A program made the translations under genes and the position numbers. DNA of 38,514 nucleotides from IMG/VR virus record IMGVR_UViG_2595698887_000001. One strand, written 5' to 3'. The notes under the pieces are model-generated. The model did no database searches. It had not been told where the DNA came from and saw only the letters and a list, made by a program, of their open reading frames with translations. Below, piece by piece: positions 1 to 38,514 of the stretch (positions within the stretch are counted from its first letter, which is position 1; each line of letters opens with the position of its first letter). This stretch comes from a virus. Lineage: Duplodnaviria; Heunggongvirae; Uroviricota; Caudoviricetes.

Positions 1-1995
1 TCATTTGGTTTCTCCTTTGCTATCAATAAATTGTCGATACTCGACCATCTCTGGTGAGTTAAAGTGCTTCAGGTCAACGTACTTCAGAAGCGGATACTTG
101 GCCTTTTTAGCAGCAAGCAGTTTCTTCCCGATCCGGATACGTGCTTTGACGAGGCGCTCCGCTTTTCTTTCAATGTCATAATAACCCCTGATGTTAGAGA
201 GGGATAAAGACATGTTCACCTTTTGCACATATTCAGGGTCTTTCTTAACTTCCACACCGAATACCGCCAAGTTATTGACCAGAAGCTTGTAGTCAGTTGT
301 CTTAGTCAATTCCTTCAGATGATATTCCATGAGGTTTGTTTTAGCAAGCTCATATAAATCATCGCGGTCAATGATGCGGGTTTCATCCGGCAACCACCCA
401 ACCCGGTTCAGCGGGACAATGTACAGCTTCCCGGTGACCCCAAGGTCTTTCAGGAAGGTATCGGACTGCTTACGCCTGTGGGTTAACCCAGAAACAGCAC
501 CCAGAGGGCAATCACCCTTCACCTGACCACCACTATAGATCATGGCAACGTCGATGTCATCAAAATCCGCACGGGAGATGCGGTTGTGACGGATTGAACC
601 GTCTTGCTCAATAATCCACACAGCGTGACCCGGTTCATACAGGCTATAGCCACCGTACTTTTTCTCACCTTTAACAACCGGACGTTTTTCCAGGTTAGAG
701 AGTTTGAAGACCATGCCGACAAAGAACGGGTCATCGAGGATCTGTAAGGCCTCTGGCAGTTCGGTGACGTACACACGCTTAAAGCGCTTCTCAGACAGCC
801 AGTTACACTTAGTACGGATGCACTTACCATCATCGTTGTATACCAGTGGTGAGCCGTTCATTAGGTCAGAATAACCGTAATCCCGGCCTGTTTCACGACG
901 GGTGCCTTTTTCACCATAGGAGATACACTTCTCGATCTTGAACGTTCCGAAATGCTCCTTGAACTTGTCTGCAATGAATCCAGACCCATAACGGTTGGAG
1001 AAATAACCCCCAACACGCTTCATGTATTCAAGCACTTCTTTCAGTGTGGGGAGCTTTTTGAGTTCTTCCACGACTTCGCTGCCGCGCTTTTCAATAGCCT
1101 CGGTAACAAACTTCTCAAGGCGATCACGGAAGCCACGGTCATTCTTCCCTTCAATCGTCCACTCACGACCTGGGTTCACATCACAATCCCCGATAGGGAT
1201 GGAAACCATCATCATAGGCCAGTCTTTATGGCTGGACAAGAAGTTGGACAGATACGGTTGTTGTCCCATAACTACAACGCTATCGGAGTTTTTGGATACA
1301 GACCCATACATCTCCAGCAGCCAACCACTGTCTTTATCTTCATAACGGTACTGAACCGGGTAGGTACGGTCGTTAAGTTCAGACGTGACGAATGGGTCAT
1401 TGATCTCAAACGGGAACTTAGCGTACCGCAGGCATTTTACAATGGCCTGACGATATTTGTAAGTCTCGGAAGGATCGACGTTGAATTTTATTTCAACACC
1501 ATTTTCCTCTTCTGTTTGTGATTCGTGCAGAGGAACAACCTCCGGGATACCCTCGTTCTTGTGAACAGAGTAAACAGTTTTAATCCCGTCCTTAATCGAC
1601 GTGACCGTAAACATATCCGTCACAGTAAACGGAGCTTTAGACCCGATACCTTTTGCACCAATCAGGTCGTTAGAATCACGCTTGGTGGAAGACCCCAACA
1701 TCATGAAGGTCTGGGTGACCATATTGAAATCCATACCAAGCCCTGAATCACGCACAGAATACCACGGTTCGAGGTCGGTTGGAGAGTGGATGACAATCGC
1801 TTTCTCACGGCACCCAGCCTCCGTGTGTGAGTCTACGGCGTTGAACAGCGGTTCACGCACCGCAGCCAGAACTTTATCATTATAAATACCGTCGATCAGA
1901 ATGCTGAAAGTCTCAGCATTGATTGCGATCCCAGCCTGATAGCGCTGTACGCTACCCGTTACCTGGACCTTCTCTTCGGCACGTTGGATTATCAT
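1..1995 (-). CDS. rIIA: rIIA-like protein with N-terminal GHKL/HATPase domain
   Basis: 664 aa; GHKL motifs REPLFNAVDSH, RDSGLGM, GAKGIGSKAPF; size and architecture match phage rIIA. Confidence 0.85.
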   Translation of the reverse strand: MIIQRAEEKVQVTGSVQRYQAGIAINAETFSILIDGIYNDKVLAAVREPLFNAVDSHTEAGCREKAIVIHSPTDLEPWYSVRDSGLGMDFNMVTQTFMMLGSSTKRDSNDLIGAKGIGSKAPFTVTDMFTVTSIKDGIKTVYSVHKNEGIPEVVPLHESQTEEENGVEIKFNVDPSETYKYRQAIVKCLRYAKFPFEINDPFVTSELNDRTYPVQYRYEDKDSGWLLEMYGSVSKNSDSVVVMGQQPYLSNFLSSHKDWPMMMVSIPIGDCDVNPGREWTIEGKNDRGFRDRLEKFVTEAIEKRGSEVVEELKKLPTLKEVLEYMKRVGGYFSNRYGSGFIADKFKEHFGTFKIEKCISYGEKGTRRETGRDYGYSDLMNGSPLVYNDDGKCIRTKCNWLSEKRFKRVYVTELPEALQILDDPFFVGMVFKLSNLEKRPVVKGEKKYGGYSLYEPGHAVWIIEQDGSIRHNRISRADFDDIDVAMIYSGGQVKGDCPLGAVSGLTHRRKQSDTFLKDLGVTGKLYIVPLNRVGWLPDETRIIDRDDLYELAKTNLMEYHLKELTKTTDYKLLVNNLAVFGVEVKKDPEYVQKVNMSLSLSNIRGYYDIERKAERLVKARIRIGKKLLAAKKAKYPLLKYVDLKHFNSPEMVEYRQFIDSKGETK

Positions 1996-2006
1996 CCGTT
2001 TCTCCT

Positions 2007-2180
2007 CTATTTGCAGTTATTTATGGGGTTTCTTTTGCGAGCCTTCCGCACGATGTAGATACCTGCCAGCAGGCCAAGAGCGTAAGCTCCAGACACTTGC
2101 TCCCAGAACATCCATTGAGTTAAAGACAGTATCACAAGATATGGGATAATGCAAACACAAAGTAGCAAAATACTCTTCAT
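2007..2180 (-). CDS. small membrane protein
   Basis: 57 aa from MKSILL; two hydrophobic stretches, basic C-terminus. Confidence 0.6.
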   Translation of the reverse strand: MKSILLLCVCIIPYLVILSLTQWMFWEQVSGAYALGLLAGIYIVRKARKRNPINNCK

Positions 2181-2184
2181 ACGT

Positions 2185-2715
2185 TCAGGCTCCCTGGGAT
2201 TCAGGCTTTTCTTTGTAGAAAATGTGGTTATCAATCCTTACAGTGCGAATCATAACTTTCGTCCAGTATGGCTTAACCTTCTTTGAGTGATAATACGTAG
2301 AACCCTTAGTGATGTCAAGGGCATCGTAAACAATTTTATTGGTCGTGTGGACTTTGATCAGGAATGAGGCGAACTCCTTTGCCTTTTCCCAACGTTCCTT
2401 TTCGTACACCTTGAAAGAAGAACTACCAGAGGTCCAAGAGAATTGTCCGGACTGATAGACGATCTTCTTTACGGTGTGTGGGAACTTATCGTTGTCCTTT
2501 CGGTTCAGGGTGACAAAGGCGATAGACATCATCCCAGAGTCACTTTCGCCACGGGCCTCACGATACATATTACATGCCAAGATATTTACCGCTGAATCAT
2601 CTTTTTTGCATAGATGAATCACCTTGGGCTTCTTTGCGTTGTCTTTAGCCAGTACAGGCGTGGTGGCTAGAGAAAAAGCACAGGCGGTTGCCAGAATAAG
2701 GTTCTTTACTTTCAA
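2185..2715 (-). CDS. SleB/Hydrolase_2-family cell wall hydrolase with signal peptide
   Basis: NMYREARGES, VYQSGQFSW, YYHSKKVKPYW, RIDNHIFY motifs; TTG start at 2715 behind GGAG; signal-like N-terminus. Confidence 0.85.
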   Translation of the reverse strand: MKVKNLILATACAFSLATTPVLAKDNAKKPKVIHLCKKDDSAVNILACNMYREARGESDSGMMSIAFVTLNRKDNDKFPHTVKKIVYQSGQFSWTSGSSSFKVYEKERWEKAKEFASFLIKVHTTNKIVYDALDITKGSTYYHSKKVKPYWTKVMIRTVRIDNHIFYKEKPESQGA

Positions 2716-2728
2716 ATTACGCTCCAAA

Positions 2729-2753
2729 TTAAAAAGCCCCAGGGCAGGGGCTA
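2729..2753 (-). terminator. intrinsic terminator
   Basis: AGCCCC-N6-GGGGCT stem followed by a T run on the minus strand. Confidence 0.6.
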
Positions 2754-2757
2754 TCAA

Positions 2758-3171
2758 TTAACGGCGGGAGATATCGCCTGAGACAGTTTTTACATTGCCT
2801 TCTATAGTTGCTGCACGTACATCTCCGGACACTGTGGTAACGTCACCAAGTGCGCCGTTTTCGACATGAACATCACCAGAGGTGGTTTTGATATTACCCG
2901 CCACTGTGCCGTATACGTTCACACCGCCAGATACTGTGTGGATATCTCCGGTATTACCGTGGATCACTATAGTGATGTTCTTTTCTTTTGTGGTTTGTAC
3001 AAGCTCACCGTTGATGAAGATGTTATCTCCATCTGAGGTGATATTCATGTTTCCACCCACAATATTACCGTTGATGACTGTGTTGCCATTAATGGTAATA
3101 ACATTCGATTTTACCACTTTTTCCTCCATTTGTCTTCTTTTGGCATTACACCATTCTCGAAGTCCCATCAT
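2758..3171 (-). CDS. hypothetical protein with repeated T(V/T)SGDV motifs (beta-solenoid, DUF4097-like)
   Basis: TVSGGV, TTSGDV, TVSGDV, TVSGDI repeats. Confidence 0.7.
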   Translation of the reverse strand: MMGLREWCNAKRRQMEEKVVKSNVITINGNTVINGNIVGGNMNITSDGDNIFINGELVQTTKEKNITIVIHGNTGDIHTVSGGVNVYGTVAGNIKTTSGDVHVENGALGDVTTVSGDVRAATIEGNVKTVSGDISRR

Positions 3172-3373
3172 TCCCTCCGATCACAACAGGGTCAAGAACC
3201 AAGTCTGACTCCCCGATAAAGCGCCAACCCATGCTATCAATTGAGTACGCCCACTCTGCTTTATTATAGTCATCTCCTTCTGACCAATACAATGCCGAGA
3301 CTGGTGCTACCTTTCCAGTATCCTTATCGCGTACCACATCGCCAATTTTAAACTTTGGTGTTGTCTGCTGCAT
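3146..3373 (-). CDS. hypothetical protein (KOW/SH3-like start KFKIGDVV)
   Basis: 75 aa; overlaps neighbours in the operon. Confidence 0.6.
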   Translation of the reverse strand: MQQTTPKFKIGDVVRDKDTGKVAPVSALYWSEGDDYNKAEWAYSIDSMGWRFIGESDLVLDPVVIGGNDGTSRMV

Positions 3374-3527
3374 GAATTATCCTCGCTTTTTGAACTGAGA
3401 AGACAAACGTACCATGTTCTTCTACGTATTGTCTACCCATTTCTTCATCTTCGAAGATGATTGTGTCGATCTTAGACTCTACAGGCCTGTCCTTAACAGG
3501 CCGTGAGGTGCATACGATCAGCGCCAT
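3348..3527 (-). CDS. hypothetical protein
   Basis: 59 aa; TAATG coupling to the ligase stop. Confidence 0.6.
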   Translation of the reverse strand: MALIVCTSRPVKDRPVESKIDTIIFEDEEMGRQYVEEHGTFVFSVQKARIIHAADNTKV

Positions 3528-4573
3528 TACAGAGGACTCTCGTTCAGCTTCTGCATGTACCAACCACGAGATTTGTTGCTGATAAACTTAGCAACATCCT
3601 TCATGGTCAGAGAGTTAGCTTCCAGAACATCACCTTCTTCCTTGTTGATGTCACGGCTCACCCATGCAATGAACTCACCAATCTTAGACTGATCAAGACC
3701 AACCTCACCAAGGCCCTGCTCCAGACGGTTTTCAGTCACAGCGTACTCAACGAACTCACGCATGTTCTGGAGCCGTACCGGGTCAACCTCTGCCAGAGTT
3801 TTCACCTTGGACACAGAGTGCTTCTCACCTTTCACCTTGAACCACAGACCGGAATCTTTAGCCAGTTCTGGTTGCAGTGGGGACCAAACGATACCCTCAC
3901 CCACACCCTCAACACCAAAGTGTTTACCGACCGGGCAGGCGGCTTCTACCTGCATCGTCAGGGTTGTCAGATCGTTCTGTACCTGCTCAGGTTCATTGAA
4001 CGGAATATTCACGGACCAGAAACCGAAGTCAAGAACACTGAAGATACGCTCTTGTGGCAAGCCAATCCCGTACTGGAAGTTTGGTGGCATCCAGTTCAGG
4101 GCATTGCCCTCTTCATTGCGACCAACAGCAACACGGAAGATCGTGAAGAAAGGTTCAACCTCGCTTACAGCGACACCCTTCTGGATACCACGACCAGCCC
4201 ACTCACCAGCAATCTCGACCGGGAAGGAGAACGGTGTGCCGTTGCATTCGCACAGGTATTTAACCTGTTCCAAAAGCTCTTTGGTGTCTTTACGCACCAT
4301 GAACGCAGCAAAGCCGTTGTTGTCGTCACCGACCTGGACGATACGTTCTTTGGACTGGAAAACAACTTCATCTTCAGAGTGGAAGACAATGCTGCCGTTG
4401 GTCCCGTGGATCTTAACCGTACCGATGTACGGGATCAGATACTGATCCGGCGCAACAACTTTACGCTTGATGTTGCCATTATCATCAATACCATCAAAGG
4501 TCAGACGATCATGGATTGCCTTGATCACCTGACGGAACTGATGTGTGCTTGGGTATTTAATAGGTTTAGTCAA
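3527..4573 (-). CDS. RNA ligase, Rnl2-like nucleotidyltransferase
   Basis: motif I KIHGTN, III GEWAG, IV GEGIVW, V FKVK. Confidence 0.8.
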   Translation of the reverse strand: MTKPIKYPSTHQFRQVIKAIHDRLTFDGIDDNGNIKRKVVAPDQYLIPYIGTVKIHGTNGSIVFHSEDEVVFQSKERIVQVGDDNNGFAAFMVRKDTKELLEQVKYLCECNGTPFSFPVEIAGEWAGRGIQKGVAVSEVEPFFTIFRVAVGRNEEGNALNWMPPNFQYGIGLPQERIFSVLDFGFWSVNIPFNEPEQVQNDLTTLTMQVEAACPVGKHFGVEGVGEGIVWSPLQPELAKDSGLWFKVKGEKHSVSKVKTLAEVDPVRLQNMREFVEYAVTENRLEQGLGEVGLDQSKIGEFIAWVSRDINKEEGDVLEANSLTMKDVAKFISNKSRGWYMQKLNESPL

Positions 4574-4931
4574 TTTTAGACTCCTTATTTGGTACGACAG
4601 CTTGTGTGATCAGGTTGTCAAGGTCGTCAAACCAACCTGGGGTACTTAGGAACATTGCCAGGTTGACAGACTCCAAACAGTAAGCACTGTTCATCGTAAT
4701 AGCATATACCTTGCCGTTTTCGAACAGCAGGTTTTGTACCGTAGAAGTACGGATCGGACCATTGTCAAATCCACGGTTGTGGTGGTCTCGCCCTGCCAGG
4801 AAGCCGCAGATGCAACGAGGCCAAACCTCAACAAACGGACGGGCATTTACGATAACACCAGCATAGCGTTTACCGCCAATTTCTACTACTGTTTGTGGTG
4901 CAATACCATCTACAGATTTACTCATTGTCAT
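4566..4931 (-). CDS. hypothetical protein
   Basis: 121 aa; start behind a purine-rich RBS. Confidence 0.6.
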   Translation of the reverse strand: MTMSKSVDGIAPQTVVEIGGKRYAGVIVNARPFVEVWPRCICGFLAGRDHHNRGFDNGPIRTSTVQNLLFENGKVYAITMNSAYCLESVNLAMFLSTPGWFDDLDNLITQAVVPNKESKID

Positions 4932-5190
4932 TACTCTTCCCCTCAAATATATATCGTACAAGAAGTTCACTAATTTGAACTATGACATAACGCGTTTGTT
5001 CATCGAACTTAACCTTCACCGGACGATCCCCGTTATTAGGATCATAGACGGTCTTGGAGCAAAGATTCCATGCGTTCTTAGCCGCCCCGGTGGTTACCCA
5101 TCCAATCTTTGTACCGTTCGAGTTCCAAAGCTTACCCTCTTGAGTATCGTATATGACGAATACTGAGTCAAGGTGTTTTTTAGACTTCAT
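4918..5190 (-). CDS. hypothetical protein, paralog of 5180-5422
   Basis: 90 aa from MKSKK; shares F.I.DT, G.AK.A, KF.EQTR..IV. Confidence 0.65.
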   Translation of the reverse strand: MKSKKHLDSVFVIYDTQEGKLWNSNGTKIGWVTTGAAKNAWNLCSKTVYDPNNGDRPVKVKFDEQTRYVIVQISELLVRYIFEGKSNDNE

Positions 5191-5422
5191 GAGCAATAAT
5201 TCCGTCTGGTGTGATCGCCACCCGGACAATCTTAAAGCGTGTTTGCTCACCGAACTTACAGCGAAGCGGATTCTTCGCACTGGAAGAAAATGCTGTCTTA
5301 GCAATTCCAGAGGATGAATATGCTACACGGTTCATACCAGAGAACCAGAAAGAGTTGCTTTCAGTATCAAGAATAGCAAATAGCTCTTTCTGTTGCTCTG
5401 CGGATTTATGTTTGTAGTACAT
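5180..5422 (-). CDS. hypothetical protein, paralog of 4918-5190
   Basis: 80 aa; same motifs. Confidence 0.65.
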   Translation of the reverse strand: MYYKHKSAEQQKELFAILDTESNSFWFSGMNRVAYSSSGIAKTAFSSSAKNPLRCKFGEQTRFKIVRVAITPDGIIAHEV

Positions 5423-5622
5423 TATTCCTCCAGTTTCCAGCCGCGTTTATTAAGCCACTCGTCGATCTGAATCCCGTTGCCATCACCACTTGGCTTCTCA
5501 GCACCAAGCAATAACACAACAAAGCTCTGTCCACGAGGGGCTGTATATGAGAACACTGTGTTCCCAACATGAAGATCGATCTTTTTGGTATGTGCAACCA
5601 TACCGTCTTTTAGTTCAATCAT
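5422..5622 (-). CDS. hypothetical protein
   Basis: 66 aa from MIELKDG; ATGA overlap with the upstream gene. Confidence 0.6.
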   Translation of the reverse strand: MIELKDGMVAHTKKIDLHVGNTVFSYTAPRGQSFVVLLLGAEKPSGDGNGIQIDEWLNKRGWKLEE

Positions 5623-5804
5623 TTCCAGTTCCCATTGAAAAGCCGCAGTACCAGGAGGTTCATGAAGTACAGGGGCCAAAGCAGGCCCATGAACACACCA
5701 CCAAAAAGATCCATAGTGTCTAATCTCCAGAATTGCTGCGCTCTTTTCATGAAGATATAAAACCCTACGAATGCGAACAGAAGATAGATAATCCCAACCA
5801 TCAC
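5619..5804 (-). CDS. small membrane protein
   Basis: 61 aa; two hydrophobic helices. Confidence 0.6.
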   Translation of the reverse strand: MMVGIIYLLFAFVGFYIFMKRAQQFWRLDTMDLFGGVFMGLLWPLYFMNLLVLRLFNGNWK

Positions 5805-6295
5805 TTTTTCTCCGGAAGAATGTAGATCGTGACATCACAATCGAAGAAAATTGATTTGATCATCGCCTCGATGACATTCCAGTCACCACCTGCAAGACCA
5901 GCACCGATTTTCGGGAAACCGATTTTATAGTCAGCTACAGAACCGTCTGTAAAGCTCTGTAAGGCCTTCTTCATTTGATCCAACGAATCATACAGGGCAT
6001 TGTAATCGAGGTCACGTAGGCCCTGTTTACGGCGATTATAGCCATATTGCGAATACAGATTAAAACCAGCAGCTTCACCATCTTTCAGGAAGGCCATTGT
6101 GTAGGTCCCAAGTTTGGCCTTATCGCCTTTCTCGGTCTTCAAATCCGCAGAGTACATTTTAGGGAATGCCTCTTTGATCAGTGGAGCAATACCGCTACCC
6201 ATCGTGCAAAAACAGTTGCAGCCATGCGCGAACACGTTCACTTCCCCGCTCTTGATGGCTTCGATCAGGTCACCAACTTTGTATTTGAAGCTCAT
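5801..6295 (-). CDS. macro-domain protein (ADP-ribose binding/hydrolase, T4 Tk.4-like)
   Basis: HGCNCFCTMGSGIA and PKIGAGLAGGDW macro motifs. Confidence 0.85.
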   Translation of the reverse strand: MSFKYKVGDLIEAIKSGEVNVFAHGCNCFCTMGSGIAPLIKEAFPKMYSADLKTEKGDKAKLGTYTMAFLKDGEAAGFNLYSQYGYNRRKQGLRDLDYNALYDSLDQMKKALQSFTDGSVADYKIGFPKIGAGLAGGDWNVIEAMIKSIFFDCDVTIYILPEKK

Positions 6296-6804
6296 TTCTT
6301 CACCTCCATACCGAGTTTAGCAGCAATCGCAGCATCGACAATTCCGGCAAAGTTTTGGTTAAGACGAGCAGACACATGTTTGTCAACATCAAGAAGCGCC
6401 TGGGCGATCTTACGATCAATGCTTTCCTTCATCCTTTCAGTGGCTTTATCAATAATTCCATTGACAAGCTTGTCGAATTCTGTCGAGGCAAGATTTTCAA
6501 CGTGGCGGGTTACTTGACCACGGATTTTATCCGCAGCGTAATCTTTCACGGTGTCTGGTTTGTTCCACCCGTTGTTCTGGATATTCTTTTCAAGCTCTGT
6601 TCTGACCATGCCTGACAGGTCATACATGCCGCACTCCTGCTGCACATGACGACGAATTGCGTTGTCGATATCGTGAGATACCTGGCGTTCCAGTGCTCGT
6701 TTGGCGATATTATTCACCACAGCTTGTTGCAGGTTGACGCGAAGCTCTGTCCCTTCCGGGAAGAGCTTTTCTACTGCCGCTGTGTCCAGTTTTAATTCAA
6801 CCAT
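6292..6804 (-). CDS. hypothetical helical/coiled-coil protein
   Basis: 170 aa; ATGA coupling. Confidence 0.7.
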   Translation of the reverse strand: MVELKLDTAAVEKLFPEGTELRVNLQQAVVNNIAKRALERQVSHDIDNAIRRHVQQECGMYDLSGMVRTELEKNIQNNGWNKPDTVKDYAADKIRGQVTRHVENLASTEFDKLVNGIIDKATERMKESIDRKIAQALLDVDKHVSARLNQNFAGIVDAAIAAKLGMEVKK

Positions 6805-7017
6805 TTAGTAGTCCTCTTTCAAAATGCTCATGATAGGCTCAATAAGGTATTCAGCCTTAACCTTTTTATACCCGCCGGGATCTGGAACCTTCATGGTGAT
6901 AACATGTTGATCCCCAACAATCTCGATGACAAAATCATCACATGAGAATGTTGCAACCTCACCAACAATGGTCAAGCAGGATATCTGTGCAGGTTTTGAA
7001 TCATCAAAAAGTGTCAT
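6805..7017 (-). CDS. hypothetical protein
   Basis: 70 aa; ATGA coupling. Confidence 0.55.
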   Translation of the reverse strand: MTLFDDSKPAQISCLTIVGEVATFSCDDFVIEIVGDQHVITMKVPDPGGYKKVKAEYLIEPIMSILKEDY

Positions 7018-7190
7018 GCACAACTCCTCTCGATAAAAGCAGCCATGCTCTCACGAGCTTCTGCTTTTGTTTTAGCACAGACAACGAATACTCGGTGTCC
7101 TTTGTAGGTGTATCCTCCCATAACTTTGTCAGCGGTGTCAAGCCACCAACGCTCATTAAGCTCGGATTTCTGGAATTTAAATTTAGCCAT
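7014..7190 (-). CDS. hypothetical protein
   Basis: 58 aa from MAKFKF. Confidence 0.55.
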   Translation of the reverse strand: MAKFKFQKSELNERWWLDTADKVMGGYTYKGHRVFVVCAKTKAEARESMAAFIERSCA

Positions 7191-7458
7191 CTTCTTCCAC
7201 CAGTTTGATAAGTTCATTCAAGTAGGCTTGGGCTTTTCGCAAGTCTTCTAACCTTTTAGGCTTCTGGGCTTTCAGTTCAACCTCGGCCTTTCTATCCGGA
7301 AGATAGCCGTAGCTTGCAAGCACATCAAGGCTTATAACCTCTGGAATCACATCCTGACAGCCACAATCACACCACATGTTACCAAGCCTCAGAAAGGTTC
7401 CGCACCCACGACACTTACAAAAGCATTGATATCTGCTATCAGGGATGTCTTTCATCAT
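7183..7458 (-). CDS. Cys-rich (zinc-ribbon-like) hypothetical protein
   Basis: CFCKCRGC and CDCGC clusters. Confidence 0.6.
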   Translation of the reverse strand: MMKDIPDSRYQCFCKCRGCGTFLRLGNMWCDCGCQDVIPEVISLDVLASYGYLPDRKAEVELKAQKPKRLEDLRKAQAYLNELIKLVEEDG

Positions 7459-7652
7459 CGGTTATACCAGGAAACATGTGTGGCCCACTCTGGGCGTGGT
7501 TTCCAGCAGCTTAAGTTAGACTCATACTTGTCGTTTTTGCACCAGTAACCATCCCCATCATCAGGAATGAATGCCCCGACCCTAACACAGTTTGTCCAGT
7601 CCTCCACGGACATAACATCAGCGTAGGACGGGATAGGTTTGAATTCTACCAT
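7455..7652 (-). CDS. hypothetical protein
   Basis: 65 aa; GAFIPDDGDGYW motif. Confidence 0.65.
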   Translation of the reverse strand: MVEFKPIPSYADVMSVEDWTNCVRVGAFIPDDGDGYWCKNDKYESNLSCWKPRPEWATHVSWYNR

Positions 7653-7939
7653 AACTCCCCCTTCATTAAAACAATACGGTTGCGTTGAGCAAAGTCACGA
7701 ACAAAGTGAACATACTCTTTGTCGTGTTCAGAAATCTTAGCCAGAATCGACCCAGCAGATTCACCAGCAGTCCAGGAAGACTGGCAGAAGCCGTTGTCTT
7801 CACGAATGTGGCAGTTCTTTGGGTCAGGACCATACTGGTCTTTCACGTAGTCGATATCGAGGGAGCCAAGACGGACAAGGCGATCATCGCCCTCTTTATC
7901 AACGATGTAAATATAACCGAAACCGGGTCTACGACTCAT
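7646..7939 (-). CDS. hypothetical protein
   Basis: 97 aa; operon-coupled. Confidence 0.6.
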   Translation of the reverse strand: MSRRPGFGYIYIVDKEGDDRLVRLGSLDIDYVKDQYGPDPKNCHIREDNGFCQSSWTAGESAGSILAKISEHDKEYVHFVRDFAQRNRIVLMKGELW

Positions 7940-8088
7940 GCTTTGCTCTCCACGTAATATGGCAGGCGTTTGATCAGGTCTTCAGGAGCACCGCTCTCTG
8001 TCCAAGTAAGGCCTTGGTCACCAGACACATAGCCTTTGCCATTGACAAACTTACGCCAGATATTGCGAAACTGGTTTTTATAAATCAT
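7936..8088 (-). CDS. hypothetical protein (below ORF-track cutoff)
   Basis: MIYKNQFRNIWRKF..., 50 aa; ATGA overlaps at both ends. Confidence 0.55.
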   Translation of the reverse strand: MIYKNQFRNIWRKFVNGKGYVSGDQGLTWTESGAPEDLIKRLPYYVESKA

Positions 8089-8276
8089 TCGATCACACTC
8101 CAGCCTTCATCCTGCCAGGATTCTCCACGATACCAACCTGCCATAGGGCAACCGTCTTCTGCGTAGATGCGTCCACCAACCATTTCAAACCACTCATCAC
8201 TGGTGAAATATTGGTTACGTACACGCTTACCTTCACGCATGGCCTGCTGTGCTTCTTCCCAGGTTAATTTAGACAC
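8085..8276 (-). CDS. small protein with weak Tad2/DUF2829-like resemblance
   Basis: LTWEEAQQAMREGKRVR N-terminus and DEGWSVIE C-terminus; GTG start behind AAGGGG. Confidence 0.55.
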   Translation of the reverse strand: MSKLTWEEAQQAMREGKRVRNQYFTSDEWFEMVGGRIYAEDGCPMAGWYRGESWQDEGWSVIE

Positions 8277-8610
8277 GGTATTTCCCCTTCTTGTTCTTGA
8301 AGCCATTAGAGATCTTCTGACCAGCCAGGAATTTCGGATTTGTCAGACGAGATTCAAAAGACTGACGAACCTTGTGTGCCAGAGTAGAGCAGTAATCCAC
8401 ATCGGACAGTGCTTCCTGATTCGCTTTAACACGGATACGCTTCACACTTGGAACGATGGTCAGCCCACCAAAGCCGTCAACGTAATAGAACTCAACCTCA
8501 TAACCACCAGTGGTAAGTTCGTTGAAGATTGGGAAGGTCTGTTGCAGTGCTTCTTTATGTGCAAGAGACATCAGACGTTGTTGGTCGTTCAAAGTTTCAG
8601 TGATTTGCAT
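8269..8610 (-). CDS. hypothetical protein
   Basis: 113 aa; GAGG RBS; follows the promoter at 8644-8672. Confidence 0.6.
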   Translation of the reverse strand: MQITETLNDQQRLMSLAHKEALQQTFPIFNELTTGGYEVEFYYVDGFGGLTIVPSVKRIRVKANQEALSDVDYCSTLAHKVRQSFESRLTNPKFLAGQKISNGFKNKKGKYRV

Positions 8611-8643
8611 TGAGTTTATCCTCGTTTTGTTTGGTATGCACAA

Positions 8644-8672
8644 AGATTAACAGCCTCCGAAGAGGCTGTCAA
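8644..8672 (-). promoter_or_regulatory. sigma70 promoter with embedded hairpin
   Basis: TTGACA-17-TAATCT; ACAGCCTC-TTCG-GAGGCTGT spans the spacer. Confidence 0.75.
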
Positions 8673-9358
8673 ATGTTTTTCGCAGGTTTTTTAGATGATC
8701 CTCTGTTGTAGGGTATGCCACTCCACTCCATGTTCTCAATTATATATCCATTAAAGCATGTCTCATCCCCACATTCGTACTGTGTTTTTGTCAGGAATGT
8801 TAGGTAATTTCGATCTTCTGTTACCATGTGTACACTGTACATTTCCCTGAACCTATCACATCGCAAGATAGTTCCGGGAATGCTTACCTTATCCCTTGAA
8901 GGTTTGTAATAATTGGCTCGATCCTGAATAGACAGGTACGCACCAAGACATGCAGCCTTCAGGGAGCAAGAGACCTTCAGATTGTCAAAATCACCCCCGC
9001 TGATATACCACAGCAGGAGGGGTGGAGGACAATCCTCAAACGCAACACCAGCCCATTCACCGAAGGGGAATATTCCCCTTTCGATAAAATTGAGGTGCCT
9101 GCGCTGTGTGTCTGTCTCCACATCAACATAACTTCTTTTCTGCTTCAGGTCTATGCTTCTGTCGTAACTTTCCTCTCCCACCAAAGGTAAAGACCTTTTA
9201 AAGTAGTCATCACCAACAAAATCGGCCCGGTAACTTCCTGAACCAAGAGAAATAACAGAGGCATAAGCCCATTCATCTCCACTGTTGATGCAGAGTTTAA
9301 GCTCATAAAACCCAAACTCATGTTGTTGACGATACAGAATCCAGCGATCTACAGACAC
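8669..9358 (-). CDS. hypothetical protein with DUF3820-like motif
   Basis: FPFGEWAGVAFEDCPPPLLLWY resembles the PFGK.KG...P..YL.W motif. Confidence 0.6.
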   Translation of the reverse strand: MSVDRWILYRQQHEFGFYELKLCINSGDEWAYASVISLGSGSYRADFVGDDYFKRSLPLVGEESYDRSIDLKQKRSYVDVETDTQRRHLNFIERGIFPFGEWAGVAFEDCPPPLLLWYISGGDFDNLKVSCSLKAACLGAYLSIQDRANYYKPSRDKVSIPGTILRCDRFREMYSVHMVTEDRNYLTFLTKTQYECGDETCFNGYIIENMEWSGIPYNRGSSKKPAKNI

Positions 9359-9367
9359 AACGCCCCC

Positions 9368-10576
9368 TTAGTTCACGATTGCATCAACACCGTCAGAGAA
9401 GTTCTTACGGTATTCTGTGATGATCTCCATGACAACCGGGTATTTCTGGAGCAGTTTGGCAGGTAAACGCTCACGGTTCCCGGACATTAAGATCGCTTTA
9501 CCGAAGGAGTTCTCTTGGATGAACGACATGAACACAGAGCTAACGAAGTCACGGTTGGATGCCGTATCGTGCTGCCCGAAGTTATCATACATATACTTCA
9601 AGAAGTTAGCAGCGAACGCGATCACCTCATCGTCGGTGTACTCTTTGTTCTGGATCGCCTTGCGTAACCAGATAGACCCCTGAGAGCCGAGAGTCCACAG
9701 GATATCCGAAGAGTCAGCACCCGTATGTTTGGTGAGTTCACCACTCATAACATCCTGGATGGAGACCATCTTCGAGATACGGGTGTGGTATTCCCACAAC
9801 TCATTAGCCAGAGGCTTACCAATACTGCCCTGCAACGATGCCAGCGCCAGACGAGCAGACAACAGGTTAGCGTCATAATCGTACAGGATATCACTTGCCG
9901 TTACCCAGGTACGTGGTGTGGCATATGAAGGGGAGTTAATCTCCAGCATCTCTTCATAGTTCTCAATCTTACCGGGGTTTGCACTCACAAAACCAACCAC
10001 AGATGGATGGACATCGTTGTGCATTGCATAGTCCTGCAACCAGACAGTCGTATCGTAATCCAGTTCGACGAGGATCATACGGTTAGCCAGCGGAGCTTCC
10101 AGCATACTTACCGCAGTACCATCACCAGGGCGGTTGCCTGCACCTGCAAACACAGCGCCTTCCGGGAACTTGTATGTACCGATCTTGTGATCAAGCATGA
10201 TCTGATAGGCAACTTTCTGGAGATATGGCTCCGCGTGGAGCAATTCATCCAGGAATACAATACCCTTCCAGTCCGGGTCATCAGGCCAGAAGCTTGGAAT
10301 AGCGTACACAGTGCGTGTAATACCATTGTCGTCGGTTACGGGGATCTGCACCCCAACAACGTCAGATGGTTCTTTATCCGCAAGACGGAAGTCGATCAGG
10401 TTATCATCGCGGTCACCAAACATCATGTTAGCCACTTGCTTCATTGCTTGGCTCTTGCCAAGACCAGCACCACCAAACATCATCAGGGCGCGTCCACGAC
10501 GCTGGCAGAACTTCATCAGATCAGGAACATCCCGAAGTGTGATACGGTTCTCATCAAAAATGTTACGACTCGACAT
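9368..10576 (-). CDS. MoxR-like AAA+ ATPase
   Basis: Walker A GGAGLGKS, Walker B VFLDE, sensor AGNR, PLANR; AAGGAG RBS. Confidence 0.85.
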   Translation of the reverse strand: MSSRNIFDENRITLRDVPDLMKFCQRRGRALMMFGGAGLGKSQAMKQVANMMFGDRDDNLIDFRLADKEPSDVVGVQIPVTDDNGITRTVYAIPSFWPDDPDWKGIVFLDELLHAEPYLQKVAYQIMLDHKIGTYKFPEGAVFAGAGNRPGDGTAVSMLEAPLANRMILVELDYDTTVWLQDYAMHNDVHPSVVGFVSANPGKIENYEEMLEINSPSYATPRTWVTASDILYDYDANLLSARLALASLQGSIGKPLANELWEYHTRISKMVSIQDVMSGELTKHTGADSSDILWTLGSQGSIWLRKAIQNKEYTDDEVIAFAANFLKYMYDNFGQHDTASNRDFVSSVFMSFIQENSFGKAILMSGNRERLPAKLLQKYPVVMEIITEYRKNFSDGVDAIVN

Positions 10577-10805
10577 TAGTTTGTCTCCTTTGTTCAAGAT
10601 AGTTTTCGATTATCCCCTCTACATCTCCGGGGTCGATATCATTGTATAGGGTATGGATTCTCTCTGCAAGGTCTTTTGGCAATAACTTATCTGTTTGATG
10701 CACCCTACCAGCACCAAAAACCACATACCATGCACGACGACTCAAGCGGTGCCGTTGACGAGGAACGTCCCTGTTAAAATCTAAAGGCTTCACTTCTCCA
10801 CCCAT
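10563..10805 (-). CDS. hypothetical protein
   Basis: 80 aa; fills the operon gap. Confidence 0.5.
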   Translation of the reverse strand: MGGEVKPLDFNRDVPRQRHRLSRRAWYVVFGAGRVHQTDKLLPKDLAERIHTLYNDIDPGDVEGIIENYLEQRRQTNVES

Positions 10806-11161
10806 ACTCGATTCTCATCACACCAGTTGTAAAGATCTTTCATGATGTCGTTGAACTCCCGCATCGGCGTATAATGGCGGATCGGATCTGCATCATGCCC
10901 CTCTGCCTCACACTCCGCAATGGAAGCCTTCCACTCAGGATATGTGGGGACATCCCGGAAATAGATTATAATATCAACGAGATCTGCATCACACTGAACG
11001 CTTTCGTAGCTTGCCTTGTTTGGAAATTTGAATTCCAGACGACGAGCAATCTCTTTCGCAAGCTCATGAACTGTTTTATCAGTCCAATCCTCCGGACCAC
11101 ATTCGCCGTTACGCTTTCTCCACACATCATCAATGCGGAGGGTTTGTTTCCACTCAGCCAT
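10790..11161 (-). CDS. hypothetical protein
   Basis: 123 aa; C-terminal FNDIMKDLYNWCDENRVWV. Confidence 0.65.
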   Translation of the reverse strand: MAEWKQTLRIDDVWRKRNGECGPEDWTDKTVHELAKEIARRLEFKFPNKASYESVQCDADLVDIIIYFRDVPTYPEWKASIAECEAEGHDADPIRHYTPMREFNDIMKDLYNWCDENRVWVEK

Positions 11162-11651
11162 TTTTTATTTTCCTCATTTCAAATTTATCACCATGACCAA
11201 TCATATGGCCTTTGGCAGCGATAAGTTTTTCACCATACATTGTGCCGATGCACTGCCCGGTGAAAACTTCCGGCATATCTTCATCAGGGAGGATCAACTC
11301 CACATGGAATTTTCCAGGTAAGTGTTCCACATGGTGTTGCATAAGGCTGTTTTTATTGGTGTCTTTCACCCATGCCTTAAATTTACCGTCATAACAATAC
11401 CGGGTATTCTTGTGATACAGATAATTTCCCCAACACGTCCTGATGATATTATCAACAGTAACCCTTACTCGACGACCACTTTCAAATTGCGCCTGAATCA
11501 AAGCCTCTTTCAGTTCAGAGGTGCGCTTTTTATAGTAGGTCAGGTGTTCTTCTTTGCGATCAGAACGCTTCAAGAGGTAATCCACAATCTCCGCATCGCT
11601 CTGTCCTTTACTACGCCTTAACTCGATAGCCTCTTGTAAAGATTTATTCAT
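11154..11651 (-). CDS. hypothetical protein
   Basis: 165 aa; AAGGAG RBS. Confidence 0.65.
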   Translation of the reverse strand: MNKSLQEAIELRRSKGQSDAEIVDYLLKRSDRKEEHLTYYKKRTSELKEALIQAQFESGRRVRVTVDNIIRTCWGNYLYHKNTRYCYDGKFKAWVKDTNKNSLMQHHVEHLPGKFHVELILPDEDMPEVFTGQCIGTMYGEKLIAAKGHMIGHGDKFEMRKIKNG

Positions 11652-11652
11652 A

Positions 11653-11862
11653 TCAAAGCTCCTTAATGGATTCCAGGTCAAGGTAGTCATCACCACCCAC
11701 TACTTTACCGTCAGTTTTACGATACTTCACGATCTTCCCTGTTTCTGAATGCTGGTAAGACATCCAGTAACGAGATGTTTCGCGAAGTTTCTCAGTCCAC
11801 GCCCAGCCGAGGCGAGGTTTTTTGACTGTACCTTTGTGGGTGTAGCCTTGATTTCTGGACAT
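11653..11862 (-). CDS. hypothetical basic protein
   Basis: 69 aa; GGAG RBS; KLRETSRYW...KYRKTDG. Confidence 0.6.
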   Translation of the reverse strand: MSRNQGYTHKGTVKKPRLGWAWTEKLRETSRYWMSYQHSETGKIVKYRKTDGKVVGGDDYLDLESIKEL

Positions 11863-12083
11863 TCTTTGCTCCTGTATAGAGTCACTTTGTAAAGGTTCTG
11901 ATCGTAAATCAAAAACGGTCTTGACACCGGACCGCTCAGTTTGTATCTACGATTAACCTGTATGTAGCCACGGCTCTCAAGTTTGAGAACCAGCTTACTT
12001 ACTTTCCACGATGGAATCCCCAGCAGGAACCCCATCTGTTTCTGAGTATACTTGTTTGTGCGGAGCAGTGTCAAGAGGTTCAT
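11727..12083 (-). CDS. winged-helix HTH DNA-binding protein
   Basis: YTQKQMGFLLGIPSWKVSKLVLKLESRGYI HTH pattern. Confidence 0.6.
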   Translation of the reverse strand: MNLLTLLRTNKYTQKQMGFLLGIPSWKVSKLVLKLESRGYIQVNRRYKLSGPVSRPFLIYDQNLYKVTLYRSKECPEIKATPTKVQSKNLASAGRGLRNFAKHLVTGCLTSIQKQGRS

Positions 12084-12601
12084 CAGGAAATCCTGCTTGT
12101 AGTTACTTCGAGAATGCTCTCGTGGAACGTTTTAATCTTCAACAGTTTCGTATACATCTCTTGGTACTTGCGAATACGCAGAAGATCTTTATCACCTAAT
12201 CCCTTAAGGCGGCGAACATCAGAGTTGTGACGCAGGTCTGCGAGCTTCACACGGATTGCATCATAGTTGCTTGCAATACCTTGGAAATACTCTTCCGGTG
12301 TCTGATTGGGGGTCTTCGTCAAAAGAACCACAGCATCTTTCACACGATTCGAGAAACCCAACAGCACCAGGTCAGCAGCCGTTACATCGGTATCTTCCAG
12401 CACATCGTGAAGAGCAGCGATAGCCATAAGCTGAAAATCATCGCTCTTCAGGTAGTGCATCACCTTCAACGGGTGGAGGATGTAGGGGTTACCACCCTTA
12501 TCTTTCTGATTCAGGTGTCCTTCTGCTGCGATCTTGATAGCCAGGGCAAGTTCTTGCGCCGGGGTTAAAACTGGAATCGTGGAATTGTAATTTCGTACCA
12601 T
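12083..12601 (-). CDS. HD-domain hydrolase, RelA/SpoT (Mesh1-like) small alarmone hydrolase family
   Basis: GNPYILHPLKV, AALHDVLEDT, VKLADLRHN. Confidence 0.85.
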   Translation of the reverse strand: MVRNYNSTIPVLTPAQELALAIKIAAEGHLNQKDKGGNPYILHPLKVMHYLKSDDFQLMAIAALHDVLEDTDVTAADLVLLGFSNRVKDAVVLLTKTPNQTPEEYFQGIASNYDAIRVKLADLRHNSDVRRLKGLGDKDLLRIRKYQEMYTKLLKIKTFHESILEVTTSRIS

Positions 12602-13596
12602 CTTTGTTGCTCCATCATGTTAAAAGGTTTGATCTTGAGTGTATCAAAGCCGTCAATGTTGTCAAGCCAGAATTCATCTTTATATCCAGCCATTTCCATC
12701 ATCATTAACTCTTCCGGGCTGGGTGTCTCTCCTGCCATCATATTTCTGAGTCTTTCATCCCAGCGGAAGGTGAATAATGTCTCATTCTTATTGCAAATCA
12801 ACAGTGCTTCACGGGCATTTTTAATCTTAACACCACGATCACGTAGATGAAACACGCTGTGACCAATGTGGTTACACTGGACATCAAAGTTATCCCTGTC
12901 TCTGAAGTCACAAAACACCAGAAGATCACCGATAGACAAGGAGATGCCGAGAATATCAATATCGTTTTTAGACCTCTGTGTGAATTTCGATTCAAGACCG
13001 TACCTGCGGAACTCCGCATTGATGAAAAGATCTGGTTCACAGCGACCCATTTGTCTGATAAGAGGCTTCAACAAGCCGAGAAACTCTCTTGTACGGCTTG
13101 AAAATCTCCATGCCGGACTCTTTGTAAGGGCATCACCATCCCCATGACCACGGATAATGGCTGAAACATTTCCCCGCGATACCTCTTCTCTTTCAAAAGG
13201 GTTTGAGGAAAGCGATGCTCCCGTTTTGATATCTACCTCCAGACGGGCCAAGAACCGCTTATCGAGGCTTTCTCGTCGATAATCTCCCCAATCACACCCC
13301 CAGAACCAAGAGAATGGACCATTCATTGTGTCTGCTTTCTCAAGCAAGTACCTAAGTAGTTCCGCAAGGGGATTATCTTGCATAACCGTAGGGTTAAGCC
13401 TTGAAAGAAAGTCATCACTATCCATTCTTGGCGTATCCCAGATACCCAGCATTGCCTTTTGACTGTACTGTTGCTCTCTTTGCCAATGCTCAATCAGGTC
13501 GCGAGTTGTCTGGTCATCTTTTAACATGCTCCAGTCTATATCAGCAGTCACCTTTGGGACGGCTACCTGTCGAACATCAATGTTGAATTTATTCAT
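12565..13596 (-). CDS. hypothetical protein
   Basis: 343 aa from MNKFNIDV; first gene after the leftward promoter. Confidence 0.7.
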   Translation of the reverse strand: MNKFNIDVRQVAVPKVTADIDWSMLKDDQTTRDLIEHWQREQQYSQKAMLGIWDTPRMDSDDFLSRLNPTVMQDNPLAELLRYLLEKADTMNGPFSWFWGCDWGDYRRESLDKRFLARLEVDIKTGASLSSNPFEREEVSRGNVSAIIRGHGDGDALTKSPAWRFSSRTREFLGLLKPLIRQMGRCEPDLFINAEFRRYGLESKFTQRSKNDIDILGISLSIGDLLVFCDFRDRDNFDVQCNHIGHSVFHLRDRGVKIKNAREALLICNKNETLFTFRWDERLRNMMAGETPSPEELMMMEMAGYKDEFWLDNIDGFDTLKIKPFNMMEQQRWYEITIPRFQF

Positions 13597-13627
13597 GTTT
13601 ATCTCTCTCTCAAACAAATGTACACAA

Positions 13628-13656
13628 AGCATACACTGTAAAAAATTTGAAATCAA
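13628..13656 (-). promoter_or_regulatory. sigma70 promoter (leftward operon)
   Basis: TTGATT-17-TATGCT. Confidence 0.65.
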
Positions 13657-13659
13657 GTG

Positions 13660-13688
13660 TTGACAGGGTGGAATCAATCCAGGATAAT
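13660..13688 (+). promoter_or_regulatory. sigma70 promoter (divergent)
   Basis: TTGACA-17-GATAAT. Confidence 0.75.
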
Positions 13689-13726
13689 TCTCCCAACAAG
13701 AACGGGAACAACCCAAGGAGTAGAAA

Positions 13727-14659
13727 ATGTTTGATGTGAAAAAGAAATTTACCGCCAGTGAGATCAAAAGTCTAGAAGAACGTTATCGTAAAAAGGTTGA
13801 GCGCACAAAGAAACGTGGCCTTGAGTTCAGCCTGACGCTTGATGACTGGTTCATGATGGGTGAGAAGCTCTTAGGTATTGGCAAATGTGACTATACCAAC
13901 ATGGACTTTAGTATGCGCTCTGTGCATGGTGAGAAAGACCCTCTTTATCCAACAGTTGAGCGTATCAATGATAAGAAAGGTTATGTCCGTGGTAACGTTT
14001 GTGTTGTCCTGCAACGCGCTAACGAACTGAAAGATTGCTTGGTTGACAAGAAGACGGCAATCACTATAATTGAACCACTTGATCGTGAGATTGTTCAGGC
14101 AATGATGCTGAACATGTCAAAAGAGCATATGGAACAACTGAAACTAAAATATATTCCACAAGAGGAGAAAGAAATGCCAGTAGATACTTCTGTAGTTGTA
14201 GATAAGCCTGTTGTTGCCGAGAGTTTCTCACGCTATCCAGAATCAAAAGATCGTACTGCCTCTTCTGCAATGGAACTCGCTGAACAGCATTTCCACAAGC
14301 AAGAGCCTGTTGCGGAAGAAACAACCGCCCCGGTAGAAGAAAAGCAGAAACTGCCTGATGATGTCGCTGTGGCACTGGCCTATGCCAACTACTGCAAAAC
14401 ATTCTCTGATGCGGGTATGAACGTTTCTGTGACTTATGCACAGTTCAAAGCGAAGTATATTCGCAACACCTGCTCTCTGACCGGAGAGAAGTTGTCTGGA
14501 GAGCCAAAGGCGATCCTGATCATGGATCTGAAAGTCGGTTTTGCTAAAGACAACTTCATTATTGTGTCGAAGAAAATGGAAACGGCGCTTACTCAACTGA
14601 TCATTCAGACAGAAATGAGCCTCCCTAAAATCACTGCGATGCTCAACAAGGTGGTGTAA
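13727..14659 (+). CDS. T4 Srd-like protein (putative anti-sigma factor family)
   Basis: KKRGLEFSLT...CDYT...ERINDKKGYVRGNV resembles the T4 Srd N-terminus as recalled. Confidence 0.65.
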   Translation: MFDVKKKFTASEIKSLEERYRKKVERTKKRGLEFSLTLDDWFMMGEKLLGIGKCDYTNMDFSMRSVHGEKDPLYPTVERINDKKGYVRGNVCVVLQRANELKDCLVDKKTAITIIEPLDREIVQAMMLNMSKEHMEQLKLKYIPQEEKEMPVDTSVVVDKPVVAESFSRYPESKDRTASSAMELAEQHFHKQEPVAEETTAPVEEKQKLPDDVAVALAYANYCKTFSDAGMNVSVTYAQFKAKYIRNTCSLTGEKLSGEPKAILIMDLKVGFAKDNFIIVSKKMETALTQLIIQTEMSLPKITAMLNKVV

Positions 14660-14919
14660 TGTACGAAGACATCCTGGGCCGACCCTCGTCGGCTCCTGAA
14701 CAAAAGATGATGGACAGGGGATTCATTCCCCCATTCAAAGTTGGTGACCGGGTTTGTCTCGCTAATGCTCAGAACGTGGTATCAACCATCACTGCAACGG
14801 TTTTGTTTGCTGTACCACCTAACCCGGTGCAGCCGCAGCCAGCATTAACCTGGGGATTCCGGCTTGAAGGCTGGACAGACTTTTTACCAGGTGAAGCAAT
14901 AAAACCATTTGCATCCTAG
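14659..14919 (+). CDS. hypothetical protein
   Basis: 86 aa; FKVGDRV KOW-like; TAATG coupling. Confidence 0.55.
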   Translation: MYEDILGRPSSAPEQKMMDRGFIPPFKVGDRVCLANAQNVVSTITATVLFAVPPNPVQPQPALTWGFRLEGWTDFLPGEAIKPFAS

Positions 14920-14936
14920 CGCAGAACGTGTATAAT
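14909..14936 (+). promoter_or_regulatory. sigma70 promoter
   Basis: TTGCAT-16-TATAAT. Confidence 0.6.
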
Positions 14937-14976
14937 CAGGTCATCATTAGATGGCCTTTTTTATTTGGAGAGAAAA

Positions 14977-16413
14977 ATGTATAAAGACGAGTCGGAGATG
15001 ATCTCCAAGCTACAAGATTCAGCTTTGAAGCTGATACAGTCAGCACGTATTGCATTGCTGCAACATCGCCCATTTTACGGAACTTTGCTGAGTTCTTTGC
15101 CGATCATCGCAGACTGGAGATGGTTACCAACCGCTGCAACAGATCACCGAAACCTGTATTATAACCCTGAGTTCATTATGGGGATGCCTGCCGAACGCAA
15201 AAAGAAAGTCTTTGAGCGTATTGACAATCATCCATCCATGACACAGCAGGAAAAAGATGACTACAAAGAGTATGTCGAGGTTTTCTATCGCAAGAAGACA
15301 CCAAAAGAGGTGGTAGTTATCCTGATGCACGAAGTGCGCCATATCACTAACGACCACATGGCCCGTGGCAAGAGTTTCAACTCAAAAATGTACAACATTG
15401 CTGCGGATCAGTACATCAATACAGATTTGGTGGCTGTAGACCTCGGTCCAAGAAACTCGAACCTGAAGTTCTTCCCGTTAGGAGCACAGACCAAGTTTGA
15501 CAAAAACAAAGAATTTGGGTTCCTTGCTTACTGTTATTGTGATTTCTCATTCCAGAACAAAACAGCGGAAGAGATCTACGAGATGATTTACAATGGCAAG
15601 ACAGTTGTTGGTCATCCTATGGGTGCTCATATTGGGGATTATGACCCCGAACGAGACATCCTGGGGTACGTAGACCCACACCCAAGCCTCGGTCCAATCG
15701 CTAAAGATGAGAATCTTGCATGGTCAGCGGGGCTGATTGATGCTGCAATGAGTGCAGCAGGCGGCGAAGGTCCGAAAGAGGCACGGGAATTGGTGGCAAG
15801 ATCTCGTAAGCCACACATTGATTACATGAAAATCATTAAACAGCGTATGGTTTCTCGTGTGAGGTCTCACCTTTCTTACCGTAAACCTGCACGTCGATCA
15901 GGGTCTGTGACCCAGGTTCTGCGTAATTATGGTGCAATCACTCATAAGCAGAGCATCATTTTGCCGGGAAGAAAGCAATCTGAGACAATTGACATTGTGG
16001 TATGCTTCGATGTGTCTGGTTCTATCAGCCAGAAAACCATGACTCGCATCTTTAACGAGATTATTGGTCTGTGTACCCTGTATAAATGCTTCCGGGTAAC
16101 ACTTTTCTGCTGGTCAACCGAAGTTGGCGAGGTAAAAGTATACACCCAGGACAACATCAAGGAGATGCTGGACTACCATGTCACCTCCACAGGCGGTACA
16201 CGGGCGGGTGTTGCGTTTGAATACATCGAAAAGAATATCCCTGATGCTAAAGATGTGATAATCTTTACAGACGGGTATATTGAAGATCTCAGTTCCCGCA
16301 AAAAAGACTGGGGTAAGATGTGGGATACACTATGGGTATTGTGTGGTCGTAACAAATCCAAGTACGACCCACCATTCGGGAGGGCAGTTGACTTAGATGA
16401 ACACGCAAAATAA
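14977..16413 (+). CDS. metallopeptidase-like + VWA domain protein (DUF2201-type)
   Basis: TAATD, HEVRH (HExxH), MIDAS DVSGS, TGGT, IIFTDG. Confidence 0.85.
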   Translation: MYKDESEMISKLQDSALKLIQSARIALLQHRPFYGTLLSSLPIIADWRWLPTAATDHRNLYYNPEFIMGMPAERKKKVFERIDNHPSMTQQEKDDYKEYVEVFYRKKTPKEVVVILMHEVRHITNDHMARGKSFNSKMYNIAADQYINTDLVAVDLGPRNSNLKFFPLGAQTKFDKNKEFGFLAYCYCDFSFQNKTAEEIYEMIYNGKTVVGHPMGAHIGDYDPERDILGYVDPHPSLGPIAKDENLAWSAGLIDAAMSAAGGEGPKEARELVARSRKPHIDYMKIIKQRMVSRVRSHLSYRKPARRSGSVTQVLRNYGAITHKQSIILPGRKQSETIDIVVCFDVSGSISQKTMTRIFNEIIGLCTLYKCFRVTLFCWSTEVGEVKVYTQDNIKEMLDYHVTSTGGTRAGVAFEYIEKNIPDAKDVIIFTDGYIEDLSSRKKDWGKMWDTLWVLCGRNKSKYDPPFGRAVDLDEHAK

Positions 16414-16783
16414 GCTAATTGTTACAGGACTCACTGTAGATGTTGACTTTATGTACAGTGGGTCAATGGTCAGAATCGGTTTCCATGAGGGGAGAGAGTA
16501 CATTGAGTATCTGATCTCCTCTAATCGCCGTGCATTGTCCATTAAGCGATTCAAAAACGCCAGATGGGGAACCATAATTGAACCAGACTTCACTGTAAAT
16601 CCTTTGGATATCAGTGAGGAAGAGGATTTTATGGTGAGTATTCTTCCGGGAATGAACCATTTCGAGCGTTCTTTGTACAAAATGGCAGGTATTGTTGCGA
16701 AAATGTGGCATAACGATGCTGATGAGAACTATGCTCGGAACTACGTCATAGAGTATCTTAAGGATTATCTGGTGACACCATGA
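16397..16783 (+). CDS. hypothetical protein
   Basis: 128 aa; operon-coupled. Confidence 0.6.
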   Translation: MNTQNKLIVTGLTVDVDFMYSGSMVRIGFHEGREYIEYLISSNRRALSIKRFKNARWGTIIEPDFTVNPLDISEEEDFMVSILPGMNHFERSLYKMAGIVAKMWHNDADENYARNYVIEYLKDYLVTP

Positions 16784-17076
16784 GGATAGATAAGTCTTTC
16801 AGTGTGTTGTGCTCATATGGAATCCTGTCAAATCCGGAGGTCTCACCAACAGACCTCCGGGTCTACCTGTACATCAAGTTCAGGTGGCAGTTTTTCCAGA
16901 GCAAAGGTGCTGAGTTCGTAGAGTCTGTAAGCACCATAGCAGAGGCCGTCAGTATGAGTCCCAGAAGTGTGCAGAGGTCATTGAAGAATCTTGAGTCTCT
17001 TGGATACCTAGAGGTGGTTGAGAGGTCAGGGAAAACAAGCCTCTATATTCCGCTTGACGAACTGGTTAAGAAGTAG
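16780..17076 (+). CDS. winged-helix HTH protein (replication-initiator N-terminus-like)
   Basis: SVSTIAEAVSMSPRSVQRSLKNLESLGYL...GKTSLY. Confidence 0.7.
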   Translation: MRIDKSFSVLCSYGILSNPEVSPTDLRVYLYIKFRWQFFQSKGAEFVESVSTIAEAVSMSPRSVQRSLKNLESLGYLEVVERSGKTSLYIPLDELVKK

Positions 17077-17084
17077 CCAACCCC

Positions 17085-17185
17085 TGACAAAAACGTAGGG
17101 GGAGGGGTGACAAAAACGACCTACGATATAATAAAGAACTAAATAATAAAGAAACAAACAAATAAAATAAGATCTTTATAAAAAA
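17085..17185. repeat. 11-bp direct repeats followed by an A-rich tract
   Basis: TGACAAAAACG at 17085 and 17108; A-rich DNA to about 17185. Confidence 0.7.
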
Positions 17186-17188
17186 GAC

Positions 17189-17216
17189 TTGATCTTAAGA
17201 TTTGTTAGTGTATAGT
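17189..17216 (+). promoter_or_regulatory. sigma70 promoter
   Basis: TTGATC-16-TATAGT. Confidence 0.55.
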
Positions 17217-17352
17217 TGGTTTCAAGAGGAAGTGATGGAGCAACAGCGAAACACTTCAGATGTGTGTGGAAGTTCAATGTGCTCGGAGGCATGGGCGACA
17301 GGAGCTTCTAAATGCGACGATTAACTGGGGGCGGCGCGAAGCCGACAAGAAC

Positions 17353-17556
17353 ATGAGTAATTCACATTGTTTTATCGTTGGTATTTTTATTTCTTTGTTT
17401 GTGCTTGCTGTAGCCTTCTCAGGCGTTAATCGTGATGAAGGAGCATTCAAGTGGGCTGTTGAGTTTTGCAACGGCAAAGATAAGATTAAGGATTTCTCAA
17501 CAAAGCCGATTCACACCGTGATGTGTGTTGATAATCGAAAAGCTGAAATTCCATAA
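17353..17556 (+). CDS. membrane-anchored hypothetical protein
   Basis: 67 aa; N-terminal TM helix. Confidence 0.55.
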   Translation: MSNSHCFIVGIFISLFVLAVAFSGVNRDEGAFKWAVEFCNGKDKIKDFSTKPIHTVMCVDNRKAEIP

Positions 17557-17565
17557 GGCGGTTGT

Positions 17566-17751
17566 GTGAGTTCTACAGAGCATTCAAGGTCCTTGATATG
17601 CCGGAAGTGTGGTCAACGTGACACGGTTCGTGTTCTGGCAATGTCAGGAAGAGAATATGTTTGCGAGTGTGCATGTGGTCATGTATACTACTCAAAATCA
17701 AACGCGGCAGGTGCTGAATACGCTCGCCGCAATAAGTTCAAAAACCAATAG
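17566..17751 (+). CDS. zinc-ribbon protein
   Basis: CRKC...CECACG. Confidence 0.55.
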   Translation: MSSTEHSRSLICRKCGQRDTVRVLAMSGREYVCECACGHVYYSKSNAAGAEYARRNKFKNQ

Positions 17752-17762
17752 GAGAATAACTG

Positions 17763-18407
17763 ATGTCATGGCCTTTTCTGATTTACTTAATTGATGTGCT
17801 CACCACTGATGGTACTTACAGTGGTTGGGGTTTCCTGATGTTCATCTTCGCCGTTTCATACGGGATTATGTATACATTCCAGAAGTGCTATGAAGAAACT
17901 GACGGTAAGGTACGTTATGGATTCTTCTTAGGTCAAAACTTGGTTCTTAACCAAGACTGGAACCACTTGAAGGCTGGGGAAACCATCGTTGTGACTAATA
18001 TTGACAATGATGGTACGTTAAAGGTTCGATATCCTAACGGGGAGTCCTCTAACTGGCTGCGGTTTTCTACAGTAGAGCAGATCTCCGCACAGCGACCTAA
18101 CCCTGATGCGCCGCAAGTGCCTGTTCGTGACCTGACCAAAGGACCACGTAAGATTGCAGTTGCAGGACTGATCGTTTGCTTCCTCGGTATTCTGTATGCA
18201 AACTTCATGCCTCAGAAAGAAACTGCGTACAAGATGCTGGCAGCGTATGTAGGTCAGAATGTGGTTGAATCACCCCGTACTCAGCAACTGGCAGATAGCA
18301 CAATCAAGTATCTGGACGCACAGATCAAGAAGTACACCGAAGAGCTTGATGCCACTGCTAAAGCAGAGCAGGCAGCTAAAGCCAAAGAAGAAAAGGAGTC
18401 TAAATGA
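17763..18407 (+). CDS. membrane protein
   Basis: 214 aa; several TM segments plus an SH3-like middle. Confidence 0.7.
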   Translation: MSWPFLIYLIDVLTTDGTYSGWGFLMFIFAVSYGIMYTFQKCYEETDGKVRYGFFLGQNLVLNQDWNHLKAGETIVVTNIDNDGTLKVRYPNGESSNWLRFSTVEQISAQRPNPDAPQVPVRDLTKGPRKIAVAGLIVCFLGILYANFMPQKETAYKMLAAYVGQNVVESPRTQQLADSTIKYLDAQIKKYTEELDATAKAEQAAKAKEEKESK

Positions 18408-18742
18408 CAGGAATCGCTGAACGCGTACTCCAGTCCTCAATCCGGGCGCAAGCCCGGACTGTTGATTCAGTCTTCAAGAACCTCGTAGAGGAAGTTGGGG
18501 AGCTATCGCGAGCACTAAACCGACCCTGGCGTTGCGATGAACCTGCAATTGGTGAGATTGCTGATGTTCTGAACTGTGTGATTGACTTGGCATTCTTACT
18601 TGAGTTACAGGACTGTATCAATCCTCGTGAGGATGATATGCCTGCAATCGTAGAAACAGTTCAACGTCGCCTTGAGCACTACGTTGATAAGAAGTGCGGC
18701 AAGTGGGATCGTTGTGAAAATGCAGATCCGGAGGCTTTGTGA
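18404..18742 (+). CDS. MazG-like all-alpha NTP pyrophosphatase
   Basis: LVEEVGELSRAL...EIADV. Confidence 0.7.
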   Translation: MTGIAERVLQSSIRAQARTVDSVFKNLVEEVGELSRALNRPWRCDEPAIGEIADVLNCVIDLAFLLELQDCINPREDDMPAIVETVQRRLEHYVDKKCGKWDRCENADPEAL

Positions 18743-18942
18743 AAACTGATTTCTTAGGCAATGAACTTGCAATCGGTGATAAGGTAGCTTTCACAGAGGG
18801 TGGTTATAAAAACATGCTCTTGGGTGAGGTTGTTGGTTTCACAAGGACCACAATCAAGATAAAGCACCTTTCAAAAACACGTTTTGATCATCGTGAATTC
18901 TGTAACCGAGAACCTGGTTATGTGGTGTTGGTGGGTAAATGA
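18739..18942 (+). CDS. KOW/SH3-like hypothetical protein
   Basis: DFLGNELAIGDKVAF. Confidence 0.65.
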   Translation: MKTDFLGNELAIGDKVAFTEGGYKNMLLGEVVGFTRTTIKIKHLSKTRFDHREFCNREPGYVVLVGK

Positions 18943-19277
18943 AACCATTTGAAAGTAAGCGGATAGCGCTTGACTTCGATGATACATTCACCCTTGACCC
19001 TGAACTCTGGAGCTTCTTCATAGGTCTAGCTAAAGGCCGGGGATTTGATGTTAAGTTTGTCACCTTCCGTTACATGATGGGTCCGAACGAAGATATCAAT
19101 TACTGGTCTGATAAGCTTGACACACCGATCATCTACTGCGATGGTGTTCAGAAAGCTACAGTCTGCGCTCAACAAGGGTGGATACCAGATGTGTGGATCG
19201 ACGACTTTCCTGTCCTGATCCCGATGAAACAACAACTCCAGGGGATGATCCTTGGCATAGAGAAGAACGGAGGGTAA
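18939..19277 (+). CDS. HAD-superfamily phosphatase
   Basis: IALDFDDT (DxD), VTFR, VWIDD. Confidence 0.75.
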   Translation: MKPFESKRIALDFDDTFTLDPELWSFFIGLAKGRGFDVKFVTFRYMMGPNEDINYWSDKLDTPIIYCDGVQKATVCAQQGWIPDVWIDDFPVLIPMKQQLQGMILGIEKNGG

Positions 19278-19278
19278 G

Positions 19279-19428
19279 ATGAAAGAGAAGCTGATATTTA
19301 AATTATGGGAGAAACTTTATGACCTGAGCTATTTTCTGTTCGGTAATCTCCCGATCACATACGATGTGAAGCACAAAATGAACATGGCTTGGATGAAATA
19401 TCAGATGAGCCAGAAGCATGGTCAGTAA
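19279..19428 (+). CDS. hypothetical protein (below cutoff)
   Basis: MKEKLIFKLWEK..., 49 aa; GGAGG RBS. Confidence 0.5.
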   Translation: MKEKLIFKLWEKLYDLSYFLFGNLPITYDVKHKMNMAWMKYQMSQKHGQ

Positions 19429-19444
19429 AATCTGATACCAGAAT

Positions 19445-19483
19445 AGCCCGTAAAGCTCACCAATCGAGTTCTACGGGCTTTTT
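19445..19483 (+). terminator. intrinsic terminator
   Basis: AGCCCGTA...TACGGGCT stem followed by TTT. Confidence 0.55.
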
Positions 19484-19552
19484 AGCATGTAAGGTAGGCG
19501 AACGTACACCATTTTATTAAAACCGCTCAGAAGAGCTTACAGGAGCTTTTAG

Positions 19553-20377
19553 ATGACCACAGTATTTCACACCACGGGTGTTCTTGACCACTCCAGGAAA
19601 CGCTTCGATATTCCGGATATCGAGATAGTCCTGAAAAAGATCTATGAAGACACAGAGCATCAGCTATCTTATCTTGAGTTTTCAAGTGATCCGGATGATG
19701 AGTCTGATTTTGATAAGCAAAAGGGTAAAGTGGAGTCAGAGCTTGAAGAGCTTAAAACATACGCAAAAAGCTCCGAGCTATCTGATTATCAGACTTATGT
19801 TGCTGATCTTGAGCGTCAAGTAGAGGCCTTAACGTGGAGTCTTATCAATGCTGCTCGTCGTGCAGATAATATGGCACACAACATTTTGTCTGTCGATAAC
19901 AAGATGGATAGGGCTGAGATTGCAGATGAATTCAACTACATAGTTGGTGATGCCACTAATGAACTTGGTTGTGATTTTGTATTGCGGAGGTGTCTCCAGG
20001 AGCGGGGATGGAATGAATGGCAACGCGATTACCTTGACAGCATAGTTCCAACAAGCACAATCATAGAGCTTCTTGTCCATGCAAGTACACCAAGCGATAT
20101 GATTATTGGTGTCGATAGCTGGATTGCCGTCGCTGGGGATCGAGTAACTCTTATGAATGGCAAGGATCGCCTACACCTGACGAAGGAATACGGAGAGATA
20201 GCCATTCATGCTGTCATAGATGGTGTTACGTCGTCGCTCAAGACCGGAGATATAAAGCATCTTTTCATGGACATTCTGCACCCAACGGATGAAGAGATCC
20301 AGATGTATGAAATGGCTCACCACAAGAGTTATGATATTTCTATGTGGAGAGATATTTTCGGTACGAAACCAAAATGA
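19553..20377 (+). CDS. hypothetical protein
   Basis: 274 aa; AGGAG RBS; last gene before the non-coding boundary. Confidence 0.65.
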   Translation: MTTVFHTTGVLDHSRKRFDIPDIEIVLKKIYEDTEHQLSYLEFSSDPDDESDFDKQKGKVESELEELKTYAKSSELSDYQTYVADLERQVEALTWSLINAARRADNMAHNILSVDNKMDRAEIADEFNYIVGDATNELGCDFVLRRCLQERGWNEWQRDYLDSIVPTSTIIELLVHASTPSDMIIGVDSWIAVAGDRVTLMNGKDRLHLTKEYGEIAIHAVIDGVTSSLKTGDIKHLFMDILHPTDEEIQMYEMAHHKSYDISMWRDIFGTKPK

Positions 20378-20418
20378 AAACTGTGTGATATTTGGTATGA
20401 TATTTGCCGGGATATTTG

Positions 20419-20432
20419 TTGATGGAAATCAA
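20419..20432. promoter_or_regulatory. FNR-consensus palindrome
   Basis: TTGAT-GGAA-ATCAA, a perfect TTGAT-N4-ATCAA. Confidence 0.45.
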
Positions 20433-20482
20433 AATGAAAATCGAAATGGTTTTCGAGATGGTTTTCCTTTCAGGTGTCCTGG

Positions 20483-20631
20483 TAAATCCATTTTATTGTG
20501 AGTTAAGATCTCAAACCCCCCGACAAATTATCTCAAATCTCCCAGAGCAACATGCTGATTGTTAAGGAAATTCACAGGCACGAATGCAGTAATTATGTCA
20601 AAATTCCAGAAATGCTAAATCCATTTTATTG
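20483..20631 (+). repeat. 16-bp direct repeat pair
   Basis: TAAATCCATTTTATTG at 20483 and 20616, each followed by N4-TTAAG. Confidence 0.75.
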
Positions 20632-20674
20632 GTTGTTAAGTCTGGGTACTCGATCACTTTTTCGATTTAGAAAT

Positions 20675-20850
20675 CGTATTTTTTCTATACCGCTCAAAAA
20701 ATTTTTCTCGGTAGAGGTCGGGTTCTCGATCGATTTTTCAAAATCGAGATCGTATTTTTTCTCGCTATCGAAAAAATTTTCGCGCCCGGTTCTCGATCGA
20801 CTTTTCAGTTTCAAAAACGTATTTTTTCTATAGACGCGAAAAAATTTTTT
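20675..20850. repeat. degenerate three-unit ~70-bp tandem repeat with A/T tracts
   Basis: CGTATTTTTTCT at 20675, 20751, 20818; GGTTCTCGATCGA at 20721, 20788; A-run/T-run junctions. Confidence 0.75.
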
Positions 20851-20904
20851 GGGATCAATAATTTTCTCACACACGCACACGCGATGTCAAGATAAATTTT
20901 TATG

Positions 20905-20953
20905 CGGAATGAGAAGCATTCTCATTTAGCTTTTTGAATGATAATCATTCTCA
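20905..20953. promoter_or_regulatory. two Fur-box-like sites
   Basis: TGAGAAG-C-ATTCTCA (20910) and TGATAAT-C-ATTCTCA (20939; 13/14 to the 7-1-7 consensus). Confidence 0.65.
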
Positions 20954-21010
20954 TTTGCAGAATGACGGGCACCCCCGGTGTTTTGTACTCCGGTTTCAAT
21001 GTTCCCGCTA
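20939..21010 (-). repeat. promoter-led element copy 1 (homolog of 30308-30379), possible ncRNA
   Basis: about 57/73 identical to copy 2 by manual alignment. Confidence 0.65.
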
Positions 21011-21017
21011 TGTCATA

Positions 21018-21045
21018 ATAATAGCATAGCCAGCCCCAGGATCAA
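21018..21045 (-). promoter_or_regulatory. sigma70 promoter facing non-coding DNA
   Basis: TTGATC-16-(TGC)TATTAT. Confidence 0.55.
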
Positions 21046-21223
21046 GCGCCTTTACAAATCTTTACAAATCTCAAAAGTCCGAACTACCGGCGATCCACCT
21101 TCCGACCAGGCACCCCGCCCGGTACGTTAGCCCCGCCTTTTCGCCGTGGGGTGGCGTTTTCTCTTCTGTCTGATAAATATAACCCAGGGCCGCACGGATT
21201 GCAAGCCCCAGGACAAAATATTT

Positions 21224-21415
21224 TTAATCCTCCCGGCTATCCCATAACACCGCGCCGGACTCACTCACCGCCTTTGTGCCATAGTAAAAACCGGACACGC
21301 TCGCACGTTCTGCAAAAGGCAACGGCACGATCCTAACCTGGGGCGCTCCGCGCTCATTCTCCCAGGTGTACAGGGTAACCATTGTTTCACTTGAAATCAC
21401 TTTTCCGCTTTCCAT
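21224..21415 (-). CDS. early hypothetical protein (divergent)
   Basis: 63 aa from MESGKV; GAGGTAAA RBS. Confidence 0.65.
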   Translation of the reverse strand: MESGKVISSETMVTLYTWENERGAPQVRIVPLPFAERASVSGFYYGTKAVSESGAVLWDSRED

Positions 21416-21445
21416 TCCGTTTACCTCTCTTGTGTGTGTCCCTAT

Positions 21446-21473
21446 ATAGTACACGATCCCCGCCGGGATGCAA
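21446..21473 (-). promoter_or_regulatory. early sigma70 promoter
   Basis: TTGCAT-16-TACTAT. Confidence 0.65.
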
Positions 21474-21518
21474 CCACACCCGGCAAAAAGATTTTTAAAA
21501 TATTTTTATCCAGGGGTA

Positions 21519-21547
21519 TTGACGGCATTTAGTAAAGCGTTTACTAT
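21519..21547 (+). promoter_or_regulatory. early sigma70 promoter
   Basis: TTGACG-17-TACTAT; AT-rich upstream. Confidence 0.8.
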
Positions 21548-21597
21548 TCATCTCATCAGGGCGACACACCGCCGCCCACACTCAAAAGGTAAAGCAA

Positions 21598-22128
21598 ATG
21601 GACACTATCGAAACTTTTAACTACTCTGAAAACGGCATTGATTTTACTGTTAACGTTGTTAACTTCAATGAATTTTCCGGGTTCGATGATCAATGGAAAA
21701 TGACCGACGATCACGAGGGCGGCGTGACGGTTCAAAATCCGCAAGCCTGCCGAAACTCTTACAAGTTCGCTATCCCGTTACAATACAGCCTCAAAGAAAG
21801 GATCGCACACCTGATAAGCCAGGGCGATGCTAACCCATCAGCTAACGCTTACAAGGCCGCACAAGAGGCATTAGAGCGCGATTTAAACGCTAGCGATTAT
21901 GGTTTCGTGGTAACTGCTACCGCAAACGGGATCACGCTCCTGGACGGTGAAACGCTGGGGTGTAGTTTCGATTACTCATATGATGATAACGAAACATTGA
22001 TCGACGCTGCAAAAGATGTTTACAAGGAAAACGGGATCGACGCTGAAGCCCTGGAAGCGGCAAAGAAAGCAGGCGCGGATCTGCTGTCTAATATCGACGG
22101 CCTGAAAAATATTTTAAAAGTAGCTTGA
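21598..22128 (+). CDS. early hypothetical protein
   Basis: 176 aa; AAAGGTAAA RBS. Confidence 0.8.
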   Translation: MDTIETFNYSENGIDFTVNVVNFNEFSGFDDQWKMTDDHEGGVTVQNPQACRNSYKFAIPLQYSLKERIAHLISQGDANPSANAYKAAQEALERDLNASDYGFVVTATANGITLLDGETLGCSFDYSYDDNETLIDAAKDVYKENGIDAEALEAAKKAGADLLSNIDGLKNILKVA

Positions 22129-22180
22129 TCCCCCGGTTCGGATCGGTTATCTTACTAACAAGCCGGGGACGCTCCCCGGC
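22125..22180 (+). promoter_or_regulatory. early promoter + leader hairpin
   Basis: TTGATC-17-TATCTT; GCCGGGGA-CGC-TCCCCGGC at 22162-22180. Confidence 0.8.
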
Positions 22181-22201
22181 ACTAACGAAAGGTAAAACAG
22201 A

Positions 22202-22498
22202 ATGAAAATTTCCGCTAACAAACAATTGATCGGCACTGTTAAAAATTATGTCAGGAATCCGTATGAGTTCGGCGGGTATCCTAAGATTTTGATCATGCGT
22301 GATGGCGGTTGCCTTTGTTCAAAATGCGCCCGTGAAAATTTCCCGCGCCTGCTGGAAGAGTTAAGGGATGAATGCGATCCGGCCTGGATGCCTGCCGGGG
22401 TAGATGTTTATTGGGAAGGGGCGGATCTGCCGTGTGATCACTGTAACACCCCGATCCCTAGCGCCTATGGCGATCCGGAAGATGACACCGAAGAATAA
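22202..22498 (+). CDS. early Zn-binding hypothetical protein
   Basis: GGYP...CLCSKC...CDHC...SAYGD. Confidence 0.8.
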   Translation: MKISANKQLIGTVKNYVRNPYEFGGYPKILIMRDGGCLCSKCARENFPRLLEELRDECDPAWMPAGVDVYWEGADLPCDHCNTPIPSAYGDPEDDTEE

Positions 22499-22507
22499 AA
22501 TTAATTG

Positions 22508-22537
22508 TTGACGCTGGCTAATGTCTGGGGCTATAAT
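22508..22537 (+). promoter_or_regulatory. early promoter
   Basis: TTGACG-18-TATAAT. Confidence 0.75.
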
Positions 22538-22588
22538 CTCCGGACATTGACAAGCGAAACAAACAACCACACTAAACGAGGTTACACC

Positions 22589-22918
22589 ATGAATAACTAT
22601 TTCAATTCCCGCGCCCTGGCCCGTACTGCTGCAAAATCAAACGGCGGCAAAGTGATCGACAACGGCACCGCCGCGCCTACTGGTAAACGCTGGGAAGTGA
22701 TCCCCGGCGTTATGGTGGAAGCAATCCAGGACACCGCCGATCAACGTGCTGAAATGGAACGCGCCCCGGTTGTTACTCTGGAAGTAAAAGCAGGCTATCG
22801 CAACCGCAAAGCGCCCCGTGTCTCTTATGTACACGACGCAAACGGCAAGCCGATCCCGGTGATGCACAAACGATCCCAGGTTGCCGCACGATTAGCGGCG
22901 CATTTAGCAAGAAATTAA
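22589..22918 (+). CDS. early hypothetical protein
   Basis: 109 aa from MNNYF; GAGGT RBS. Confidence 0.75.
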   Translation: MNNYFNSRALARTAAKSNGGKVIDNGTAAPTGKRWEVIPGVMVEAIQDTADQRAEMERAPVVTLEVKAGYRNRKAPRVSYVHDANGKPIPVMHKRSQVAARLAAHLARN

Positions 22919-22919
22919 T

Positions 22920-22949
22920 TTGACAAGCGCCGGGAATCCGGCGCATAAT
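22920..22949 (+). promoter_or_regulatory. early promoter with hairpin in the spacer
   Basis: TTGACA-18-CATAAT; GCGCCGG-GAAT-CCGGCGC. Confidence 0.7.
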
Positions 22950-22979
22950 ACCCAAACCAAACAAAACGAGGTAAACGAA

Positions 22980-23177
22980 ATGGCAAAGGCTCCACGTGTT
23001 AATAAATGGCTTTATGAAATCATCGTACAGGAAAGAACTTGTAACGGTTGGGAAGATTCTTGCGCCGAGGCAAATTGGTCTGATGCGGTAGCAACAAAGA
23101 AAGATTATCGCCGCAACGGGTACGAAGCCCGGATCATTGAACGCCGCACACCTAACCCGGATTATGTTGCAAAATAA
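22980..23177 (+). CDS. early hypothetical protein
   Basis: 65 aa from MAKAPR; GAGGTAAA RBS. Confidence 0.75.
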   Translation: MAKAPRVNKWLYEIIVQERTCNGWEDSCAEANWSDAVATKKDYRRNGYEARIIERRTPNPDYVAK

Positions 23178-23179
23178 AT

Positions 23180-23236
23180 TTGCAATCCTAAGCTAGATCG
23201 ATTACATTATAAATCAAGGCGGGAATGGTTCCCGCC
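23180..23236 (+). promoter_or_regulatory. early promoter + leader hairpin
   Basis: TTGCAA-17-TACATT; GGCGGGAA-TGG-TTCCCGCC. Confidence 0.75.
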
Positions 23237-23257
23237 ACACTGAAAAGGTAATACAAA

Positions 23258-23551
23258 ATGACTACCACAAATAAAACCACTACCGCCCCAGCAAAATTTT
23301 TCCTCGCTCGTATCTATTGCATGTATGACGGTAAAGAGTTCCCCACCGTGGATCTGATTGTTGATCACTCCCTGGAAGATGCAACCAACGAAGCCGAAAA
23401 CCGTTGCGCCACCGCTCACTATTCCTTTTCCGATATCGACGAAGTGAACGAAAGCGGTTATTGGTCTGATTGTGGCGCTCATGTTGTACGCGTTAAATCT
23501 GTAACAGAAATTAGCGCCGCCACCTATGAAGAGATAAAAAATCTCCTGTAA
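23258..23551 (+). CDS. early hypothetical protein
   Basis: 97 aa; AAAGGTAA RBS. Confidence 0.75.
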   Translation: MTTTNKTTTAPAKFFLARIYCMYDGKEFPTVDLIVDHSLEDATNEAENRCATAHYSFSDIDEVNESGYWSDCGAHVVRVKSVTEISAATYEEIKNLL

Positions 23552-23554
23552 GTA

Positions 23555-23610
23555 TTGACACCCCAGCGAGTAAAGCGGATAATTCTATTCAAGCCGGGAC
23601 GGTTCCCGGC
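23555..23610 (+). promoter_or_regulatory. early promoter + leader hairpin
   Basis: TTGACA-17-GATAAT; GCCGGGA-CGGT-TCCCGGC. Confidence 0.8.
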
Positions 23611-23630
23611 ACTGACCGAAGGTAAAGAAA

Positions 23631-24029
23631 ATGGCAAAGTTTAAAACCTCAATCAATCTGTATGACGCTGTGAACCGCCTGAAAGAAGTTTCACGCGAAA
23701 ATCAAACCGGGGATTTTTTCGTGGTTGTTGACTCCTTTGATTTTGGGCGTGATGTCAACGGTAACACGATCAACAAATACCGCGCCACGCTTCACCGTGG
23801 GGATCTGTTATCCGTGCAAAATGGTTACGCTGGTTTCGGGGTCACCGTCCTGGAATCTCCACGCCGCCGCGAACAATCCCACAATGAAGGGCAAAGCGCC
23901 GCGCTTTACTGGTTGGAAAAAATCGGTTATGATCTGGCTTATGAGTCTATGACTTATGCGCCCCACACCAAAAAGCAAGGCTATCGCCACGTTTACCGGG
24001 TAACGAACAATTATTTAAAGGGGCTTTAA
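23631..24029 (+). CDS. early hypothetical protein
   Basis: 132 aa; GAAGGTAAA RBS. Confidence 0.75.
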   Translation: MAKFKTSINLYDAVNRLKEVSRENQTGDFFVVVDSFDFGRDVNGNTINKYRATLHRGDLLSVQNGYAGFGVTVLESPRRREQSHNEGQSAALYWLEKIGYDLAYESMTYAPHTKKQGYRHVYRVTNNYLKGL

Positions 24030-24030
24030 C

Positions 24031-24174
24031 ATGTTTAATGTCGTGGTGATTAATAAGAAAACGGGTAAAAAAGTGGTGATGAATCGATCCCCGTTGTCAC
24101 ACGGTGAAGCCTGCGCTATGCTGTCAAAAATCACTCGTTACCCGTGGCGGGTTGAAAAAATAGAAAGTATTTAA
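24031..24174 (+). CDS. early hypothetical protein (below cutoff)
   Basis: MFNVVVINKKTGKK..., 47 aa. Confidence 0.6.
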   Translation: MFNVVVINKKTGKKVVMNRSPLSHGEACAMLSKITRYPWRVEKIESI

Positions 24175-24186
24175 AGGCGGTGTGAA

Positions 24187-24369
24187 ATGGTTGTAAGCAT
24201 GGATAACGGGCAAGTGTTGACGATCTTTAATTCTGCAAGCCGCACGATTGAGGACGTAAAGCAAGAGTCAAGCCAACGGATCGACAACCTAAAGATCCCC
24301 GGCAAGTTGTTAGATGATAGCTTGAAAGTTATTGCTATTTTTAATTCTTTTGGTAAAGAGGTTTTATAA
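24187..24369 (+). CDS. early hypothetical protein
   Basis: 60 aa; TAATG coupling to the next gene. Confidence 0.6.
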   Translation: MVVSMDNGQVLTIFNSASRTIEDVKQESSQRIDNLKIPGKLLDDSLKVIAIFNSFGKEVL

Positions 24370-24596
24370 TGAAAGTTAACAGTTTAGCGGCAAACCAGAC
24401 CGAGATCACAAAATCAAACGGCGATCAAGTATTTGTGAGTTATAGCACACCCGTAGCCGCGATCATTGGTGGGTTAAGTTATAAAACGGATCGAAAGTAT
24501 AGCGCCACCACTACGCGCCACGTTAACGCCTGGCTTGGGAATGGTGGGGTTAACGCCATAAGCAAACCACAAGATTTTTTCGATAATCTGATTTAA
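24369..24596 (+). CDS. early hypothetical protein
   Basis: SYSTPVA...YSATTTRHVNAW, recalled as a signature of a widespread small phage family. Confidence 0.75.
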   Translation: MKVNSLAANQTEITKSNGDQVFVSYSTPVAAIIGGLSYKTDRKYSATTTRHVNAWLGNGGVNAISKPQDFFDNLI

Positions 24597-24601
24597 ATGT
24601 G

Positions 24602-24640
24602 TTGACTCTTAATAGATAGGGCTTTAAGATAAGCCCTATC
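24602..24640 (+). promoter_or_regulatory. early promoter with a palindrome across the -10
   Basis: TTGACT-17-TAAGAT; GATAGGGCTT-TAAGAT-AAGCCCTATC. Confidence 0.75.
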
Positions 24641-24694
24641 AAGTAAGAGAAATAACCCGGCAATAATGCCAAACCAAACAAAAGGTAAATTATC

Positions 24695-25261
24695 ATGAAT
24701 AACAAAATCACTTTCAACGATCAAGACGTAGCCGTTTTTAACTTCCTGAAAGAAAAAGGAATTGAATTTAAAGCAGTACACGGCGGCGTTAACAACGATC
24801 CTAGTTGGGAAGCGGATCTGTTTTTCGTGTCTTTTGAGCGTAACGGCAAAATGTACCGTTCAGAATTTAAAACTGGTACAGGTCACCGCGTAGGCCGTCA
24901 TAGTGGCTTAACCTCTCAGGATAAAAAAGAACTTGATAAAGTTGGCGCACAAATCGCCATCGTAGATCAAAAGCACTGGACACGCGACGATTACAAGCGT
25001 AATGATAATAAAGCTATGTCTTTTGGTTATCGTGTTTACGTTGCGACACCTTGCGCCGCAAACGTGCTTTACTGCCTGCTGTCTGATATGTCTTTTGGTG
25101 ATGAAACTCATGCTGATTTTTGCGCTAATATGGGCTATGATGAGGACAGCCGCAAAGGTTTAGAAATGTATCTCGAATGTCAGAAAGTAGGACAGGAGAT
25201 CCGCAAAATCTTTACAGGTGAGGAACTGGAAGCCCTGCGCGAAATGTTAGAGGATTATTAA
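24695..25261 (+). CDS. early hypothetical protein
   Basis: 188 aa; LYCLLSD...DFCANMGYDEDSRK; AAAAGGTAAA RBS. Confidence 0.8.
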   Translation: MNNKITFNDQDVAVFNFLKEKGIEFKAVHGGVNNDPSWEADLFFVSFERNGKMYRSEFKTGTGHRVGRHSGLTSQDKKELDKVGAQIAIVDQKHWTRDDYKRNDNKAMSFGYRVYVATPCAANVLYCLLSDMSFGDETHADFCANMGYDEDSRKGLEMYLECQKVGQEIRKIFTGEELEALREMLEDY

Positions 25262-25264
25262 ACC

Positions 25265-25612
25265 GTGTTTAAAATCCTGTTTTTGGTGGCTGCTGCTGCT
25301 ATCTACTGGAAGATCCCCGCTAGACTATGGCGGGGAGTTCTCTGGATTTACTACGAATACAGGATCGGCAAAGTGTATCACTATATAGAATATAAGTTTC
25401 ACGGGAACCATTACCACACCCGGCGATCCGGGGCATTAAATGATCTTGAGGGTAACGGGCTATTGTGTGAGGTGAAAAAGCGAGGCGGCAAAATCACTTA
25501 TCACAAAGAAGGGACAAAAGAGCAGATCACCGAGATCATAGAGTGGCGAGCTAATGAGCTAGCAGAAAAGCAAGGCCGGGTCATTCAACATGTACACAAC
25601 AAACGAAAATAA
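25265..25612 (+). CDS. early membrane-anchored hypothetical protein
   Basis: 115 aa; hydrophobic N-terminus; GTG start. Confidence 0.6.
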   Translation: MFKILFLVAAAAIYWKIPARLWRGVLWIYYEYRIGKVYHYIEYKFHGNHYHTRRSGALNDLEGNGLLCEVKKRGGKITYHKEGTKEQITEIIEWRANELAEKQGRVIQHVHNKRK

Positions 25613-25626
25613 AACGAGGGTTCAAA

Positions 25627-25830
25627 ATGCGAAATATTGAGAAGATGACAAGCAAGCGTGATCGCCTGGCTTACGGTGAAGTAAACGAGCGCCGCCAACG
25701 TAACGACAAACTACACAAGCCGGAAAGGGTCGCTAAAACCTGGACGCCTGACCGTTATGATCCAAACCTTAATAAAAGGTTAGCGGATCGCAAACGTGCT
25801 TTACAGTGGCAAGCCGTACAAAATGACTAA
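25627..25830 (+). CDS. early basic hypothetical protein
   Basis: 67 aa; GAGGG RBS. Confidence 0.65.
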   Translation: MRNIEKMTSKRDRLAYGEVNERRQRNDKLHKPERVAKTWTPDRYDPNLNKRLADRKRALQWQAVQND

Positions 25831-25832
25831 AC

Positions 25833-25861
25833 AAAGGCCGGGATAATTTCCCGGCTTTTTT
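25833..25861 (+). terminator. intrinsic terminator
   Basis: GCCGGGA-TAATT-TCCCGGC followed by T6. Confidence 0.8.
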
Positions 25862-25862
25862 C

Positions 25863-26067
25863 TATGCAAAAAAGTGAATTTAAAGAGATCTCAGGCAAGC
25901 AATGCACTTGCCAGGGTTCGACGTTGAAGGGCTTAGAGAGGCTTACAGGAGCTTTAAAGCGGTATCACGACACCGCGCCACGCTCAAAAGGCCTTAAATT
26001 TAGTCACAACGTGAAACTATTTGCATATGATTGAATGGTTATGCAAAACGGTGAATATTGTAAAGAT
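25863..26067 (+). repeat. intergenic module 1 (ARG-box-like array)
   Basis: TATGCAA-N4-GTGAAT at 25863 and 26040; TTACAGGA at 25943; 18-bp boxes at 26010, 26030, 26050. Confidence 0.75.
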
Positions 26068-26079
26068 TTAATAATTTTC

Positions 26080-26107
26080 TTGCGTCCTGGTGTGAATCTG
26101 TTAATAT
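26080..26107 (+). promoter_or_regulatory. early promoter
   Basis: TTGCGT-16-(TGT)TAATAT. Confidence 0.65.
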
Positions 26108-26158
26108 TTAACACGTAGGGCGACATAGTGAAGCCCACACAAACAAAAGGTAAATATC

Positions 26159-26449
26159 ATGTGTAAAGTAATGAATGCTCTGACTAAAAACGCCCTCGAA
26201 AACAAATACCTGGGCAAAATGGTTTATCATAATTATGGTCAAATCGGGTTCGGTGTGGTCACCGGGATCGATGACCGTGATCCCACAAAATTACGTTTAC
26301 GCGTGAAGTTTACCCGCAACAATACCCCGGCGCATATCCAAAAATATGACAACCGGGCGGATCGGGTTCGTTGCCTCCTCCCTCAATCGATCACCGTGTC
26401 CCGTGTGCGTTATGAGGACTACAACCGCACAAACCAGATCAAAAAATAG
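26159..26449 (+). CDS. early hypothetical protein
   Basis: 96 aa; AAAAGGTAAA RBS. Confidence 0.7.
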   Translation: MCKVMNALTKNALENKYLGKMVYHNYGQIGFGVVTGIDDRDPTKLRLRVKFTRNNTPAHIQKYDNRADRVRCLLPQSITVSRVRYEDYNRTNQIKK

Positions 26450-26450
26450 C

Positions 26451-26478
26451 TTGCAATCTGCGCCGCTTATGGTATCTT
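26451..26478 (+). promoter_or_regulatory. early promoter
   Basis: TTGCAA-16-(TGG)TATCTT; leader GGCAATAATGCC also seen at 24659. Confidence 0.65.
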
Positions 26479-26525
26479 TATTCATAGGCGGCAATAATGC
26501 CACCACTTAAAGAGAGGTAAACAAA

Positions 26526-26627
26526 ATGTTAGATTATACAAACCTTTGGTGTGTGGCTGCTCTGGTATCTTTCATCGTTGCGGCCTGCTCTGTGGTCGCT
26601 ATCCATATCATTTTAGAGGATCGTTAA
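26526..26627 (+). CDS. 33-aa single-TM peptide
   Basis: MLDYTNLWCVAALVSFIVAACSVVAIHIILEDR; GAGGTAAA RBS. Confidence 0.65.
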   Translation: MLDYTNLWCVAALVSFIVAACSVVAIHIILEDR

Positions 26628-26628
26628 T

Positions 26629-26847
26629 ATGTTTGGGTTTATCGTTATGGCCTGCCATATCTCGCTAACTTCAATGAAGCTTGAGTGTGATTGGAATGTT
26701 AAAAAAACATTCCCCACGGAGCAAGCTTGCAACGTGTACGAAAACGAATACACGTTAGGTAAGGGCGAGCAGATCGGGATCTGTGATGAGCTAGACCCCG
26801 GCGTCAAAGAAGGCGATAAACGCCCTATCCTCACCCTCAAAAAGTAA
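26629..26847 (+). CDS. early hypothetical (possibly exported) protein
   Basis: 72 aa; hydrophobic start; Cys residues. Confidence 0.6.
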   Translation: MFGFIVMACHISLTSMKLECDWNVKKTFPTEQACNVYENEYTLGKGEQIGICDELDPGVKEGDKRPILTLKK

Positions 26848-26857
26848 GGTAACGATC

Positions 26858-27154
26858 ATGTTTGAAGTATTCGCGGGAATGTGTTTTTATAGCGCCCTTG
26901 CGCTTAGACAGTGTGATGATTTTATTGTTGAATCATACGACGATCCGCTAACCTGCAATATCGTAGCGCGTGGCTATTCCGAGGATCGCCGCTGGATTAA
27001 TCCGGCTTGCATCCCATCGCCGGAAGTCGAACCAATGCCAGAAGGTGAAGCCGTGGAAGGTGATCCGGCGGTTGCCGTAACATCCTTTTTTGTGGATAAT
27101 TTGAGCGCTCAAAGTCTGGTTGAAATGTACGCCACACAAGAGGCCAAAAAATAA
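26858..27154 (+). CDS. early hypothetical protein
   Basis: 98 aa; AAGGTAA RBS; Cys pattern like the preceding ORF. Confidence 0.65.
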   Translation: MFEVFAGMCFYSALALRQCDDFIVESYDDPLTCNIVARGYSEDRRWINPACIPSPEVEPMPEGEAVEGDPAVAVTSFFVDNLSAQSLVEMYATQEAKK

Positions 27155-27156
27155 AT

Positions 27157-27216
27157 TTGACAACTGGGAACGGTTGATCAATAATTACCAGACAAGGCCG
27201 GGAGCGGTTCCCGGTC
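27157..27216 (+). promoter_or_regulatory. early promoter + leader hairpin
   Basis: TTGACA-17-AATAAT; GGCCGGGA-GCGGT-TCCCGGTC. Confidence 0.7.
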
Positions 27217-27233
27217 ACCTGGTGAGGTGAATC

Positions 27234-27350
27234 ATGAAAGGTTACAAAGTAGAATACACTACAGAAAACCCGGTTTACACTGAGGCGCGGATCATGTGTC
27301 GTCTGGTGTGGTCTTTCGTGATCTTCCTGCTGTTATTATCTTTATTCTAA
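27234..27350 (+). CDS. 38-aa peptide with C-terminal TM
   Basis: MKGYKVEY...LVWSFVIFLLLLSLF; GAGGT RBS. Confidence 0.6.
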   Translation: MKGYKVEYTTENPVYTEARIMCRLVWSFVIFLLLLSLF

Positions 27351-27365
27351 AACGAGGTTTTAAAA

Positions 27366-27707
27366 ATGGAACTGGCAAATAAATTTTTCTTCCTGGCTGG
27401 CGTTACTGACAAAGCAAAATGTGATTTTCGTCGTTTCGATGATAAAACGTTATTGCGCTTTTGTCATATCAATGACTCTGTGAACGCTGATCGCCTGGAT
27501 ATCATGATCCGCACGGAAACCAATATTGATCACACTACACAAAAGCCAGTCAAAGATCATTACATCTCTTATCAGCTTGAAAGCGTGAAAGGCTATGTAA
27601 AACAGGCTGACAGCCTGCCGATCCGTGATGCTCTGGACGTTTTCGCGGTAGTTGTTGAGATTGTTAATGATGTTTTTCCGGTTGACTCTGAAAACCAGAT
27701 CGGCTAA
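27366..27707 (+). CDS. early hypothetical protein
   Basis: 113 aa; GAGGT RBS. Confidence 0.7.
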   Translation: MELANKFFFLAGVTDKAKCDFRRFDDKTLLRFCHINDSVNADRLDIMIRTETNIDHTTQKPVKDHYISYQLESVKGYVKQADSLPIRDALDVFAVVVEIVNDVFPVDSENQIG

Positions 27708-27740
27708 AGTATTCTAACAGGCCGGGGATTGTCCCCGGTC
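27682..27740 (+). promoter_or_regulatory. early promoter + leader hairpin
   Basis: TTGACT-17-TAAAGT; GGCCGGGGA-TTG-TCCCCGGTC. Confidence 0.75.
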
Positions 27741-27760
27741 ACAATAGAAAGGTAAATATT

Positions 27761-27994
27761 ATGGCACGTTACACTAAAACCGTGGATATCTGGGACGCTC
27801 AAACCAACGTTGCAAAATTGCAGCCGGGGCAATGGGTAGAGGCTGGCAAAGGCGGTGATCGCGGGATCTTCTGTGGTGTTAAACGCTCTGGATCTGTGGT
27901 TGTTGCCTGGAAGAATAACGCAAGCAACCATAAGCGCGACGGGTATCGTGGCTATATTTCCGATCTGTTTTCTTATGCTAAAGTTTGGGCTTAA
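27761..27994 (+). CDS. early hypothetical protein
   Basis: 77 aa; GAAAGGTAAA RBS. Confidence 0.75.
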   Translation: MARYTKTVDIWDAQTNVAKLQPGQWVEAGKGGDRGIFCGVKRSGSVVVAWKNNASNHKRDGYRGYISDLFSYAKVWA

Positions 27995-27996
27995 TT

Positions 27997-28329
27997 ATGA
28001 AAAATAAAAATGTTTATTGGTCATCCTCATGCGGTCGCCTTTGTCTGATTTTCCGTGACCGTGACCAGGTAGAAGAGATCGCCCACTCTGGGGACTGTGA
28101 AGCCTCCACCGTTGAAGCCTTGCCCTATTTCCGGGACGGCTTACAGTTTAGCGCCTACACCGATCAAATGATCCGGGATTACCTGGCCGAAACCGGGATC
28201 GAGCGTGAAGGGGTGGACGGGATCGACAACATGGATCGCCACACCCTGGAAATGTACCTGTTATGGATCGCCGCTGGTGATATGCTGGACGTTTTCAACG
28301 TTGGCGATGATTACGGGGAAGATGAATAA
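27997..28329 (+). CDS. early acidic hypothetical protein
   Basis: 110 aa; IAHSGDC...LLWIAAGD. Confidence 0.7.
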   Translation: MKNKNVYWSSSCGRLCLIFRDRDQVEEIAHSGDCEASTVEALPYFRDGLQFSAYTDQMIRDYLAETGIEREGVDGIDNMDRHTLEMYLLWIAAGDMLDVFNVGDDYGEDE

Positions 28330-28335
28330 AACCGC

Positions 28336-28394
28336 TTGCAAGCCAGGCGCGGATCGGTTAATATCTTTTTGAGGCCGGGGAATACCTCCCCGGC
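28336..28394 (+). promoter_or_regulatory. early promoter + leader hairpin
   Basis: TTGCAA-17-TAATAT; GCCGGGGA-ATACC-TCCCCGGC. Confidence 0.75.
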
Positions 28395-28415
28395 AAGCCA
28401 GAAAGGTAAACAAAA

Positions 28416-28805
28416 ATGCAAAATTTCATCACTATCACCAATAACGATAAACTGCAATCTCTGATCGGTATCCTTAACGATGTTTCACCGTTTATCGTTA
28501 AAAATCTTTACTCACATTTGAAAAATGTTAAACCCGCTATTTGGTCTGCTCATTGCTATGACCAGGACGAAAGCGCGGCGGCATACATGATCGAAATGTT
28601 AAAAGATAGTATGCAACTTTGTTTATCTCAAAGCGTTATTAATGAAGTTGATAGCCGTTTATCTCTGGCTATTGAATACCAGATGCAAGCAATGTATAAT
28701 CAGTTAGACATTGAAGAGCAGCAAGATCAAGATTCATTCTGGGATCGTGCTGATGCTCAAAGCGCCTTTGATGACCGTTTAGCAATGTACGCTAACGAAT
28801 ACTAA
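28416..28805 (+). CDS. early acidic hypothetical protein
   Basis: 129 aa; GAAAGGTAAA RBS. Confidence 0.75.
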   Translation: MQNFITITNNDKLQSLIGILNDVSPFIVKNLYSHLKNVKPAIWSAHCYDQDESAAAYMIEMLKDSMQLCLSQSVINEVDSRLSLAIEYQMQAMYNQLDIEEQQDQDSFWDRADAQSAFDDRLAMYANEY

Positions 28806-28815
28806 ACAAAACAAG

Positions 28816-28834
28816 GCCGGGGACGTTCCCCGGC
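28816..28834 (+). promoter_or_regulatory. leader hairpin without a clear promoter
   Basis: GCCGGGGA-CGT-TCCCCGGC followed by the GAAAGGTAAA RBS. Confidence 0.65.
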
Positions 28835-28855
28835 ATAATCTGAAAGGTAAAGCAA

Positions 28856-29080
28856 ATGTTAAAGAATCAAACCGGGCAAACTGAATTTTTACGCAACCTT
28901 ATCGCAGGTGAAAAGGCTATATGGTTCTGTGAAGGTGCAAACGTAGATCCGGAAATGCGGAAAATGACCGCCACGGTGTGCAAGGCGAAACTAGGCTTTA
29001 AAATCCGTCAATCAAAAGCCTTGATCGTTACTCCTGATTCTATCCCTCAAGCAATCATCATTATTGAACGTATATCATGA
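28856..29080 (+). CDS. early hypothetical protein
   Basis: 74 aa. Confidence 0.7.
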   Translation: MLKNQTGQTEFLRNLIAGEKAIWFCEGANVDPEMRKMTATVCKAKLGFKIRQSKALIVTPDSIPQAIIIIERIS

Positions 29081-29304
29081 AAAAAGTAATTTTTGATAAC
29101 AAGAAAAACACGGTAACCGCTCAAAAGGTCGGGGAATACATCGAACTTTCGGATCTGTATAGTGACGCGCCGATCCGCTTGTCACCTGCTGAATATAAAA
29201 ATGCTGATTTGGTTAAACATGTTGTCGCTATGGAGTTCGAATTTTTCGAATATCTAGCCTCTTTTGAGGATGATTTTAATAGTGATGGGCTTTACGGCGC
29301 ATGA
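29077..29304 (+). CDS. early hypothetical protein
   Basis: 75 aa; ATGA coupling. Confidence 0.65.
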   Translation: MKKVIFDNKKNTVTAQKVGEYIELSDLYSDAPIRLSPAEYKNADLVKHVVAMEFEFFEYLASFEDDFNSDGLYGA

Positions 29305-29450
29305 TCATTTACGTCAACGTTTTAAACGGGAATCGCTACCGCTGGCGCGGTTCCCGTGTCCTGGCTCTGATGTCTGGTGAATGGGTTCAAAGTCAGCACT
29401 TACGCCCCGCCGATCTCTCACATTTTCCGTTTATAGGTATCAAAGAATGA
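29301..29450 (+). CDS. early hypothetical protein (below cutoff)
   Basis: MIIYVNVLNG..., 49 aa; ATGA coupling at both ends. Confidence 0.6.
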   Translation: MIIYVNVLNGNRYRWRGSRVLALMSGEWVQSQHLRPADLSHFPFIGIKE

Positions 29451-29923
29451 AATATGAAATCACCCCGGAAGATATCAAAACACGCACCCTTGATAGCGCC
29501 CGTTACACCTTAACAAAGCGTGAAGGCCTGCAACTATTTTCAATCTGTTTTATTCATCCTGATGATCCTGATTTTCAATCTGATCCGGTTGAGTTCTGGG
29601 CTAGTAGCTGGGAAACGGCTTATGATGAGCTGATGAATAATGTAAACACTTTCGAATCTTACGGCCTGTCAAGTTTTAGCCAGACAGATCGCCCCCTGGA
29701 GGATGAGAACGTTAGAGCGTGGATCAACCACTACAACGCCCTTTATAACCTCGTGTTTATTCATGGGGAGAGTAAAGAAGAGATGATCAAGAAAGCGCTA
29801 GACTTTAATGATCATTGTTCGTATGTACTCCGCAAAATGTGCGAGCTAGTGGACGCCCTGAGAAGTGCGGAGAGGTTCGACGGCGGATCGGTCTATCGTG
29901 AATCAATGCACCGTTACAGATAA
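29447..29923 (+). CDS. early hypothetical protein
   Basis: 158 aa from MKYEIT. Confidence 0.7.
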   Translation: MKYEITPEDIKTRTLDSARYTLTKREGLQLFSICFIHPDDPDFQSDPVEFWASSWETAYDELMNNVNTFESYGLSSFSQTDRPLEDENVRAWINHYNALYNLVFIHGESKEEMIKKALDFNDHCSYVLRKMCELVDALRSAERFDGGSVYRESMHRYR

Positions 29924-29933
29924 GGGTAAAACA

Positions 29934-30251
29934 ATGACACTTCAAAAAATGATCGCGGTTCGCTGGGCTACCTTAAACCGACTTTGCCCGGAGGATAATC
30001 TGGGATATCGGACACGCCCGGAGCAATTCCGGCGCGGCCTGGCTGCACTTGAAAAGGCGATAGAAAAACACGCTATTGCAACCATTAAAGATCGTGAAGG
30101 TGAATTGTGTTTTGTGGTGGCAATAGATGAGGGGCTTTATCTGGATGATCGAGAATGGTTATCAGTTACATATATCAAACCGTCCCACGGCTTAACACCC
30201 CATGATCATTATTCTGGCTACTGGCTGCCCGCTGGGATAACTATCCGCTAA
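29934..30251 (+). CDS. early hypothetical protein
   Basis: 105 aa from MTLQK; AAGGGTAAAA RBS. Confidence 0.7.
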   Translation: MTLQKMIAVRWATLNRLCPEDNLGYRTRPEQFRRGLAALEKAIEKHAIATIKDREGELCFVVAIDEGLYLDDREWLSVTYIKPSHGLTPHDHYSGYWLPAGITIR

Positions 30252-30271
30252 AATCTTTACAATTCCGGGGC

Positions 30272-30300
30272 TTGTTTTCTGTCCCGGTTTTTGTTATTCT
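30272..30300 (+). promoter_or_regulatory. sigma70 promoter facing non-coding DNA
   Basis: TTGTTT-17-(TGT)TATTCT; overlaps a CCGGG hairpin with a T run. Confidence 0.5.
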
Positions 30301-30307
30301 TTTATGG

Positions 30308-30379
30308 AAGCGGCAACGATGGACACCGGAGGAAACACACCGGAGGTGCCCGTTATTCCGGTAATGAGAATTACTATCA
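30308..30379 (+). repeat. promoter-led element copy 2 ending in a Fur-like box
   Basis: homologous to 20939-21010; TGAGAAT-T-ACTATCA at 30365-30379 (12/14). Confidence 0.65.
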
Positions 30380-30395
30380 ACAACCCTCAAAATCC

Positions 30396-30600
30396 TATGC
30401 AAAATAGTGAATATGGCGAGATCTCCGCTAAAATGGGCTAGGGTACAACCTGGACGCAAAACCGCTTAAAACGCGTTACAGGACGTTTAAAGGCCATATA
30501 AAAATAGCTTGACACGTAAAAACGGCTAAAAAGTAATTTCAACATGAAATCAATTGCATAGCGTTGCATAATCATTCAAAAAGTGAATAAACAGGCTTTT
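30396..30600 (+). repeat. intergenic module 2 (ARG-box-like array)
   Basis: TATGCAA-N4-GTGAAT at 30396; TTACAGGA at 30476; GT-TGCAT-AATC-ATTCA-AA at 30563-30580. Confidence 0.75.
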
Positions 30601-30622
30601 TGTAAAGAAGTGTAAAGAGCCA

Positions 30623-30651
30623 TTGACGTGATGATCCCCCTATAGTAATAT
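30623..30651 (+). promoter_or_regulatory. early promoter
   Basis: TTGACG-17-TAATAT. Confidence 0.75.
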
Positions 30652-30706
30652 TTATCTCGTAGGGCAAACAAACGAAATCAAACAAACAGACTAAGAGGTA
30701 AATCAA

Positions 30707-31072
30707 ATGTTAAACGCTAAAACTGTTGCGCATGTTGGCTGGGATTCAAACGCTTATGAGGGTGAATGGTGCGAAGATTACCGCCGCACTGAATGGGCTT
30801 ACAAAATCCAGATCGAACTGGTAGACGGTTCACGCTTTTATCTTGATCAATCCTTACTGACTTCTGAAACTCATGATTTTGAAGAAATTAAAGCTATTCA
30901 GGATCGCCGTGTAGCTCGCATTGAAAAACATCTGGCTGGTGGTGGCTATCTTAAAGAGGCTCATTGGTATCCTACCGATCCGGCTTATGGCTCTGAAGCT
31001 TATCAGCGCCTGGATGATATGGGAGAGTTTAAAGCCCGTGAAGAAAAAGAGTTTCAACTTAACGGACGTTAA
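30707..31072 (+). CDS. early hypothetical protein
   Basis: 121 aa; HWYPTDPAYGSEAY; GAGGTAAA RBS. Confidence 0.75.
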   Translation: MLNAKTVAHVGWDSNAYEGEWCEDYRRTEWAYKIQIELVDGSRFYLDQSLLTSETHDFEEIKAIQDRRVARIEKHLAGGGYLKEAHWYPTDPAYGSEAYQRLDDMGEFKAREEKEFQLNGR

Positions 31073-31087
31073 CATATTAAAAGGCGC

Positions 31088-31116
31088 TTGCAATGGTGAG
31101 CGCTTTTTGATAAATT
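31088..31116 (+). promoter_or_regulatory. early promoter
   Basis: TTGCAA-17-TAAATT. Confidence 0.65.
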
Positions 31117-31149
31117 AATGTTTCACCAAACAAAACGAGGTAAACGGCA

Positions 31150-31473
31150 ATGACTAAAACAGAATTTTTCGAAATCATCACCGATCATCTGAAACGCCTT
31201 AACGGTCAATTTAACGCTTTCGGTGAATATGTGGCCTTTGACGTTCCAAAATACACCGCCGCCGATCTTGCCCCTTATGAGTTCCACGAAGATCCGGAAA
31301 ATTACGCTAAATGGAAAGCGGAAAACCCGGATTATCCTTGGGTGGCTCATGCGTCAGGTTATACTATGAAAAATTGCTGGTTAGTCGGCCTTATCAATCA
31401 TCGCTCATATGAAGCCGCCACCAAACAAGCGAAGATTTTCGCACGTTGGATCACTGAATACCAAACCAAATAA
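31150..31473 (+). CDS. early hypothetical protein
   Basis: 107 aa; GAGGTAAA RBS. Confidence 0.75.
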   Translation: MTKTEFFEIITDHLKRLNGQFNAFGEYVAFDVPKYTAADLAPYEFHEDPENYAKWKAENPDYPWVAHASGYTMKNCWLVGLINHRSYEAATKQAKIFARWITEYQTK

Positions 31474-31522
31474 ACCCACCTGGGGCGCTAGTCGCCCCGC
31501 TATCATGTGAGAAATAAATAAA

Positions 31523-31789
31523 ATGTATCCAGACAATTACGAAATTATTCACAACGTAAGCCACAACGGAAATTTTGTATCATTGGCACGCCGGGAGACT
31601 TTCGATCCTTTCGATGGTTCGATGAGTTCCCGCACTTATGAAGTAAACTGGCAGATCGACGGGGAAACCAACTACAACCACGATTTAAAATATGTAGCGC
31701 CTGCCCTGGCAATTTTCAAACGTAAAGTAGAAACGATGTTAAAGCCGATCAACCTTTACAACCTGATCCACGATAAACAAGCCAGTTAA
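31523..31789 (+). CDS. early hypothetical protein
   Basis: 88 aa; last ORF of the island. Confidence 0.65.
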   Translation: MYPDNYEIIHNVSHNGNFVSLARRETFDPFDGSMSSRTYEVNWQIDGETNYNHDLKYVAPALAIFKRKVETMLKPINLYNLIHDKQAS

Positions 31790-31811
31790 CACCCATTCAG
31801 GATCACAAGAT

Positions 31812-31836
31812 AAGGCCGGGATTATTCCCGGCTTTT
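31812..31836 (+). terminator. intrinsic terminator
   Basis: GCCGGGA-TTAT-TCCCGGC followed by TTTT. Confidence 0.7.
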
Positions 31837-31886
31837 GCATATCATAACCCACACCAAACCACAACCCCGAATTTTTTACCGTCATT

Positions 31887-32091
31887 TATGCAATAAAGTG
31901 AATTTAAAGAGATCTCTTTAAAGACATATAACGGCAAGCCTAACAGATAAACCCTCTCAAAACTCGTTATATTGCGTTTAATCGTGTATCATTACCCGCC
32001 TTTGACTCACTCACACCCCAAAAATGATAACGCAGGTTATCAAGTGAATAAACACCGTGTTTTTATGCAAATTGAGTGAATACGAAGCAAA
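31887..32091 (+). repeat. intergenic module 3 (ARG-box-like)
   Basis: TATGCAA-N4-GTGAAT at 31887; TATGCAA-N5-GTGAAT at 32064; 20-bp palindrome at 31903-31922. Confidence 0.7.
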
Positions 32092-32218
32092 AACCCTGAA
32101 ATGATAGCTTTTCTCATCTAACCTATTGTGTGGACTGTCTTTTTTTGAGCATAGAAATCATCTTTTGTCAAATAAAATATCGTTCGCGTTATCGGGGTGA
32201 GTGGCGCGAGCGGAGCGA

Positions 32219-32429
32219 GCGACACAATAACACGGGGTAACTCAAACGATAATAAATATCGTTTTCGTTCGCGTTATCGTGGCTCGTTAGCGCCTAAGCG
32301 TTAACAGACAGGATGACTAGAATGATGAATAATTAACAATGCAACTATTACATAGTTGAAGTATTTTATAACCTCGCCACGATAACACCGATTAGCTGAT
32401 CGCTAATCGCCCCCGTGTTATTGTGTCGC
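32219..32429. other. multibranch stem-loop element (ncRNA or ssDNA structure candidate)
   Basis: 19-bp perfect outer inverted repeat; 11-bp inner stem; four further hairpins. Confidence 0.7.
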
Positions 32430-32611
32430 CAGGTTATGAAGATCAAAGGCATTTAATTAGCCTTTAATGGTTGACAAACCATGATTAATAGAACTGTAAA
32501 CCAGGCCGCTGGCCTGCTAATTGCTGGTTTTCTTGAGCATGAAAAGGCCTGAAGTGTCAAGTGTTTTATTGATAGGAAAAGTCTATTAAAGCCAGGCGTA
32601 GCAAGGCCTGA

Positions 32612-32790
32612 TGATAACTATTCGCATATGAGAACGGATGCTCAAAAGCATGTAATTGCTAAACACAATTCTTCCTCCCTGTCAAGCTTTTTGTGGCAGA
32701 TTTACAAAATATTTTCCATTTGAGAATGATTTTCATTTCGAAACTGAAATCGAAATCGTATTCAGAATGATTATCATTTGCATTCTCATC
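32612..32790. promoter_or_regulatory. three Fur-box-like sites
   Basis: TGATAAC-T-ATTCGCA (32612), TGAGAAT-G-ATTTTCA (32721), TCAGAAT-G-ATTATCA (32762) followed by TTTGCATTCTCA. Confidence 0.6.
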
Positions 32791-32934
32791 GACAAAACAC
32801 CCCACAAAGTGAATAATAACAGCGTGAAACTGTCATGGTGGTAACATGTAGCAGGCTATTGGTTGCTGTGTGGTATGGTTCACTGATGCAATGATAACAT
32901 GTGTGACTATATGGCCTGTCGCCAGGTGATCTGT

Positions 32935-32962
32935 GGTGCGCATAACGTGTATTATGTTAAAT
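32935..32962 (+). other. dif: dif-like XerC/XerD recombination site
   Basis: GGTGCGCATAA-CGTGTA-TTATGTTAAAT; both 11-bp arms identical to E. coli dif; central hexamer differs from TGTATA at 2 positions. Confidence 0.92.
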
Positions 32963-33538
32963 AGAGACATTCACACAAATATAACCAAGTCAAGAGCAAA
33001 TCGTGCTGTAACAGACGTAAACTGTCGCATTGCTAATAGTTGCACCTGTAATCATTAGTTTCGTTGCGTTATCATCATGCAATCATCGTGCCAAAAACTC
33101 GATGGGGTCTCGTGGTCAGACCTCTCAGATATTTTGTAAAGATCCTTGACAACCCGGAGGGCCTGTGATTGTCCGTCTAACACATCAGACATAGAGATTG
33201 CGCCCAGGAACACCCTGTCCCTTGGCCTTGCCCCTTCAGGATATTTTCGTGCCAGAACACATAAAGAGAGGGGCCTGTTTACGTTTCCCTCCGGGCGGGG
33301 GAGGGGGTGGGTTTTAGTTAGTGATGAGCCACTGATAAGGCGATATGTTTATACCATCGACATATTGTGGGGTATATGTTTATAGCACCGTAGGTGTTTG
33401 CCTTTGGCAAAGGGCTTTGCCCCGTAATGTTTATGAAATGGCGTTTTATCGACATGACAAGATGTTAACAGTTTGTACACTGCTTCGCGCAGGGGTGGTG
33501 TTTGTATCCTCCAGCTTCAGGAGATGTGGCTTACACAA

Positions 33539-33567
33539 AGCATAACAGGGCTGACTCTTCAGGTCAA
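33539..33567 (-). promoter_or_regulatory. sigma70 promoter facing non-coding DNA
   Basis: TTGACC-17-TATGCT; shares TTGACCTGAAG with the 34529-34557 promoter. Confidence 0.7.
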
Positions 33568-33587
33568 CCCTTTTGTGGTGTTGGGTG

Positions 33588-33941
33588 TTAATATCTCTCG
33601 TTAGAGCATTCGCACCACGGGAATATTTGGTGTAGTCGTTTTGCAATGACCTTCTCAAGGTATGTTGTGCAACGATAGAAATGCTTCTGAATATCAGAAT
33701 TCTCAAGTTCTGAGTTGTCCTCTGCATGATACACAAGGTCACTCCACAGGAATCCGTTCATCCAGGTTGTGTACTGTTTGATAGCCAGACGCAGGTCCAG
33801 TGGGAATTTCTCAACCACCTCTTCGTCATCTGTTGTGACAAGATACCAAGTCCTCCCGTCCTTTGATATACGGATCACTTCAGGATTCTGGTAATCTGCG
33901 TATACACGAATATGACGTGCCTCGTTAAAGTCTTTGATCAT
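33588..33941 (-). CDS. hypothetical protein
   Basis: 117 aa; AAGGAG RBS. Confidence 0.65.
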   Translation of the reverse strand: MIKDFNEARHIRVYADYQNPEVIRISKDGRTWYLVTTDDEEVVEKFPLDLRLAIKQYTTWMNGFLWSDLVYHAEDNSELENSDIQKHFYRCTTYLEKVIAKRLHQIFPWCECSNERY

Positions 33942-33950
33942 GTGTTCTCC

Positions 33951-34190
33951 TTATTTGGCGAGATGTGTTGTTTGGTAACGGATATAGTCTGGTGAATGCT
34001 CCCGCTTCCATTTCTCAATTCCCTTCAGGCAATCCTGCTCCGAGGAGAATTTTAATTCATGCCAGATCCCGTGGTCTGCCTTTGGGATGTGATTCCACAC
34101 AGACCAGAAGAAAAGAAATGGAACCTTGACATAGGCGTACCACTCACCTGTGGCTGTGTCGTGAACTATCTTGAACTCATGTTTTTTCAT
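33951..34190 (-). CDS. hypothetical protein
   Basis: 79 aa; AAGGAG RBS. Confidence 0.65.
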   Translation of the reverse strand: MKKHEFKIVHDTATGEWYAYVKVPFLFFWSVWNHIPKADHGIWHELKFSSEQDCLKGIEKWKREHSPDYIRYQTTHLAK

Positions 34191-34200
34191 TGTGTTCTCC

Positions 34201-34383
34201 TTATAAAATCATGGTTACAACCACAGCCTGTTGTGTGGTCAACAGCATGGCAGTATTGGTGGTTCCTGAACCGGAAGATGGTGTGTCGTCATCGTCGTCA
34301 TCGTTACTCAAAAACACCCAGAGGGCCAATCCGATAAGGACCGCAACAACCAACAGCAGGACCATAAACACTACAATTTCCAT
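34201..34383 (-). CDS. membrane protein with poly-Asp linker
   Basis: N-terminal TM then NDDDDDD. Confidence 0.65.
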   Translation of the reverse strand: MEIVVFMVLLLVVAVLIGLALWVFLSNDDDDDDTPSSGSGTTNTAMLLTTQQAVVVTMIL

Positions 34384-34385
34384 AG

Positions 34386-34499
34386 TTAATCCTTCTCAGC
34401 CACTGGTCCAACAGCTATGTACAGCATCATCCCGACAGGGATAAGGATCAGGATTGATGCAACAAGCGTACCCAGCAATAAGAAACCTGTGTCGTCCAT
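34386..34499 (-). CDS. 37-aa single-TM peptide
   Basis: MDDTGFLLLGTLVASILILIPVGMMLYIAVGPVAEKD; GAGGAG RBS. Confidence 0.6.
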   Translation of the reverse strand: MDDTGFLLLGTLVASILILIPVGMMLYIAVGPVAEKD

Positions 34500-34528
34500 A
34501 AAATTCTCCTCGTGTAATTGATAGAAGG

Positions 34529-34557
34529 AGTATAATCGACCTGACACTTCAGGTCAA
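34529..34557 (-). promoter_or_regulatory. sigma70 promoter with embedded hairpin
   Basis: TTGACC-17-TATACT; GACCTGA-N4-TCAGGTC. Confidence 0.8.
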
Positions 34558-34582
34558 GGGGAATTGATGTGCCACTTTAGAT

Positions 34583-34611
34583 AAAAGAAAAGGAGCCTCT
34601 TCAGGCTCCCT
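34583..34611 (-). terminator. intrinsic terminator
   Basis: GGAGCC-N6-GGCTCC followed by a T run on the minus strand. Confidence 0.6.
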
Positions 34612-34622
34612 TATTGTGTGGG

Positions 34623-35051
34623 TCAAATGTTTCGTACTGCGATCAGCGTAGGGACATACGTACATGTTGGGGAGTACGGAGTGTCCTTCCTGCTGAGTTG
34701 CGTTCTGCAAAGATCAGCATGAGATTGTGTGTTGACTTCTACTCTGTCGTAGAACGGATATCCGCTACACATGTACGGGCGATCCTCATACATCGAGCAC
34801 TTGTTGTCTTTCAGTTTTGTGCAGGTAAAGTAGCTGGTGAAATGCTTTGTTCCACGGGCAACTTCCTCACGACCTGTAACAACCAAAGGGTTCCGTTTGT
34901 AGGCCTCATCCCTGGAGAGGGGCTTCATCATCTCTCCGTGGATAGCAGAAACTCTCCCGGTGCGAACCTTCTCGTGGAACTCCTCGTGCGTGATGTTATC
35001 TATGGCAATGACCTCACAACAGGCACTGCAATTATGGCAATGTTTTATCAT
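34623..35051 (-). CDS. YkgJ/CxxCxxCC-family Zn/Fe-chelating protein
   Basis: CHNCSACC...CTKL...CSMYEDRPYMCSGYPF. Confidence 0.8.
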   Translation of the reverse strand: MIKHCHNCSACCEVIAIDNITHEEFHEKVRTGRVSAIHGEMMKPLSRDEAYKRNPLVVTGREEVARGTKHFTSYFTCTKLKDNKCSMYEDRPYMCSGYPFYDRVEVNTQSHADLCRTQLSRKDTPYSPTCTYVPTLIAVRNI

Positions 35052-35336
35052 TTATAGCCTCATCCAGGTTTGGTAGTCGGCTTCTGCGTAGTGGTCATCC
35101 CTTGCAACCTTTTGTGGTGGAGCAGGGTTCTTTGCAGCAGCTTCCATTATGCCCCGTGGGTCTGGGTCTTCAATCAGGCCTTTGTGTTCATCACAGGCGT
35201 AATGTTTGTACCAGTCACGCATACGCCAGGGTGGTGCATACCTCGTCATAACCGTGCAGCGTCTACGAATGCCAAGGGCCTTGCAGAATTTGCAGTAGGT
35301 TATGGGTTTGCATCTTTTCAGTGGGATATCTTTCAT
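35052..35336 (-). CDS. Cys-rich hypothetical protein
   Basis: 94 aa from MKDIPL; CKFC, ACDEH. Confidence 0.6.
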   Translation of the reverse strand: MKDIPLKRCKPITYCKFCKALGIRRRCTVMTRYAPPWRMRDWYKHYACDEHKGLIEDPDPRGIMEAAAKNPAPPQKVARDDHYAEADYQTWMRL

Positions 35337-35338
35337 GG

Positions 35339-35530
35339 TCACCCCGAAAATGGGTTGAAGAGTACACACATTGCGAAGTTGAAGAGTGTCAGCAATTGTA
35401 CGGGCAACATCCACCACCGGAAGCCTTCAGGGAAAAACTGCACCATGCTTCTCATCCCCACCAACTCGAAGTTTAGGCGCACGGCAACCACAAACCACAA
35501 TACCCAAAGCACAACCATTAATGCTGACAT
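35339..35530 (-). CDS. small membrane protein
   Basis: 63 aa; two TM segments. Confidence 0.6.
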   Translation of the reverse strand: MSALMVVLWVLWFVVAVRLNFELVGMRSMVQFFPEGFRWWMLPVQLLTLFNFAMCVLFNPFSG

Positions 35531-35943
35531 TTATTTTTCTCCTCCTCTAATACCATAAAGCGAATGCTGTCCTTAAACCTCTGCATGGATTCTTTGTTGC
35601 TTGAGCTTTCCATGAACTCTTCCATGATATCGTCCAGACGTTCCTTGTGTTTGTCGTCCATCATAAAGAACAGATAGTCATCCCTTGAACGCATACGGCT
35701 CATTGAGTATCGGAAGTTCTCATAGGTCAGGTTTGCACCTTCTTCAATAATGATGCCGCCGAACTGAAAAGCACAGATCGTCATACGGAGTTCAAGAGCA
35801 TCACTGACGAACAAGTAGGCTCTCAGATCCTTTTGTCTGCGATAGAGTTCTGCTTGTGAAATGCCGCCCTCTTTGTAAACAACCAGGAATCTTCCATGAC
35901 GATCATGGAGGAAGTAGTCATTAAGTTTGTCGTAGTCAATCAT
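35518..35943 (-). CDS. hypothetical protein
   Basis: 141 aa. Confidence 0.65.
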   Translation of the reverse strand: MIDYDKLNDYFLHDRHGRFLVVYKEGGISQAELYRRQKDLRAYLFVSDALELRMTICAFQFGGIIIEEGANLTYENFRYSMSRMRSRDDYLFFMMDDKHKERLDDIMEEFMESSSNKESMQRFKDSIRFMVLEEEKNKCQH

Positions 35944-35952
35944 ATCTGGTCC

Positions 35953-36342
35953 TTATAAGAAATCCCAGGCATCATTCCAGCCTTCATCGTATTCCGTCTT
36001 CACAACACCAAGTGGGCCTCGATAACCGTCTGGTGGTACTGGTCCGGTGTGGTGTTTAATACTGTCGTTCCAGCCACTGGCATATTCCTCAGACCGCTCT
36101 CCCTCGTAGAGGTGGGTAGTCTCATAAGCCTTCTGGATTTTCTGAAGGGCAGCAATCAGTTTTGGAAGATCCGAAACATCACACAACAGGATAAAATCGT
36201 CCTCATCTTTCCTGTCAGCAGAGTAGTTTGGTTGACTGAGGCTCACAGTCCGGTGAGAAGGGGAATAAACCCCCGTTCCGGTAATGGTCACATCCGCGAC
36301 AGTTCCTTCAATGGCCTTGATCGGATCATCCGTTATTCTCAT
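35953..36342 (-). CDS. hypothetical protein
   Basis: 129 aa from MRITDD; GGGAG RBS; repeated GWND motif. Confidence 0.65.
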   Translation of the reverse strand: MRITDDPIKAIEGTVADVTITGTGVYSPSHRTVSLSQPNYSADRKDEDDFILLCDVSDLPKLIAALQKIQKAYETTHLYEGERSEEYASGWNDSIKHHTGPVPPDGYRGPLGVVKTEYDEGWNDAWDFL

Positions 36343-36565
36343 CTTTATCTCCCGAAAGAAGGATGAAATCCACAGCCGCATTCCATCCGGAACAGTACGG
36401 ATCAATACCACGGAGTTTTCCAGCATTGCTCTTGATGTTGTGCCTTTCGATAAGGCAGGCGCACCAACCAGCCCCCGCTTCAATCATCTCAGAAGTTAAC
36501 TGGAACCGAGTCTGGTGTATCCACCACGCCTGGAACTCTTTAGTGTGCATATCGAGAGTATTCAT
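36326..36565 (-). CDS. hypothetical protein
   Basis: 79 aa; GWNAA motif. Confidence 0.6.
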   Translation of the reverse strand: MNTLDMHTKEFQAWWIHQTRFQLTSEMIEAGAGWCACLIERHNIKSNAGKLRGIDPYCSGWNAAVDFILLSGDKDENNG

Positions 36566-36789
36566 ACCGTGTACTCCACGTTGATATCACTCAACTGCAC
36601 TTCCATTTCCGCACGGATGGTAACAATCTTCGCATTACGAAGACAGACCGCAGGAACGTAACCCGTGTAATTGATCAGGCCAGTTTCACACACCAGGTAG
36701 GGGTATCCGTCGAAGAGGAACCCTTCACCAGGCTCAAGTTCCCCGATAGTTGCTTTGGTTTTGTTCTTTTGTGTCACGTTAACTTTCAT
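36562..36789 (-). CDS. hypothetical protein
   Basis: 75 aa; GGAG RBS. Confidence 0.65.
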   Translation of the reverse strand: MKVNVTQKNKTKATIGELEPGEGFLFDGYPYLVCETGLINYTGYVPAVCLRNAKIVTIRAEMEVQLSDINVEYTV

Positions 36790-36797
36790 CTTTTCTC

Positions 36798-36974
36798 CTA
36801 TGTCCTCATCAATAATCTAAAGTGGGCGCGGGTAGCAAATACGATTTCATAATCGCGGTTTTTGTACATATGTTCAGCCACTTCTTTAGCACCGTGCTTC
36901 GTGGCCCAGATACCCATGAGCAGACCATTAATGCAAATGGCGTGGGGCAGGTAATCACTGGCAGGTTTACTCAT
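36798..36974 (-). CDS. hypothetical protein (below cutoff)
   Basis: MSKPASDYLPH..., 58 aa; ATGA coupling. Confidence 0.55.
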   Translation of the reverse strand: MSKPASDYLPHAICINGLLMGIWATKHGAKEVAEHMYKNRDYEIVFATRAHFRLLMRT

Positions 36975-37171
36975 TTCAGGATCTCCGGCGTTGGTATAAA
37001 TTTAGAAACGTCCTTCCCACAGTTGTCACAGAGGAACCTTTTCCCACCAGAGACAACCTTGTTACTCGATGTCCCATACGGGACACCGTTGAAGTCTACC
37101 GTCAGGTCGTACCTCTCGGTGATGACAGTCGTTGCGGAGTCACACCCACAGTGAGGGCAGGAATCAATCAT
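36971..37171 (-). CDS. zinc-ribbon protein
   Basis: CPHCG...CDNCG. Confidence 0.65.
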   Translation of the reverse strand: MIDSCPHCGCDSATTVITERYDLTVDFNGVPYGTSSNKVVSGGKRFLCDNCGKDVSKFIPTPEILK

Positions 37172-37343
37172 CTGGAAATCGCCGTTTCAGTTCACGCTCT
37201 GCACACTCAATCCACTTACGAACCTGGCTACGGCCTTTTATGGCCTCCGGTTCTGGGTGGTCAATAAGGAATCGCCTTCCGTGTTCAACATGTTGTCGGA
37301 GAGCTTCGTCATCCATATCTTTTACATAATCTTCATGTGTCAT
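37164..37343 (-). CDS. hypothetical protein (below cutoff)
   Basis: MTHEDYVKDM..., 59 aa; GAGG RBS. Confidence 0.6.
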   Translation of the reverse strand: MTHEDYVKDMDDEALRQHVEHGRRFLIDHPEPEAIKGRSQVRKWIECAERELKRRFPDD

Positions 37344-37352
37344 TTTGTATCC

Positions 37353-37454
37353 TCAGCTTGTAAAGAAAATAAAGAAGCCCCAGACAACACTCCCAACGGC
37401 AAAGGCCATGACGAAGTACAGGAAGCACAAGAGGTACTCGCTCATCGGCTTCAT
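37353..37454 (-). CDS. 33-aa single-TM peptide
   Basis: MKPMSEYLLCFLYFVMAFAVGSVVWGFFIFFTS; ATGA coupling. Confidence 0.55.
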   Translation of the reverse strand: MKPMSEYLLCFLYFVMAFAVGSVVWGFFIFFTS

Positions 37455-37591
37455 GATAATGCTGCCGCCAGGATGAGCAACCAAACACAAATAAATGACA
37501 CTACACACATAATCACCCCAAGTACGCCGTACAGGTACTGAGTGTCAGCCATCTTTTTCGTTTTTGGTGTGTTCCAGCGATGAGCTTTCAT
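37451..37591 (-). CDS. 46-aa single-TM peptide
   Basis: MKAHRW...YLYGVLGVIMCVVSFICVWLLILAAALS; TGATG coupling. Confidence 0.55.
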   Translation of the reverse strand: MKAHRWNTPKTKKMADTQYLYGVLGVIMCVVSFICVWLLILAAALS

Positions 37592-37758
37592 CAAAATCCC
37601 GCCTCCTGCGCCAGCGCTGTCAGAAATGCTCCAGTCAGGAACCAGTTGAACATGGCGAGGTAAGCATTGAACGAGGACTTACCTTTAATACCGAGGCTGG
37701 TATTGATTACCGCCGCAACGAGGTTCAGGGCGAATGCAATAAGTGTAGCTGTCTGCAT
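37591..37758 (-). CDS. 55-aa two-TM peptide
   Basis: MQTATLIAFALNLVAAVIN...; AGGAG RBS. Confidence 0.6.
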   Translation of the reverse strand: MQTATLIAFALNLVAAVINTSLGIKGKSSFNAYLAMFNWFLTGAFLTALAQEAGF

Positions 37759-37797
37759 GTTTCTTTTCTCCTTTATGGATCTGTTTTGTATGCAAAG

Positions 37798-37826
37798 ATT
37801 TTAAGCCAGTCGTAACTGGCTGTCAA
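37798..37826 (-). promoter_or_regulatory. sigma70 promoter with embedded hairpin
   Basis: TTGACA-17-TAAAAT; AGCCAGT-TACG-ACTGGCT. Confidence 0.75.
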
Positions 37827-37830
37827 GCGA

Positions 37831-38076
37831 TTACCACAAAATAACACGACCCTGTTCGAGGGTTCGTTTCATTCCGAAGATATCGGCATCAATGCACATG
37901 ACAATCACATCCCGATCAAATGCTGACATGCCTTCTTCCCGGTTGGCCTGAGCTTCAGCGGCTAGCGCATCCTCATCTGCACGGTACGCTTCGAGTTCAC
38001 GGATCTCTTTCTCGATCCACTCGCGTTCTTCCTGGGTAATCGGCGTTCCACGACGCTCATCAATAAAAATATTCAT
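37831..38076 (-). CDS. hypothetical protein
   Basis: 81 aa; GAGGG RBS. Confidence 0.65.
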   Translation of the reverse strand: MNIFIDERRGTPITQEEREWIEKEIRELEAYRADEDALAAEAQANREEGMSAFDRDVIVMCIDADIFGMKRTLEQGRVILW

Positions 38077-38173
38077 AAAAACCCTCTTTTAAAAGCGTGT
38101 CATCTCAGATGGCTACGCGTGTTATGAAAATCCCCTATTGGATTTTTGCGGCGCTGCCTGACGGCAGCAAGTA

Positions 38174-38368
38174 TTAACCTAAGCGAACGACTTTGCTTTT
38201 AAAAGCGTCTTTTTTCTTCTCTATCTCAACCCATTTAACAGCCAATTCCTCACGGCTGTGCTGACTAAGTTCAAACCAGAAGGGCCACCACACAGGACGA
38301 AATTGCACCAAAAACAACTCGTTCCCACCACCGCTAATGGCTGTGATGATGCGATATTTGTACTTCAT
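38174..38368 (-). CDS. hypothetical protein
   Basis: 64 aa; GAGGAG RBS. Confidence 0.65.
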   Translation of the reverse strand: MKYKYRIITAISGGGNELFLVQFRPVWWPFWFELSQHSREELAVKWVEIEKKKDAFKSKVVRLG

Positions 38369-38481
38369 CGATCTCTCCTCTTAGATTCATGTGCCAAAAC
38401 AACCCACGCCCAGAAGGGCAGGCCTCTCAAACCAACACCTACCATCACGAGAAGGAAGATGATTGTTAAAATTGTGTCCAT
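38365..38481 (-). CDS. 38-aa single-TM peptide
   Basis: MDTILTIIFLLVMVGVG...; AAGGAG RBS; ATGA coupling. Confidence 0.6.
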   Translation of the reverse strand: MDTILTIIFLLVMVGVGLRGLPFWAWVVLAHESKRRDR

Positions 38482-38514
38482 AGTGTCTCCTTTTATTGTC
38501 TAAGAGGAGCGTAA

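Follow-up and report, generated by a model that had tools for sequence, protein, structure and literature searches.

The stretch of DNA analyzed here (hereinafter the window; 38,514 nucleotides) belongs to a Seunavirus-like member of the Vequintavirinae, that is, a virulent myovirus of enterobacteria of the PVP-SE1/4MG type and the 148-kb size class, and is 92-97% identical to its closest relatives, EC152, LNA4 and 4MG. The window contains an island of approximately 28 small genes of unknown function (21598-31789, plus strand), all oriented rightward, which is equipped with near-consensus sigma-70 promoters and GC-hairpin terminators and whose protein products match only PHROGs of unknown function. 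The island lies between two large gaps. A search of the window for tRNAs yielded none, Rfam searches of the window and both gaps, at the gathering threshold and at E<=1, yielded no family, and KOPS, Chi, DnaA, CRP and IHF words occur at the chance level.

In the left gap, a single exact match to the FNR consensus, TTGATGGAAATCAA (TTGAT-N4-ATCAA), is found at 20419, in agreement with an earlier note on this DNA, but 4MG, PVP-SE1 and Mydo have no counterpart of it at the equivalent location. The A-tract repeats described in the same note are conserved in all three of these phages: the array (20645-20849) consists of three modules of about 62 nt with start-to-start distances of 76 and 67, each including an imperfect palindrome CTCGATCG...AAAATCGAGATCG, the word GTATTTTTTCT and an A6T5 tract, and is a candidate for a set of iterons or an operator array. 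A sigma-70-like promoter that points toward the array (20861-20890, minus strand; TTGACA-N18-TG-GAAAAT) is predicted from a consensus match in 10 of 12 positions. Two Fur-like boxes, GAATGAGAAGCATTCTCATTT and GAATGATAATCATTCTCATTT (20907-20963, plus strand; 15/19 matches to the Fur consensus), come next, the second one flanked by a weak -35-like element (TTGAAT, 20934) and a -10-like element (CAGAAT, 20958). The boxes are followed by a deeply conserved non-coding element (21050-21165, plus strand) that is present in both Vequintavirinae and Stephanstirmvirinae and comprises two copies of CTTTACAAAT, a near-invariant segment of about 90 nt, and a GC hairpin with a T-rich tail (21133-21156); this element has no match in Rfam, and its interpretation as a structured RNA was rejected on the strength of an insignificant fold z of -1.3 and almost no covariation. 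The left-gap box, together with an AGAAT word, precedes this element in six genera that span two subfamilies, and in Certrevirus, Phapecoctavirus, Justusliebigvirus and Avunavirus, the Fur-like box that precedes it matches up to 16 of the 19 consensus positions. The promoter ahead of the first island gene (21519-21547, plus strand; TTGACG-N17-TACTAT) is invariant in 4MG, PVP-SE1 and Mydo.

Three copies of a repeat, TATGCAAAAnAGTGAAT...GAGATCTC, start at 25863, 30396 and 31887, and in each case another box follows some 155-185 bp further on. The first module (25863-26110, plus strand; TATGCAAAAAAGTGAAT..GAGATCTC) has its second box at 26040 and a promoter downstream. The second is part of a block (30360-30650, plus strand), conserved in 4MG and Mydo, in which a Fur-like box (30360-30378) precedes the module itself (30396; second box at 30581) and the promoter TTGACG-N17-TAATAT (30623). 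The third (31887-32140, plus strand; boxes at 32042 and 32064) is positioned just before a large folded element and is not followed by a gene. The three modules of fixed geometry are real conserved repeats, but the ARG-box label that they had been given fares no better than chance. When the ARG box was represented by the 18-bp, usually tandem, palindrome WNTGAATWWWWATTCANW, the best matches had 3 mismatches, 2 matches at <=3 mismatches were obtained against 0.71 expected, and 47 of 300 simulations did equally well; none of the non-coding regions, including that beside the dif-like site described below, contains an ARG-box match above chance. The proposed recruitment of ArgR and PepA finds no support in this consensus test.

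The excess of GATC in the island, also reported in the earlier note, withstands a codon-level control. The island contains 11.7 GATC per kb compared to about 5 per kb elsewhere, an enrichment put at about 3-fold, and the 109 occurrences observed exceed the 74.4+-5.1 obtained in synonymous-codon shuffles (z 6.8-6.9), making GATC the top tetramer; under the same shuffling, the other three gene blocks show z<1. The excess recurs, at an equal level, in 4MG, PVP-SE1 and Mydo despite their differing gene content. In the reading that we tentatively favour, the island is an early block at one chromosome end that would be transcribed by the host RNA polymerase, and the GATC excess would reflect selection at the DNA level for some Dam-related purpose; a literature search for Vequintavirinae transcriptomes returned nothing relevant, and 4MG encodes one putative methyltransferase. 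The alternative is that the excess is a by-product of a codon-pair or mutational bias in recently exchanged small genes. Indeed, the GATC words are almost confined to two codon phases (52 in GAT-C and 50 in G-ATC vs 6 in the third phase), the island also favours GAT and ATC codons, and because a second tetramer, CGCC, is enriched nearly as strongly (z 6.6), codon-context bias could contribute to the GATC signal. Nevertheless, the excess survives shuffles that preserve both protein sequence and codon usage, is restricted to the island, and persists in the three relatives through changes of gene content, and we consider it rather unlikely that bias accounts for the whole of it.

The right-hand gap contains, in order, a terminator, a large conserved inverted-repeat element and a predicted direct terminal repeat with conserved cutting words; judging by homology, this is the predicted concatemer-junction region. 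The inverted-repeat element, previously described as a multibranch hairpin (32181-32429), is closed by a 19-bp stem (32219-32237 / 32411-32429) and is real: its fold z is -8.0, and a comparison of 10 phages reveals compensatory changes in 8 pairs. This element has no match in Rfam, and energy does not assign it to a strand, both strands giving -105.9 kcal/mol. The 516-bp terminal repeat (32662-33177), which would comprise the chromosome ends, is a prediction by homology with phages of other genera: the direct terminal repeats of DP (annotated, 514 bp), Hena1 (exact, 519 bp) and KPP-1 (determined by PhageTerm; PMC9862379) map to this segment with identical border words, TGCTA|AACAC and GTCCGTC|TAACAC. 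There is no conserved gene inside the repeat, where annotated ORFs vary in frame and strand among relatives. Two promoter-like sites in it (32701-32817, plus strand; TTTACA-N18-AATGAT and TCGACA-N17-AATAAT) are overlapped by Fur-like boxes at 32722-32740 and 32763-32787. Two annotated or apparent ends in other records were set aside: the start of the EC152 record, which falls inside the A-tract array (window position 20655), is treated as an assembly cut because the record has no matching end repeat, and an 'attL' feature with which record PQ002170 begins seems to stem from automatic annotation.

Thus, the right margin of the island holds predicted physical genome ends, as had been suggested. 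The companion analogy with phage T5 does not hold. The first-step-transfer region of the T5 type carries pre-early genes within a long terminal repeat, and an injection-stop signal delimits it; here, the predicted repeat spans only some 516 bp, and the island falls outside it, which is what defeats the analogy. A parallel is offered by the exact terminal repeats and concatemer junction of T7 and T3: the Vequintavirinae repeats (459-514 bp in those reported for Gotham, KPP-1 and DP) are of the same length class, with defined ends and conserved border words, and in both groups repeats and an inverted-repeat element adjoin the junction. A dif-like site has not been described in T7, and the papers that report Vequintavirinae repeats make no mention of one.

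Such a site lies in the centre of the predicted repeat, at positions 274-301. The dif-like XerC/XerD core (32935-32962, plus strand), GGTGCGCATAA CGTGTA TTATGTTAAAT, has the XerC arm on the left, a 6-bp centre, and the XerD arm on the right. It is identical to E. coli dif (reference sequence as in PMC2731167) in 26 of 28 positions, with both 11-bp arms exact and both mismatches in the centre (CGTGTA vs TGTATA). The site pointed out in the earlier note is thereby confirmed; it is the sole match in the window, and none of 100 shuffles gave one. It is retained in all 12 phage loci tested, from five genera, with an invariant XerD arm and with CGTGTA, CGTGTT or GGTGTA, never TGTATA, in the centre; altogether, 23 of the 28 columns (82%) are invariant compared to 16% for the remainder of the repeat. 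A coding constraint is not apparent, the reading frame through the site being unconserved, with differences in both frame and strand among the ORFs annotated there. KOPS are neither enriched nor polarized around the site (4 observed vs 3.1 expected, all on one strand), and the nearest one (33298) is part of a hairpin and is directed away from it. Among the proteins of 4MG, we found neither a tyrosine recombinase nor an FtsK-gamma, FtsK-like or XafT-like (DUF3653) protein. Nothing relevant emerged from literature searches on dif or XerCD in connection with Vequintavirinae, virulent phages or terminal repeats, a dif site in a terminal repeat being undescribed in what they covered.

Comparison with known Xer and cyclization systems shows partial similarities in several directions. 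The chromosomal dif of E. coli and other Enterobacterales, acted upon by XerC/XerD and FtsK, has the same two 11-bp arms and a 6-bp centre but differs in having TGTATA in the centre and in its location at the replication terminus, whereas the phage site, with another centre, resides in a terminal repeat without KOPS polarity. The cer (ColE1) and psi (pSC101) sites are likewise host-Xer core sites on a foreign replicon, and recombination at them stays within the element because their centre is unlike that of dif; a further likeness is the presence of about 270 bp of conserved DNA on the XerC side of the phage site. However, cer and psi depend on accessory sites for ArgR or ArcA plus PepA, whereas the phage sequence yielded no ARG box, and its operator-like words at this place are all Fur-like. 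The integrative elements that exploit Xer (IMEX: CTX-phi, VGJ-phi, TLC-phi and the gonococcal island) similarly lack a recombinase of their own and borrow XerCD through a dif-like site, but these are small elements that integrate at dif, unlike a 148-kb virulent myovirus without, in 4MG, a XafT-like activator. No counterpart of their integrated copies was matched here: when one genome for each of 185,579 species was searched, the phage-type site was detected in only 4 Acinetobacter genomes, in the form of pdif-like sites, and because no enterobacterial species genome carries it, there is no sign of integration. In Acinetobacter, natural Xer sites resemble the phage site in their centre (GGTGTA or CGTGTA) and have the same XerD arm, TTATGTTAAAT, but their XerC arm, ATTTCGTATAA, is different, and they belong to plasmid or chromosomal dif modules of an unrelated host. 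In phage P1, the infecting linear DNA can also carry a recombination site twice, potentially allowing RecA-free closure through Cre-lox; P1, however, supplies the recombinase itself, and only some of the permuted genomes contain two copies of lox, whereas here the enzyme would come from the host and the site is in every repeat.

The explanation of the whole locus that we tentatively favour, at somewhat short of even confidence, is that of a chromosome-end and early-control region in which the dif-like site is read by host XerCD and, perhaps, recombined. Given that the close relative 4MG encodes no recombinase, the host XerC and XerD are the probable binders. The infecting linear DNA would carry two copies of the site in direct order and concatemers one copy per junction, so exchange between phage copies would circularize the genome or release monomer circles from concatemers, and the altered centre would disfavour exchange with the chromosomal dif. 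A role in circularizing or resolving the genome is plausible because the predicted terminal repeat contains a dif site that could recruit XerCD. Chromosomal-type dif normally requires FtsK for the activation of XerD, and this requirement, in combination with the absence of an activator protein from 4MG, speaks against recombination by XerCD, as do the chance level of KOPS and the absence of an ARG box beside the site. Furthermore, T7-type phages with terminal repeats replicate and package without site-specific recombination, so the need for it is not evident. The lack of an activator in 4MG and the dispensability of a recombinase in T7-type replication, along with the conservation of both arms, would fit a handle or barrier at which XerCD binds without recombining, for example, to stop FtsK or other translocases, to place phage DNA at the septum, to mark an end for packaging or to titrate scarce recombinases; XerCD-dif is a known stop for FtsK (PMC2800217). 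Mere binding, however, does not require a conserved centre or the 6-bp spacing of a recombination-proficient site, both of which are retained, and this possibility appears to us unlikely.

The Fur-like boxes invite a similar question about their reader. Scored against the 19-bp consensus GATAATGATAATCATTATC, which usually overlaps a promoter and of which the sites match 14-16 positions, they give 13 strand-hits at <=5 mismatches vs 1.6 expected, and 6 distinct positions in the two large gaps vs 0.12 simulated, a number reached in none of 300 simulations. The stronger sites start at 20907/20934, 30360, 32722 and 32763, and two weaker sites at 30151 and 32248; their enrichment and the conservation of their positions in 4MG, PVP-SE1 and Mydo bear out the earlier description, except that not all are non-coding, the one at 30151 lying in an ORF. 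E. coli genomes searched with the left box gave matches only at E>=2, and a literature search for Fur boxes in lytic phages returned nothing relevant. Where the boxes overlie promoter-like sites, both within the repeat and in the left gap, they are probably operators, with host Fur as the likeliest reader; an alternative reader is a phage protein. Extended to both kinds of words, the latter idea holds that dif-like and Fur-like sequences alike serve phage packaging or early-regulatory proteins, and that their host likeness stems from ancestral capture or coincidence. The repeat does contain other conserved phage-specific words (CTTTACAAA(A)T, GTCAAG and the border words), most of the phage genes are of unknown function, and the Fur-like word ends in CATTCTC where the consensus has CATTATC. 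Yet the 26/28 match to dif, with exact arms and with no variation of the XerD arm in five genera, is improbable by chance, and matches of 15-16 out of 19 to the Fur consensus occur in several lineages. We regard this reading as unlikely. A different combination of the two kinds of sites, which we deem decidedly improbable, is that the repeat functions as a self-contained, FtsK-independent Xer site of the cer/psi type in which the Fur-like boxes on the XerC side replace the ArgR/ArcA sites, so that closure or resolution by host XerCD would follow the iron state.

The earlier note had gone further and merged all these elements into one platform through which XerCD, ArgR with PepA, Fur, FNR and Dam/SeqA would jointly organize, protect, circularize or nutritionally gate a T5-like first-injected segment. 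Most of its inventory is real, namely, the dif site, the Fur-like boxes, the GATC excess, the multibranch element, the A-tract repeats and the repeat modules, and the first three of these are all at or near one predicted chromosome end; all six also recur in related phages, which the FNR site does not. What fails is the joint action: the ARG boxes are at the chance level, the FNR site is unconserved, the island lies outside the 516-bp repeat, contrary to the T5 pre-early genes, and the elements, 12 kb apart, differ in kind (packaging signals, promoters and operators, terminators, a folded element and codon-level GATC), with no tie between the parts. We consider such an integrated system very improbable indeed; the ARG-box, FNR and T5 components can be dropped, and the supposed platform is several independent, lineage-conserved non-coding and control elements rather than one host-factor system.

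To our knowledge, borrowing of the host XerCD has been described for plasmids and small integrating elements but not for large virulent tailed phages. The retention of a dif core in the terminal repeat across the subfamily points to a host-dependent step in the handling of the chromosome ends of these phages, several of which are already employed or have been suggested as therapeutic agents to combat E. coli, Salmonella, Klebsiella and Cronobacter. Infection may be linked to the physiology of the host in two further ways, through the Fur-like operators, which are conserved, and through the early block with its GATC excess.

When the window was searched with the E. coli dif sequence (PMC2731167), a single match was detected, the 28-mer GGTGCGCATAA CGTGTA TTATGTTAAAT at 32935-32962, in which the XerC and XerD arms are both exact and the two changes are both central; shuffled versions of the window yielded no match. 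About 370 bp around this dif-like site are conserved in 65 phage records, and the 28-mer itself was found in all 12 loci examined, which come from members of Seunavirus, Mydovirus, Avunavirus and Henunavirus with Escherichia, Enterobacter, Salmonella, Cronobacter, Klebsiella, Proteus and Erwinia as hosts. Across these loci, the XerD arm is invariant, the variants of the XerC arm resemble those seen among host dif sites, and the centre is CGTGTA, CGTGTT or GGTGTA, the host TGTATA being found in none. Invariant columns account for 23 of the 28 positions of the site vs 16% in the remainder of the predicted terminal repeat in which it lies. Because the annotated ORFs that overlap the site vary in frame and strand among the relatives, protein-coding conservation was rejected. 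The dif site claimed in the earlier note is, accordingly, real and conserved.

The earlier note also took the region for the genome end or first-injected segment, and homology does put predicted genome ends at the right margin of the island of small genes. In Klebsiella phage DP, either end of the record bears an annotated 514-bp repeat, which spans the place homologous to the dif-like site, and in KPP-1 a 514-bp direct terminal repeat was determined from coverage and PhageTerm at homologous coordinates (PMC9862379); the repeats of the Vequintavirus Gotham are 459 bp long (PMC7471380). Alignment of DP to the window puts the predicted 516-bp repeat at 32662-33177, with the left border TGCTA/AACAC and the right border GTCCGTC/TAACAC, so the dif-like site occupies its positions 274-301. 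In the IMG/VR copy of Erwinia phage Hena1, an exact 519-bp repeat starts with AACAC, ends with TTGTCCGTC and has the dif-like site at position 293. The homology of the DP, KPP-1 and Hena1 repeats to 32662-33177 thus marks the non-coding right gap (31790-33445) as the predicted concatemer junction. The EC152 record is cut (L014 position 1, window position 20655) within the three-repeat A-tract array, and the records of LNA4 and several Salmonella phages start or end inside one of the two long gaps around the island; repeats seem to break assemblies in the Seunavirus-type group, so the record ends in this group are apparently not termini.

The property under selection at the dif-like site, we infer, is most simply the ability to be bound by the host's XerC and XerD. 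Two directly oriented copies of the site would be present on the infecting DNA and a single one at each concatemer junction; crossover between the phage's own copies would yield monomer circles, and a centre unlike that of the host would confine the exchange to phage partners, as in cer and psi. In 4MG, a close relative, the complete genome shows no tyrosine recombinase. Among bacteria represented by one genome per species (185,579 species), the phage-type site was found in four Acinetobacter genomes only, in a pdif-like form; hence, there is no trace of a phage-type site integrated in enterobacterial chromosomes, and the GGTGTA/CGTGTA centre is one that natural Xer sites use. These Acinetobacter sites (L025-L028) share both the centre (GGTGTA or CGTGTA) and the XerD arm with the phage site.

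Several observations weigh against recombination at the site. No known XerD activator is encoded, judging from the 4MG genome, in which neither an XafT-like DUF3653 protein nor an FtsK-gamma or FtsK-like protein was found. There is no KOPS polarity around the dif-like site, neither an ARG box nor an accessory site of another recognised kind was found, and T7-type phages do without such a site-specific recombination step. Binding of XerC and XerD alone, without recombination, is a live alternative for the role of the site, and so is the reading of the dif-like word by a phage protein. Full-text searches returned no paper that ties dif or XerCD to Vequintavirinae, virulent phages or terminal repeats.

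The multibranch hairpin (32181-32429), which ends 232 bp ahead of the repeat, is likewise substantiated: it folds far better than shuffled sequences (z -8.0 as DNA, -8.2 and -8.5 as RNA of the two strands), and in a comparison of ten phages, 8 of the 57 pairs in the predicted structure have compensatory double changes, with hardly any pair broken. In T7, a hairpin beside the concatemer junction has been proposed as an intermediate in the duplication of the terminal repeat, and a similar role may be considered here as a lead; a function as an RNA element after the third repeat module is equally open. The word (C)TTTACAAA(A)T, which may be bound by a phage protein, occurs in the left gap (20378-21597) at 21050 and 21060, before the second module at 30255, and within the repeat at 32701 and 33129 (reverse), where its two copies are inverted relative to each other, each some 40-50 bp inward from its border and beside GTCAAG/CTTGAC.

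Over 84-88% of its length, the segment 20378-33532 matches Enterobacter phage EC152 and Escherichia phages LNA4 and 4MG at 92-97% identity; with PVP-SE1 and further Vequintavirinae of the genera Seunavirus and Mydovirus, the identity is about 80%. Leftward genes fill 1-13767 and rightward ones 13727-31789, the leftward direction resuming from 33446; the island, with about 28 small rightward genes (21598-31789), is flanked by the left and right gaps, both without convincing genes. The PHROG matches of the larger island proteins are all of unknown function, and a Pfam search of these proteins gave no family; no tRNA was found, and no Rfam family was detected in the window or either gap. The excess of GATC in the island is real, island-specific and conserved, as claimed: there are 119 occurrences in 10.2 kb (11.7/kb) vs 4-5/kb in the other gene blocks, and the island ORFs contain 109 vs 74.4+-5.1 expected with protein sequence and codon usage fixed (z 6.8), the same test giving z<1 for the three other blocks. 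In 4MG, PVP-SE1 and Mydo, the corresponding islands have 10.4-12.3 GATC/kb vs 3-6/kb in their flanks. GATC is the most enriched of the 256 tetramers in the island, with CGCC near behind (66 observed vs 36.8 in synonymous shuffles, z 6.6). No classical Dam was found in 4MG; the sole candidate GATC-modifying enzyme found there is a 226-aa phrog_799 'DNA methyltransferase' (L024 1300-1980; record of about 98.6 kb) with a weak, sub-threshold Dam-like match.

In the left gap, the non-coding stretch 21050-21165 shows 72-80% identity in Vequintavirinae and Stephanstirmvirinae and is near-invariant over about 90 nt; two copies of CTTTACAAAT are followed by the C/U-rich GATCCACCTTCCGACC within a stem and by a GC hairpin, the stretch matching no Rfam family and its overall fold not being significant. 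A small leftward ORF (21224-21415, lower strand; 63 aa from an internal ATG), annotated as a hypothetical protein in EC152, 4MG, PVP-SE1 and Mydo, is isolated, with the conserved element on one side and the early promoter on the other.

The Fur-like boxes have also held up. With five mismatches at most allowed, the 19-bp Fur consensus has 13 matches vs 1.6 expected, and the two big gaps contain six distinct positions vs 0.12 in simulation. The best, both 15/19, are the boxes at 20934 (partner at 20907) and, on the lower strand, at 32763 (partner at 32722); another lies at 30360. The positions are kept in 4MG, PVP-SE1 and Mydo. The left box is flanked by TTGAAT and CAGAAT hexamers, and the same box with the AGAAT word precedes the corresponding conserved element in Certrevirus, Phapecoctavirus, Justusliebigvirus and Avunavirus, often in arrays of two or three with matches of up to 16/19; those in the terminal repeat lie across two promoter-like sites. 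Their likely reader is Fur. Full-text searches returned no paper on Fur boxes in lytic phages. The non-coding stretch 30300-30385 (gcggcaacgatggacaccggagg...), which ends in a Fur-like box, shares about 90% identity with Proteus phage Mydo and is far better conserved than the adjacent genes.

The three fixed-geometry modules, described earlier as ARG-box-like, are real repeats in which TATGCAAAAnAGTGAAT is followed by GAGATCTC (25863, 30396 and 31887), with a second related box 155-185 bp downstream in each, a terminator before each and promoters after the first two, and 4MG, PVP-SE1 and Mydo all retain the module word. The proposed involvement of ArgR and PepA does not stand, the ARG-box consensus being matched no better than in simulated sequence. 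The module word opens with ATG (25863, 30396 and 31887; 13233 and 16932 in L018), and a mini-ORF starting MQNSEYGEIS is present in the second module, in 4MG and twice in Mydo, other copies reaching a stop 2-14 codons on; no Shine-Dalgarno sequence was seen. At 20419, the window has an exact FNR word, but none of the three aligned relatives (4MG, PVP-SE1 and Mydo) retains it at that place, and its proposed regulatory role falls. The A-tract repeats are three strongly conserved 62-nt copies at 20645-20849, faced by a lower-strand sigma-70-like promoter, and are possibly an origin or an operator array; a 98-aa winged-helix protein (Pfam HTH_36; PHROG replication initiation, O-like) is encoded 3.6 kb upstream, at 16780-17076.

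Taken together, the observations of the earlier note are partly confirmed and their interpretation is partly supported: the dif site, Fur-like boxes, GATC excess, repeats and folded element are real and conserved, as are, by prediction, the genome ends, the single combined platform is without support, and the analogy with T5 first-step transfer fails. The dif site in the terminal repeat of a virulent phage probably represents a new form of Xer exploitation, and it merits study at the bench.

Follow-up and report, generated by a model that had tools for sequence, protein, structure and literature searches.

How plasmids, as at cer and psi, and temperate elements employ host architectural proteins is well studied; to our knowledge such use has not been described for large virulent phages. 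A different class of non-coding element, the PeSL cassettes of T4-type phages, is mobile and regulatory and is defined by an early promoter and a stem-loop. Among the host proteins that wrap DNA, PepA takes up a minimum of 144 bp, and about 235 bp at carP1 (PMC2655662). We analyzed a stretch of 38,514 nucleotides (the window) from a Seunavirus-like lytic myovirus that is 96% identical to Enterobacter phage EC152, and delineated in it, with a repeat finder and by reading of the sequence, three non-coding modules of ~205 bp, M1, M2 and M3. Their sequence features suggest that a protein-DNA complex is probably wrapped on the modules, which would act as its scaffolds. The literature that we searched holds no account of them, and papers on this phage subfamily report sigma-70-like early promoters only.

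Module layout, geometry and genomic setting

All three modules are read on the + strand, and their 30-nt heads, beginning at 25863, 30396 and 31887, are pairwise 83-97% identical by the repeat finder. M1 (25863..26068) consists of a head box with GAGATCTC at 25863-25892, a central block of three 11-bp repeats at 25928-25964, and three ARG-like boxes, U (26010-26027), V (26030-26047) and W (26050-26067). M2 (30396..30600) is laid out in the same way, with its head at 30396-30425, central block at 30461-30497 and boxes U, V and W at 30543-30560, 30563-30580 and 30582-30599. M3 (31887..32092), which lies downstream of the last + strand gene, has its head (31887-31916) within a 20-bp palindrome, its central block at 31952-31988 and, at the distal end, a box V at 32054-32071 and an ATGCA-N7-TGAAT unit at 32065-32081. 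The general plan thus begins with a head in which GAGATCTC, a palindrome, accompanies an ATGCA-N6-TGAAT junction of two ARG-type boxes. Three GCGTTA-type direct repeats with an 11-bp period follow in a 34-bp block, then ~60 bp of A/T-phased DNA containing a short palindrome, and finally a distal array in which ARG-type boxes, two or three in number, recur with a 20-21-bp period.

The distance from the head ATGCA (25864, 30397 and 31888) to the distal AT(G/T)CA (26041, 30574 and 32065) is 177 bp in all three modules, exactly as the original prediction had claimed, and it is 177 bp in 22 of 23 distinct copies drawn from Seunavirus, Mydovirus, Henunavirus and uncultured relatives, the remaining copy having 176 bp; the prediction had made itself refutable on this very point, and the spacing is conserved. 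The central motif assigned to position +79 is there as TTA in every module, and as the complete TTACAGGA in M1 and M2 only, M3 reading TTATATTG. Module interiors are merely 37-58% identical (about 45% between paralogs), yet they stay in register without indels: over the seven module types, ungapped identity is 0.44 in register versus 0.23-0.33 when shifted by 1-3 bp, and each quarter of the module, taken separately, peaks at shift 0. The sole indel seen beside a module measures exactly 10 bp; M2 orthologs are polymorphic for it, and it is located in the stretch that separates the -35 element from the distal box. A non-coding module held at one exact length across several genera represents a rare and clean case of geometry under selection.

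The modules are located between gene cassettes, immediately past terminators, and in the loci examined every copy is co-oriented with its flanking genes. M1 is followed by a sigma-70-like promoter at 26080..26108 (+ strand, TTGCGT-17-TAATAT with TG), predicted from sequence and ortholog conservation, and M2 by one at 30623..30651 (+ strand, TTGACG-17-TAATAT), which sits 10 bp farther from the distal box than its M1 counterpart; a conserved CGTAGGGC is found 3' of both, and the genes start at 26159 and 30707, respectively. M3 has no conserved downstream promoter and adjoins a 1.6-kb non-coding tract carrying long inverted repeats, and six copies in other phages lead directly into a ribosome site and start codon. 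Promoter gating, the role originally proposed, therefore cannot be a general one. No sigma-70 promoter stands at a fixed column within the module on either strand, which disposes of an internal promoter, and no tRNA was found. A coding module, considered for its head ATG and its 177 bp (59 codons), was also rejected, as it lacks a ribosome site and would be cut short by early stops in M2, M3 and the M1 of PVP-SE1.

This setting invites a reading of the modules as recombination junctions or as mobile cassettes with a regulatory role, with heads and blocks acting as homology patches for cassette swaps between phages, and for this the PeSL elements of T4-type phages are the closest analogue. The placement between cassettes and right after terminators would suit such a role, as would the absence of M2 together with its flanking genes from PVP-SE1 and the contrast between 83-97% identical paralog heads and interiors at about 45%. 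Homology patches, however, need neither a fixed 177 bp nor helical phasing nor interiors in register, and the module has no conserved sigma-70 promoter at a fixed position. We consider cassette exchange a doubtful explanation of the modules; it would in any case be compatible with their serving as scaffolds.

ARG-type boxes at the module ends

The original prediction described 18-bp TGMAT-N4-ATKCA boxes in the distal arrays. These are present at 26030 (ATTGAATGGTTATGCAAA) and 30563 (GTTGCATAATCATTCAAA), and the weaker neighbors expected ~20 bp to either side are found at 26010 and 26050 and at 30543 and 30582, but the palindrome is restricted to some module types. The universally conserved unit is instead ATGCA-N6-TGAAT, the junction between two adjacent boxes, and at the distal end its spacer ranges from 5 to 7 bp, as would be expected of neighboring boxes and not of a single rigid palindrome. 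The window contains five matches to ATGCA-N5-7-TGAAT (0.47 expected), all on the + strand and all within modules, and in the whole 148-kb genomes of EC152 and 4MG it is confined to the six module ends, apart from one stray site at most.

Several comparisons with known ArgR sites single out the same positions. Scored by a matrix derived from 14 genuine E. coli ARG boxes, box V of M2 (30563, 15.1 bits) ranks first and box V of M1 (26030, 12.4 bits) second over the 38.5-kb window, and the U+V tandems at 30543 and 26010, each with a 2-bp gap, rank first and second among tandems, so that the top two single boxes and the top two tandems occupy an identical column in M2 and M1. The top three boxes of EC152 fall in that same column in M2, M3 and M1; the ARG-type box at this column, 166, is top-ranked in both the window and EC152, and weak in several relatives. 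U+V also reproduces the arginine-regulon arrangement of two 18-bp ARG boxes 2-3 bp apart, which is not seen in all relatives. When the ArgR operator of carAB P2 served as the probe, its best matches in the window fell on M3, at the distal box and the head, and on the head of M1, and ATGCA/TGCAT are natural half-site variants in the argR, argA, argD, argE and carA operators and in nine cer-type sites.

These likenesses have to be read against their background. The chance maximum of the matrix in 38.5 kb is 13.1 +/- 1.8 bits, so that scores of 12-15 bits are attainable randomly, and the top two matches, being paralogs, do not count as independent. Only half boxes, at 4-5 bits, are present at the head and at most distal sites, and the left half of box V is missing in the M1 of PVP-SE1, the Klebsiella M1 and Hena1. 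Counting of ARG consensus matches (56 at 12 or more of 16 positions, 51 expected) reveals no enrichment, and this test is therefore uninformative. The resemblance of the module ends to host ArgR binding sites is thus partly supported: the matrix ranks and carAB matches speak for it, whereas the chance-range scores and the lost half-boxes do not.

The same data bear on a second possibility, namely that the boxes and the block bind a phage-encoded protein or a host protein other than ArgR, such as a regulator of the early-to-middle switch, in the same phased complex, the ARG likeness being coincidental. The head 30-mer is strongly conserved, including the spacer AAAAnAG and GAGATCTC, far beyond the needs of an ArgR site; many copies have no complete ARG box, matrix scores fall in the chance range, and the full module is restricted to Vequintavirinae-like phages, a confinement to one lineage that a phage-encoded binder would fit too. 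Such a binder is nevertheless without a candidate, as the neighboring genes have no DNA-binding family matches; the occurrence of the block in plasmids and in unrelated phages suggests a host factor, and the coincidence would leave unexplained why independent ArgR-derived probes pick module boxes first. We judge a binder other than ArgR to be possible, though on the unlikely side.

The central block and helically phased DNA

The 34-bp block is a separate and widely shared motif, occurring in IncX plasmids and T5-like phages: a matrix made from the phage modules matches IncX copies at 43-45 bits, and block-related matches are found in 431 phage records. The motif was not found in the literature searched. 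In IncX plasmids it adjoins origins, with iterons and DnaA boxes nearby, and in T5-like phages it lies in the left terminal repeat beside DnaA boxes; there it stands alone or paired, without ARG-type ends or the 177-bp frame, whereas here it is set mid-module. In Certrevirus PBES 02 the block is antisense to genes, which, together with its presence in plasmids, argues that it acts as DNA, and it is likely read by a host factor. A lone copy, already spotted in the original prediction, lies at 19514-19553 on the + strand (repeat finder), where its AGGAG is the ribosome site of the gene at 19553-20377.

The plasmid and T5-like contexts raise the question of whether the modules belong to replication origins or to sites of priming, and the 1.6-kb tract with long inverted repeats next to M3 would agree with this. 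Neither DnaA boxes nor iteron arrays are found at M1-M3, however, and an early-gene arm with three copies, of which two feed promoters directly, is unlike known origins, which leaves an origin function very unlikely.

A structured leader or small RNA in which the head UAUGCAA pairs with UUGCAUA at +156, would be in line with the co-orientation of all copies with flanking genes in the loci examined, with an M1 fold at z = -2.1, and with one compensatory change in PVP-SE1 (A-U to G-C); the six copies that end at a ribosome site are, by that position, transcribed. Against it, no Rfam match reaches the gathering score in the window, and the IncX locus has none at E up to 1. The covariation term is unfavorable, with many pairs broken and no covariation in eight M1 orthologs; there is no family consensus fold, the candidate hairpin at columns 132-158 is weak, and the closing helix is missing in M3 and other copies. 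Palindromic half-sites and AA/TT helical phasing are moreover properties of DNA, and the antisense block of PBES 02 also speaks against an RNA. We regard an RNA element as highly improbable.

The phasing itself bears on the wrapping that the original prediction envisaged. M2 and M3 comprise the window's most helically phased AA/TT DNA, at the 99.3rd and 99.4th percentiles, and all of the top 15 windows for 10-10.5-bp AA/TT periodicity (scores 1.3-1.8) fall within them. Their own scores, 1.37 and 1.66, compare with 0.95-1.5 for nine cer accessory regions and 1.6-1.8 for carAB, and both modules show the phased A/T tracts of cer/psi-type accessory sequences. For M2 and M3 the expectation of wrapped DNA accordingly fits, with phasing at 10-10.25 bp; it does not extend to M1, whose phasing of 0.5-0.57 equals background, and AA/TT phasing is likewise absent from the six copies found in uncultured relatives and Hena1.

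We propose, with a probability of roughly 40%, that each module serves, at the level of DNA, to scaffold a phased nucleoprotein complex composed mainly of host proteins. Arginine-bound ArgR hexamers would dock at both ends, 177 bp or ~17 helical turns apart, a second host factor would dock on the central block, and the ~160 bp between the ends, a length that fits one PepA wrap, would be bent or wrapped much as PepA does on the accessory DNA of cer and the P1 operator of carAB. The knob so formed would be positioned at cassette boundaries of the early-gene arm; at M1 and M2 a sigma-70 promoter would follow closely and in helical phase, and the knob would tune that promoter or block read-through. 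The three knobs, being in direct repeat, could also pair in the manner of cer sites. The absence of indels from module evolution would then be explained, since any of 1-9 bp would disrupt the phasing. Such scaffolds would connect three unexplained features, namely phage ARG-type boxes, the 34-bp motif of IncX plasmids and T5-like phages, and a conserved dif-type core in a lytic genome. They offer a testable handle on the organization of early transcription in such phages, whose early expression could follow host arginine status if ArgR binds.

Relation to PeSL cassettes, arginine operators, carAB and cer

Like PeSL cassettes, the modules are repeated non-coding elements that bound cassettes in a plastic early region; they differ in having no conserved promoter or stable stem-loop at a fixed place. 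Arginine-regulon operators overlap the promoters of arginine-related genes, whereas the module arrays do not overlap promoters and their downstream genes are phage hypotheticals. The likeness to carAB goes further, as the head box TATGCAA(A/T)AAAGTGAAT almost equals the box1-box2 junction TATGCAAATAAAGTGAGT and both systems have phased DNA of equally strong AA/TT periodicity upstream of a promoter. The ARG boxes of carAB, however, overlap P2, whereas the module array stops 12-23 bp short of the -35 element; IHF, PurR and RutR sites were not identified in the modules, and the genes served are phage early genes rather than arginine or pyrimidine genes.

With regard to cer, the one full dif-like XerC/XerD core of the window lies at 32935-32962 on the + strand (GGTGCGCATAA-CGTGTA-TTATGTTAAAT), with arms that we take to be identical to the E. 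coli dif arm consensus (GGTGCGCATAA / TTATGTTAAAT). It is situated 844 bp beyond M3, which has the opposite orientation, and the window has no such core beside M1 or M2, so that the modules are, as predicted, not canonical cer sites and the ARG-type box at column 166 has no core from which its position could be reckoned; the DNA flanking the phage core carries neither an ARG box nor phasing. A weak Xer-like core just 3' of M3 (32146-32173) was rejected, being at chance level by estimate and not conserved in EC152, as was an apparent cer match in L013, which lies in a coding region and has no XerD arm.

A profile of nine cer-like sites yielded no significant homology with nhmmer (E>1). Smith-Waterman comparison with cer gives z of 4.8-6.1 for M2-type copies only, and M2, matched to reverse-complemented cer, is barely the best region of the window. 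The resemblance of the central motif to the DNA beside the cer core, noted at the outset, is visible (GCGCTGAACGCGTTTTAGC|GGTGCG) and statistically weak, and an ungapped block matrix scores at most 5 bits against cer-like sites. It is a rather improbable extension of the scaffold that the modules are orphan cer-like scaffolds of lytic phages that recruit ArgR, PepA and a third factor, and that those in direct repeat interwrap in cer fashion. If so, the early arm could be split into topological domains or expressed in an arginine-dependent manner, and the modules may cooperate with the nearby conserved dif-type core, for example in a plasmid-like carrier state.

The modules thus differ from cer-type XerCD accessory DNA in having no adjoining XerC/XerD core and in carrying ARG-type boxes at both ends, where cer has its own in the middle. 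What they share with it is a non-coding length of about 180-200 bp, an ARG box of the form TGCAT-N4-ATKCA, AA/TT phasing at ~10.25 bp of equal strength in M2 and M3, a GCGTT-rich block ~97 bp from the ARG box in identical relative orientation, and several direct-repeat copies per molecule.

Module geometry and conservation

The three ~205-bp non-coding modules M1 (25863-26068), M2 (30396-30600) and M3 (31887-32092) are genuine and, as far as our searches show, new relative to the literature, which for this phage subfamily mentions early promoters of sigma-70-like type alone. Megablast places the window in the Seunavirus group, large virulent myoviruses of the Vequintavirinae, at 96% identity to Enterobacter phage EC152 and Escherichia phage LNA4 and 93% to 4MG, and whole-genome searches were made on the complete records of relatives. 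Re-reading of the sequence together with a repeat search recovered the module heads at the originally predicted positions, along with the 177-bp distance from head to distal ATGCA and the TTA at +79 in all three. The window contains five instances of the pattern ATGCA-N5-7-TGAAT where 0.47 would be expected, always on the + strand and within modules; in the complete EC152 and 4MG genomes this pattern marks module ends alone, plus at most one stray occurrence, and it likewise marks them in PVP-SE1 and Klebsiella Mydovirus BIS47.

An IMG/VR scan with the head pattern, supplemented by annotated relatives, yielded 23 distinct module copies, their sources including one contig with merely trace nucleotide similarity to known phages. 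The spacing predicted to be conserved across relatives is indeed so, 22 copies placing the distal ATGCA at +177 and the remaining one at +176. Interior identity among seven module types is 37-58%, and their ungapped alignment has a mean identity of 0.44 that drops to 0.23-0.33 when slid by 1-3 bases, and all four quarters, taken separately, likewise score best unshifted; divergence has therefore come through substitutions, and indels have been all but absent. M2 orthologs are polymorphic for an exact 10-bp insertion that lies just beyond the module, in the stretch from the distal box to the -35 element (ACAGGCTTTT or ACAGGCCTTT at 30590-30599 versus the L001:9120 region of a comparison locus, and also L004 versus L006), and M1 and M2 show the same 10-bp difference in box-to--35 distance. 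Its presence or absence within both a Seunavirus and a Mydovirus pair suggests either exchange or that a helical turn has been gained repeatedly. The distance to the next start codon is not fixed (118, 126 and 135 bp in three M1 orthologs).

Module anatomy and genomic setting

Taken directly from the ungapped alignment, a module consists of the head (tTATGCAAAAnAGTGAATnTnnnGAGATCTC), a variable stretch of ~35 bases, a central 34-bp block at columns 64-100 in which a GCGTTA-type direct repeat occurs three times with an 11-bp period, A-rich DNA containing a short palindrome that differs in sequence from one module type to another, TTGCATA (column 156), the distal ATGCA (column 177) and TGAAT (columns 187-189). 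We rejected a gene, since frames from the head ATG terminate early and have no ribosome site; a promoter, no sigma-70 promoter being found at a fixed column; a known RNA, as Rfam and tRNA searches gave no match; and a structured RNA, as there is no family consensus fold. The candidate hairpin is weak, and across eight M1 orthologs the covariation term is unfavourable and many pairs are broken. Sigma-70-like promoters lie downstream of M1 and M2, followed a few bases 3' of the -10 by CGTAGGGC (26109-26122 and 30652-30665), which is kept in the M1/M2 promoter orthologs and may be the transcript start or an additional site. Promoter gating, as originally proposed, is not supported as a general role: M3 has no conserved promoter downstream, and six copies, from Hena1 and uncultured relatives, lead directly into a ribosome site and start codon.

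The central block is a distinct, widespread motif, with the predicted lone extra copy at 19514-19553. It matches 841 plasmids, mostly IncX, where it sits in an unannotated stretch separating the origin from stbDE; against a matrix derived from the blocks of the phage modules, the plasmid copies reach 43-45 bits. With the plasmid copy as query, 431 phage records were matched, T5-like terminal repeats and Certrevirus among them; in Certrevirus PBES 02 the block is antisense to genes. Copies in the comparison loci (L020:1310-1355, 1430-1470 and 1498-1540; L037:706-740; L038:500-540) are set beside IncX plasmid origins, in the T5-like left terminal repeat adjoining DnaA boxes, and in Certrevirus. 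Three direct repeats with an 11-bp period would fit the geometry of OmpR/PhoB-family response regulators such as ArcA.

Leftward genes (1-13.7 kb) are followed by rightward genes for small early-type hypothetical proteins (13.7-31.8 kb) and a 1.6-kb non-coding tract, after which leftward genes resume. This large tract, a candidate origin region, contains a perfect 19-bp inverted repeat with arms 173 bp apart (32219-32237 / 32411-32429) and, close by, TCGTTCGCGTTATCG-type repeats. A Fur-box-like palindrome, TGAGAAT-N-ATTCTCA(ACAA), recurs at 20905-20963, 30367-30387 and 32720-32790 and is a frequent module neighbour in relatives, lying directly before or after modules in L002, L004 and L009. 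GC-rich hairpins of the form GCCGGGGA-N-TCCCCGGC (22159-22205, 23215-23261, 23589-23635, 27718-27764 and 28813-28859) sit directly upstream of ribosome sites between early genes, without a T run on the + strand. The 310-aa protein at 13727-14659 has a PHROG match annotated HNH endonuclease and weaker matches to families annotated 'decoy of host sigma70' and 'Srd anti-sigma factor'.

Putative ArgR-type ends and a periodic interior

Our best reading, at a probability of about 0.4, is that the modules are scaffolds for host factors, ending in ArgR-type sites and bent or wrapped in between. The two good 18-mers are in place, as are their weaker neighbours 20 bp away. A matrix built from 14 boxes of seven E. 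coli K-12 operators (argECBH, argI, argF, argR, argA, argD and carAB), in which ATGCA and TGCAT are frequent natural half-site variants, ranks 30563 first (15.1 bits) and 26030 second (12.4 bits) among all window positions, although chance alone can yield 12-15 bits over 38.5 kb (null maximum 13.1 +/- 1.8) and the two are paralogs. The same order holds for tandem boxes, with 30543 first and 26010 second, the top three boxes of EC152 occupy one shared column in M2, M3 and M1, and a module box ranks top in 4MG, L005 and L013. The 5- to 7-bp variability of the distal ATGCA-to-TGAAT spacer fits two adjacent boxes better than a single rigid palindrome. The predicted likeness to ArgR boxes is supported in part; against it, plain ARG-consensus matches are not enriched in the window, the head, like many distal sites, has just a half box, and the left half of the distal box V is missing in the PVP-SE1 and Klebsiella M1 copies and in Hena1. 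That the same frame is bound by a phage-encoded or other protein is nearly as likely as the host-factor scaffold.

A possible wrapping signature is AA/TT periodicity of 10-10.5 bp: when the window was searched blind in 161-bp segments, all 15 top segments fell inside M2 or M3, with M1 at the 86th percentile. Periodicity is as strong in M2-type (1.26-1.67) and M3-type copies (1.56-1.81) as in the accessory DNA of nine cer-like sites (0.95-1.5) and in the carAB control region (1.6-1.8), each with its peak at 10-10.25 bp. M1 types do not rise above background, nor do the copies of Hena1 and the uncultured phages. Phased A/T tracts have been described for cer-type sites (PMC2831885), and one PepA wrap takes at least ~144 bp, with carP1 foreshortened by ~235 bp (PMC2655662), a range that the 161-bp module interior would fit.

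The dif-type core and comparison with cer and carAB

The dif-type XerC/XerD core (32935-32962, GGTGCGCATAA-CGTGTA-TTATGTTAAAT), whose arms we take to match the E. coli dif consensus, lies apart from the modules as predicted, 844 bp beyond M3, which is oriented away from it. Odd in strictly lytic phages, it is kept in every relative whose locus extends there, among Seunavirus and Mydovirus as well as in Erwinia phage Hena1 (L001:11889, L002:14572, L003:11500, L004:13698, L018:6637), and invariably downstream of the last module; its XerC side carries no ARG box, phasing or other cer-type accessory features. A weak Xer-like core at 32146-32173 (TGAGCATAGAA-ATCATC-TTTTGTCAAAT), 83 bp past M3 box V and in cer-like orientation, was rejected as a real site, being at chance level by estimate and poorly conserved in EC152.

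In agreement with the original prediction, the modules are not canonical cer sites: a Xer core is absent from every module, and a profile of nine cer-like sites gives E>1, the majority of its weak matches nonetheless falling in modules. Membership of the cer family is therefore not supported, and the modules resemble accessory DNA in several respects. M2 is, by a narrow margin, the best cer-matching region of the window, and M2-type modules align with the cer reverse complement over ~130 bp (z 4.8-6.1), sharing with cer a spacing of about 97-102 bp between ARG box and GCGTT-rich block. The ColE1 cer ARG box, as read in the plasmid record, is TTGCATAGGTATTCATA (TGCAT-N4-ATTCA), and eight more cer-like sites carry TGCAT-N4-ATGCA with ATKCA-N6 ahead. 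Across the window, the top matches to the carAB operator are the M3 distal box, the M3 head and the M1 head; that operator carries TATGCAAATAAAGTGAGT, to which the phage head box is nearly identical.

Follow-up and report, generated by a model that had tools for sequence, protein, structure and literature searches.

Our analysis of a 38,514-nucleotide stretch of phage DNA (IMG/VR record IMGVR_UViG_2595698887_000001, referred to here as the window) identified a 28-bp sequence whose conservation suggests that the Vequintavirinae, a subfamily of virulent tailed phages, may borrow the host proteins XerC and XerD to join or resolve their genomes. The sequence had both arms of the bacterial dif site and a central region of its own, it was present in every Vequintavirinae lineage that we sampled, and in relatives with mapped genome ends it was located inside the direct terminal repeat. 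Taken together, these comparisons made it likely that the site has some XerCD-dependent role. Which role that might be is a matter on which we are considerably more tentative, and the candidate explanations are weighed below.

A dif-type site in a virulent phage genome

Judging by its sequence, the window is from a Seunavirus-like phage of the subfamily Vequintavirinae, whose members are virulent myoviruses with genomes of about 145 kb. The surroundings of the site were 91 to 94% identical to those in phages EC152, LNA4, and 4MG, and the larger open reading frames (ORFs) of the window were typical of virulent phages (rIIA, RNA ligase, HNH endonucleases, a thymidylate-kinase-like protein, and an Srd-like protein). 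The ORF lists placed the site in a region where a rightward and a leftward block of genes converged, and the same layout was annotated around the site in 4MG and PVP-SE1. The features of this region were as follows, in window coordinates:

31790 to 33445, no strand assigned: ORF-poor region of 1.65 kb between the converging gene blocks, holding the predicted repeat
32662 to 33180, no strand assigned: predicted direct terminal repeat of about 519 bp, placed by homology of its boundaries with those of relatives
32701 to 32712, plus strand: TTTACAAAATAT, inverted-repeat arm close to the left repeat boundary; 12 nt, 100% complementary to 33129 to 33140
32720 to 32738 and 32761 to 32779, plus strand: pair of palindromes resembling Fur boxes (GAATGATTnTCATT), XerC side of the site; 14 to 15 of 19 positions match the Fur consensus
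32935 to 32945, plus strand: putative XerC-binding arm GGTGCGCATAA; 11 of 11 positions equal to the E. coli dif arm
32946 to 32951, plus strand: central region CGTGTA (TGTATA in the host); differs at positions 1 and 4
32952 to 32962, plus strand: putative XerD-binding arm TTATGTTAAAT; 11 of 11 positions equal to the E. coli dif arm, and invariant in relatives
33128 to 33145, plus strand: GATATTTTGTAAAGATCC, inverted-repeat arm close to the right repeat boundary; unique in the window, with a conservation peak of 0.71

The complete 28-mer, GGTGCGCATAA-CGTGTA-TTATGTTAAAT, was found on the plus strand at positions 32935 to 32962, and a search with this sequence (GGTGCGCATAACGTGTATTATGTTAAAT) returned no other match in the window even when three mismatches were allowed. 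The original prediction, which was made from the letters of the window, stated that both arms match E. coli dif in full (22/22 positions), that the center departs from TGTATA at positions 1 and 4, and that such a match could not plausibly be due to chance. Comparison with E. coli dif sequences confirmed the identity of the arms, which were separated by exactly 6 bp, and the two differences in the center. A chance origin was also implausible in our hands, as none of 100 dinucleotide-preserving shuffles of the window yielded a match to the 28-mer and the site was conserved across the subfamily. These results supported the view that the 28-mer is, by sequence, a genuine dif-type XerC/XerD core.

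Sites of the host type were readily found in bacteria. A dif-like match to a 30-bp query was present in 5,422 of the 5,426 complete E. coli genomes, with most records in the 90 to 95% identity band and the listed rows at 93.3% (2 differences in 30 positions), and GTGCGCATAA-TGTATA-TTATGTTAAAT occurred in many genomes of the GTDB order Enterobacterales. The dif site beside hipBA in E. coli SCU-171 was GGTGCGCATAA-TGTGTA-TTATGTTAAAT, with the same arms as the phage site.

The site had also been described as noncoding. Two mechanically called ORFs, of 45 and 41 amino acids, overlapped the 28-mer, but the description held in practice because cross-genus conservation dropped from 0.90 inside the 28-mer to between 0.15 and 0.4 within about 10 nt on either side, which is not a coding-like pattern. 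No Rfam family matched the site region, and single-strand folding at the site gave no structure (z = 0.34).

The Fur-box-like palindromes on the XerC side were better than expected from shuffled sequence in the window (P = 0.01), and the best match beat shuffles in 9 of 10 lineages (P ≤ 0.03). A palindrome of this kind was located at an equal offset from the site (-172/-173) in Seunavirus, Mydovirus, and Henunavirus; the copies in the rV5 lineage were weaker and were located on the XerD side. These palindromes could be involved in iron-responsive control, or they could be a phage operator or an accessory site.

Conservation of the site across the Vequintavirinae

Searches with a 71-nt or a 30-nt query around the site retrieved 259 to 290 phage records, most of which were Vequintavirinae. 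The remaining matches were to filamentous phages and to phages of other, unrelated groups, some of the sequences being derived from prophages or chromosomes. For closer comparison, the site was extracted from 18 loci spanning seven lineages, with the window as an additional sequence. The original prediction proposed looking in related phages for arms that are kept and a spacer that varies, and it regarded absence or decay of the site in close relatives as evidence against a function. The site was present in all seven lineages sampled (Seunavirus, Avunavirus, Vequintavirus, Certrevirus, Mydovirus, Henunavirus, and an unclassified Serratia phage), and in these seven lineages the arms were kept and the centers were lineage specific.

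The XerD arm was invariant in all 18 loci and in the window. The XerC arm of the relatives varied solely at positions 1 (G/A), 4 (G/T), and 7 (C/T). The natural XerC arm of dif in Enterobacterales likewise varied at positions 4 and 7, position 1 being outside the matched stretch shown; this host spectrum came from 401 surveyed genomes (GTDB order Enterobacterales), 57 of which matched the strict XerD arm. That the sites of diverged phages track the host consensus is what would be expected if conserved host proteins bind them, and it would be difficult to account for by binding of a phage protein.

In an alignment of nine representatives, the mean pairwise identity was 0.90 in the 28-mer versus 0.1 to 0.4 within about 10 nt on either side, which made the 28-mer the sharpest conservation peak of the whole noncoding region. 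The flanks diverged immediately across lineages. These findings supported the idea that the site has been under strong purifying selection across the seven sampled lineages.

A marker protein common to Seunaviruses and Mydoviruses was found in 58 records, nearly all of which were among the dif-bearing records listed; two of the records outside that set were partial. The site was absent from Salmonella phage NINP13076 (MZ326168.1, 161 kb, a Seunavirus recorded as complete; 67132 to 70202), from which the whole end region was missing. The match between NINP13076 and phage SalP219, its closest relative, stopped abruptly about 570 bp before the expected site, and the NINP13076 sequence continued into unrelated coding sequence. 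The abrupt break resembles an assembly join more than decay of the site, and the record is probably a misjoined assembly.

Several other database records probably carry the wrong label. Three "Campylobacter phage" records (MG065647, MG065659, and MG065674, two of which are 137 to 141 kb) matched the site at the identity of the rV5 lineage, and PQ002171, a Seunavirus-like Salmonella phage, was classed as a member of the Demerecviridae.

Dif-like sites with private centers seem, from the sequences that we inspected, to occur in other large phages too. An unrelated IMG/VR contig of 154,976 bp (CheckV, 44% complete) began, in positions 1 to 420, with DnaA-box-like TGTGGATAA repeats followed by two dif-like sites: GGTGCGCATAA-GACATA-TTATGTTAAAT at 276 to 303, and another at 373 to 399 that has one mismatch. 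In Escherichia phage Seurat (Queuovirinae, 1500 to 1527) and also in SLUR26, members of an unrelated group of virulent siphoviruses, AGTACGTATAA-CGTCTA-TTATGTTAAAT was located between divergent genes.

Location of the site within the terminal repeat

One suggestion of the original prediction was that the site might lie in a terminal repeat. This was borne out in the relatives with mapped genome ends (EdH4, DP, and KPP-1), and the same location is predicted for the window by homology. The record of Klebsiella phage DP, a Mydovirus, is annotated with a 514-bp repeat at each end; these copies were 100% identical, and the site was at repeat positions 274 to 301. The record of Escherichia phage EdH4, a Vequintavirus, began and ended with an exact 459-bp repeat that contained the site. 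For KPP-1, another Mydovirus, twofold read coverage over positions 116,316 to 116,829 and a PhageTerm analysis confirmed a 514-bp direct terminal repeat and T7-type packaging (PMC9862379), and we placed the 28-mer at about 116,529 to 116,556, which is within that repeat. Both terminal copies carried the site in direct orientation in EdH4, DP, and KPP-1. The repeat reported for phage Jab is 475 bp (PMC13538427).

The repeat boundaries of EdH4 and DP were determined independently, and they coincided with homologous motifs. The left end of the repeat preceded TTGTCAAG...AAATTTACAA by 17 to 18 nt, and a GTCCG-containing motif marked the right end. In the window, the left end of the DP repeat aligned to position 32662, and each of the boundary motifs occurred once (AACACAATTCTTCCTCCCTGTCAAG at 32662 to 32686 and TGTCCGTCTAA at 33170 to 33180). 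From these boundary motifs and this alignment, we predict a 519-bp repeat in which the site starts at offset 274, exactly as it does in DP. The boundaries of the predicted repeat were 270 and 220 bp from the site. Two points limit the weight of this location as evidence for the recombination reading given below: the repeat occupies about one-third of the region that has no genes, and the location, being inherited, represents a single evolutionary event. Shorter end overlaps in SalP219 (127 bp) and SEW_6S (91 bp) were considered as terminal repeats and set aside, since they are likely assembler overlaps.

An inverted repeat, TTTACAAAATAT / ATATTTTGTAAA, was located just within both predicted repeat boundaries. 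Its left arm, TTTACAAAATAT, was a secondary conservation peak across genera, and the core of its right arm, TATTTTGTAAAGAT, was present in the loci of 11 relatives. From its position and conservation, this inverted repeat is a candidate packaging or cutting signal, or a candidate promoter. A TTGTCAAG-like word was observed beside each copy of the inverted repeat (e.g., at 32679 to 32686) and was conserved across genera; this word is likewise a candidate signal for cutting or packaging. A separate, perfect 19-bp inverted repeat (GCGACACAATAACACGGGG and its complement) was found at 32219 to 32237 and 32411 to 32429. Its arms were separated by 173 nt, and it was situated upstream of the predicted left boundary, at a distance of about 230 bp.

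Private centers of the phage sites and dif sites of host genomes

The central regions of the phage sites were distributed as follows:

CGTGTA: Seunavirus, Avunavirus, and the window
TGGGTA: Vequintavirus
GGTGTA: Certrevirus and Henunavirus
CGTGTT: Mydovirus and the Serratia phage

All of these centers share the form N-G-K-G-T-W. The host center TGTATA was found in none of the phage loci examined, and every lineage mismatched the host in both half-spacers. When one pattern spanning all four phage centers was scanned over 185,579 bacterial and archaeal species, with one genome for each, none of these genomes carried any of the four centers with these arms. The scan returned 10 matches in all, every one with the natural variant TGTGTA. 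This variant was the sole dif-like site in the three genomes that were checked (Pectobacterium polonicum, Providencia stuartii, and Tenebrionibacter), which indicated that it was the host's own dif. The natural TGTGTA center of E. coli SCU-171 differs by one base from the phage center CGTGTA.

The CGTGTA site of the window was found in 0 of 5,426 complete E. coli genomes, and no integrated copies or hybrid sites were detected at host dif in those genomes or in the 185,579 species genomes. Among the IMG/VR matches listed, several contigs of 94 to 147 kb carried these four centers, and the small contigs had centers of other families or of the host type. The results are consistent with the idea that the altered center insulates the phage site from host dif, although they do not prove it.

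Searches for phage-encoded helpers and accessory signals

Six-frame protein family searches were performed on five complete genomes from four genera (4MG, PVP-SE1, DP, EdH4, and PBES 02), and the positive controls matched in the search for each family. In these five genomes, we found no tyrosine recombinase of family PF00589 (controls, 14/14 positive), no XafT-type Xer activator (DUF3653, PF12375), no FtsK-gamma domain, and no type IIA topoisomerase A subunit (PF00521). The earlier remark that the window shows no integrase was therefore confirmed and extended to five complete relatives. Because PF00589 was absent from all five genomes, any recombination at the site must use host enzymes.

The KOPS motif (GGGNAGGG) was not enriched in the five relatives, which had 8 to 17 copies per genome, a number similar to that of a reversed-pattern control. 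Polarity of KOPS toward the site was also absent: in the records of DP and EdH4, which begin with the repeat, about half of the motifs were in the right orientation and half were in the wrong one. The best match to a cer-type ARG box on the XerC side did not outscore shuffled sequence in 9 of 10 lineages, and its P value for the window was 0.65. Activation by FtsK, which the original prediction listed as a known requirement of dif-type sites, was left without support, as neither KOPS polarity nor an FtsK-gamma or XafT homologue was found in the five relatives.

Possible functions of the site

Recombination of the phage's own copies of the site by host XerCD, which would either cyclize injected DNA or resolve multimers, was ranked first among the explanations because of the geometry of the repeat and the mismatch between the private center and that of the host. 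We hold this reading tentatively, at somewhat less than even confidence. In this model, the 28-mer would be a target of host XerC and XerD that is kept inside the short direct terminal repeat. Since the site lies in the repeat, virion DNA would carry two direct copies about 145 kb apart, and replicated DNA, whether concatemeric or circular, would have a single copy for each genome unit. The first arrangement is the geometry of cyclization and the second is that of multimer resolution. Host XerCD, already present when the DNA enters, would pair two phage copies and exchange strands. Incoming DNA would be converted to a unit-length circle with one rebuilt repeat, together with a linear by-product of about 0.5 kb, and dimers or multimers of replicating DNA would be converted to monomers. 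The private center CGTGTA would allow the phage copies to recombine together, and its mismatch to the host center TGTATA in both half-spacers would prevent joining to the chromosome. Activation of XerD would take place without FtsK, either through a XerC-first exchange whose junction is resolved by replication or a phage nuclease or through an unrecognized phage activator. Binding and cutting of the site by XerCD, as well as the circle product, are steps that we infer from sequence comparison.

Canonical dif recombination requires FtsK at the septum, and activation is the weak point of the recombination reading, as nothing that we found explains how XerD would be activated without FtsK. Furthermore, a 0.5-kb repeat could also allow the genome to cyclize or concatemerize by ordinary homologous recombination, or the genome could replicate as a T7-like linear molecule; the packaging of KPP-1 is classed as T7 type. 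For these parts of the reading our confidence is lower. Cyclization specifically is doubtful, and the full proposal that virulent Vequintavirinae close the injected genome into a circle via host XerCD without FtsK, with a phage factor or nuclease that activates XerD or resolves the junction, is in our estimate rather unlikely.

The main rival, with a probability that we place well below even, is that XerC and XerD bind the site without recombining it. The bound complex would be a landing pad that could recruit host Topo IV to unlink replicated phage DNA, or it could hold ends or sister copies together for joining by other enzymes. In E. coli, Topo IV is recruited by dif-bound XerC, which also stimulates cleavage by Topo IV without any need for catalysis by XerCD (PMC4865107), and the five complete relatives, being without PF00521, depend on a host type IIA topoisomerase. 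Binding of this kind would require no activation by FtsK, and it fits the absence of KOPS polarity, FtsK-gamma, and XafT. However, targeting of Topo IV required the XerC box alone, deletion of the XerD box having little effect (PMC4865107), whereas both arms and the center pattern are constrained in the phages, which hold the XerD arm invariant and let the XerC arm vary. Cooperative, XerD-assisted binding of XerC could explain an invariant XerD arm. Docking also gives no direct reason for a constrained, lineage-specific center, except avoidance of host dif, and the activity of Topo IV at dif depended on circularity of the chromosome (PMC4865107). An improbable alternative is that the site serves phage machinery, whether in packaging (as a signal for terminase, for instance), in transcription (as a promoter or operator), or in replication, and that its likeness to dif is historical. 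The site is indeed located in the genome-end region amid conserved motifs that resemble cutting or packaging signals, and no Xer-related accessory feature (KOPS polarity, ARG box, XafT, or FtsK-gamma) was found. However, this alternative offers no reason for 11 XerD-arm positions to equal the host consensus across seven lineages, the variation of the XerC arm at host-variable positions 4 and 7 would be unexpected amid diverging surroundings, and the repeat boundaries are 270 and 220 bp away rather than at the site itself.

The two remaining explanations involve the host chromosome more directly, and neither fared well. The original prediction included the idea that the site is a decoy or brake, by which many phage copies titrate XerCD or stall FtsK and so block resolution of the host chromosome and cell division. 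Phage DNA reaches high copy number. Translocation by FtsK halts at XerCD-dif, according to one report (PMC2800217), but a decoy would affect just the minority of cells that have chromosome dimers, and the lytic cycle is short. It would also leave the private center and the position in the repeat unexplained. Our searches found nothing in favor of a segregation block, including any KOPS that would bring FtsK to the site, and we consider the idea highly improbable. We assign even less probability to the idea that the phage, like a hidden temperate one, now and then integrates at host dif through this site, or that the site is a relic of such integration. Filamentous phages and other integrative mobile elements exploiting Xer (IMEX) do integrate at dif via dif-like sites, and many small IMG/VR contigs carry dif-like sites. 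Against this, the site of the window was present in none of the 5,426 E. coli genomes and the four phage centers in none of the 185,579 species genomes, both half-spacers mismatch the host center, and neither a folded single-strand site (z = 0.34) nor XafT was found. The genomes in question are those of virulent myoviruses of 136 to 150 kb with rIIA, RNA ligase, and the like, and the conservation of the site is too strict for a relic.

If recombination of the phage's own copies did prove to cyclize the genome, it would be the first use of Xer by a lytic tailed phage and a host-enzyme counterpart of P1 Cre-lox. A working site would imply that a subfamily widely used in therapy cocktails and biocontrol (members include rV5, PVP-SE1, and Klebsiella, Cronobacter, and Erwinia phages) depends on host xerC and xerD, and it would explain how Vequintavirinae genomes cope with their linear ends. 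It would also supply natural, mutually orthogonal dif centers for Xer-based genetic tools. Should the site merely dock XerCD, it would be the first viral use of the link between XerC and Topo IV.

Comparison with known systems

To our knowledge, hijacking of XerCD is known in plasmids and integrating elements, mostly filamentous phages, and not in large virulent tailed phages. Our literature search found no paper that joined Vequintavirinae with XerD, or dif with the terminal repeat of a virulent tailed phage. In the KPP-1 (PMC9862379) and Jab (PMC13538427) papers, which describe the repeats, we saw no reference to the dif-like site, and the main text that accompanies a transposon-insertion (HIDEN-SEQ) map of the Vequintavirus Bas54 (PMC13716836) is silent on noncoding regions.

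The chromosomal dif sites of E. coli and other Enterobacterales have the same 28-bp layout as the phage site, with identical 11-bp arms and the same 6-bp spacing. The phage site differs in its center, which is CGTGTA rather than TGTATA, and in its setting, which is the terminal repeat of a linear virulent phage genome. Furthermore, chromosomal dif is present in one copy per replicon, whereas phage virion DNA would have two copies, and the phage relatives have no KOPS polarity.

In phage P1, Cre-loxP cyclizes terminally redundant DNA; P1 is temperate, Cre is phage encoded, and the redundancy is about 10 kb and is generated by headful packaging. The similarity is that direct copies of a site at both ends could close a circle and later resolve dimers. 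In contrast to P1, the five Vequintavirinae genomes searched encode no tyrosine recombinase, so that host XerCD would be required, and the Vequintavirinae repeat is exact and spans 0.46 to 0.52 kb.

The IMEX elements (CTXphi, VGJphi, TLCphi, and the gonococcal island) resemble the phages in having a mobile dif-like site with a diverged center and in relying, as proposed here, on host XerCD. However, IMEX integrate at host dif, and the partner proposed for the phage site is its own second copy; no integrated or hybrid site, folded single-strand attP, or XafT was found for the phages. The plasmid sites cer (ColE1) and psi (pSC101) are also similar, as they have a XerC/XerD core with a non-dif center and recombine self against self independently of FtsK, and psi has a 6-bp spacer like that of the phage site. 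They differ in that no ARG box better than chance was found on the XerC side of the phage sites. The arms of the phage site are far closer to dif than those of cer or psi.

Finally, the short, exact terminal repeats of the T7 type that are known in the Vequintavirinae (KPP-1 and Jab) have the site within them and have boundary motifs that are common to the genera.
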